A stretch of DNA of 41,059 nt from Octopus bimaculoides (taxonomy: Eukaryota). Below the pieces are notes generated by a model. It searched no databases and had not been told where the DNA came from. It worked only from the letters and a program-made list of their open reading frames with translations. Positions within the stretch are counted from its first letter, which is position 1. Each line of letters starts with the position of its first letter. The translations under genes and the position numbers were made by a program. The stretch is taken from NCBI RefSeq assembly GCF_001194135.2, contig NC_068983.1, positions 46,122,229 through 46,163,287 of the forward strand. Direction: 5' to 3'. Of this stretch, positions 1 through 41,059 are shown piece after piece.

Positions 1-57
<57 letters not shown>

Positions 58-70
58 TGCGTGTGTTTGT
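1..70. repeat. (GT)n microsatellite; other long tracts include 3489-3541, 17461-17557, 33727-33795 (GT), 17916-17997 (GAA), 34828-34900 (CAT), 4984-5025 (AAT), 11205-11242 (ATAC)
   Basis: Directly visible; most N gaps abut such tracts. Confidence 0.97.
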
Positions 71-165
71 GTGTAGACGTATTTCTTGACATGCCTTACA
101 TGTGTTTGATAAGAATTTAAATGGAATACATATAACATTATACATTTCTTGATTTTCTCTGAAAG

Positions 166-378
166 GTAAACATGTAGTAATAAATGGTGCTTCACTTCAT
201 CACTGCGAAGATACTCAGACAATTCTAAACGTAAAGAATCCAGAAGACTGCCAAGAGACATGCTCGCGAAAAGGATGCTTCGGAACAATGTTTCTTAAGT
301 CAAAGAAAGTATGCAAAATGGTGATGTCTCTCAAGTATTATTTTCGGTTTATTGGTAACGAGGATAGTTATTTTGCTG
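166..378 (+). CDS. Second PAN/apple-like exon (213 bp) on the opposite strand, paralogous to 6560-6775
   Basis: KHVVINGASLHHCEDTQTILNVKNPEDCQETCSRKGCFGTMFLKSKKVCKMVMSLKYYFRFIGNEDSYFA. It shares INGAS and all five Cys at identical spacing with the minus-strand exon. Acceptor TTTTCTCTGAAAG, donor GTATGT, phase 1-1. Not in the ORF track. Confidence 0.8.
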
Positions 379-414
379 GTATGTATTTTGTGTTTCCTGT
401 TAATAAACATTCGT

Positions 415-558
415 GTGAATGGCAGTGTGGTTAAGAAGCCCGCTTTGTAACCACATGATTTCGCGCAGCACCATGACCGTGTGTCTGCTCCAATCACTCT
501 CGACTGACCAATACTTCATGAGTAAATTTGGTGTGTGAAAACTGTGTGGAAGTTCGTC

Positions 559-607
<49 letters not shown>

Positions 608-890
608 TGTGTGTGTGTGTGTGTGTCTGTCTGTCTGTGTGTCTGTCTGTCTGTCTGTTTGTCTGTGTGATGTGGTTGTGTGTGCGAGTATGTGTTTTTG
701 TTCGGTATTTGTCCCCCATTCTGCTTGACAATCGGTGTTGCTGCGTTTACGTCCTTGTAACTTAGCGATTCGGCATAAGAAACTGATAGCATAAGTATAA
801 GGCTTAAAACAAAATTAAGTATTAGGGTCGTTATGTTCGACTAAACCTTTGAAATCTGTACCCCAGTGTGACCGCAACCTAACTAAATCA
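415..890 (+). mobile_element. tRNA-headed SINE with an internal (GT)n/(GTCT)n microsatellite, near full-length copy
   Basis: Head GTGTGGTTAAGAAG...; body ending GTCGT; microsatellite; tail GTCCCCC...CTTGACAATCG...GTTCGACTAAA. The same three-part order appears inverted at 7768-8146. Confidence 0.65.
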
Positions 891-1338
891 CGTAGAATAT
901 TCACAACATATTAGATCATTAGTCAAATTTCTGTGCGAAATTTTTCCATCTTTTTACATTCTGAATTCCTGCTCGATGACACTGGCACCAAAATATATCA
1001 ATCTTAGTCTTATTTCCGGACAAACATTCATGGGGCAGAGAAGGAAGACCTATAAGGTATGCAATCGGTTGTCGTCCATGGAAACAAAACTTTTCCGATC
1101 TTCTCGGTCTTGTACCTTAGAAAAGATCATTCCAGTTGCAGATACATAGACAATCCTGGCGGGCAGACCTGACGTCTTACAGATATTTTCGGGTTGATTC
1201 AATTATTTATGCCTTTGCCCCTCATATAAATGGTGTTGTTTTGTATCAAAAGAAATTAATGAAGTTTCTCCTTCACAAACGATTACTTTCGAATTCACAA
1301 TATTACAAACACTTGACACTCTGTTTCTCTTATAACAG

Positions 1339-1391
1339 AAATTGTTTCTACTTCTAGCCAAGGCCAAAACTTTTGTAGGAGGGTGAAGTAA
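1339..1391 (+). CDS. Candidate terminal exon following 166-378: (E)IVSTSSQGQNFCRRVK*
   Basis: Pyrimidine-rich acceptor CTCTGTTTCTCTTATAACAG; phase-1 compatible; supplies one Cys; AATAAA at 1391-1396 overlaps the stop. It is short, so a chance match cannot be excluded. Confidence 0.4.
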
Positions 1392-1456
1392 ATAAAAATC
1401 TACACTTATACTTATATGATACAAAGACCAGTGATGCAATAACCTTTTATTGTTTA

Positions 1457-1499
<43 letters not shown>

Positions 1500-1504
<5 letters not shown>

Positions 1505-1909
1505 GGAAGCCGGAATAGAATAGGAAGCAGGACAATTGAGAAGGAAAACAAACTATGCTGGATCGTAGATATAGCATGCCCAGCTGACATGTTATGCGAT
1601 AAGGAAGAAAGAAAAGTTGAGAGATATGACAGGTTAGCTTGGGAGGTTAAGCAGTTGTGGTCGATGAAAAGGGTAGCAATAGCAACAATAATTGTTGGAG
1701 CCCTGTGAACAGTGAGCAAAAATCCCGAGAAGTACGTGGAACAAATAGGGGTTGCAAAAAAGGGTGGAGCACTTGCAGAAAACAGCACTGCTTGAAACCG
1801 TTCGAATACTCCGGAAGGTGCTCGAAAAATAAGAGGTGTTACCTTAGTTCACTGGTAGTGAACAGCTGACACTGTAGTACATCTCCAGCGTTAGAAGCTG
1901 TGCAAAAGC

Positions 1910-1960
<51 letters not shown>
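1500..1960 (+). mobile_element. 3' fragment of an R4/Dong-like (restriction-like endonuclease) non-LTR retrotransposon ending in (AAT)n
   Basis: IEKENKLCWIVDIACPAD...KEERKVERYDRLAWEVKQLW...IIVGAL*...LQKTALLETVRILRKVL resembles the REL-endonuclease C-terminus; in-frame stop; (AAT)n tail at 1910-1960. Confidence 0.65.
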
Positions 1961-1963
<3 letters not shown>

Positions 1964-1964
1964 C

Positions 1965-2176
1965 TTTTCTACTATAGGCACAAGGCCTGAAATTTCGGAG
2001 GAGGGTTTAAAGCGATTATATCGATCCCAGCGTTTCACTGTTACTTATTTTATCGACCACGAAAGGATGAAAGACAAAGTCGAGCTCAGTGGAATTTGAA
2101 TTAAAACCGTAAAAACGGACGGAATGCCGCTAAGCATTTGCCCGGTTTGCAAATGATTTTGCCAGATCGCTTCCTC

Positions 2177-2230
<54 letters not shown>

Positions 2231-2535
2231 CCCTTTTACTAAAGTCACAAAGCCTGATATTTTGGGGGAGGGGAAAAATTCTACCAAGAATGAAAACTTA
2301 ACTAAGTCAAATCATCGATATTAACAATAGTTTTTAAGTATTTTTAACTATTAATAATAGTTTCAGAGGATAAGAAGTCAATGACATCGATCCCAGGGCT
2401 CAGCTGGAACTTACTTTATCGATCCCGAAAGGATGAAAAGCAAATTCGATCTTGGCAGAATTTGAACTCAGAACATGAAGACAGGCGAAATGCCACTAAG
2501 CATTTTGCCGGGTGTGCTACGATCCTACCAGCTCG
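1965..2535 (-). mobile_element. Cluster of SINE family A copies (1965-2172, ~2230-2300 partial, 2340-2535)
   Basis: Reverse complement of the GCTGGCAGAATCGTTAGC...AAATGCTTAG...GTTCAAATTCC...GTCGATAAAATAAGT...CCAG consensus seen many times in the window; (AAT)n tracts at the ends. Confidence 0.7.
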
Positions 2536-3304
2536 CATAATAATAATTTAATGGCCTGTCAATGTATACAGTGAGTTCTTTTTCTCTAGGAGTTGGGAAG
2601 ACACTCGGAAAAAATGGTAAGAAAATTGATGCAAGAAAAAATAATAATAGTAATAGTAATAATAATAATCTTTGAGGCAGTACCAGACAGTGACACTCAT
2701 GGCTTCTCATCTTAACTAATTGAAAGTGTTATCATGTACTTTGTTTTATCTTGGTATAAAAGATGGGTTACAGCAAATATTCTGCTACAAATTTGCTTGT
2801 CAGTTGTTTGACCATAAGCAGTTGAGCATGTCCCTTAGTGGCTGACGATATGTGCATCTCTGATTACGAACAGAAGTAGTAAAGGGGCATCATAGACGTG
2901 TTAAGAAGAAGAATTCGGAGTTTGAATACTTCACCTAAGGAAACATGGGTGCTTCGTTCAACATCGTTAAACAACCCTTATTCAAGGATCATTTGAGCGG
3001 GATGACCCACTCGACCTGAAAAAAAATTCTAACTAAGCCCCACCAGCAAGGTCATGCGCTGTTGATCGTGATATGAGATCACTATGTCGTGCACATTTGG
3101 TTGTGATGCATGTGCCTGGTGTATCCTTATCAGGCTGGTAGTCATGATGGGTATACTGGGCTTCGTATATGTTACCCTGGTGTCACTTTGATGACATGCG
3201 CTGCTCTCTCACTCTATAAGAACAATAGACAAGATTGATAACTACCGACTAATAAAAAAGGAAATTGCAAGAATGTGAAGTACGAAGAGAGTGTCTAAAA
3301 GAAT

Positions 3305-3486
3305 TGTGAGCACGACGGGCAAAATGCTTAGATTCATCTCGTCCTTCTTTATGTCCTGAGTTCAAATTTCACCGTGCTTGACTTAAGGGGTCGATGACTT
3401 ACGAACCAGTTGAACATTGGGGTAGATGTAACAGAGTTGCACCCTCGCTACAAATTTCCGGCCTTGGGTCTTGTGCCTATTGTACA

Positions 3487-3490
<4 letters not shown>
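3305..3490 (+). mobile_element. SINE family A copy
   Basis: AAATGCTTAG...CTGAGTTCAAATT...GGGGTCGAT...CCAGTTGAACA...GCCTTG...GTGCCTA shared with the other copies. Confidence 0.6.
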
Positions 3491-3541
<51 letters not shown>

Positions 3542-4384
3542 NNNNNNNNNNNNNNNNNNNNNNNNNNNNNNNNNNNNNNNNNNNNNNNNNNNNNNNNNNN
3601 NNNNNNNNNNNNNNNNNNNNNNNNNNNNNNNNNNNNNNNNNNNNNNNNNNNNNNNNNNNNNNNNNNNNNNNNNNNNNNNNNNNNNNNNNNNNNNNNNNNN
3701 NNNNNNNNNNNNNNNNNNNNNNNNNNNNNNNNNNNNNNNNNNNNNNNNNNNNNNNNNNNNNNNNNNNNNNNNNNNNNNNNNNNNNNNNNNNNNNNNNNNN
3801 NNNNNNNNNNNNNNNNNNNNNNNNNNNNNNNNNNNNNNNNNNNNNNNNNNNNNNNNNNNNNNNNNNNNNNNNNNNNNNNNNNNNNNNNNNNNNNNNNNNN
3901 NNNNNNNNNNNNNNNNNNNNNNNNNNNNNNNNNNNNNNNNNNNNNNNNNNNNNNNNNNNNNNNNNNNNNNNNNNNNNNNNNNNNNNNNNNNNNNNNNNNN
4001 NNNNNNNNNNNNNNNNNNNNNNNNNNNNNNNNNNNNNNNNNNNNNNNNNNNNNNNNNNNNNNNNNNNNNNNNNNNNNNNNNNNNNNNNNNNNNNNNNNNN
4101 NNNNNNNNNNNNNNNNNATATATATATATTGTTAGTATTTTATAAACACATTGACGTTAAACTGAAAATAAATATATTTCAACATGAGAGTCTTCTGATT
4201 TTTTGCTTATTTGATAAATTTGATTGTGGTGTTAATAGCGAAAGATTTCTTAAGAAAATACCAACTATCATAAGATTAACACCCATTATTTCCTTTATCT
4301 ATTTATTATTTTTTTTTTTAGCAAGCTTAAGAATTTATGTTTAAGTATGAACATACTTCAGGTAAATACTATTAGTTTTATATT

Positions 4385-4760
4385 TTGGCAGAAGATCAGC
4401 GATTTCGGGACAGGACCCCATTGCTCAACTGGTTCTTACTTTGTCGACCGACTCCAAAAAGATGAAATCCATATTGACCTCAGAACATATAGATGGACGA
4501 AATGCCGCTGAAGATTCTGTCACGTGTGCTAACGATTCTACCAGCTCTCCGTCTTAGTTGTAGACATTATTGAGATATAGAGTAAGGCGATAAGCTGGCA
4601 GAAGCGTGACAGCGCCAGACAAAATGCTTAGCAGTAGTTTTTCTGACTCTACATTCTGAGGTCAAATAATGCCGAGGTTACGTTACTTTTCATTCTTTTG
4701 AGGTCAATAAAAAAAGGTACCCGTTGAGCAATGGGATCGATGTATTCGACTACACACTTT
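4385..4760. mobile_element. Two SINE family A copies in opposite orientation (4385-4552 minus, 4583-4760 plus)
   Basis: Same conserved blocks as the other family A copies, reading away from each other. Confidence 0.55.
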
Positions 4761-4983
4761 CAAAAACTGCTGGCCTTGTCATAAAATAAGAAAAGATTAT
4801 TAAAACGTGAAGTTCCGGCTCTTTACGTTCCTTACCGAGATAAGTTTTGCTTTTTATTCGTCTGGAGTCGATAAAATGAGGTTTAGATTCATACTCTCTA
4901 TTCCAGTATACGGTATAGAATAAAGCCACGCCTTCACCTTGAGATAGGCTAGTGTGCGACATAAGAGCCAAATAATAAAAATG

Positions 4984-5029
<46 letters not shown>

Positions 5030-6189
5030 TTATAAACAGAGAACAAGTGTGGTGGTCATGTTCTATATAGCACTGAGTACCACATTTGTTTTCTGAATAT
5101 AGGTTTCCTACAAATAGTGAATACAAAACTATTCAATGTGTGCATAGTTAACAGCTTTATTCATTACTGACACTTTCAAATATTTAAATGAAAATTCCAG
5201 AGAAAAGCATTACAGTTATAGTAATTTTAATTATATTTATTTATTTATTTATTTATTAAAAGCGTTTATTTCAAATGTTTTCTACATATCCTATTTTCAT
5301 AAGGAATAGTAACAGGAACATTCTCCGCGAAAGCAAAGGTGTTGTTTTCTTAATATGTAATGGCTGAAAACAAAGAGAATATATTTTAACGAAATAGACA
5401 ATCGAACTAGTAGAACGTAAAAGAGCATTTAGAATTGTCGATGGAATTAATTCATGTATTGGACTAATTAGGGTATTGGATCAAAACTAAGATAGTCAAC
5501 GACTATAGCAAGCCCGTGTTGATGTACAGTAGTGAGACGCGTATATTAAACGCCACCATATTAGAGTTACACGTAGTCGCAAGCTCGGTCGCATGCTCGG
5601 CATCTCTCCACGCGATCGGAATAGAAGCATCTAGACCTGATAGCGGAGAGGAATCGATGATTTCATCATTAGTTACTTTGCATGATTTAAGGACAGTAGA
5701 TTGACGATCCAAGCCTCTGAATGGACACAAGATAATGGCCTAAATCTCACGGCTGACAAGAGATGAGATGGTGCATCGATTTCACGTCTCTTTGGGTTTG
5801 CATGGTCAAGGCTGTGTAGAGATAGGCCAAGAATGGATTTCTCACTTACGAGTAATACTGGACGCAAAATGAATAAATGAATGATTGAACTGGAGTAATG
5901 TAACTTTTCCACACTTTCTGGCAATGTATCAAATATTTTTCGGTAAAACTGAGCATCATGAACAACGTTTAAGTAAACCACGACACGATTCGATGTAACA
6001 GTTTGACCTCTTTCATTGAAATAGCAATAATACAGGTAGAAAGAATTTTCTTTATCGTTTGATATTGAAAATATCTTGTGAATATTCTTTATCTTTTTAG
6101 CTTGCTTCAATGATTTTTCCTTCGGTCTACTTAGACTTTCGGTCACTTATGGACAAACCACTAGGTTGTAGAGGACCGTCGTCAACCAA

Positions 6190-6230
6190 CAATGGTTGTC
6201 AAGCATTGGCAGAGACAAACACAGAAACAG

Positions 6231-6298
<68 letters not shown>

Positions 6299-6460
6299 CG
6301 GGTTTCCACGCAGTTTCTGTTTACCAAATTTACTCACAAGACATTGGTCAGCCTGGCGTTGTAGTATCATAGAAGACACTTGCCCAAGAGTCCATGCAGA
6401 GGGATCGAACCCGGAACCATTTGCATGCAAAGAGAGTTTCTCAACCAAACACCCATAATA
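6190..6460 (-). mobile_element. Microsatellite-containing SINE copy (head 6297-6460, (TA)n/(CA)n core, partial tail)
   Basis: GACGGG...AGAAGACACTTGCCCAAG...GGATCGAACCCGG matches 7981-8146 and 16671-16830. Confidence 0.65.
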
Positions 6461-6559
6461 CGCGTGTTGTAAATTATATAATAAATTAACCACATTTACA
6501 ATAACATAAGCAGAGAAAATATTTAAATAATTTTCAAAAATTTGTTATGGGTGGCTTAC

Positions 6560-6775
6560 CAACAAACGCCTTCTTCTCGTCTCCTGTAAGTTGAAATTCT
6601 CTTTTTGTAGAAAGCATAATTCTACATGTTCTCTGAAGATTTGAATAATCAAACGCTGAACACTTTTCCTGTAAACACTTCGCTTTACATAATTTTATTG
6701 TAGATATTCCTTCGCTCACTTCTAAAGAATGGCAGTTAATAATTGAAGCTCCGTTTATCGAAATATTTTTTGACA
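6560..6775 (-). CDS. PAN/apple-like domain exon (216 bp)
   Basis: [14 protein letters not shown]...[27 protein letters not shown]...; shows the PAN core C-x3-C-x4-C-x2-F-x-Y-x6-C; acceptor TTCATTTCAAAG, donor GTAAGC, phase 1-1. Confidence 0.8.
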
Positions 6776-9700
6776 CTTTGAAATGAATGAAATCGAAAAG
6801 ATATTATTCAGTTGCTTTCTTAAATCGGATACCAAATTCAATTTTATGTACGGAAACATAATGAAAAATTACTTGAGTGGAACAATAGCATGAATTGAGA
6901 TGATTCTGGAAGGTGATGATGTATGAGATAACGTATATACGAAAGCGGCAGAAAAGTTCCCTACTTTGGGTAAATGAAAATACAGGAGGATCAACAACCA
7001 AGTTAGCAAGTTTAGAAAATCTCTATAAGAGACGACAGCAGTAATAATACAATACTGAGAATTAATGTTTATCACCACTTAAACATGGCTGTTCCGAAGG
7101 GACCAAAATTACAGTTATTTTAACCTCAGGAGGACGCCTTCTCCAGCTGGTCATTCGATACAGTCTGCATTTGATATATATTGCAAGCGGGGGAGTGAAC
7201 CCTTGCTATATTCCAGCCACGAGAACACCAGACCGTACGGTTTCGATCGCTTTGTGGTCATCCTGCTAGAGATAGCAGTTATTCACTCCAGCTCGCAATA
7301 CATAGAAAACAAGATTACCACAAAGAGATCGAAACAGTACGGTCTGGTGGTCTCGTGGCTGGAAGATGATAGGGGTTCACTCCCCTGCTTGCATTATATA
7401 TAGGGTGCAAATTGCATCGAATAACCAGCTGGAGGAGGCGTCCTTGAATTAAAATAACAGTAATGTCAGTTCCATCGGTACAGCCATGTTTGGGTGCCGA
7501 TAAACATTACAGGAGGATTTTCTAATTATAATTTTATTAAATATATTCCCCTCTCGGGTTCACACACTTACTGCAGCAGTCTTACAGTTTCTCTAAACCC
7601 GGTAAAAGAACTCAGAAGGTTGTCACTCCGACCATGCCTTTCGGGATACGATTAAAGCTAGGAAATTTCCAGCACCCCTACGTATTTACGTATAAATGTA
7701 TAAACGTACGTATGTTAATTATGTATGCGCGCGTGCGTGTGCAAACGGAAGAATACACTAATATCATTACTCTTTTACTTGTTTCAGTCATTTGACTGCG
7801 GCCATACTGGAGCACCGCCTTTAGTCGAGCAAATCGACCCCAGGAAACCTAGTACTTATTTTATCGGACTCTTTAGCCGAACCGCTAAGTTACGGTGACC
7901 TAACCACACCAGCATCGGTTATCAAGCGATGTTGGGGGAAAAACACAGACACACAAACACACATACACATACATATATATACGACGGGCTTCTTTCAGTT
8001 TCCGTCTACCAAATCCACTCACAAGGCTTTGGTCGGCCCGAAGCTATAGTAGAAGACCCTTGCCCAAGGTGCCACGCAGTGGGACTGAACCCAGAACTAT
8101 GTGGCTGGTAAGCAAGCTACTTACCACACAGCCACTCCTGCGCCTTAAGAAGGAAATAGAAATAATGTTACGTTTAGCTACAGATGTTCAAATGTCCAAC
8201 CACTCCCAAGGTTGCTGCAGTAGAAATAACCCGTCCAAAAGATTCGATTTGAATTGAAAGAAAACAATGCCATGTCTGTTTAATAGAAAGTTATTCAGAA
8301 TGTCGTTTGTACGCCAAACGAGAATAAGTAATCGCGAGAGGACCTACATTAGCTTACACACGCACGCGCCCACACGTACACACATACATACTCTTTAATT
8401 AGTTTCAGCTCAAGAGCTGCGGCCGCGCTGGAGTATCGCTGTTAGTTTAGCTACACCTTCGCTACTTGGAACCTCCTCTTCTTACATTGTGGCATTTGGT
8501 GAATGAGGGAGTGATGCCTCTGCCCTCATCTGCATTTCGGGCTGTGAGGTAAGCTTATCTGGAACTCTTGACAGGAGGAGATCCGTACCATGCAGATCTC
8601 TCAGGCCTTTTTGGAGAGCATATTGGTGTAGTGTGGGCCCTTGAAAACCCGGTTGCTGCATTATCTTGTCCTGCATCTTCATAGCAATGTTGGGATCTTT
8701 GTCGTCCCGTTCTACTGTTTGTGTAACTTTCAATGCCAAAGTTTGTTACAAGTCCTTCCAGTAATTCCCTGATGGCTTCCAACACACACACACACACGTG
8801 TGTGTGTGTGTGTGTGTGCGTGTGTGTGTGTGTGTGTATACATATATNNNNNNNNNNNNNNNNNNNNNNNNNNNNNNNNNNNNNNNNNNNNNNNNNNNNN
8901 NNNNNNNNNNNNNNNNNNNNNNNNNNNNNNNNNNNNNNNNNNNNNNNNNNNNNNNNNNNNNNNNNNNNNNNNNNNNNNNNNNNNNNNNNNNNNNNNNNNN
9001 NNNNNNNNNNNNNNNNNNNNNNNNNNNNNNNNNNNNNNNNNNNNNNNNNNNNNNNNNNNNNNNNNNNNNNNNNNNNNNNNNNNNNNNNNNNNNNNNNNNN
9101 NNNNNNNNNNNNNNNNNNNNNNNNNNNNNNNNNNNNNNNNNNNNNNNNNNNNNNNNNNNNNNNNNNNNNNNNNNNNNNNNNNNNNNNNNNNNNNNNNNNN
9201 NNNNNNNNNNNNNNNNNNNNNNNNNNNNNNNNNNNNNNNNNNNNNNNNNNNNNNNNNNNNNNNNNNNNNNNNNNNNNNNNNNNNNNNNNNNNNNNNNNNN
9301 NNNNNNNNNNNNNNNNNNNNNNNNNNNNNNNNNNNNNNNNNNNNNNNNNNNNNNNNNNNNNNNNNNNNNNNNNNNNNNNNNNNNNNNNNNNNNNNNNNNN
9401 NNNNNNNNNNNNNNNNNNNNNNNNNNNNNNNNNNNNNNNNNNNNNNNNNNNNNNNNNNNNNNNNNNNNNNNNNNNNNNNNNNNNNNNNNNNNNNNNNNNN
9501 NNNNNNNNNNNNNNNNNNNNNNNNNNNNNNNNNNNNNNNNNNNNNNNNNNNNNNNGCATTTCAAGAGGATGAAGAGTAAAGCATTTAAGCTCTGAACGTA
9601 AAAACGGATGAAATGCCGCTAAGCATTTTGTCTGCCGTGCTAACGATTCTATCAGCTCACCGCCTTAAAATGATAAAATACCGATTTCAAATTTTGGCAC

Positions 9701-12700
9701 AAGGCCAGCAATTTCGGGGAGGTGGGCAAATCGATTGCATCGACCGCGGTGGTCAACTGGTACCTATTTTATCGATTCCGTAGGGATGAAAGGCAAAGTC
9801 GGTCTCGAAGAAATTTGAACCTACAACGTGATGATGGACGAAATCCCGCTAAGCATTTTGCCCCGCTTAGCATTCTTCCAGCTCGTTGCCTTAAGATGAT
9901 AAAATATCAGAAGGAAATATTTGCTTATGCAAAATAGTTCAAAATCTCTTGATGTTTATTTTGCACAGGTAGACGCATTTCAACTAATCTTCGGAAAATA
10001 GATTCCAGACAAATGTGTTTCAGCTACAGATCAGAATTCACATATCGTCACACAACCTGAGCACAATAAACAATGATTACGATACAACGGATGAAGTACA
10101 AGCTCAGATCATCAGATAAATGTGAACCGAGCGAGACCAAATTTCTCAAACTCAGCCAAATCTCCATTACTGTCTTAAAAAGGCAAAGCATTTGGATAAT
10201 TTGTTCCTGGATGCACAGCGTCTCGAAAAGAAAACGGAAATGTCCAATTTGTAAATAATCAGCTGGATCAGGGTTGATTTAAGGCTAAGTAGTAACAACT
10301 ACTACCAAACGTATATGTTCCACTGTTACAGTCGATTCGCAATATTAATACTAAATAAGGCAACAAGCTAGCAGAATCGTTAGCACGTCAAGAACAATCC
10401 GTAGTGGCATTTCGTCCGTCTTTACGTTCTGGGTTCAAATGCCGCCGAGGTCAACTTTGCTTTTCATCGTTTCTAGGTCGATTAAATAAGTACCAGTTGT
10501 GTACTGGAATCGATGTAAAAGACTTAAGCCTCCCCTTAAATTGCACAAATTTGAAACCAATATTAACTCTAAATATTGCAGAGCGCTCTAGGGCAAGAAA
10601 TAATTTCCTTTTGGCTCAGACCAAAACACGATTTCATTTTCCATTTGAAACTTATTCTTTTACTTTCATCGCCAGCTAATGCCCCCTTTAGAATAGTATA
10701 CACCTCAAAATATTCTTACATCACATACTTGATAATGCCCCACTCCCTTTTTAAATTTTCGTCAGCCTTTATTTAAAATACTGGTTAGACACCAATGGGT
10801 AACACAGATTTTCACCGGTCGATGAGGGTGACATTTATGTGGTTGCTTGATATGTGGATATTACAGTCTATCTTCCCTCAAACACACTCTACAACCTTTA
10901 TGTAAAAAAAAAAAGACGTTGTATGACGTAGTCTGCTGTATTCTATTTCTAGAATATAAAGACAATTGCTGTCTCTTACAGAAAGCCTCTGATCATAAGC
11001 TTACTCATTCAGAGCTGACTGGTGCTAAACACATGAGAGTTGGGTTTTTTTTTTCTTTTTCAGCACCAGCAGAGAGTTTTTCTTTATGCAAGCAAAGATC
11101 ATTAAAACAATAAATAATGAACATATTACTTGGTACCTCATTACATACATGGTTAAGTCAATACAACAAACAGCAACAGCTTATACAGTTCCACATTCTT
11201 TGATACATACATACATACATACATACATACATACATACATACACTACAAATGATCCCGATATCAAGGAATTATAAAAATCCACTTCTTAACCCATTACCT
11301 CCCATAATTCTATTAACTGGAATTTTTTTATGAAACTTTGATTTCGAGCATAAAACAGCCTTAGAAACACGCTAGAATGATCAAAATAACATTTCAAAAT
11401 AGCATTTTAAATAGAAATAAGCGAGAAATTGGGTGAAAAATTAGCAAACTTCATTTGAATATCAGAGAAATATACCTAGTAGATATAGCAAAAAGGTTAG
11501 ATATGTGTAAATATTGACAGATAATTACGAAATTTGTAAATTCTAAGGGATCTCATATGAGATCACTGGTAGGTAATGGGTTAAGATTTAAAGAATGATG
11601 AGCAAAGCAAGATGCTTTCTTTCACAGCCTTGCCGGTCAAAATTTACTCTATGTATGTATGCATGTGTGTATACATATATATATGTATGTGCGTATCTTT
11701 ACACTTCATATATATCTTATAACTTACCTTGTTTAATGCATTTTCCTTCACTCATTATATAGCCATTATCACAAGTACACATTCGCTTGTTATTTTCAAG
11801 TGTACAATGACTATTTTCTTGACAGGGTGCTCGTAGTTTTTGTACCTTGTTCCTTCCCAAGCATACATATTTCGTATTGCAGTCGGTGCTATACATTTCT
11901 TCTTTAAGCTAAATATTGTTTAAAAAGCAAAATTAAAATATCGTTCATTAATCTTTGCCAGGTAATGATACAGGAAAATATCAGATCTTTGTTCTAAATA
12001 CAAATGAGAGTACGTTAACAAGGAATTAGTGTGCTTGCAATAAGTTCTATCGTAGCATATCACCAGGAGAACCCTGATTGAGTTGATCTATGATCAAATA
12101 TATTATCAGCCTCTCTTTCTAGTGACACCTAGAATTACATTATTCAATGTGCACATTTATAATACTATACTATATCAGGGAGAGCGATCATGTAGAATGT
12201 CTCTTAAGTTGTAAAATATTTGTTTAATTATGCGCAGTCTTTATGTGCATATCTGAAACGCTTTCAAGCATAGATAATCGCTTAAATTTCAACATTGAAA
12301 AAAATCAACCATATTGGACCCTTCGTCTTCCAGCTCAACCATATTGGACCCTCGTCTTCCAGCTCAAAATTATAGAAGGCGATAGCATCAACACTAGGTT
12401 CATCAAGGAAGCCGTCTTCAATAATTTCTTTACTCGCTAAAGATCAGCCTTCCCTAACAATGCCAAGGTTGGTGTAAACGAAACAGACTGACCCATATTA
12501 GATTGCACAGATGCATTGAGACAGAAGATAGGGCCATATATAACGTAAAGTTCGAAAACGTTCTAGAAGTTAATGCATATTTAATATTTGTTACTAGTCA
12601 ATTTTAAGGTATCAAACTTAAGGAACGTTAGACCTCTTCCAAAATATGTTTCATTAAACTACCATATTATCCCTAAAGTCATTGTTAAAAAAATGGTTAG

Positions 12701-15700
12701 ATATACAGCAGATGTAGTCAGCCCCCATCGCAACGGGAATATGTATGGAAGAAACGGTTTCTCAACGACAGAAGCCATGCGCAGTAGCAACTTCCCCAGA
12801 TATATACTTGCGTATTTACACCGTATATCAGATCTTATACACTATATCCAACAAATGTAATATTAGAAGTGTGATTCAGCCATTAAACGTCCGAATGAAA
12901 GAGCATCTCCTCACATACAAAGTATATATTCAAAAGCATCTAGGACAACACTGCAGCATGAACAAAGAGATCGTAATTAAAATTAAAACCATAAATCGTA
13001 ATATCGGTAACCTACAGATAAAAGAAGCTTCTGAGGAAAAAATAACAGGCCTACAGTTAACAGACAAGAAACGAGAGAGTTGCCATAGCTACTAAATATA
13101 TAAACAGTTTTTACAGACACCATCGTAAATTAAAGGACTCGGTCCAATATTTCATCTGTCGTAGGATATCGCCAGGAGAACCCTGATCGAGTTGATCTAT
13201 GATGAAATACATTATCAGCCTCTCTTTCTAGTAACACCTAGAATTACATTATCCGATGCGCACATTTATAATGCTATACTATATCAGACTCTTGTCCAGA
13301 CACTGACAGCCGATGGGACGACATCCACAGCCACAACATTTATATATGTGGCAAGTCAAATGTCCATATGGATTTAACCCACAAAGGGATTGGAGTCGTA
13401 AATTACATCTTGTACTTGTTTTGTATGACATTTCAAAAAGTGTTCTTAACCGAAAATATTCGGCGTATTAAATATTTATTCACGACGATTGTCGTGGTGG
13501 TGACGGTCGTAGAATGTGTGGTAGTGGGGAAGTGATTTAGGTGGTGAGAGTGATGGCGGTGGTGATGATAGTCGAAGCAATTTTAACTTTGATGGGATTA
13601 GATACCAGAACATAAAGATGCAGAACTAAATATTACAAGACATTTTGTCCAAAGCTCCACCGATCCTGCCAATCCCTTGTCCTTGCTATATTACCACCCT
13701 GAATTCTGTCGATGATTATAGAACTGGAAGTACTTACATTCATATAAAAGTTAGCATTCCTACAGCCACATTTTGATGGCCTGACACATTCATTTCCGCT
13801 AAGAATATAACCCGGCTGACAAATACATCCTTCAGTACGAGCCATACATTGTGGCTTCAAATTCAAGCATGAAGGTTGACATGTAGGTGTGTTGTATCTG
13901 TATTCCTGGAAACTCGGACAAAATTTTGCTGAATATCAAAGAAATGAGAAATAGTTAAAAAGTTTCAATAGATCTGATCATATCAATACACACACATTAT
14001 ACATAATTCGTAGCTGTGTGGTAAGAAGCTTGCTTTCCAACCACATAGTTCCGAGTTCAATCCCACTGTGTGGCACTTTGGGCAAGAGTCTTCTTTTATA
14101 GCCTCGGTTGCTTATACTACATGGAAACCGGGTAGCTAGACTAATTGATAACAGGATTGAAAATAGAAGTAACTTATACATAAAATAAACAATTGGAGAT
14201 GACTTAGGATATTTTTCTCTACATTCTTAATCGCAAAAAAAATTTTACAATTATTGTCTCAGGTTCATTTCGATCTATTAAACTCTCCCTTTATAAAATG
14301 TTGCCTTCTAACTACTATAAAGGAATGTGCAAGATATGGAGAACAGCTGGAAGAGTCGTGGCGTGTCAATGCTGCTGAAGATAAGGCTACTTCGGGCTGC
14401 CTCTTTCTCTATTGCGACGTACGGCTGCGAGTCGTGGACAATGTTGAAGGCAGACGAGAAAAGAGTGAGTACTTTTGATATGTGATGTTACCACAGAATC
14501 CTTAGAGTGTAGTGGAGGGAGAGACAGACGAACAACTGGGTACTAGAAAAGCTCGGTTGCGGGATGACGCTTCGGTGAAACATCATGAAGCAGAAGCTAC
14601 GGTTCTTTGGCCACGTCATGCGCCGGGATGAACTTGAGCGAACGATCATAACTGGCAAGGTGAACGGCAGAGGTAAAAGAGGCAGACCACCCACTTCTTG
14701 CCTGAAAGACATCACAGCCACAGGATTGTCTTTATTCTCAGCTGTCCATGGGGTAGAGGACAGGAGAAGGTGGCAAGATATCGTGGTGATCACAGCATCG
14801 CATAATGCGACACTTGACTAGAAGAAGAAGAAGAATACCATAAAGTTTTTCACTAAGCATGTTTTTTTTTTCTTGTCCATATATGTCTAAGTTATATAGC
14901 GACAGAAATAGTAATACAAAAGGACACAAGATTTTATCACGACGTCCCCGCGTAGAGTCTAGAATGGCTCCATTTATGCAGTTAAGTGGTGGTGGTGGTG
15001 GTGGTGAGTCATTAGTGTTGGATCTCCGTCATTAAACGATGAGGATCCAATTGCTCGATTATCTAAATCACTAGCTCCTAAATTGACGTAAAAGTAGCTA
15101 CACATTTCATAGATGTGTATAATTCTCATGTAGAGGAAATTGACACGGTGCGTGACAATGCCAGCTGTTTTTTTTTAATTTTTTAATTACAGTTACAGTG
15201 CACATGGCAGACTTCCGTACAGCTTCCATCTGCCCGAAATTCCCCTCACAACGTTCAAGTCGAACCGAGATAATAGAAAAGGACATTTTCTCAAGATGCC
15301 GTACATTGGGATCGAACCCAAGCCCTATTAGTTGCGAAACATAGTTCTTAAACATTCGGCTATATTGTGCCTACATCTAGGCATCATCTTACCCATGAAC
15401 AACATACTGTCAGTTACAGGATTCAAAACTCTAGACTGGTTATGCACTTGGTCATCTGCACTCTTCTTTGGAATATGAGAATTAAGGAATAAGATTTCCT
15501 ACAATATTTATTGAACAGACATTGCATGTATTATTCTGTGAGATTTACTTTCATAGTAAGATATTTTTTTATATTATAAAGAAAGGAAATATATGAGGTT
15601 TGGTAGAAACAGTAGATTGTTATTAAAACTTACGACAGCTGGCTTCTTTTCTCCAGTCCACAATAACTCCAGCATTTTCACACTGACTGGCAAACCCTTC

Positions 15701-16631
15701 AAGTATTTGACAGAAAACCTTTTTCATATTATCTTCGTCGTTTTTATATGAACAGACGTCTATTCTACATGAATCGATAAACTGTTTAGTCTGCGTATAA
15801 CCTAGTGTTTCAACACATGTCTGAAATGCCTTTCCGTTAATAATGACATCACATCTCGCGGTTTCTTTCGTTTCACAATTGCAGTACAGAGGAGTCGATT
15901 TACAACTGAAGCAAAATAAGAATGTAAACGAACGTGTATTGCTAATATTTATACATCTGCATGCATTTTATTTATTTTGTACTTTCGTTCATGCGGAGGC
16001 GCAATGGCCCAGTGGTTAGGGCGGCGGACTCGCGGTCATTGAATCATGGTTTCGATTCCCAGACCGGGCGTTGTGAGTGTTTATTGAGCGAAAACACCTA
16101 AAGCTCCACGAGGCTCCGGCAGGGGATGGTGGCGAACCCTGCTGTACTCTTTCACCACAACTTTCTCTCACTGTTTCTCCCTGTTCTCTGTTGCTCCTGT
16201 AATTCAAAGAGTCAGCTGTGTCACGCTGAATATCCCCGAGAACTACGTTAAGGATACACGTGTCTGTGGAGTGCTCAGCCACTTGCACGTTAATTTCACG
16301 AGCAGGCTGTTCCGTTGATCGGATCAACTGGAAAATTCGACGTCGTATGCGACGGAGTGCCAACTTTCGTTCATGTATTCATCTAGACATTCACATTTTA
16401 GGATTGCATCAAGAGGTAAAACATAAAAATGTATTATTTCATTGATTGTCTTAGCTGGGCATCTCATTCACTTACGCGTATTTTATTGCTCTCTTACTTG
16501 TTTCAGGCGTTACTCTGCAACCATTCTGGGGTACAGTCTTGAAGNNNNNNNNNNNNNNNNNNNNNNNNNNNNNNNNNNNNNNNNNNNNNNNNNNNNNNNN
16601 NNNNNNNNNNNNNNNNNNNNNNNNNNNNNNN

Positions 16632-16671
<40 letters not shown>

Positions 16672-17465
16672 GACGGCCTTCTTTCAGTTTCCGTCTACCA
16701 AATCTACTCATAAGGCTTTGGCTGACCCGAGGCTATAGTACAAGACACACTTGCCCAAGGTGCCTCGCAGTGGGACTGAACCCAGAACCATGTGATTGGC
16801 AAGCAAGCTTCTTACCACACAGCTACGCCTGCACTTTTATAAGCTTTCAATACACTTCTCTTTAGATATTAGCGACGGAAAGAATATCAGTGCTGAGTGT
16901 ATGCATTGTAAGAACGCCGTAATACTTCGATATTCGTCTTGAAAGAATATATCGTATAGACGTTTAGTGCATAAAAGTATGAAAATATCATTAGCAGACG
17001 AAATTTCCTTCCCAGTCAATCGCAACGTTAGAAAAATATAATTCTCTCAATTGGTACACTAATTTGTGAATAATTAGCTAATTAGCCCTTACCTATCTTC
17101 CAGCTCATCAGAGTCATCAGCGATGTGGTAACTATCACCAATTAAAGTAAATTTCTTTGGGTGTAATGAAACATCTTGTCCAGACTTTGTGCGGAGATCA
17201 TCTTTGATTCCATTGCAGTCACCACAGATGCCGGTCAGTTCATTAGCGAATGATAAGGGAAGGCTCACAGTAACTCGATGTCTTCCGTCAAATTCCACGG
17301 TCATTCCCCATCTGGTAGTAACTATTACCCAACCGACGGCAAAACTCACAGAAATGTCTTCGTAATTTATGACTGGGAGAGATCGTTCTTCTGAGTTCAC
17401 CTAAAAGGAATACATAAATAAAAATGAAATAAAATGTATGTGTTCGTCTGTGTGTACGTATGTGT

Positions 17466-17559
<94 letters not shown>

Positions 17560-17883
17560 GTAGTAAGGGATTACTAAGATCATTTACCGGTAGCTTTCAG
17601 TTACATAATGCTATGCCACTCCGTAATAATCTTTATATATATTTATATATATATATATATATTTCAAAATGTAACTACATGTGAATCATTGGCGATTTTT
17701 TTTCCTCCGTCCCCCTTTTTCTATTGGACTTTCCTCTGTCTCCTTTTTCTGAAGAAGAGCGTTGCTCGAAACGTAAAACCATCTTTCTTTCCTTCCCTGA
17801 GCGTCTGCTAATACTTTACATGTACCACATGCTCGCGTTGTTGTTTTTTTGTGTTTGTTCTTTGTTTTGGGGGGGATGGGATT

Positions 17884-17918
<35 letters not shown>

Positions 17919-18479
17919 GAAGAAGAAGAAGAAGAAGAAGAAGAAGAAGAAGAAGAAGAAGAAGAAGAAGAAGAAAAAGAAGAAGAAGAAGAAGAAGATA
18001 TTACACATTACCAAAATTCTATTGGCTGGCAATAAGCTTATTGTGATATTATTTTCCAGCTTTATATCCACAAAACGCGTATAAGTGACATGTTTATTGC
18101 TTCGATGTTCATTCTTCACTTCGACAGAGAAATATGTTTTATTGTATCCTTGTTTAGTTGTCACCAAAGAATATTTACAGCCTCCCATGTAGTGTATCAT
18201 TTCTCCATCAAACGTCTTGTAATGCGGATCACCATAGACAATACATGTACATTTTCTAACTGAAAAATAAAGACTCGAAATAGTAAATAGGAAGAAAAAC
18301 GCACAGCGAGTCTCATAACATCACATTTAATCGCTATTTACGAATTTCGAGTACGGGAAGAATGATTAAAATTCCTGGCTTAAAGGATATCGCAAAAGGC
18401 CCAAACTACTGTGTTCTTTTTACAGGGCTTATAAAACTGAAGGATCGCTACAATCTATATATATAAAAATGAGAATGTG

Positions 18480-18510
<31 letters not shown>

Positions 18511-21500
18511 GTGAATCCCTAAAACTCGAGAACTACGCAACCAATTTCATTCAAATTTTTCACATGCCTTACTTAGGGTTCCAGTTGTGTTTTAGTCAAA
18601 AAATTTTTTTAACTTCTTGCAGAGTTCGAGCCCACGGCAACATAATATCTCCTCCACTATTTAAGTATTATGTGTCAAAAGTGAAACAAAAACACTCGTG
18701 TCAAATACTTTCACTTTAAAAATGAAACTATTCCACTAACTGAAACAATCGCATTTCGATACTGTAATGACAGATACTTTCGAGAGAGAGAGAGAAAGAG
18801 AGAAAGAGATAGAGAGAGAGACGTATATGTATACATATAGATGTATATGTACACGTTATTCCACTAACTGAAACAATCACATTTCGATACTGTAATGACA
18901 GATACTTTCAGAGAGAGAGAAAGAGAGAAAGACAGAAAGAGAGAGAAAGATATGTATATGTATACATATACATGTATATGTACACGTATATGCATAGATA
19001 TATAGATATAGATATAGATCTATATGCATACATGTATATGTATACATATGTGTAGATGTATATATATATAGATGTACATGTAATATGTACACATATATAC
19101 ATATATACATATATACATGCATACAGATATCTATACATATATACATATATATGCATACAGATATCTATACATATATACACCCATCACACACAAACACATN
19201 NNNNNNNNNNNNNNNNNNNNNNNNNNNNNNNNNNNNNNNNNNNNNNNNNNNNNNNNNNNNNNNNNNNNNNNNNNNNNNNNNNNNNNNNNNNNNNNNNNNN
19301 NNNNNNNNNNNNNNNNNNNNNNNNNNNNNNNNNNNNNNNNNNNNNNNNNNNNNNNNNNNNNNNNNNNNNNNNNNNNNNNNNNNNNNNNNNNNNNNNNNNN
19401 NNNNNNNNNNNNNNNNNNNNNNNNNNNNNNNNNNNNNNNNNNNNNNNNNNNNNNNNNNNNNNNNNNNNNNNNNNNNNNNNNNNNNNNNNNNNNNNNNNNN
19501 NNNNNNNNNNNNNNNNNNNNNNNNNNNNNNNNNNNNNNNNNNNNNNNNNNNNNNNNNNNNNNNNNNNNNNNNNNNNNNNNNNNNNNNNNNNNNNNNNNNN
19601 NNNNNNNNNNNNNNNNNNNNNNNNNNNNNNNNNNNNNNNNNNNNNNNNNNNNNNNNNNNNNNNNNNNNNNNNNNNNNNNNNNNNNNNNNNNNNNNNNNNN
19701 NNNNNNNNNNNNNNNNNNNNNNNNNNNNNNNNNNNNNNNNNNNNNNNNNNNNNNNNNNNNNNNNNNNNNNNNNGACACACATAGTCCCCAGTTGGTAACA
19801 TTGATTTCAAGGCCCTCCTAGATGAGAGACTGGCATTCCACTTAATGTCTATGTTCCATGCTGGCATGGATTGGAGAGTTATTAATGTAGAAATATGGTA
19901 TCGTAGCTACTAACAGTTGAGGGTTGCGTAGTCTAGACGGCGTTTTTAGATTTCATTATTCTCTTTAACCCGGGCAAATCCGGGTATTTCTGCTAGTAAG
20001 TATATAAATCTGAGAGGGGAATATGTTGAATAAAATCATAATTAACTGATCCTCATTTATTTTCTTTAACCCAAAGGCATAGAACTTTCCAGCACCACCT
20101 CGTCTATTTCTCTATATTTCTTCTCTGGTGAAAGACGTCTGCACGAAACGTTCGAATTATTTTCTCTACATGATGCACGCACTTATTTCTTTCTGTATAC
20201 TTTATAAAACGGTTTTTTTTTCTTCTTTGACATCACAGATCTCAATGGTTTCCTTCCTACATTATGTTTTTATTTTATTTTGCACCAAAGAGGATGTCAG
20301 AATTTAAATTTAACACAGGGGTTGATTAATTTCCATTAATATTTACATTTAGAGATATAATTGACGAAGACGGAATAGTCGTTATTCTATTTTGAATGAA
20401 AACATCCAGTAATTTTTCTATGATTTTTGAACACCATGAAAGAGTTTCCTGCTCATAATATTTCTTTCTACTATAAGTTAGCAAAGGCGTTAGCACGCCG
20501 AGCAAGATGCTTGGCGGTAATCTGTCTGTCTTTACGTACTAAGTTCAAATTCCGCTGAGGTTAACTTTACCTTTTGGAGTCGATAAAATAAGTACCAGTG
20601 AAACACTGGGGTCGATCTAATTGATTAGCCCCCTCCCCTGAACTCGCTGGCTTTGTACCAAATTTTGAAAGGCAATATTTCTTTCTATATAGGTACAAGG
20701 CCTGAAGATTGGGGGAGGATATTAGTTAATTACATCGCCTCTAGTGTTCAACTGGTACTTATTAAATCGGTCCCGAAAGGATGAAAGGCGAAATCGATCT
20801 CGACGGAACTCAAAATGTAAAGATGCAAGAAATTCGTCAAAGCATTTTTTCCGGTGTGTTAACGATTCTTCTATCTCGCCGCCTTTTTTCTGATCAAAAT
20901 AGGACCCAGAGGTATGTCAATCTGTTGGAATTCACATTCAGTACGAAGCAATTGGAATTCGATTAGAATTTATTCGATAGTGATTTCTACTGATTAGGAA
21001 GAAACGATTCAAATTAGTGAGATTTAAATTAGTCATGAAATTGAAGTGATGACGTTCATCCATTGCCAAAGATCATTACTTTTACAAATGGAATGAAATA
21101 GCTTTCACAGAATACTTGAAACTCTCTCATCGACATGTGGCTCTTGTGGAAGACACTATCCAATGTGTCAGATTGTGAGACAGTGTGGAAATGATACAGC
21201 GTGGAGGTGAGACAGCGTGGCAGTGAGACAACATGGAAGCGAGACTGTGTGACAGTGAGACGGCGTGGCAGTGACAGCGTGGAAATGAGATTGTGTGACA
21301 GTGAGATGGCGTGGCAGTGAGACAGCGTGGAAGTGAGACAGCGTGGAATTGAAAGTGTGTGACAGTGAGACGGTGTGGCAGTGAGACAGCTTAAACAGCG
21401 TGACACCTTGAATAAATGTCTTCTGGTATAGCTCCAGGCTGACTAAAACCATATGAGTGGATTTGTTGGACAAAAACTTAAAGGAAACCAATCGGGCGTG

Positions 21501-21710
21501 AGTGTTTGTGTCTCCATGCCTTTACATCACGCGGTAATTACCATCATACTAGTTTACAGCCCTCCGTAAAAACATGCCTACACATAGGAAATCATTACTT
21601 GGATTGTAAACACGTGAAGGCTAGCGACAAGAAAGTTATCCGGTCGTAGAAAATTTGCCTCAACGAATTTTGTATGATTCATGCAAACATGGAAAAGTGA
21701 ACGTTAAACC

Positions 21711-21753
<43 letters not shown>

Positions 21754-23800
21754 GTGATGGTGATGGTGATGGTGATGGTGATTATGAGGAAGAGGAGCAA
21801 GAGCAGGAGCAGCAGCAGTGGAGGAGGAAGAGGAGGACCAGGAAGAGGAGGACCAGGAACAGGACCTTTTGGGTAAATACTGCTGAATATCACAATATTG
21901 TTGAAGATGTGATTTAATAAGACGTCTTTATCGCATTAGGCATCATATGAAAATTAACCCCTTTAAAATAACACAGCAAAAATAGAATTATAGAATTATA
22001 GAATTATAGCAGAATGTGTTAGGCTTACCTTGTTGGCAAAAACGTCCAAAATAGTTTGCAGTGCACTGACAAGTGTAGTGGAAAGCCTTATTAATACAAG
22101 TTCCTCCGTTCTTACACGGACTGTTTTGGCACGGATTAACTAGGAAATATAAATATTTCTTAATGTGAAAAGAATTTATAAATTTTAAGAGAACATGAAA
22201 TAATACCTTTTTTTTTTAAATACTGGATCTCAAATCAGACAAACTATAAAGAATAACATGTATCCAAAGAGTTGTTAAACCAATATTACACGCTGCTTCT
22301 TATAGCTTTGTCTGCTCCGAGCTTTGCCATTCAAAAGAAAATAGAATTATATAAATTTATATTAAAATATTAGAATTATAGTACGTTTGTGCTTTCGAGA
22401 TCTACGTAAATATTGCAATCATTATGTATTTTAGAGCTATCTGCAATGAGTGACAAAAACACAGTCATGGTATAACGGTCTTTTGTCAGAGTTAATTCTT
22501 CAATAACTATATCTGTTTAGCTAGAGGTCAATCCTGACCAAGCTAACATATAATCAAAGGCTTTCCAGTCGCGACCACATCATCTTTTTAAAGATATCTA
22601 GGACAGTAACATCTAATGTATCTTTTGAATTTTAAAGGTGGTTGGTCTTGATTTCTAGCAACTGGGTCATTATCGGCTATATACAGTCGCTCTATAAGGA
22701 ATACGCTATTTTTTTTTTTTTAATCGTAGGTCATTTATCTAAAACTGAATCACAATACGAACTATCTTTCTCATTTACATAGATGTATGAAAGAAACTGT
22801 TTTAATGCTTACCAGAACACATATTTGTTACCAGGGCGGTTTTTATTGAGATAAGTGAATCATAGCCGTCCACAGTGAAGAGACCACCTGAATCTGGTCG
22901 ACTAGAAATTGTTTTCAGTTCTGCAACGGAAACGTTATTTCCGATTCCCAACACAAGAACATTTATTCCATTTTGTTTCAGTAGTGCAGCTGCACGTGAC
23001 GTATACGCCGGTAGTTTTGATTTACTTCCAATTATTGGAATAACACTACGAGATGTTTTGGGACGACTTCCGAAGTTGTGATTGAAGACCTTTGCTCTAA
23101 TATAATTCAACCCTACATGAAACAAAGGTTTTCCCTTAGAATACGTTATATTCTGTAATGCCTTCATGAGTGTTTCTAAATTTCCACCGTCTTTCAAGGA
23201 AATATGATTATTAGCAACTGTGCTGGTTGTAATGAGTCCAATTCTCATAGATTCCAGCTGAATATTAAAGGATTGTATAAGATTCTTCACAAACTGTTTA
23301 ATTTTTATAAAGTTTTCCTCTCCAATGCTTTCAGAATCGTCGATCATAAACGCAAGATCAATTGGTTTATTACACACTGAAACAGAAATAAATACGTAAT
23401 AAAACATCTTAGTTTTCGGTTTTTAGATACATTTCGCGGATGCTCTGGGGTGCATCATCAATGGTGTTTCTAGGGTTCCAGAAAATGCACGTATATTTTA
23501 GTAAAAGTTACGTAATAAATTTCTCCTGAAAAACATCTCATCCTACAAGAATCAAAATCCTCTATAAAATATCAGAATCAAGTGGTTAATAAATGAATAA
23601 ATGAATAAATATATTCATTACGTGTCACAGATATATATATACATATATATGCATATATATATGCATACATATATATACATATGTATATATACATGCATAT
23701 ATAAATATATATACATACATATATATACACACAAACATATATGTACATACATATATATACACATACATATATGTACATACATATATATATATACATATGT

Positions 23801-23843
<43 letters not shown>

Positions 23844-25490
23844 NNNNNNNNNNNNNNNNNNNNNNNNNNNNNNNNNNNNNNNNNNNNNNNNNNNNNNNNN
23901 NNNNNNNNNNNNNNNNNNNNNNNNNNNNNNNNNNNNNNNNNNNNNNNNNNNNNNNNNNNNNNNNNNNNNNNNNNNNNNNNNNNNNNNNNNNNNNNNNNNN
24001 NNNNNNNNNNNNNNNNNNNNNNNNNNNNNNNNNNNNNNNNNNNNNNNNNNNNNNNNNNNNNNNNNNNNNNNNNNNNNNNNNNNNNNNNNNNNNNNNNNNN
24101 NNNNNNNNNNNNNNNNNNNNNNNNNNNNNNNNNNNNNNNNNNNNNNNNNNNNNNNNNNNNNNNNTACATACATATATATATATACACTGAATTGTGGCAC
24201 AGTATGGACGGATTCCGGAGTACCGAGGAACTTTTATGTAAATATATCAAATTAAGAATTCTACGAGGTATATTACAATGGGCAATACCAAGTGGAATCT
24301 CACCTTCTATCTCTCATGTTTCTCCCTCTTTTAATTTCTTCTTTGTGATATAATTCTTGGGAAAGAATACATTTGCGGCTGAAGATAGCTTTATACTATC
24401 AATTATATACCAATAATGATGCAACAACTATAAAGCTTGAAACACGTGTACCGCAGAATCCGTTGTATTTTGTTTTTTGTTTTTATTTTTACATTTCCAA
24501 TTTTATATATATATACAGAAGTTATTTTGGAATTAATTAAGTGTTGACTTATAGACTTAAAAAGATTCAAGATGAGTATTATGACATCAACTTGACCAGT
24601 ATAGATGTTCTACAAAGACTCTGCGCATTGCCTCTTACAGACTTAACAAGTAAAAGGCAATACCACTTTCAATTCATAGCAAATAGAAAATGCAATGTTC
24701 TAACATCCATACATTTTTAGAGAGTAGAATAGCAGAAACCAAAGTCATTCGACAGAATAAATATCAGACTTTAAAAATAAGTACTGGGGGCCGATTAGTT
24801 CGACTAAAAATTTGAAGGCGGTGCTCCAGCAAGGCTGTAATCTAATGACTGAAACAAGTAAACACTAAACGGTAGTTGAAACCGATTTAATCAGCAGTGC
24901 TCTCGACCACTAAATTTTTTTCTGGTACTTAAATAAGTGTTCATTTGTAATTTGTAAGGAAAAGGTAAAGATACTTTCTTGATCCCTACAGACTCATAAG
25001 GGCCTGTTTCCCGATTTTCATGGCGTATAGATTCCCCACCTGGATGGGACGCCGGTCTGTTGCAGGATTACTCATTTTTATCAGTTCAGTGGACTGAAGC
25101 AACGTGAAATGAAGTGTTTTACTCAAGAACACAACGCGTCGGCCGGTCCAGGAATCGAAATCACAATCTTACGATCATGAGGCTAACACCTTAACCACTA
25201 AGCCACGCTATTCATTTGTAATTCATTTATAATGCTTTACTCACCTATAGGTCTACATATATTATTTGTATATTATTTGACTGCGGCCATGCTGGAGCAC
25301 CACCTTTAGTCGAGCAAATCGCTGCCAGGACTTATTCTTTATAAGCCTAGTACTTATTATATCGGTCTATTATGCCGAACCGCTAGGTGTCGGGACATAA
25401 ACACACCAGCATTGGTTGTCAAGTGATGTTGAGGAGACAAACACTAACACACAAACATATATACACACACACACACACACGCACACACAT

Positions 25491-25527
<37 letters not shown>

Positions 25528-28500
25528 ATATATATATATATATATANNNNNNNNNNNNNNNNNNNNNNNNNNNNNNNNNNNNNNNNNNNNNNNNNNNNNN
25601 NNNNNNNNNNNNNNNNNNNNNNNNNNNNNNNNNNNNNNNNNNNNNNNNNNNNGGATCGAAATTTCGGCCAGGTCATCTGTGCCTCTCATTCTTATAGAGT
25701 CGATAATACAAGTGCTACTTGAAGACTGGACTCCATTTAATCAAATTACCACCTCACCTGAAATTAGTGGGCTTCGACAAAAATTTCAATCCTGTTATTA
25801 CAATTATACTTGAAAACAACGAAGAACAAATTATTTGCCTAAAATTACCAGTTAAGTGAAAATGCATTAATAATAATTATAAAAACTTTACTCACCAGTG
25901 TGAACACATTTTCCGTTATGAAGAATGAAATTTTCATTACAAACACATGCATGTCTCCGTCTTTGAATTCCGCAATGGCTGCTTTCACCACAAGGAGCGA
26001 TATTTTCTGTTACTATTTCGTTACCAGGTTTACATATTTTCTTCGTTTTACAATCTGCTGATATAATTTCCTCATTAACCTGTAGGTAAAATTCAATAAA
26101 TTACAACCATATTATACCAGTGTATATTTATGGATAGAACATTTGATGAAACTTTAAAATATTCCAGCAGAATATTGATGGTGTTTCTAAGAGTGAAGCT
26201 GAAAACCTCATTTTATCACGTATGATAATTCATTACAATACGCTGTCATTGATATTCCTAGGTAAATTTCTAGTAGCGGAACACAGAGAGCTTTTATATG
26301 AGGAAAGTATACGTCGTGAACAGATGATCGGTTCCAAAGTTAACATCAACAAAAATGTCCAGCAATCTATTTAATAACGAGTTAGCTATCTATATCTTTT
26401 GTGCCTAATGGTGTTATTATACAGCCCAAATGTATGTCGGTGTGTATGTACATTTGTATGTGTGTGTCTGTCTGTCTGTGTGTGTATATGTGTGTGCGCG
26501 CGTGTATGGTATACATGTTTATCTATGTATACAAACTTGTATATAGTACTTTACCTTCATATATATCTTGTTGTCGCTACAACCGCATTCTGATNNNNNN
26601 NNNNNNNNNNNNNNNNNNNNNNNNNNNNNNNNNNNNNNNNNNNNNNNNNNNNNNNNNNNNNNNNNNNNNNNNNNNNNNNNNNNNNNNNNNNNNNTGCCAG
26701 AGTAAATTGTCATAGTGATAACTACGGAAATTTGCAGAAAGAGTATGGGCCGCACAGAAATGTACGAGTGGTCCAGACGTTTCCAAAATATCCGAAAAAT
26801 TGTCGATGTTCACGAACGTTCTGGAAGACCGACAACCAGCAGAACTGAGGAAAACATCGCAATTGTGCGTGAAGCTGTGAAGAATAAACGTCGAATCTCC
26901 ATCTGTAAGCGATCAGAGGATATGCAGATTAGTTACGGCTCAGTTCAGTCCATTACTACAGATGATTTGATCATGAGAAGCGTTTCTGCCAAGTTAGTGC
27001 TCAAACTGTGTACAACTGACCAAAAATACANNNNNNNNNNNNNNNNNNNNNNNNNNNNNNNNNNNNNNNNNNNNNNNNNNNNNNNNNNNNNNNNNNNNNN
27101 NNNNNNNNNNNNNNNNNNNNNNNNNNNNNNNNNNNNNNNNNNNNNNNNNNNNNNNNNNNNNNNNNNNNNNNNNNNNNNNNNNNNNNNNNGTTATATACCT
27201 CGGTCACCCGCTAAACATTTTCTTTCCAAGCACTGCTATAGAAGGCGAAAGTGAGCTACAACGTCAATACTTCGAGAGCATGCACAGTAGACATCACGCT
27301 GAGATCAAGCTCAATCTGTACACAATGGCTTCATTCTACGTGTTTTCGCTTCGTTACTATATCAAAGGTCCGGATACTGACTGATCAGACCTCGAAAGTG
27401 TTTGCTTCAAGTTATGAATCACTGTCATCTAAAAGCACAAACTCGATTCCTACAGTCGAACAATGCATCTGATGGATTCACCAATTACAAAATTATAATC
27501 TCTCAAAGAACTGAAATGTAATTCGACTAAATTTCATCTCGGATACATCAAGATGTAATGCGCCATTTATCCTGTTCTTTGAGGAATGTAAGGAATCGGT
27601 ATATCTTACGGCATCGTGATTTTTCTCTCCAGTTAACGAAAATCCCCAAACTTTCGCATTCTGAAGCAAAACCTTCAATGATTCGACAGAAAACAGAGTG
27701 AAGGTTGTTCAAATCGTTGTGATAAACACAGACATCGATTCTACAAGACTCCAAGTATTCTTCTAGACTCGAAGCTCCGATCTTTTCAATGCAGGCGTCA
27801 AAGATTTTGTCCTTCATAAAAACACATTCTTTTGTCTCTTCCTTTGTACAATTCGCATTAAGATCTCCCACATTGCATCTGAAAGTTAAAATAGAAAGCG
27901 GAATGATGAAGTTAAGAATTAATTGTTATGATGTACGATTTCTCATTTGCTAACTAGAAACAATGCGGATTTTCTGAGTAAAACTTACTGTTGAGTGGAT
28001 CAATTATGATTCACATCTCTCTACTTTCGTTAGCTTCTGATGTACAACAAAATTCCAGAAGTCAAATATTCCTTACATCTAAAACGTTACCAAATCATCT
28101 AAGATTGTTAACTCATTTCTTCCCTTATACATACAAGCACAAACACGAACATCATTCACCATATACAAGTAACACATGCGCNNNNNNNNNNACAAGCACA
28201 AACACGAACATCATTCACCATATACAAGTAACACATGCGCACATTCTTTGATCGTAGATCAGCTGGATCAGAACGATTCATTTCCTTTTTATTCTAGGCA
28301 CGAGGCTCGTAAATTTTGAGGATGGGGCCAGTCGATTAGATCGACCCAATTACGCAGCTAGTACATAATTTATCGACCCTAGAGGAATTTGAAAGAACAN
28401 NNNNNNNNNNNNNNNNNNNNNNNNNNNNNNNNNNNNNNNNNNNNNNNNNNNNNNNNNNNNNNNNNNNNNNNNNNNNAATCTGACGTTTGAGAGGATGGAG

Positions 28501-31500
28501 TCAGTCGGTTCCAACTTGATTGCTACTTACTTTATCGAGAAGGATGAATACCAAAGACGGCGTCGTCGACATTTCAACGCAGAACGCAAAGATCAAACAG
28601 AAATAATTCTAAGCATTTTGGTGTGTGAGGCAACGGAAACTATTTTTATTTAAGGCTGTATTTTTATTTAAGTTTATCTTTATGGAGGCTAATCGATAAC
28701 ATCGACCTAGTATTTGACTGGCAATATTATCGACTACGAACTCGGAATGTAAGGAACCCAAGGAATCGCCGCAAATCATTTTTGCCACGCTCTAAACATT
28801 CTGCCAGCTCACAGATTAACGTGAAATCTTGATATTAAAACATTTAAAATACTATCAACAATTTACATAATATTTATTCTTGATTTTGGAGTTTGAGAAA
28901 GAAAATAGTCATTACTTTGTTTCTGGTTTATCACTGTCATCTGTAACTTGATAACTGGCACCAATTAAAGAAAATTTATCTGGTTTCTGAGAAACATCTT
29001 CACCAGANNNNNNNNNNNNNNNNNNNNNNNNNNNNNNNNNNNNNNNNNNNNNNNNNNNNNNNNNNNNNNNNNNNNNNNNNTCAATTGATCGGCAAATATT
29101 GGTGGTAATGTAACAGTGACTCTGTGTCTACCATCAAACATGACCTTCAAACCCCACATAGTGGTAACTGTAATCCACCCGACAGAGTATGTGGCTGAAA
29201 ACTCTCTATAATTTCTTACAGGTAAGGATTTCTCTACTGAATTTATCTGAAAATTAAATTCAAGAAAATAGGACAGGCGTGCAAATCAAGTAATATTTCT
29301 TTATACATAAATNNNNNNNNNNNNNNNNNNNNNNNNNNNNNNNNNNNNNNNNNNNNNNNNNNNNNNNNNNNNNNNNNNNNNNNNNNNNNNNNNNNNNNNN
29401 NNNNNNNNNNNNGAAAATAGGACAGGCGTGCAAATCAAGTAATATTTCTTTATACATAAATCATGGATTATTTTTAATATTTTACTTGTTTCAGTCATTG
29501 GACTTTGGCCATGCTGCAGCACCACCTTCAAGAGATTACTCGGGCAAGTCTTCCGACGTACATCTTTTATTTTATATCCAGTACTTACCCTATCGCCTCC
29601 TTTTACCGAACCGTTAAGTTACGTAGACGTAAACAAATCTCACCAGTATATATATATATCACTGCTACATTACATTTTGCTCTTTTTATAATTTGGCCAC
29701 CTTAGAATATACTTAAGAGCATGGAAATCATAATTCAATTGACACGCCTTCGCTCCTTTCATTAAAAAATATAACATCAACATCTTCTGAAAGCCGAATA
29801 TCTATGAATTACCCACACTGTCTTCTGGAAACGACGACTATTGGTAATATGATGCTCTTTTGTCAGCTAGTGATGTGCTTACATACCACATGCTGAAAAA
29901 CAGTTTGTTAGCATCTCACCGATTGAAGAGGATCTCTTATGTTCATTTGTTTGGCAACCGCTAAAATCCGTTATTAATCATATTGTAATAACCGTGATTA
30001 ATTCCACATTTTATCAATGATTTTATATCTATTTTAATACGTAAATATGTTCAGTATTATGTTATTGATTCGATACGTCAAATATTACAATTACGTCTTT
30101 GATTTAGTTCCATATTCAATTTTTTCCTAAGTCTACGATTTAAATTTGTTTCCTTGCATTATATCTTCGTTTCGTTTCTTGGTTACAATTATTAGAAGCG
30201 TGACATTCGAAAATACAACTTCACCTGCAGAATGAAATTATGGTTGGTTATTACACATTTACATAACTATAGAGTGAAGAGAGACAAAATGTACGTACCA
30301 AGATTTTGTTAGCTGGCAACAGACGAATTGTGTAACCAGTGAGTTTGACATCCACTAAACGTGTGTAAGATACACGGTCATTTCCTCGGTGTTCGTTCTT
30401 TACTTCAACAGAAAAGTCGGTATTGTTCGATCCGTTCTTATTAGTAGCCAGTGTATATTTGCATGTCCCCATGAAATGTATCATTTGTCCATCGAACGTT
30501 CTATAGTGAGGGTCACCAGACGCTTCACATCTACAGGGCCGCAGAACTGGAGAAAGAAACCAATGGAGACTTATAGCACAGACAATGGCGCATAAAACTG
30601 ACCACAGTTGTTCATTTTATTGACTTCTAGGATATGAAAAGCGTAGATGATTCGGAAGGAGATTTAATGCTCTGAGGACACAAAGGGACATAACTTAAAA
30701 CCATAAATTTTTTATCCCACTCAGTATTTGCTGCTCTATGTCTAGTGCTACACATTTAAGATAAGTGCAGAGATAATTCCGTGGATCCTGTCTGTGGTTG
30801 AGACTTTATTTAATCCACGACATAATAAAGAAAGGCAATATTTACTCTACTCGTATTTGGTTTCAGCATGGAGACAGCAACTAAATGCAGCATGAAGTCG
30901 GGCGTTCTACCAATTCTGCCATCCACTGCCCGATTAGATATGGCATTGAGTCTTTATATTTATATAGCTTCAAAGCAGATTTGAATAATTTGAACTAAAT
31001 TCAAATAGCCGTAACTGCTAACTCAATTCATTTTGTCTCGCGTTTTATCTATCCCAGCTTCCAGCGCCTTTTATGTTAAGTTTATATAAATACTTACCAC
31101 TGCATGCTTTAGTTGAGAATGTCGATGATATACTCTGTAAGACAGCAAAACTATTCACTGAAAATACGTATTTCGAACTCGGCTCGCTACCAATTGCTTT
31201 GAGTTCGGTATTCGAAATCTTTTTCCCGACTCCAATTGCGAATATAATAGTTCCACTCTTTTTGAGCTTTTCGGCTGCTTTTACTGTCCAGACTTGATTA
31301 TTTGAGTTTCCGTCTGTGATGACAACTGCAATATTCAATACATCTTTTCGGTCACCAGATATTGCACTGAAGGAAGAATCTTTAAGGTAATTTAAAGCGG
31401 CATAGGTGTGTGTCCAGCCTCCGGTGTGACCTATTCTGTCAATCGCTGCGTTTATTTCGAGGATATTTCTGTATTTATTCATATTAAATTGGTTCTTTAC

Positions 31501-33291
31501 AGCGGTGCTAAATGTGATAATACCAACTTGGACAGCATTTGACGATATTGGAAAAGATGAGACAAGTTTCTTGACAAAATGTTTCATCAATAGAAATTCA
31601 TCCTTAGAAATGCTTCCAGAGTCGTCTAATACAAACATGATATCTGCTACAGCATTTCCACACTCTGAAACTAAAGTGAAATAAAAAATGTATTACAATA
31701 GTAATATATATTTACATGAATGTTTAAGTCGGCGTGATAACAGAATCGTTAGCATGCCAGGCGAAATTCTTAGCGGCGGTTCGTCCGTCTTTACGTTCTC
31801 AGCTCGAATTACATCAAGGTCGACATTGCTTTTTATCCTTTCGGAATGGGTAAAATAAGTACCAGTTGAACACTGGAATCAATTTAATCGACTTATCCCC
31901 CTCCCCAAAAATTGTTGGCGCTGTGCCAAAATTTAGAACCAATATACTTGGTCGAGTGTGCATGTGGGAGGCTAAATATTCCGGTACACCCCTATATATA
32001 TAGTCTAGGTAAATGCATCTGATGAAGACTGATCAAATTTACGTTGACAAACGTATTTGAAGAGTCAGAAACCGGTCCTGCATTATCCGATTCTGCGTTG
32101 TCCATTTATCGAATGTCCTTCCTAGAGGTAAGACAAATTTTTCGTGTTTGTTGCACTCACACGTCCTTGCCAGTATATACGCAGTGAAGCTTTACAATAG
32201 CGTCATATTTGTATCTTAGATAAATTGTAGATATGTTTCGACCAAAGATTGGTCCAGGCCATGTCTAACTTAGTAGCACCACCTGATACGATTATCTAAA
32301 TCCTTTTTACAGTCAAGTTTTGTCTATGGTCCATTCAAGTAGTGAGTTCTTATTGAGTGAGCTGTATCCAGGTATGGGTGGCTTGTCTGGTATTCTTTGA
32401 AGAAAGCTGTCCAGACTCCGTTTAAAGCTGATAAGATCCTTTTCCTCTTTTATCTGTTTCGGGACAATGTTAAACAGGGCAGGGCCTGTTGAGGTAAAGA
32501 AATTATGCCGCAATGTACCTATATGTCGTGATTCTGAATTGGGCAGAGGACGTATGGCTCGTGGTCCCAGGCTTGGATGAACCTTGAAACTAATTTTCAG
32601 GTCGTTTGGGCAATGCTGGCGGTATATTTTCCACATCGTACAAATGATGTACCGCTCGCGGCGGCGCTGGAGAGAGCAGAGCTTCAAGGCTTTAAGGCAG
32701 TCCCAGTAATCAAGATCAATCATGCCTTTAATTCATTTGGTGAGTGCCCTCTGGGATGATTCAATCCTCGAGATGTTTTGTTTTGTATGGGAAGACAACA
32801 AGGGGCAGCAGTATTCGAGGTGTGGTCGTACAAAGGAGAAAAGTGGAATGATGACACCTTGTTTTTTGGACCGGAAGTTTCTTAAGATCCAGGAGCTCAT
32901 CCTACGAGCTATATCGACCTTATTTTTTATGTGGACACTCCAATTGAGGTTGTTGTCAACAATTACACCCAGATCTCTGGTATTGTTGGATGCCGTGAGC
33001 GGTTCCCCTGAAGGAAGACGGTATGGCAATTTTAGTATGGACTTTCTTCCAAAATGCCTCTGCTCAAATTTTCCCTCGTTCAGTTTCATTTTGTTTTTAT
33101 CTGCCCATTGACTCACAGCATATAGATCAGTCTGGAGTTGGGTTCGGTCTTCTTCATTGATGATTTGCTGGAGCTTAGTGTCATCAGTAAATATTTTCAC
33201 TTTGCAGTGATTTACGACGCTGGAAAGGTCATTTATATAAATCGGCTGCTATTTCCAGTAAATATTGGTGCTTTGTTGTAACACTCATCTG

Positions 33292-33330
<39 letters not shown>

Positions 33331-33723
33331 CATCATGGGAAGCATACATTAGAGAGAATTTACTGCAATCAGACGAAGTACGAACAGAATCGACTTTATA
33401 AAAATTAAATACTATGATTGTTTATCGTAGGAGTACTGAGTACAGATATCACACTTACAAGCATATATGAGAGGATGCTGAAAAGTTCCTGCTTTTAAGG
33501 TGTCGTGAAAGGCCTGGTAGAAGGCCCAACATACCAAGTTCCTCTACAGCGCTTAGAGAAACTGAAGGACCGCTGCAATGGGCGTGTAAAACGGACAGAA
33601 AAGGGTGAATAAAATCATAATTAACTGATCCACCTTTATTGTCTCTTACCCAACGATTGGAACTTTCCAGCAACCCCTTGTACACACAGATATATATGTA
33701 TGTGCGCATATGTTTGTGTATGC

Positions 33724-33795
<72 letters not shown>

Positions 33796-34323
33796 NNNNN
33801 NNNNNNNNNNNNNNNNNNNNNNNNNNNNNNNNNNNNNNNNNNNNNNNNNNNNNNNNNNNNNNNNNNNNNNNNNNNNNNNNNNNNNNNNNNNNNNNNNNNN
33901 NNNNNNNNNNNNNNNNNNNNNNNNNNNNNNNNNNNNNNNNNNNNNNNNNNNNNNNNNNNNNNNNAAAATGAATATACTGTTCATAATTTTGCATAATTTT
34001 TCATAATTTTACATGACCCTCGTTTTCATCCTTTTCATAGGCAGAAAATAATGGTATGATTCAAGGACAACAATACTCAAACCAGAAACTCCCCTAATCC
34101 CAAGGAATATCCTAAGAGGATCTATTTTAAGGGCTGTCTAATCAGGGTGTGGGGGAAAATAGCAAAGTCCCCCGTCACAATGGAGAATATCCAGCCTGTT
34201 AGGATGTACTATTCCGAAAGTCCACCAAGGCACTCTACTGTGAATATTACTCGGCAACGACGGGATACTCAGTTAATGTGTGTGTGTGTGTGTGTGGATA
34301 GAGAGAGAGAGAGAGAAATAGAA

Positions 34324-34355
<32 letters not shown>

Positions 34356-34823
34356 GGATAGAAAGAGAGAAAGAGAGAAAGAGGGGGAATTTTGTGGAAT
34401 AACATGCAAACTTTCTCCTAAGGTCCTAACCAAGCCAGTCAACCAATCGCGCCTTTCTCAATATGTAAACATGAACAACCTACGTTAGCTTTAAATATAC
34501 TTGTAAAACAAAATCTATGGCAAAACTATGCCTATAAATTATGGGGACTTTTAATGTTATACTTACGTATGTTACAGTCTCTTCCAGTGTAACCAGGTCG
34601 GCAGTTACAAGTAAATGTATGTCCTTTCCTGATACATTCGCCGCCGTTCTTACATGGTTTCGTATAGCATGGGTTGACTAGTGTATAAAAGAAATAGAAG
34701 CTGTATTTCACAATCACATCTTTATTTACAACGGAATATAGAAGAATTCGTTTTAAAATTTCTCTTTACTTCTCTAATTATTTTCTCTCCTATTCTCCCT
34801 CAATTGTAGCAAGAAAAATTGAT

Positions 34824-34893
<70 letters not shown>

Positions 34894-37558
34894 CCATCAT
34901 CAAGATGCCTTAAATGATGTAGCCAATCATTGGAGTGCCACTAAAGACACTTTTATTTTCAGCCATCGCCATTTTCAGCCATCTATATATATAGAAAAAA
35001 ATTAAGGTACTCAGAAATCTGGATGTTTGTACATTTACAGATTTTTATTAATGTCACATATTAAATAAAGCGCTTTTCACCTAGTCGTGTAGGATTTTCA
35101 NNNNNNNNNNNNNNNNNNNNNNNNNNNNNNNNNNNNNNNNNNNNNNNNNNNNNNNNNNNNNNNNNNNNNNNNNNNNNNNNNNNNNNNNNNNNNNNNNNNN
35201 NNNNNNNNNNNNNNNNNNNNNNNNNNNNNNNNNNNNNNNNNNNNNNNNNNNNNNNNNNNNNNNNNNNNNNNNNNNNNNNNNNNNNNNNNNNNNNNNNNNN
35301 NNNNNNNNNNNNNNNNNNNNNNNNNNNNNNNNNNNNNNNNNNNNNNNNNNNNNNNNNNNNNNNNNNNNNNNNNNNNNNNNNNNNNNNNNNNNNNNNNNNN
35401 NNNNNNNNNNNNNNNNNNNNNNNNNNNNNNNNNNNNNNNNNNNNNNNNNNNNNNNNNNNNNNNNNNNNNNNNNNNNNNNNNNNNNNNNNNNNNNNNNNNN
35501 NNNNNNNNNNNNNNNNNNNNNNNNNNNNNNNNNNNNNNNNNNNNNNNNNNNNNNNNNNNNNNNNNNNNNNNNNNNNNNNNNNNNNNNNNNNNNNNNNNNN
35601 NNNNNNNNNNNNNNNNNNNNNNNNNNNNNNNNNNNNNNNNNNNNNNNNNNNNNNNNNNNNNNNNNNNNNNNNNNNNNNNNNNNNNNNNNNNNNNNNNNNN
35701 NNNNNNNNNNNNNNNNNNNNNNNNNNNNNNNNNNNNNNNNNNNNNNNNNNNNNNNNNNNNNNNNNNNNNNNNNNNNNNNNNNNNNNNNNNNNNNNNNNNN
35801 NNNNNNNNNNNNNNNNNNNNNNNNNNNNNNNNNNNNNNNNNNNNNNNNNNNNNNNNNNNNNNNNNNNNNNNNNNNNNNNNNNNNNNNNNNNNNNNNNNNN
35901 NNNNNNNNNNNNNNNNNNNGTGTGTGTGTTGTATACATATGCATTGGTAGCGTGAATGACGTTACAATGAGTCTCGTTAAAAACATCATCATGCTGCTAT
36001 TTTCTGCACCTAAGAAGGATGAAAATGAGAGTTTTGTAAAATTATGAAATGAATATATTTTACATAATTTTACACGATTCATTTTCACCATTTTCAGATG
36101 CAGTGTCAACAAAATTAAAACCAACAGCTCCCCTAATCCCACGAAATGTCCCAAAGGGATCTATTATTTTCAGGGCTGCCAAATTTGGTCCCCACTCACA
36201 CCTTATTCTTACTGCCTTCTAAACTAAATACAAGTTATTGGCGACCTAATCGAGCAATAAATAATTTCATACCATGAACTCCTAGTGAGTATCCAAAGGA
36301 ATTTCAATTTCTGAAGGGCCGCTTAAATGGGTTCCCACTGACACCCACAACTTTTGTGGGTGGGGAGTTTGGAATGGAGCATCGGATAATTAATACCAAG
36401 AAATACATACACAATGAACGTGTCCGAGACCTTTACAGTACAGAAGGTTATAAGGCCCCAAAGCTACACGATAGTGCCGCCTGCAGGGGTAGCCAGAAGG
36501 ACGCCGCATGGGCAGCTTCAGGGCTACTAATGTTATACTTACATATAGTACAGCATATTCCAGAGTAACCAGGTCTGCATGTACAAAAGTATCTACGTTT
36601 TCTCCTGACACATGTGGCGCGGTTCTTAGATGGTCTCCTGAGACATGGATTTACCACTGAATAAAAAAAATAAAAACTTTATTCCACAGTCTTCTATATC
36701 TTTATATGGATACTCAGTTAATGCATATATGTGTATATATGCATGTATATTAAAGAAAGAGGAAGAGACAGTGGGAGGGGGTTCTTTATGTGAAATAACA
36801 TGCAAAGTTTATCCCAAGATATTTCCATTAACAAAGTCATTCAACCAATCAGCTTTCTTAATATGTATTCATGAGGAAACTACCTTGGCTCTTTAAAATA
36901 TACTTGTAAAGCAAAATCTATGATAAATCTATACTTATAGTTTATGGCTATTTTTAATGTTATACTTACATCTATTACAATATCTTCCAGAGTAACCAGG
37001 TTTGCATTTACAGGTGAATCTACGTCCTTTCCTGATACATGTGCCGCCGTTCTTACATGGTCTCCTGCGACATGGATTTACCACTGTATAAAAGAAATAA
37101 AAACCTTATTCCACAGTCTTCTATATATTTATATGGATATAACAATAGAATATCTTTTAACGAAGGCTCTATTTACAGTTATACTTATTGTTTATCTCTA
37201 TTTATTTATATATTTTATTTGCCTTAATCTTTCTGAGTTAGAACATGAACAATTATTGGATTTTTAAAATAATAATTCGCTATAATATCAAAAAGTAAAT
37301 CATAAAATTTTATCCAAAATTAGCTACCGTGAAACAAGCAAAAATCCGGATTTCGCAATTTTACCAACATTGCTGGGACGACTATGTATACATATATGTT
37401 TATGTATGCATGTGTGTGCGCGCACTCTCTGTATATATGTGTGTGTGAGTGTGTTCGTGTGTGTGTGCTCGTGTGTGTATGCGCGTGCGCGCATATATAT
37501 GAATATGGATAGACAGATAGAAAGATAGAAAGATAGACAGACAGACAAACAGGTAGAC

Positions 37559-37621
<63 letters not shown>

Positions 37622-40600
37622 GACGAAAAATTTCGGTTTCAAATAAAGTCCAAATAATCCCCAAACCAAAGCATGGAAAATTATTGGATTTTTCAAATAA
37701 TTTGCTATAATATGAAAAAGGAAAGCATAAAATTTTATCCAAAATTAGCTACCGAGAAACAAGCAAAAATCAGGATTTCGCAATTTTACCAACATTGCTG
37801 GAACGTTTCCTCAGCTATTGATGCTCTTCTGTGGCTTTTAGCTCTATACAACTCTAGGAAAAGCTTATTCAAGAAGAGATTCTGCAGTTTNNNNNNNNNN
37901 NNNNNNNNNNNNNNNNNNNNNNNNNNNNNNNNNNNNNNNNNNNNNNNNNNNNNNNNNNNNNNNNNNNNNNNNNNNNNNNNNNNNNNNNNNNNNNNNNNNN
38001 NNNNNNNNNNNNNNNNNNNNNNNNNNNNNNNNNNNNNNNNNNNNNNNNNNNNNNNNNNNNNNNNNNNNNNNNNNNNNNNNNNNNNNNNNNNNNNNNNNNN
38101 NNNNNNNNNNNNNNNNNNNNNNNNNNNNNNNNNNNNNNNNNNNNNNNNNNNNNNNNNNNNNNNNNNNNNNNNNNNNNNNNNNNNNNNNNNNNNNNNNNNN
38201 NNNNNNNNNNNNNNNNNNNNNNNNNNNNNNNNNNNNNNNNNNNNNNNNNNNNNNNNNNNNNNNNNNNNNNNNNNNNNNNNNNNNNNNNNNNNNNNNNNNN
38301 NNNNNNNNNNNNNNNNNNNNNNNNNNNNNNNNNNNNNNNNNNNNNNNNNNNNNNNNNNNNNNNNNNNNNNNNNNNNNNNNNNNNNNNNNNNNNNNNNNNN
38401 NNNNNNNNNNNNNNNNNNNNNNNNNNNNNNNNNNNNNNNNNNNNNNNNNNNNNNNNNNNNNNNNNNNNNNNNNNNNNNNNNNNNNNNNNNNNNNNNNNNN
38501 NNNNNNNNNNNNNNNNNNNNNNNNNNNNNNNNNNNNNNNNNNNNNNNNNNNNNNNNNNNNNNNNNNNNNNNNNNNNNNNNNNNNNNNNNNNNNNNNNNNN
38601 NNNNNNNNNNNNNNNNNNNNNNNNNNNNNNNNNNNNNNNNNNNNNNNNNNNNNNNNNNNNNNNNNNNNNNNNNNNNNNNNNNNNNNNNNNNNNNNNNNNN
38701 NNNNNNNNNNNNNNNNNNNNNNNNNNGTAGCGATTTTCTTCACTACTTCAGGGAGTGACAACCCTGCCTGATACGAGTCCCGTAGGCGGTTTAGTGTTCT
38801 ACTCGACTCTTTCCCGGCAGCTCCTGCAACCAAACTGGTGGCAAACGTAATGCTCTGCACTCCTGTAGACTACATCAACAAGGTTGAGAGAGGAATCCTG
38901 ACGATTGAGCTACCCAGGATTCATCCTGCTTCAAAAAATCGGATGTTCACCAAAGCTGCTGAGGATCATCAAATCTTTCCATGATGATATGTAAGGCACC
39001 ATACAGCACAATGGTTCAACATCAGGCGCCTTCCAAATAAAGAACGGGGTAAAGCAAGGCTGTGTCCTTGCTCCTACATTATTTGGCATCTTCTTCTCGC
39101 TACTGCTGTCACATGCTTTTGAAACATCAGATGATGGAGTGTTTCTGCACGGTAGAAGTGACGGGAAACTGTTCAATCTCTCGCGTCTGCGTGCCAAGTC
39201 CAAAATCAGAAGCGTCCTGATCAAGGAGATGCTCTTCGTTGCTGCTGCTGCTCTGGTATCACACTCAGAAGAAGCCCTGCAAAGGCTCATCAACTGCTTT
39301 GAGCAAGCATATAGCGACTTTGGCTTAGTTATCAGCCTCAAGAAGACCAACATCATGGGTCAGGCTACATCGGACATCCCAAACATACATATTGGAGACT
39401 ACAAACTACAGGAGGTGAAGAGGTTTACCTATCTTGGCTCTACCGTCACCTACAACCTATCCCTTGATGCTGAGCTCAATATACGCATTGGCAAAGCAGC
39501 TGCTGTGATGGCTCAACTCTCCAAATGGACATGGGACAACAAGCTGACCAAGACCACAAAAATTAAGATTTACCAGGCATGTGTACTTAGCACTCTGCTG
39601 TATGGCAGTGAGACCTGGACGCCATACACACGCCAAGAGCGTCGCCTAAATATCTTTCACCTGCGCTACCTCCAGAAAATCCTTGGCATCAAATGGCAGG
39701 ATCGTGTCCCCAACAAAGATGTCCTCAAGCAAGCAGGAATACCAAGCATGTTTGCACTCCTCACACAAAGACGTATGAGATGGCTTGGACATGTTAGTCG
39801 TATGGAAGATGGCAGAATCCCCAAGGACATACTCTACGGAGAGCTTCCTAGGGGCACTAGGTCTGTGGGAAGACCGTTCATACGATACAAGGATGTTTGC
39901 AAAAGGGACATGAAGGCCTGTGACATCAATATTAGCAGCTGGGAAGCGGTTGCCAGCAACCGTGGAGTTTGGCGACGCATCATAGAAGATGGAACATAAA
40001 GGAGTGACAGAGGGAGAGAGGAGAAATGAAAAGACAAGAAAAGACGTCAACAAGAAACTATGACATTACAACCAGCCAGGCAAAGTCTTCGCTACATTTG
40101 TGGCCCCTGCCCGAGGGAGCGTTTGTCCCGGATAGGACTAGACAGCCACAGTAGGAAATGTATTAGGACATGGATCGTAAAAACCTAACTAGATTATTTT
40201 ATGCGCAACTTCATTTCTCCCTAGACAAAACGATGCCCAAACAATCCCCAAACCAAAGCCGGGGTACTTTCATACACCTTGTTTTCAGTAAAGCAACTTC
40301 CGTCCTATGAATGTAAAACATTCATAGATCCTTTAATACATTTCTAAAAAAAGACCTTGCGATTATTTTTTGTGTTATACTTACACGCACGACGGTACCG
40401 TCCGATATAACCCCGTCGGCATTTACAGATGAATCTACGTCCTCTTCTGATACATGCGCTGCCGTTTTTACAAGGTCTATTATAGCATGGATTGGCTTGT
40501 GTATAAAAGAAATAAAAGTTGTATTTCACAATCTTATGTATATTTACAAAGAAATAATGGAAGAATTCCATTTTACAAATTTCCTGTCTACTGCTTTTCG

Positions 40601-41059
40601 TAAATTATCAAAATCTATTTCTATAGAAAAAGAGCCACTCCTTTATAAGTGCCTACTACAAAAAAAATTGACAAAGAATCTGTCCGAAAATTGAGAGCGG
40701 AAATGAAAAAATTTTCAAAAGATTTTCCACGGAAAAGCTCCCCTGATCATCATTAGCAAAGGTGTAAGAAAGAAAAAGTAAAAGGTCCCCGTCGCAATTA
40801 AGGAAATCCAACCTCTTTAGGTGTACAATTCTAAAAGTCCGCCAATTCACACTATTGTCAACCACGTGATACTCAGTTAATGCATGTATGTGTATATATA
40901 CATGTATATTCATAGCTCTTTTAATGCATTTCTAAAAAAGATCTTAGGATTATTTTTTGTGTTATACTTACACGTACGACAGTATCGTCCAATATAACCA
41001 CGTCGGCATTTACAGGTGAATCTACGTCCCTTTTTGATACATGCACCACCGTTTTTGCA
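6560..41059 (-). CDS. Multi-exon gene (5'-partial, 3' end uncertain) for a secreted mosaic protein: EGF(n>=5)-[VWA-VWD-C8-TIL-Cys-rich]x2-PAN; FCGBP/zonadhesin/mucin-like
   Basis: 18 exons found by hand, with GT donors and AG acceptors wherever the boundary is inside called sequence. Intron phases chain without frameshift or stop (1-1 for EGFs and VWA, 1-0 and 0-2 for VWD, 2-1 for C8, 1-0 for TIL, 0-1 for the Cys-rich exon, 1-1 for PAN). Motifs seen: DxSxS, GDPH, C8 'SCRIDVC...WR...C', TIL 'EGCIC.PGY'. Confidence 0.88.
7063..7509. mobile_element. Long inverted-repeat (hairpin) element, MITE-like, TA-flanked
   Basis: Arms 7063-7262 and 7313-7509 are reverse complements over ~200 bp with scattered mismatches (e.g. 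TTCCAGCCACGAGAACACCAGACCGTAC versus GTACGGTCTGGTGGTCTCGTGGCTGGAA); ~50-nt spacer. Confidence 0.85.
7768..8146 (-). mobile_element. Microsatellite-containing tRNA-headed SINE, near full-length copy
   Basis: On the minus strand: head (GTGTGGTAAGTAGCTTGC...GGGTTCAGTCCC), body (CTTGGGCAAG...AAGAAGCCCGTCG), (TA/TG)n, then tail (...CGACTAAAGGCGGTGCTCCAG...GACTGAAACAAGTAAAAG). Confidence 0.8.
9690..9890 (-). mobile_element. SINE family A copy (another partial copy at ~9560-9665)
   Basis: Conserved family A blocks in reverse orientation. Confidence 0.65.
10363..10570 (+). mobile_element. SINE family A copy
   Basis: GCTAGCAGAATCGTTAGCACG...TTTACGTTCTGGGTTCAAATGCCGCCGAGGTC...GTCGATTAAATAAGTACCAG. Confidence 0.7.
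11291..11580. mobile_element. piggyBac-type MITE (290 bp) with TTAA target-site duplication
   Basis: TTAA|CCCATTACCTCCCA...TGGTAGGTAATGGG|TTAA (TTAA at 11287-11290 and 11581-11584); terminal inverted repeats start with CCC. Confidence 0.75.
11728..11908 (-). CDS. Cys-rich (TILa/EGF-like) exon 2 (181 bp): [16 protein letters not shown]...PCQENSHC...[18 protein letters not shown]
   Basis: Acceptor CAATATTTAG, donor GTAAGT, phase 0-1; paralogous to 25896-26079. Not in the ORF track. Confidence 0.88.
12050..13287 (+). mobile_element. Degraded Penelope-like retroelement fragment bounded by 129-bp direct repeats (12050-12178 and 13159-13287)
   Basis: The direct repeats are near-identical. The internal ORF 12745-13095 (VYQI...PLNVRMKEH...KHL..H...LQIKEA) resembles a decayed GIY-YIG endonuclease C-terminus. 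Confidence 0.55.
13738..13928 (-). CDS. TIL domain 2 exon (191 bp)
   Basis: [63 protein letters not shown]; acceptor TTTGATATTCAG, donor GTAAGT, phase 1-0. Confidence 0.9.
14008..14110 (+). mobile_element. SINE head (tRNA-derived, same family as 7981-8146)
   Basis: GTGTGGTAAGAAGCTTGCTTTCCAACCAC...GAGTTCAATCCCACTG...TTGGGCAAG. Confidence 0.7.
14320..14836 (+). mobile_element. 3' fragment of an RTE-clade LINE with (AAG)n tail
   Basis: KIRLLRA...ATYGCESWT...YHRILRV*W...[34 protein letters not shown]...WQDIV; several stops; AGAAGAAGAAGAAG tail. Confidence 0.85.
15222..15362 (-). mobile_element. Diverged SINE head/body (same family as 7981-8146)
   Basis: AGAAAAGGACATTTTCTCAAGATGCCG...GGGATCGAACCC aligns to the family body. 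Confidence 0.45.
15634..15905 (-). CDS. C8 domain 2 exon (272 bp)
   Basis: [10 protein letters not shown]...[14 protein letters not shown]...[10 protein letters not shown]...[27 protein letters not shown]; acceptor TTTTGCTTCAG, donor GTAAGT, phase 2-1. Not in the ORF track. Confidence 0.9.
15995..16362 (+). mobile_element. tRNA-derived SINE (distinct family), near full-length
   Basis: A-box-like TGGCCCAGTGG and B-box-like GGTTTCGATTCCC at tRNA spacing, followed by ~290 bp of non-tRNA body; no complete cloverleaf. Confidence 0.75.
16671..16830 (-). mobile_element. SINE head/body (same family as 7981-8146) abutting (TA)n and an N gap
   Basis: Near-identical to 7981-8146. Confidence 0.8.
17093..17400 (-). 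CDS. VWD domain 2, second exon (308 bp)
   Basis: [10 protein letters not shown]...[27 protein letters not shown]...[14 protein letters not shown]...[11 protein letters not shown]; acceptor TTCCTTTTAG, donor GTAAGG, phase 0-2. Confidence 0.92.
17744..17778 (+). ncRNA. Minimal hammerhead-ribozyme-like motif (degenerate stem I)
   Basis: CTGAAGA (17749-17755), A, stem GAGC-GTT-GCTC, GAAAC, GTA; palindromic ACGT stem III; only 3 bp (TTT/AAA) of stem I. Confidence 0.4.
18012..18259 (-). CDS. VWD domain 2, first exon (248 bp), contains GDPH
   Basis: [31 protein letters not shown]...VEVKNEHRS; acceptor TTATTTTTCAG, donor GTAATG, phase 1-0; same length as 30299-30546. Confidence 0.92.
18454..19996 (+). 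mobile_element. Non-autonomous Helitron-like element (spans N gap 19200-19773)
   Basis: A|TC 5' end followed by TATATATAAAA and (GTCT)n; 3' hairpin ACCCGG-GCAAAT-CCGGGT (19968-19985) then CTAG|T; internal ~60-bp duplication (18731-18790 and 18859-18917). Continuity across the gap is assumed. Confidence 0.65.
20474..20885. mobile_element. Tail-to-tail inverted pair of SINE family A copies (20474-20673 plus, 20683-20885 minus)
   Basis: Family A blocks read inward from both ends, separated by ~10 nt. Confidence 0.65.
21175..21400. repeat. Degenerate ~15-bp minisatellite (GTGAGACAGCGTGGCA-like)
   Basis: Repeated GAGACAGCGTGG / GTGTGACAGT units. Confidence 0.85.
21712..21866. repeat. Compound trinucleotide repeat: (GAT)n to (GGTGAT)n to GAG/AGC/GGA
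   Basis: Directly visible. Confidence 0.9.
22813..23376 (-). CDS. VWA domain 2 exon (564 bp), degenerate MIDAS
   Basis: [18 protein letters not shown]...RIGLITTS...VLVLGIG...ELKTISS...NMCS; acceptor TTTCTGTTTCAG, donor GTAAGC, phase 1-1. Confidence 0.92.
24990..25208 (-). mobile_element. tRNA-headed SINE (third family)
   Basis: The minus strand begins GCGTGGCTTAGTGGTTAAGGTGTTAGCC...GATTTCGATTCCTGG (A/B boxes), then TTGTGTTCTTGAGTAAAACACTT. Confidence 0.7.
25275..25450 (-). mobile_element. Tail portion of the microsatellite-containing SINE (similar partial copies at 24775-24870 and 29480-29645)
   Basis: TTTGACTGCGGCCATGCTGGAGCACC...TTTAGTCGAGCAAATCG...CCGAACCGCT...GGTTGTCAAG matches 7768-7960. 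Confidence 0.75.
25896..26079 (-). CDS. Cys-rich (TILa/EGF-like) exon 1 (184 bp): [19 protein letters not shown]...PCGESSHC...[18 protein letters not shown]
   Basis: Acceptor TTTTACCTACAG, donor GTGAGT, phase 0-1; seven Cys aligned with exon 11728-11908. Not in the ORF track. Confidence 0.88.
26555..26594 (-). CDS. 3' remnant of TIL domain 1 exon (the rest is in N gap 26595-26694)
   Basis: Reads [13 protein letters not shown] then a phase-0 GTAAAG donor, matching [13 protein letters not shown]|GTAAGT of the paralogous TIL exon at 13738-13928. Confidence 0.8.
26695..27030 (+). mobile_element. Mariner (Mos1-like) transposase N-terminal remnant
   Basis: [10 protein letters not shown]...[26 protein letters not shown]...RRISI...ISYGSVQSI...MRSVSAKLV is the typical mariner HTH region; flanked by N gaps. 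Confidence 0.85.
27610..27878 (-). CDS. C8 domain 1 exon (269 bp)
   Basis: [10 protein letters not shown]...[13 protein letters not shown]...[10 protein letters not shown]...[27 protein letters not shown]; acceptor TTTAACTTTCAG, donor GTAAGA, phase 2-1. Confidence 0.92.
28916..29246 (-). CDS. VWD domain 1, second exon (interrupted by N gap 29008-29080)
   Basis: [13 protein letters not shown]...[34 protein letters not shown]-[gap][30 protein letters not shown]. Collinear with the paralogous exon 17093-17400, which implies the true gap is ~50 nt rather than 73. Phase 0-2. Confidence 0.88.
30299..30546 (-). CDS. VWD domain 1, first exon (248 bp), contains GDPH
   Basis: [32 protein letters not shown]...VEVKNEHRG; acceptor TTTCTTTCTCCAG, donor GTACGT, phase 1-0. 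Confidence 0.92.
31098..31664 (-). CDS. VWA domain 1 exon (567 bp), intact MIDAS
   Basis: [18 protein letters not shown]...[10 protein letters not shown]...AVVITDGNS...IFAIGVG...KACS; acceptor TTTAGTTTCAG, donor GTAAGT, phase 1-1. Confidence 0.93.
31728..31945 (+). mobile_element. SINE family A copy
   Basis: CAGAATCGTTAGCATGCC...TTCTTAGCGG...TTTACGTTCT...AAAATAAGTACCAG...CCCCCTCCCC. Confidence 0.7.
32012..32084 (+). ncRNA. Type I minimal hammerhead ribozyme-like motif (Penelope-associated type)
   Basis: AATGCAT-CTGATGA-A-GACT...AGTC-A-GAAAC-CG-GTC-CTGCATT. Intact CUGAUGA (32019-32025) and GAAA (32068-32071); palindromic ACCGGT stem III; GUC triplet; AATGCA/TGCATT stem I; TACGTT-GACA-AACGTA hairpin inside stem II. 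Confidence 0.6.
32305..33245 (-). mobile_element. 5'-truncated CR1/L2-like LINE: reverse transcriptase C-terminal region
   Basis: IYINDL...KIFTDDTKL...[20 protein letters not shown]...[17 protein letters not shown]...[11 protein letters not shown]...then [16 protein letters not shown] in a second frame (frameshift near 32730). Confidence 0.88.
33466..33682. mobile_element. Mariner-type MITE (TA-flanked); partial second copy at ~20010-20105
   Basis: Left end TATGAGAGGATGCTGAAAAGTT versus reverse complement of the right end TACAAGGGGTTGCTGGAAAGTT; GAATAAAATCATAATTAACTGATCC is shared with 20020-20050. Confidence 0.65.
34567..34677 (-). CDS. EGF-like exon E (111 bp): [36 protein letters not shown]
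   Basis: Acceptor TTTTATACACTAG, donor GTAAGT, phase 1-1; six canonical Cys. Confidence 0.9.
36543..36656 (-). CDS. EGF-like exon D (114 bp): [37 protein letters not shown]; Cys2 lost, extra Cys before Cys6
   Basis: Acceptor TTTTTTATTCAG, donor GTAAGT, phase 1-1. Confidence 0.78.
36970..37083 (-). CDS. EGF-like exon C (114 bp): [37 protein letters not shown]
   Basis: Acceptor TTTCTTTTATACAG, donor GTAAGT, phase 1-1; six canonical Cys. Not in the supplied ORF track. Confidence 0.9.
37251..37805. repeat. ~130-bp direct duplication (37251-37380 and 37679-37805) separated by compound microsatellites including (AGAT)n
   Basis: AATTATTGGATTTT...ATAAAATTTTATCCAAAATTAGCTACCG.GAAACAAGCAAAAATC.GGATTTCGCAATTTTACCAACATTGCTGG occurs twice. 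Confidence 0.9.
38935..40237 (+). mobile_element. 5'-truncated RTE-clade LINE (reverse transcriptase plus C-terminal Cys/His motif), inactivated
   Basis: [19 protein letters not shown]...[18 protein letters not shown]...LFVAAAAL (expected LFADDAAL)...FTYLGS...LLYGSETWT...[26 protein letters not shown]...YICGPC...[12 protein letters not shown]; 3' end ...GATGCC. Confidence 0.92.
40385..40495 (-). CDS. EGF-like exon B (111 bp): [36 protein letters not shown]; sixth Cys replaced by Arg
   Basis: Acceptor TTTTATACACAAG, donor GTAAGT, phase 1-1; CGT where sibling exons have TGT. Confidence 0.78.
40972..41059 (-). CDS. EGF-like exon A (partial, runs off the window): [29 protein letters not shown]
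   Basis: EGF Cys spacing; phase-1 GTAAGT donor at 40971-40966; homologous to the four EGF exons downstream. Confidence 0.88.

Follow-up and report, generated by a model that had tools for sequence, protein, structure and literature searches.

D assemblies have the published composition VWD-C8-TIL-E (PMC10880436), and FCGBP, a mammalian mucus protein with 13 of them, is defined by an N-terminal FCGBP_N domain (Lang et al. 2016, PMC4948705). VWF is the classic protein uniting VWA domains with D assemblies, and zonadhesin combines repeated VWD-C8-TIL units with EGF-like modules. Tandem EGF-like repeat proteins, for their part, have a cohesive role in the bivalve byssus (PMC6244088). Cephalopod skin mucus is a first-line barrier whose structural proteins are almost unstudied, and the locus described here offers a concrete scaffold candidate with proteomic support. 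We analysed a stretch of 41,059 nucleotides from Octopus bimaculoides chromosome CM046603.1 (the window). Judged from its sequence, the window probably holds most of one minus-strand gene encoding a large secreted protein of the FCGBP/zonadhesin D-assembly class, rich in disulfides and not a mucin, for which we propose a role in skin mucus. No new kind of molecule emerges from the locus: its two-cassette layout is real, and the protein is an uncharacterised variant of a known protein class. It is nevertheless a compact case of D-assembly protein evolution via phase 1-1 exon shuffling, and it records cassette gain, exon loss and MIDAS decay among close octopus species.

Gene structure and domain order

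All coding pieces of the window lie on the minus strand, in the order cationic EGF array, cassette A (VWA, VWD, C8, TIL, Cys/EGF-like), cassette B (VWA, EGF, VWD, C8, TIL, Cys/EGF-like), PAN, PAN and stop. Spliced together, 20 exons give a single frame of 1469 codons whose sole stop is terminal, the other two frames containing 72 and 132 stops. The 5' part of the gene lies outside the window: EGF exon E0 (40972-41059) is partial, with an open frame of 29 residues followed by a GT donor, and continues upstream. The O. sinensis/vulgaris orthologue has a signal-peptide-like N-terminus and a WSC domain (1.4e-10) along with its cationic EGF array and cassette A, and both of these N-terminal features fall upstream of the window's extent.

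The EGF modules were expected to be cationic, and they proved to carry a net charge of +10 to +12 per 37 residues. E0 (+10) is followed by E1 (40385-40495; 111 nt, phase 1-1, AG/GT borders; +12, pI 11.2), in which the sixth cysteine is replaced by arginine; the O. sinensis array likewise has a module ending GRYRRS. E2 (36970-37083; 114 nt, phase 1-1; +12) is 79-86% identical to O. sinensis EGF modules. In E3 (36543-36656; 114 nt), which shares 71% identity with the O. sinensis model P0004, the second cysteine is a serine and there is an extra CC pair, a variant (ISFKNRRTC...GICC) also present in P0004. The last exon of the array, E4 (34567-34677; 111 nt), was placed by its borders and by comparison with O. 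sinensis.

Cassette A opens with a VWA exon (A1, 31098-31664; 567 nt, phase 1-1; Pfam VWA 8.6e-43; 87% identity to P0004) and continues with two VWD exons (A2, 30299-30546, 248 nt, with a GDPH motif; A3, 28916-29246), a C8 exon (A4, 27610-27878; 269 nt; Pfam C8 6e-12), a TIL exon readable at its 3' end (A5, 26555-26594; 13 residues followed by GT; 85% identity to the O. sinensis TIL tail) and a Cys-rich exon (A6, 25896-26079; 184 nt). In cassette B the corresponding exons are B1 (22813-23376; 564 nt, phase 1-1; Pfam VWA 7.1e-33), B2 (18012-18259; 248 nt, again with GDPH), B3 (17093-17400; 308 nt, with a GICGDCNG motif), B4 (15634-15905; 272 nt; Pfam C8 8.6e-14), B5 (13738-13928; 191 nt; Pfam TIL 1.1e-8) and B6 (11728-11908; 181 nt; weak Pfam EGF-type matches). 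The VWDs of the two cassettes scored 6.7e-22 and 7.3e-31 in Pfam, and the splice borders of the cassette exons are AG...GT throughout. Pfam therefore recovers the D-assembly order VWD, C8, TIL in cassette B, and VWD and C8 in cassette A, where the TIL lies in a gap. Since published D assemblies are VWD-C8-TIL-E (PMC10880436), the first part of each Cys-rich exon is read, by analogy, as an E module, with an EGF-like module behind it. The original prediction of a six-exon cassette (VWA, two VWD exons, C8, TIL, Cys) stands for cassette A; cassette B has a seventh exon, the EGF exon Begf (22029-22139; 111 nt, phase 1-1), between its VWA and VWD. Begf is used in RefSeq model P0018 (XP_052822700.1), which also includes B1, and in the O. 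sinensis model P0001, has a dN/dS of 0.08, and its equivalent position is occupied in the paralogue P0003.

The cassettes were also predicted to lie between an EGF array and a PAN domain. The order holds, but the orthologue has two PAN domains, the first of which corresponds to a gap here. The PAN1 exon of O. sinensis is found at 49407-49652 of sequence L001, and flanking alignments put its O. bimaculoides counterpart within the gap at 8848-9555; the read letters of the window contain no PAN1 match. PAN2 (6560-6775; 216 nt, phase 1-1; Pfam PAN_1 3e-7; 85% identity to P0001) is followed directly by the end of the frame at 5350, in a last coding exon of 14 nt (5350-5363; CC ATT ACA TAT TAA). The C-terminus reads ...KKAFVAITY*, its last residues (...FVAITY*) coming with this exon, and O. 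sinensis has the same exon and stop.

Two further exons are affected by assembly gaps. One gap (29008-29080) falls inside A3, which measures 331 nt as written, including 73 N, and whose flanks are out of frame with each other as written. The stretch between these flanks is exactly 50 nt long (5808-5857) in the orthologues of both O. sinensis and O. vulgaris, and putting 50 nt in place of the 73 N restores an in-frame exon with a true length of 308 nt. The other gap (26595-26694) conceals some 151 nt at the start of cassette A's TIL exon, leaving its final 40 nt legible at 26594-26555. Because a transposon-like fragment lies upstream of this gap, a disruption of A5 is possible. Gaps at 16545-16631, 19200-19773, 23844-24164, 25547-25652, 27031-27189, 28182-28191, 28400-28476 and 29313-29412 are intronic.

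Age and turnover of the cassettes

The matching exon sizes reported for the two cassettes were reproduced (567/564, 248/248, 308 after gap correction/308, 269/272 and 184/181 nt), as were the identical intron phases, 1,1,0,2,1,0,1 in cassettes A and B alike. The cassettes align collinearly in one BLASTP alignment of 586 residues (E=5e-156), with 40% identity, or 45% without X positions, and a per-exon nucleotide identity of 61-69%. This similarity is far above chance. With an identity of about 45%, the duplication is old, and A and B are old paralogues. In NJ trees, A clusters with cassette 1 of the neighbouring tail-to-tail paralogue, B clusters with cassette 2 of that paralogue and with P0006, and the VWA of B1 clusters with the paralogue's VWA; by this sequence comparison, A and B were distinct before the paralogue arose. 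Selection estimates against O. sinensis gave dN/dS values of 0.43-0.60.

The two VWA domains have fared differently. In alignment, the MIDAS residues of A1 are intact (DDSGS...GWTHT...ITDG), while in B1 the site is degenerate: DDSES is kept, the Thr and Asp are lost, and IIGSKS replaces ITDG. The cassette A domain thus keeps the metal-binding residues that the cassette B domain has lost. In O. sinensis the cassette-B VWA exon is itself deleted, with some 10 nt and a GC donor remaining; as a phase 1-1 exon, it could be lost without disturbing the reading frame. In O. vulgaris, at least five copies of cassette A can be counted in the 92 kb read and about eleven in the models; most lack a VWA, the exon being present in only two of the five copies at the locus. 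The statement that each repeat contains a VWA is hence true of both cassettes in the window, but such a domain is not obligatory, as these O. vulgaris copies and the VWA-less cassette B of O. sinensis indicate. As phase 1-1 units, the cassettes are gained in one species and lost in another, and their number is unstable.

Proposed role in skin mucus

A secreted mosaic protein of mucus or matrix type had been predicted, and both the signal-peptide-like N-terminus of the orthologue and two O. vulgaris skin-mucus proteomes support it. One proteome lists the orthologue A0A7E6EIP6 (PMC11431876), and the other the orthologue A0A7E6ERF9, with three unique peptides and 18% coverage (PMC10138644); the matches span the EGF/cassette-A part only, and the mucus samples also hold cellular proteins such as myosin and actin. 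We propose that the protein would be synthesised in skin mucous cells and fold in the ER, with the GDPH of each VWD a possible site of Asp-Pro self-cleavage, as in FCGBP, under the requirements described for that motif (PMC10880436). As the domain families suggest, the D assemblies would form disulfide-stabilised, protease-resistant modules, possibly with disulfide oligomerisation, and the VWA-A MIDAS, WSC and PAN domains may have proteins or carbohydrates as ligands. Polyanionic mucin glycans or surfaces would be the targets of the very basic EGF array, and the whole protein could serve, again by its domain families, as a multivalent mucus cross-linker or scaffold.

A broader scenario is offered tentatively, as a conceivable but rather doubtful one. 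Octopods may have arrived independently at an FCGBP-like mucus cross-linker, starting from an ancient bilaterian VWA-EGF-D-assembly unit, and its extremely basic EGF array would act electrostatically to condense sulfated mucins. Cassette number would then shift fast between sister species (two can be seen in O. bimaculoides, about 11 or more in O. vulgaris) and so tune skin-mucus mechanics or defence.

Alternative readings of the locus

The single-gene reading is favoured because 20 same-strand exons with compatible phases form one open frame, and because RefSeq, O. sinensis and O. vulgaris models, all of them automated predictions, splice across the cassettes: XP_052822700.1 joins the A5 tail, A6, B1, Begf and B2-B6, the O. 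sinensis model XP_036356795.1 joins A6, Begf, B2-B6, PAN1 and PAN2, and the O. vulgaris model CAI9719090.1 runs from many A cassettes into B3 and PAN1. The suggestion that the cassettes might belong to separate genes is therefore not borne out by the transcript models. The current RefSeq annotation nonetheless shows two 'zonadhesin-like' O. bimaculoides models, as would be expected of two separate genes or products, one with WSC, the EGF array and cassette A ending after A6, the other an independent cassette B and PAN with its own start. Models P0004, P0019, P0020 and P0005 from O. sinensis/O. vulgaris, moreover, all end in ...HTGE* or ...HAGE*, which is the A6 donor read through into the intron; because these four orthologue/paralogue models end just past A6 in this way, a short isoform terminating after a cassette A is possible. 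Two genes are unlikely, however, when the RefSeq models are broken exactly at the gaps inside A3 and A5, with A4 orphaned between the gaps and in neither model, and when the downstream model begins at a Met in the A5 tail (ATG at 26560) and splices A6 to B1. Onward splicing from A6 also occurs in the O. sinensis and O. vulgaris models, the frame is open across every junction, and the neighbouring paralogue is modelled as one protein spanning both cassettes (P0003; 1269-aa model). The annotation, in short, divides one gene where the assembly has gaps, under a name that misleads. As for cassette number, there is a sizeable, if less than even, chance that the two-cassette picture comes from a short-read assembly in which a longer run of nearly identical A cassettes, of the kind seen in O. 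vulgaris, was collapsed; a single duplication would then be too low a count. Over 92 kb without gaps, the O. vulgaris locus contains five A2-A6 sets, and the next model, of 2245 aa, has eight VWD domains; in O. sinensis, A6 occurs two times and an unplaced scaffold carries the region once more; and 8 of the 15 window gaps lie between 25547 and 29412, a span within cassette A and the first part of the A6-B1 intron. Yet neither a second copy of any A exon nor the extra acidic EGF exon of O. vulgaris was found in the window's read letters, and only the vulgaris/sinensis lineage may have undergone the amplification. Either way, cassette B with its junctions is unaffected.

Within the single gene, the degenerate MIDAS of B1, together with the frame-preserving loss of this exon in O. 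sinensis, could mean that B1 is a decaying, non-functional exon, normally skipped, and that the functional protein has one VWA only. We regard this as improbable: B1 keeps an intact 188-codon frame and canonical splice sites (genome G+C 37%), is included by RefSeq, and is found as the same 564-nt exon with AG/GT borders in a contig from another sequencing run (88.8% nucleotide identity, no indels, dN/dS 0.31), while the paralogue retains a MIDAS-less VWA at the equivalent position. A role other than that of a skin-mucus scaffold, in gamete recognition (as a true zonadhesin-type protein), adhesion or the egg coat, is hardly more than a slim prospect. The 'zonadhesin-like' name that databases give the protein is automatic, and the MAM domains that define zonadhesin are absent; ZAN-annotated transcripts are regulated in the oviducal gland and white body of O. 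maya, but they could not be linked to this locus. The cohesion of tandem EGF-like proteins in byssus (PMC6244088) would fit an adhesive, but the C-terminus shows no transmembrane segment by eye, and the sole direct protein evidence is the orthologue in skin mucus.

Comparison with known systems

The original prediction considered the architecture lineage-specific, which proved incorrect, as the collinear unit VWA-spacer-VWD-C8-TIL-Cys is present in the pearl oyster Pinctada imbricata and, twice in tandem, in the amphioxus Branchiostoma belcheri. The Pinctada proteins (KAK3092700.1 and the FSP39_009936 product) share VWA, a small domain (EGF or TSP1), VWD, C8, TIL and a Cys-rich module in this order, and the Pinctada unit has the GDPH and GICGDCNG motifs of the octopus cassettes. 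The Branchiostoma protein (XP_019624292.1, 'matrilin-2-like') has two VWA-small domain-D-assembly units in tandem, as in octopus. The flanking domains differ, with a SUEL lectin and TSP1 in oyster and a Kringle in amphioxus, and none of these proteins has the cationic EGF array and PAN-PAN of octopus. The architecture is accordingly fairly widespread but uncharacterised, no experimental study of these oyster and amphioxus proteins having been found in the literature searched. The octopus protein had been thought possibly undescribed; it already stands in RefSeq as two fragments, although the same literature yielded no functional study of it.

Among the better known proteins, VWF has three VWA domains as one block between D3 and D4, whereas octopus has one before each D assembly; VWF also has VWC and CTCK but neither EGF array nor PAN, and the octopus protein is the reverse, with no Pfam match to VWC or CTCK in window exons or orthologues. 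Zonadhesin resembles the octopus protein in its repeated VWD-C8-TIL, its EGF-like modules and its rapid evolution, but has MAM domains and a mucin-like region; Pfam found no MAM domain in window exons or orthologues, the octopus protein lacks a mucin-like region, and by eye there is neither a C-terminal transmembrane segment nor a cytoplasmic tail, with no hydrophobic stretch after PAN2. A gel-forming mucin was rejected: the spliced frame has no low-complexity PTS exon (S+T+P fraction 0.18-0.20), and the C-terminus is PAN-PAN, not CTCK. Matrilins, with VWA-EGF-VWA ahead of a C-terminal coiled-coil for oligomerisation, share a VWA beside EGF, but each octopus VWA is followed by a D assembly, and no coiled-coil/heptad C-terminus was seen by eye. 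The bivalve byssus proteins Mfp-2 and Sbp9, like the octopus protein, are material proteins that molluscs secrete and that contain EGF-like modules in tandem, and the octopus array may resemble that of Mfp-2.

The closest parallel is FCGBP. In a PDB sequence search, the D assembly matched the FCGBP structure 8rde (E=3.6e-202) in six stretches, the best covering residues 4-388 of the 400-residue query and continuing past the TIL into B6; VWF (D2 region, E about 1e-55), MUC5AC and MUC2 came next, and the best named match in an exhaustive search was an IgGFc-binding-protein-like protein. Octopus differs in its two D assemblies in the window against 13, in the WSC and cationic EGF array of the orthologue N-terminus, in the VWA/EGF modules interleaved with D assemblies and in the C-terminal PAN-PAN. 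A Pfam scan of the full-length orthologue P0019 returned only EGF-type families, VWA and VWD, with no FCGBP_N-type family, on the assumption that Pfam-A includes such a model. Both VWDs of the window have GDPH, but the motif is not universal among orthologous copies: in O. sinensis it is replaced by GDLH in one A copy and by GDRH in B. What the two proteins share is the tandem VWD-C8-TIL-E, GDPH in the VWDs, the absence of a mucin (PTS) domain and a location in mucus, and FCGBP repeat number varies via segmental duplication, like octopus cassette number. Many tandem D assemblies in a mucus protein, as in FCGBP, are found in O. vulgaris, which combines the five A2-A6 sets and the eight-VWD model with an orthologue in mucus.

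A probable single gene with two tandem cassettes

All coding pieces of the two-cassette gene in the window (41,059 bp, 37% G+C, with 15 N runs and plentiful microsatellites; the same, gap for gap, as chromosome CM046603.1 of O. bimaculoides assembly GCA_001194135.2 at about 46.12-46.16 Mb) lie on the minus strand. The original prediction of two tandem cassettes with matching exon sizes and identical intron phases is borne out: Pfam matched VWA, VWD, C8, TIL and PAN on open stretches of the window, and sequence reading set the exon borders, with a pyrimidine tract and AG before every exon and GT after it. Between cassettes A and B, the VWA exons measure 567 and 564 nt (A1, B1), followed by 248 and 248 nt (A2, B2), 308 nt after gap correction and 308 nt (A3, B3), 269 and 272 nt (A4, B4), and 184 and 181 nt (A6, B6), with A5 in a gap and B5 of 191 nt; intron phases 1,1,0,2,1,0,1 are common to both. 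To this anatomy one exon had to be added and three gap-related corrections made, in A3, A5 and the PAN1 exon. The added exon (Begf; 22139-22029, minus strand) is the seventh of cassette B, a 111-nt, phase 1-1 EGF exon between VWA-B and VWD-B, which is used in the O. bimaculoides and O. sinensis RefSeq models; a neighbouring paralogue has an EGF at the same place. The exon originally labelled 'Cys' (A6, B6) aligns with the FCGBP repeat past the TIL module and has weak EGF-type Pfam matches. We read it as a D-assembly E module plus an EGF-like module, the E part resting on the published VWD-C8-TIL-E composition of the D-assembly repeat (PMC10880436). After the PAN2 exon (6775-6560, minus) a last exon of 14 nt (5363-5350, minus) ends the frame in ...FVAITY*, exactly as in O. 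sinensis.

Spliced with the two gap fills entered as 50 and 151 N, the 20 readable exons form a single frame of 1469 codons in which a stop occurs only as the final codon, against 72 and 132 stops in the two alternative frames. This frame speaks against the alternative that the cassettes belong to separate genes, as does the placement of the two RefSeq models at the locus, which break at gaps. The first (468 aa; EGF, VWA, VWD) ends at window position 29088, at the A3 gap, and the second, XP_052822700.1 (769 aa, 'zonadhesin-like'), starts at 26560 with a Met in the readable A5 tail and splices A6, B1, Begf and B2-B6 identically to our exon model. Exon A4 is in neither model, stranded between gaps, and the split is therefore an assembly artefact. 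Models from other species likewise run from A cassettes onward: O. sinensis XP_036356795.1 links A6, Begf, B2-B6, PAN1 and PAN2, and O. vulgaris CAI9719090.1 links a series of A cassettes with B3 and PAN1. A short isoform ending after A6 is possible, as several gene models stop right there through intron read-through (...HTGE*).

Assembly gaps and insertions

The gap at 29008-29080 lies inside A3, whose flanks are out of frame as written. Exactly 50 nt separate the matching flanks in O. sinensis and O. vulgaris, so A3 is a 308-nt in-frame exon, and its unread part holds the motif TGICGDCNG. A further gap (26595-26694) covers most of A5, the TIL exon of cassette A, of which the final 40 nt can be read at 26594-26555 (13 residues, then GT); a complete A5 is present at the matching place in the O. 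sinensis locus. A transposon-like open frame (26706-27030, plus) borders gaps at the place of the unread TIL exon, just upstream of 26595-26694, which makes disruption of A5 formally possible. Among the gaps outside read exons, those at 16545-16631, 19200-19773, 23844-24164, 25547-25652, 27031-27189, 28182-28191, 28400-28476 and 29313-29412 are intronic; the sole non-intronic one, 8848-9555, should hold the PAN1 exon, judging from the O. sinensis orthologue, in which PAN1 lies between B6 and PAN2. An 87-codon frame (8485-8745, minus), unmatched in the O. sinensis locus, ends XP_052822700.1 in place of the PAN exons. It is likely to be an insertion, mis-joined or exonised, that was picked because PAN1 sits in the gap.

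Introns hold four transposon-like open frames, the one at 26706-27030 among them. That at 38995-39996 (plus) has a reverse-transcriptase match (RVT_1, 3.2e-8), and those at 32316-33248 (minus), 26706-27030 (plus) and 14579-14818 (plus) resemble retroelements or mariner elements only as judged by eye; Pfam gave no matches for these three or for the frame at 8745-8485 (minus). Copies of an interspersed repeat family lie in several introns (7767-8152, 16632-16843, 25262-25546, 6185-6451 and 29468-29635), often ending in microsatellites beside assembly gaps and each matching the same places, at least five, in the O. sinensis locus.

Age of the duplication and fate of the second VWA domain

The proteins of cassettes A and B align end to end (E=5e-156) at 40% identity, or about 45% without unread residues, and nucleotide identity per exon is 61-69%, so the duplication is real and old. 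The neighbouring paralogue lies tail-to-tail with this gene, its last PAN exon and stop occupying 153-434 of the window on the plus strand (PAN exon 153-431), and this last exon and the end of O. sinensis XP_029633305.1 share 64% identity. In RefSeq the paralogue is a 1269-aa model with the same two-cassette order and with VWA and EGF in the second cassette. In neighbour-joining trees, the first cassette of the paralogue groups with A and its second with B, the latter pair together with sequence P0006, and VWA-B1 groups with the paralogue's VWA; the A/B duplication thus predates the gene duplication. VWA-A has its MIDAS residues intact (DDSGS, GWTHT, ITDG), and they are lost from VWA-B and from the paralogue's VWA.

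The B1 VWA exon (window 22813-23376) was not found in the O. sinensis locus by BLASTN and TBLASTN. Fine alignment there indicates deletion, not divergence: the last ~10 nt of B1 are left at about 29905-29915 of the locus (L001, on CM016861.1), with the donor GT changed to GC, and the frame survives because B1 is a phase 1-1 exon. We dropped a pseudo-exon as the main reading of B1, the exon being conserved in a second sequencing run. Two short Logan contigs (SRR11869391, SRR11869384) hold an intact orthologue of 564 nt, with no indels and the same splice sites, at 88.8% nucleotide identity and a dN/dS of 0.31.

Instability of the locus among octopuses

The upstream half of the gene has O. sinensis orthologues (XP_036355134.1 and XP_036354931.1; 81-93% identity per exon), which run in the order signal-peptide-like N-terminus, WSC, 9-13 cationic EGFs, VWA, VWD, C8, TIL and Cys-rich exon. 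Between octopus species the locus is unstable. In the gap-free O. vulgaris assembly cassette A is amplified in tandem (L002, on OX597816.1, 34760-88642), the A2-A6 set standing there five times in 92 kb, with a VWA exon in only two of the five; some of these A copies are separated by an extra, non-cationic EGF exon (DACHGEPCRNGATC...), and the next gene model adds eight VWD domains. Of the 15 window gaps, 8 fall within 25547-29412, all of them inside cassette A or directly behind it, so further A copies may have been collapsed in the O. bimaculoides assembly. Comparison of O. bimaculoides with O. sinensis gives dN/dS values of 0.60 for cassette A and 0.43 for cassette B, which amounts to weak purifying selection; the A figure may come from paralogous copies, A being multi-copy in the other species.

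A local rearrangement is also present in the relatives: the final 138-139 nt of the VWA-A exon recur after A2 in O. sinensis (L001 3963-4708) and O. vulgaris (L002/L003 36586-37701), the latter with a partial extra copy of A2. In L001 the copy continues into sequence of the intron that, in the window, comes after this exon, and over that part it is 96% identical to the window. The window itself is without this VWA-A/A2 rearrangement.

A candidate mucus scaffold

The prediction of a secreted, mucus-type protein is supported by the signal-peptide-like N-terminus of the orthologue and by two O. vulgaris skin-mucus proteomes. A0A7E6EIP6, the orthologue of the EGF array and cassette A, is one of the VWD and VWA proteins identified in the first (PMC11431876), and A0A7E6ERF9, a fragment model of the same cassette, is Table S2 entry 236 of the second (3 unique peptides, 3 PSMs, 18% coverage; PMC10138644). 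Mucus samples also hold cellular proteins, so the proteomes show presence, not role. We propose a multivalent protein, rich in disulfides, that would cross-link mucus or act as its scaffold and in which VWA-A, WSC and PAN would be ligand-binding modules. Both VWD domains contain GDPH, the motif at which FCGBP cleaves itself between Asp and Pro, with the domain stabilised and both Asp and His required (PMC10880436). By analogy, the octopus VWDs could self-cleave at Asp-Pro; since some orthologous copies have another residue in place of the Pro, cleavage is perhaps not essential.

Two features of the locus are, to us, the most interesting: how quickly cassette number changes from one octopus species to another, and how strongly cationic the EGF array is. 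The EGF modules have a net charge of +10 to +12 over ~37 residues and a pI above 10, and such basic modules would be suited to binding sulfated or sialylated glycans. Within the array, exon E1 (40385-40495, minus) lacks its sixth Cys, with CGT for TGT, and E3 (36543-36656, minus) has an added CC pair, with Ser standing for its second Cys. O. sinensis has similar variants, so these are not sequencing errors; the odd cysteines may leave free thiols. A homology search with the array returned 49 candidates only and missed the orthologues themselves. The array may resemble mussel Mfp-2.

Distribution of the unit and comparison with known families

Searched exhaustively, 1.84 billion representatives yielded 9428 matches at E up to 0.001, headed by large proteins with many matched stretches, one of which is named IgGFc-binding-protein-like. 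Use of a four-cassette alignment as a profile brought back the same ~15 proteins found with the single sequence, and nothing further. Whole-unit collinear matches include two proteins of the pearl oyster Pinctada imbricata, one of which combines SUEL lectin, VWA, TSP1, VWD, C8, TIL and Cys/EGF and shares GDPH and GICGDCNG. In the amphioxus Branchiostoma belcheri, XP_019624292.1 ('matrilin-2-like') reads VWA-EGF-VWD-C8-TIL, Kringle-EGF, VWA-EGF-VWD, that is, two tandem units with a VWA in each. Together with the VWA-less copies of O. vulgaris and the B1 deletion of O. sinensis, these units show that a VWA in each repeat is neither confined to octopuses nor constant among them. The original interpretation was partly right: the octopus protein is of a secreted mucus type and uncharacterised, yet it is not lineage-specific at the level of the unit, and databases already list it under split models with wrong names. 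Accession numbers and LOC identifiers, searched in full-text literature, led to no paper, with mentions in supplementary tables only. Papers on an Octopus maya 'zonadhesin' were set aside as not attributable to the O. bimaculoides locus.

Among solved structures, the cassette-B D assembly matches FCGBP first (8rde, E=3.6e-202, six stretches), then the D assemblies of VWF, MUC5AC and MUC2. The VWD motif GICGDCNG (B3, 17226-17249), invariant in octopus cassettes and Pinctada, has its second cysteine two residues past the usual one, the aligned FCGBP residues being GLCGNYNG. By the family criteria for D-assembly proteins of Lang et al. 2016 (PMC4948705), the domain composition places the octopus protein outside every named vertebrate family. 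It lacks the MAM domain of zonadhesin, the VWC and CTCK of VWF and the gel-forming mucins, the PTS domain of the latter, and the NIDO/ZP, AbfB and LDLa of tectorin, otogelin and SCO-spondin, and belongs to none of these. The FCGBP_N domain is likewise absent from the Pfam matches, which separates it from FCGBP. Although no orthologue of FCGBP on these grounds, the octopus protein may well work in an FCGBP-like manner.

Follow-up and report, generated by a model that had tools for sequence, protein, structure and literature searches.

The window analysed here, a stretch of 41,059 nucleotides on Octopus bimaculoides chromosome CM046603.1, raises the question of whether a run of small, strongly basic EGF exons belongs to a real secreted protein, and what such an array would do. 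An earlier note on this DNA had described five exons between positions 34567 and 41059, each in phase 1-1 and 111-114 nt long, and the splice sites and Pfam EGF matches confirmed them on the minus strand, the strand of the array gene. They are E_a (34567-34677, 111 nt, six Cys), the last EGF exon before the VWA1 exon; E_b (36543-36656, 114 nt), a variant exon that contains RRKRR; E_c (36970-37083, 114 nt), an A-type exon with six Cys; E_d (40385-40495, 111 nt), a B-type exon; and E_e, a B-type exon cut by the window edge and a gap, of which the 3' 88 nt (40972-41059) are visible. The donor of all five was GTAAGTAT, and the visible acceptors were AG after a pyrimidine-rich tract, that of E_e being hidden by the window edge. 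The first two bases of each complete exon and its last base belong to split codons, and its length is divisible by 3. Thus, as in class 1-1 exon shuffling, one module is carried by one exon and both flanking introns are in phase 1.

All five exons matched Pfam EGF (PF00008) at 26.5-41.8 bits (E_c, 41.8; E_e, 29.4), above the gathering cut-off of 21.5, and an AF2 model of E_c-E_b-E_a (mean pLDDT 70.5) matched Notch tandem EGFs in Foldseek (E 1e-7). The description of the exons as EGF repeats was therefore sound as to family, but two of the five departed from the six-Cys pattern. E_a, E_c and, as far as it is visible, E_e have the EGF spacing (C1-C3, C2-C4, C5-C6). In E_b, Ser replaces Cys2 and a further Cys lies beside Cys6 (GICC), a pattern also found in copy s8 of Octopus sinensis, and E_d has Arg at Cys6 (GRYRRA), a change also found in O. 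sinensis copy s2. Subtype A ends in PGYSGRYCN, and subtype B has a different C-terminal ending. The modules start with (L/F)(V)NPC without acidic residues, unlike the cbEGF consensus D/N-x-D/N-E/Q-x-C, and EGF_CA gave no match among the Pfam results for the window exons.

The EGF array splices into the VWA1 exon (31098-31670, minus strand, 573 nt, phase 1-1; VWA E 1e-42), which carries a MIDAS-type DxSxS motif (DDSGS) and is 89% identical to O. sinensis LOC115229549. Farther downstream on the same strand were found the VWD1 exons within 29088-30546 (30299-30546 and 29088-29246, the latter cut by a gap) and, within 25891-27925, a C8 exon near 27877, a TIL exon cut by the gap 26595-26694 with its tail visible at 26552-26593, and an EGF-like exon near 26058. 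VWD, C8 and the TIL tail thus lie in the window in this order, and all three are present in the O. sinensis ortholog. The EGF-like exon ends with VHTG and then GTGAGTAA, which can be read both as a stop in frame and as a phase-1 donor of consensus form. Stop and consensus donor overlap after VHTGE in both species; the window may hold one gene or two, and the protein may continue into a second VWA-EGF-VWD-C8-TIL-EGF-PAN module.

In the annotation, the RefSeq model XP_052822701.1 (named 'cartilage matrix protein-like, partial') joins E_c-E_b-E_a to the VWA and VWD exons with junction codons that agree with our exon boundaries; it is a prediction, as are the other Gnomon models. E_d, E_e and the copies upstream of them are unannotated, the 10 kb upstream being free of gene calls. 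This would fit a reading in which E_d, E_e and most of the other copies upstream of E_c are unused pseudo-exons, the mRNA having only the three VWA1-proximal exons and a unit of about 0.66 kb having been amplified neutrally, like a satellite. However, the truncation of the RefSeq model coincides with a transposon and gaps. A non-LTR retrotransposon fragment (38727-39996, plus strand) lies antisense in the E_d-E_c intron and is cut off by a gap; its reverse transcriptase ORF occupies 38995-39996 (RVT_1, E 3e-8), and XP_052822701.1 begins inside it, with an artefactual start codon taken from its antisense strand (39009-39089). No counterpart of this retrotransposon was found in the O. sinensis locus. 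In the same way, the older gene model UPI0006956E67 starts within retroelement fragments at 32316-33248 (minus strand) in the intron between E_a and VWA1. As a practical caution, RefSeq models at this locus are truncated and start within transposons.

The O. sinensis ortholog XP_036355134.1 is colinear with the O. bimaculoides gene, with 84% identity over 440 aa, and its product is arranged as signal peptide-WSC-EGF(7)-VWA-VWD-C8-TIL-EGF-like. Word-indexed protein searches missed it: the VWA1 exon recovered only the window's own product, and the concatenated array recovered generic Notch and fibropellin proteins at 26-42% identity. In a profile search of representatives, long multi-EGF proteins ranked first; net charge computed per domain then exposed an octopus paralog, and a search with this paralog as the query found the ortholog. 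The gap-free O. sinensis contig holds nine EGF copies, 9/9 with an AG acceptor and the GTAAGTAT donor. The RefSeq model uses seven of them, B-type exons included, and skips two with the frame kept. Furthermore, isoforms of O. sinensis paralogs differ in length by exact multiples of 37 aa. Both results bear out the expectation that any subset of the exons can be spliced in frame, and the RefSeq models of the two species show EGF exons joined to VWA and VWD exons. The two skipped copies would also suit the pseudo-exon reading; the presence of B-type exons in the O. sinensis RefSeq protein argues against it.

By orthology, the O. bimaculoides protein would be signal peptide-WSC-cationic EGF array-VWA(MIDAS)-VWD-C8-TIL-EGF-like. 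WSC is a carbohydrate-binding type of domain, and D assemblies of this kind mediate the multimerisation of VWF, mucins and FCGBP. Upstream in O. bimaculoides, candidate exons for the signal peptide and WSC shared only 52-64% identity with their O. sinensis counterparts; a 4.9-kb gap separates these candidates from the array, and they may be part of a different gene. A second O. sinensis gene copy has 11 EGFs and spans 106 kb; since its longer array may be a chimera of two copies, it was not counted as copy-number polymorphism.

The array itself extends beyond the window. Five further EGF copies, of subtypes A and B, were found just past the window edge, plus one degenerate copy farther upstream, giving an O. 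bimaculoides array of at least 10 exons of which the five in the window are the 3' half. The region contains four assembly gaps. Two interrupt introns, one of 819 N at 35101-35919 between E_b and E_a and one of 836 N at 37891-38726 upstream of E_c; the window edge at E_e abuts a gap of 1959 N. The suspicion that gaps and the window edge hide additional copies was thus right for the edge; the gap 35101-35919 probably hides no EGF exon, because the corresponding interval of the syntenic, gap-free O. sinensis locus has none, and the gap 37891-38726 may contain further EGF units. Neither in-window gap is crossed by any EGF exon; since every EGF exon stands alone between splice sites of its own, frame continuity over the gaps is no concern. 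Copy number and spacing in the O. bimaculoides assembly are provisional, because the chromosome-scale version re-scaffolds the same contigs, gaps included.

The intron DNA beside the exons is homologous as well, and all three pairs named in the earlier note were recovered by blastn at 69-89% identity. The flank downstream of E_a (34360-34566, minus strand) matched 36754-36969 downstream of E_c (75.7% over 218 nt, E 4e-39), the flank downstream of E_d (40320-40384, minus strand) matched 40908-40971 downstream of E_e (89.2% over 65 nt), and 34164-34289 matched 40781-40893 (about 70% over 126 nt). The additional exon-intron copies past the window edge likewise support the proposal that exons were duplicated together with their introns. 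As to whether this happened relatively recently, B-type units are 93-99% identical, introns included, and blocks flanking an upstream gap are 99% identical to each other, forming higher-order repeats; however, the three cited introns, at 69-89%, are not especially recent duplicates. A repeat search gave spacings of 657-660 and 811 nt. TRF reported no repeat at the array, because its maximum period is 500 nt. The array probably grew through unequal crossing-over between units of 0.43-0.81 kb, each made up of an exon and intron DNA, and the B subtype was amplified in tandem in the O. bimaculoides lineage once this had separated from O. sinensis. Judged from these genomic comparisons, the length of the N-terminal array changes quickly in evolution.

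Near-identical copies around gaps could also arise if one or two exons had been falsely multiplied in a fragmented short-read assembly. The four gaps, the 99%-identical blocks flanking one of them and the re-scaffolded contigs would be expected in that case, and E_e is identical to upstream copy c5 over 112 nt. Nevertheless, E_e and c5 diverge downstream, so that E_e is a distinct copy; the copies differ mutually at many exon and intron sites; the independent gap-free O. sinensis contig has its nine copies; and paralogs in three species bear similar arrays. We therefore consider an assembly artefact extremely improbable.

Some features of the copies would agree with the pseudo-exon reading: copy c4 has a TT donor, E_d is without Cys6, and among the youngest B copies the exons are no more alike than the introns. 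However, donors are intact in nine of the 10 O. bimaculoides copies, in line with the complete splice sites of O. sinensis. Moreover, the differences between B copies are mainly synonymous (c2-c3, 6 synonymous vs 2 non-synonymous; c2-c4, 3 vs 0), and with three O. bimaculoides contrasts pooled the synonymous/non-synonymous test gave a Fisher p of 4e-6. The comparison of dN/dS among copies that had been proposed earlier gave values mostly of 0.1-0.3 within O. bimaculoides. Between species, pS was 0.225 vs a pN of 0.092 (p = 2.8e-4), and A and B exons were 87-95% identical (B-type exons, 89-91%) vs about 80-84% for introns and 94% for the VWA exon. Such patterns show that the EGF exons are under purifying selection and make the pseudo-exon reading fairly unlikely.

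Two exons behaved differently. E_a, whose counterpart is O. sinensis s9 (82% nucleotide identity, dN 0.15, dS 0.42), is not better conserved between species than its own introns (82% vs 86-89%). E_b gave a dN/dS of 1.7-2.6 against c1 and E_c and of 0.67 against O. sinensis s8. The values above 1 raised the idea that E_b is a freshly decayed pseudo-exon, which was rejected since its Cys pattern is common to O. sinensis.

EGF modules, which are among the commonest building blocks outside the cell, are as a rule neutral or acidic. In the array, the Lys+Arg to Asp+Glu counts in the visible sequence were 6/2 for E_a, 10/0 for E_b, 12/0 for E_c, 12/0 for E_d and 10/0 for E_e, exactly as first reported (10-12 basic and no acidic residues in the four upstream exons). 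This amounts to about one positive charge per three residues in the array modules. The pI was 8.9 for E_a and 10.2-11.2 for the cationic copies, with 2-3 Tyr per module. Between Cys1 and Cys6, E_c has a net charge of +11, which exceeds all of the 3,956 EGF-like domains from other multi-EGF proteins retrieved for comparison (range -8 to +10); the comparison domains at +8 or more came only from an octopus paralog or one soft-coral protein. Across 19 aligned copies, ten positions are basic in at least 68% with K/R interchange, and acidic residues total only 3. Charge is thus preserved through K/R swaps. Literature searches on basic or arginine-rich EGF repeats, and by accession or LOC number of the octopus locus, returned nothing relevant. 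One likeness was found in Xenia sp. XP_046863735.1 ('Notch-like isoform X8'), which has seven tandem EGFs of net charge +7 to +9; unlike the Arg-rich octopus array, it is Lys-rich and flanked by unrelated Cys/Trp-rich domains. Given these differences and its cnidarian origin, the likeness is presumably convergent.

Multibasic sites had been noted in the array, which could then be a polyprotein precursor that is cut into free antimicrobial cationic EGF peptides. The very high charge density and the indicated skin mucus context would agree with this, as would RRKRR in E_b. However, RRKRR occurs in that exon only and its O. sinensis counterpart reads RRGRK, so that it is not a conserved processing site. 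It also sits between Cys3 and Cys4, within the disulfide-bonded core. Furthermore, the inter-module linkers (CNR-L-VNPC, CRT-F-NPC) are not conserved dibasic sites, and the array is fused in frame with large structural domains. Release of free peptides is thus very unlikely.

The gene is a member of an octopod tandem cluster of EGF/VWA/VWD/C8/TIL(/PAN) genes, as found from colinear orthology and paralogy with annotated members on the same chromosome (RefSeq accessions retrieved: XP_052822698, 699, 701 and 702). The adjacent member XP_052822702.1 lies immediately upstream and ends about 9 kb before the stretch that holds the five upstream copies. Like the array gene, it has single-exon EGF arrays, with 17 EGFs of net charge +5 to +10, some of them nearly identical to E_c. 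XP_052822702.1 and another paralog, XP_014774721.2, have the same architecture as the array gene, but VWA and VWD are only about 47% identical. In contrast to the cationic array, XP_014774721.2 and its O. sinensis relatives have 21-27 EGFs that are neutral (-3 to +3), one cluster member having 27. A relative was also found in Argonauta hians.

Among known systems, matrilins (the cartilage matrix protein family after which RefSeq names the gene) are likewise secreted and combine VWA with a run of EGFs, whose number varies between family members as in the octopus arrays. In matrilins, too, one phase 1-1 exon encodes each EGF module, and splicing likewise varies the number of modules. However, matrilin EGFs lie between two VWAs, whereas the octopus array precedes the first VWA and is polycationic; and no family match to the matrilin C-terminal coiled-coil was found in the window or the ortholog, which have WSC, VWD-C8-TIL and possibly PAN instead. 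The closest solved relatives of the VWD-C8-TIL unit are FCGBP and MUC5AC, with which a mucus context is common, but the octopus protein has a single D assembly per module and FCGBP is without VWA, WSC and an EGF array. No PTS domain or cystine knot of gel-forming mucins was found in the ortholog sequence or in the minus-strand ORFs, which were filtered for at least 2 Cys with low-complexity excluded, a filter that would remove a PTS ORF.

The earlier note had likened the array to mussel fp-2, and the gene might accordingly encode a true glue protein of the fp-2/Pvfp-5 or Mlig-ap1 type, with the array adhesive or cohesive in a sucker, egg-stalk or other attachment secretion. Mussel EGF foot proteins (Mgfp-2; Pvfp-5beta, PDB 7QAB) share with the octopus array the tandem EGFs, the basic surface and Tyr residues, consistent with the pI and Tyr content given above. 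Pvfp-5beta is a cationic adhesive of two EGFs whose first module also lacks one disulfide, having two of three (PMC9314366), as E_b and E_d would. The flatworm Mlig-ap1 and sea-star Sfp1 have in common with the octopus protein a carbohydrate-binding domain, VWD-C8-TIL, EGFs and high Cys, and the extremely basic regions of Mlig-ap1 bind anionic sugars (PMC6410801). The octopus VWA, moreover, is similar to the VWA domain of mussel proximal thread matrix protein 1. However, the foot proteins are almost wholly EGF, Lys/Tyr(DOPA)-rich and located in the byssal plaque, whereas the octopus modules are Arg-rich and make up the N-terminal third of a protein with WSC, VWA and a D assembly. The likeness to fp-2 was therefore not upheld beyond generic EGF similarity: matches to proteins named fp-2-like were at about 36-37% identity, and Pvfp-5beta ranked 39 in Foldseek (E 0.02). 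Likewise, the charge of Mlig-ap1 is in separate low-complexity Lys/Arg regions and that of the octopus protein is inside folded EGFs, and the similarity seen was at the domain level only. In addition, what protein-level evidence there is comes from skin mucus, for a near-identical copy of the ortholog. A role as a true glue thus appears unlikely.

This protein-level evidence comes from a published mucus proteome, in which a 94%-identical C-terminus of an O. sinensis gene copy was detected and VWD, VWA and C8 domains were enriched. The detected peptides fall in the C-terminal portion of the O. sinensis copy, outside the EGF array, and none come from O. bimaculoides. Since the array is dense in Lys/Arg, tryptic proteomics is expected to miss it, just as the basic regions of Mlig-ap1 reportedly escape it (PMC6410801). 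To go by the genomic sequence, E_d, E_e and the upstream copies are putative parts of the O. bimaculoides mRNA. Taken together, the five exons are real, and the best explanation is that they are probably separately spliced cassette exons encoding a cationic EGF array in a secreted protein, probably of the skin mucus.

We inferred how such a protein would act. The full-array protein would be secreted into the skin mucus, where the D assembly and VWA could build it into a mucus or matrix network, possibly by multimerisation. The array would form a disulfide-stiffened polycationic rod which, to go by its charge, may bind polyanions electrostatically; candidate targets are sulfated or sialylated mucin glycans, microbial envelopes and fouling surfaces. 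The reach and valency of the rod would be set by genomic copy number and in-frame exon skipping. More tentatively, polycationic EGF rods with +9 to +13 per 37 residues might be an undescribed module for electrostatic binding in the skin mucus of cephalopods that condenses or cross-links mucins and/or traps microbes or foulants, with a fast-evolving valency tuned by skipping and with the conserved Cys-deficient E_b and E_d types giving unpaired thiols for covalent cross-links; this is possible but less likely than not.

At this locus a folded EGF scaffold has become densely loaded with positive charge. It was copied one exon at a time, in the space of a few million years, in two adjacent genes of a cluster specific to octopuses, in which a sister gene meanwhile expanded a neutral EGF array. 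Should the arm bind mucin glycans, microbes or surfaces, it would offer a simple, modular design of tunable length for adhesion in wet conditions or for antimicrobial mucus. It would then also be a clear instance in which charge and not sequence is the selected trait, and a natural system for array expansion via unequal crossing-over.

The gene of the EGF array lies on the minus strand of the window, a low-GC eukaryotic sequence with many gaps. The earlier note had read five phase 1-1 EGF exons from the sequence, and delimitation on the minus strand, splice sites and Pfam EGF matches above the gathering score (5/5) bore this out. The exons are E_a, on the VWA1 side (34567-34677, 111 nt), E_b (36543-36656, 114 nt), E_c (36970-37083, 114 nt), E_d (40385-40495, 111 nt) and E_e (40972-41059, 88 nt visible, cut by the window edge). 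All five have the donor GTAAGTAT and, wherever visible, an AG acceptor behind a pyrimidine-rich tract, the acceptor of E_e being hidden by the window edge; the length of each complete exon is divisible by 3. The junction codons derived here (Leu, Phe, Leu) were those in the RefSeq protein XP_052822701.1. The recount of Lys+Arg and Asp+Glu per exon returned exactly the values noted earlier, and the three pairs of flanking introns claimed to be homologous were 76%, 89% and about 70% identical. Two features had been missed: Cys2 is replaced by Ser in E_b, with an additional Cys next to Cys6, and Cys6 is replaced by Arg in E_d. A single-sequence AF2 model of E_c-E_b-E_a (mean pLDDT 70.5) contained three beta-hairpin units and matched Notch tandem EGFs. 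A second open frame of every EGF exon copy encodes an acidic repeat (window 36883-37077, 34483-34677, 36393-36650 and 40325-40525, all minus strand). The O. sinensis LOC115209189 paralog isoforms X1-X3 open with 6-8 repeats in this acidic frame (MHLIHAIADLARTVAYVLEEDGASAVNADLDIADDTV), which are probably an annotation artefact from a missing 5' exon.

The EGF array is real and more extensive than could be seen from the window. The chromosome-scale O. bimaculoides locus (L001, CM046603.1:46141316-46171317) was identical to the window base for base, gaps included, and therefore the newer assembly is unable to resolve the two gaps flagged earlier. Since none of the window EGF exons spans a gap, frame continuity is not at issue, and the uncertainty is limited to copy number and spacing. 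The right window edge (41059) adjoins a 1959-N gap. The suspicion that this edge may hide more copies proved correct, as five further copies (c1-c5) were found upstream of it in L001; one degenerate copy lies further upstream, in the stretch L004. Two subtypes were distinguished: type A (...PGYSGRYCN) comprises c1, E_c and, in diverged form, E_b and E_a, and type B comprises c2-c5, E_e and E_d. The start-to-start spacing was 811 nt from A to B and 657-660 nt from B to B, and the donor of c4 was TT. On both sides of a 2.2-kb gap upstream of the window, L001 contains 99% identical blocks (1105-1338 vs 2537-2770 and 1434-1733 vs 4980-5279); they show a higher-order repeat, and also that assembly failed precisely at near-identical units. 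Should the two contigs adjoin in repeat phase, this gap might in truth measure about 95 nt plus any whole number of higher-order units, each of 1.43 kb; gap sizes within the array are therefore uninformative.

Hits ranked by domain charge led to the paralog XP_014776970.1, and a search with this paralog led to the O. sinensis ortholog XP_036355134.1 (LOC115229549), which is colinear with the RefSeq product of the window (84% over 440 aa). The word-indexed protein search missed this ortholog of 84-89% identity; negatives from such a search do not amount to absence. XP_036355134.1 consists of a signal peptide, a WSC domain, seven cationic EGFs (+6 to +13), VWA, VWD, C8, TIL and an EGF-like module. 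Its gap-free genomic locus carries nine EGF exons, arranged A-B-A-B-A-B-A-Eb-Ea, with AG/GTAAGTAT splice sites in 9/9. The O. sinensis RefSeq model leaves out two of these exons without loss of frame, in agreement with the claim that any subset can be spliced in frame. The E_b pattern (no Cys2, GICC) was also present in the O. sinensis counterpart, and a B-type copy there has Cys6 replaced by Arg. Since the same variants exist in O. sinensis, the Cys changes of the E_b and E_d types are old or recurrent rather than fresh decay. B-B tandem units were absent from the O. sinensis array, and the B subtype has therefore expanded in the O. bimaculoides lineage.

Comparison of dN/dS among the copies, proposed in the earlier note, gave pairwise values of mostly 0.1-0.3 in O. 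bimaculoides. The three differences between c2 and c4 were all synonymous, and three independent contrasts pooled gave 17 synonymous vs 11 non-synonymous differences, a significant synonymous excess (Fisher p = 4e-6). Between the two species, five counterpart pairs gave pS 0.225 vs pN 0.092 (p = 2.8e-4); identity was 87-95% for A and B exons, about 80-84% for introns and 94% for the VWA exon. The least constrained exons between species were E_a (dN/dS 0.36), conserved no better than its own introns, and E_b (dN/dS 0.67).

Net charge was counted from Cys1 to Cys6 and compared with 3,956 EGF-like domains taken from other multi-EGF proteins retrieved. These centred on -1 to 0 and ranged from -8 to +10, and all values of at least +8 came from an octopus paralog or one soft-coral protein. 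At +11, E_c lay above all 3,956. In the alignment of 19 EGF copies from both species, ten positions were at least 68% basic with K and R freely interchanged, and acidic residues totalled three; such conserved basic positions with K/R swaps make a sequence pattern that fits selection on charge. The soft coral Xenia sp. protein XP_046863735.1 (P0254) has seven tandem Lys-rich EGF modules of net charge +7 to +9, and appears to be an independent, convergent cationic array. Between VWA2 and VWD2, the window contains a single, nearly neutral EGF exon (21991-22215, minus strand; 3 basic, 0 acidic); it has the NPC..PCKNGG.C core in common with the cationic copies and so exemplifies an uncharged relative.

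The minus-strand order in the window is [EGF]n - VWA - VWD - C8 - TIL - EGF-like - VWA - EGF - VWD - C8 - TIL - EGF-like - PAN. The first TIL exon (26552-26694, minus strand) is cut by a 100-N gap (26595-26694), so that its tail alone is visible. An intronic ORF at 26706-27251 (plus strand), spanning the gap 27031-27189, by eye resembles the N-terminal region of a transposase of the mariner/Tc1 type. The first EGF-like exon ends (25891-25935, minus strand) in ...KCVHTGE, where VHTG is followed by GTGAGTAA, a stop codon and also a consensus phase-1 donor (ACTG|GTGAGTAA). This overlap is conserved in O. sinensis, whose RefSeq model ends there, whereas the NCBI model for O. bimaculoides continues by splicing towards VWA2; the window may contain a single long gene or a tandem pair. 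XP_052822701.1 ('cartilage matrix protein-like, partial [Octopus bimaculoides]') clusters with the product of the window VWA exon. Both public models of the locus start in transposon-derived sequence: the start codon of XP_052822701.1 lies at 39009-39089 (minus strand), antisense to a reverse-transcriptase ORF, and that of UPI0006956E67 at 32316-32732 (minus strand), within a fragment of a retroelement. The true 5' end, encoding the signal peptide and WSC domain, is outside the window; candidate exons were found at L004 87311-92204, 52-64% identical to O. sinensis, with a 4.9-kb gap before the array. XP_052822702.1, directly upstream, has 17 cationic EGFs, another member of the cluster has 27 neutral ones, and an Argonauta hians relative has moderately basic ones (+1 to +7). 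An ORF at 153-431 (plus strand, opposite to the EGF-array gene) matched the PAN/apple domain (Pfam E 2e-4) and could be where a neighbouring paralog in convergent orientation ends.

No coiled coil was found in the protein, which is thus not a matrilin. It also differs from gel-forming mucins, since no PTS domain or cystine knot was noticed in the window minus-strand ORFs (low-complexity ORFs filtered out) or in the ortholog sequence. The proposed likeness to mussel fp-2 goes no further than the shared EGF fold. The closest functional likeness is to temporary-adhesion cohesive proteins (Mlig-ap1, Sfp1) and mucus cross-linkers such as FCGBP; however, in the octopus protein it is the folded EGF modules that bear the charge. 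No published description of such cationic EGF arrays was found in our literature searches. The nearest solved structures were FCGBP and MUC5AC for the VWD region, and collagen VI and mussel thread matrix protein for the VWA.

Lengths of the O. sinensis paralog isoforms are an exact multiple of 37 aa apart, the pattern expected from skipping of cassette exons. A0A7E6ERF9 (LOC115209190), 94% identical to the C-terminal 284 residues of the O. sinensis ortholog, was detected in the published octopus skin-mucus proteome, in which VWD, VWA and C8 domains are enriched. The basic regions of flatworm Mlig-ap1 are reported to give few usable tryptic peptides (PMC6410801), and the same would be expected, by analogy, of the Lys/Arg-dense EGF array. 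From charge and context, we favour a product that would be secreted, multimerise and form part of mucus or matrix, with an N-terminal polycationic EGF rod that would bind polyanions, a plausible mechanistic reading of the cationic array.
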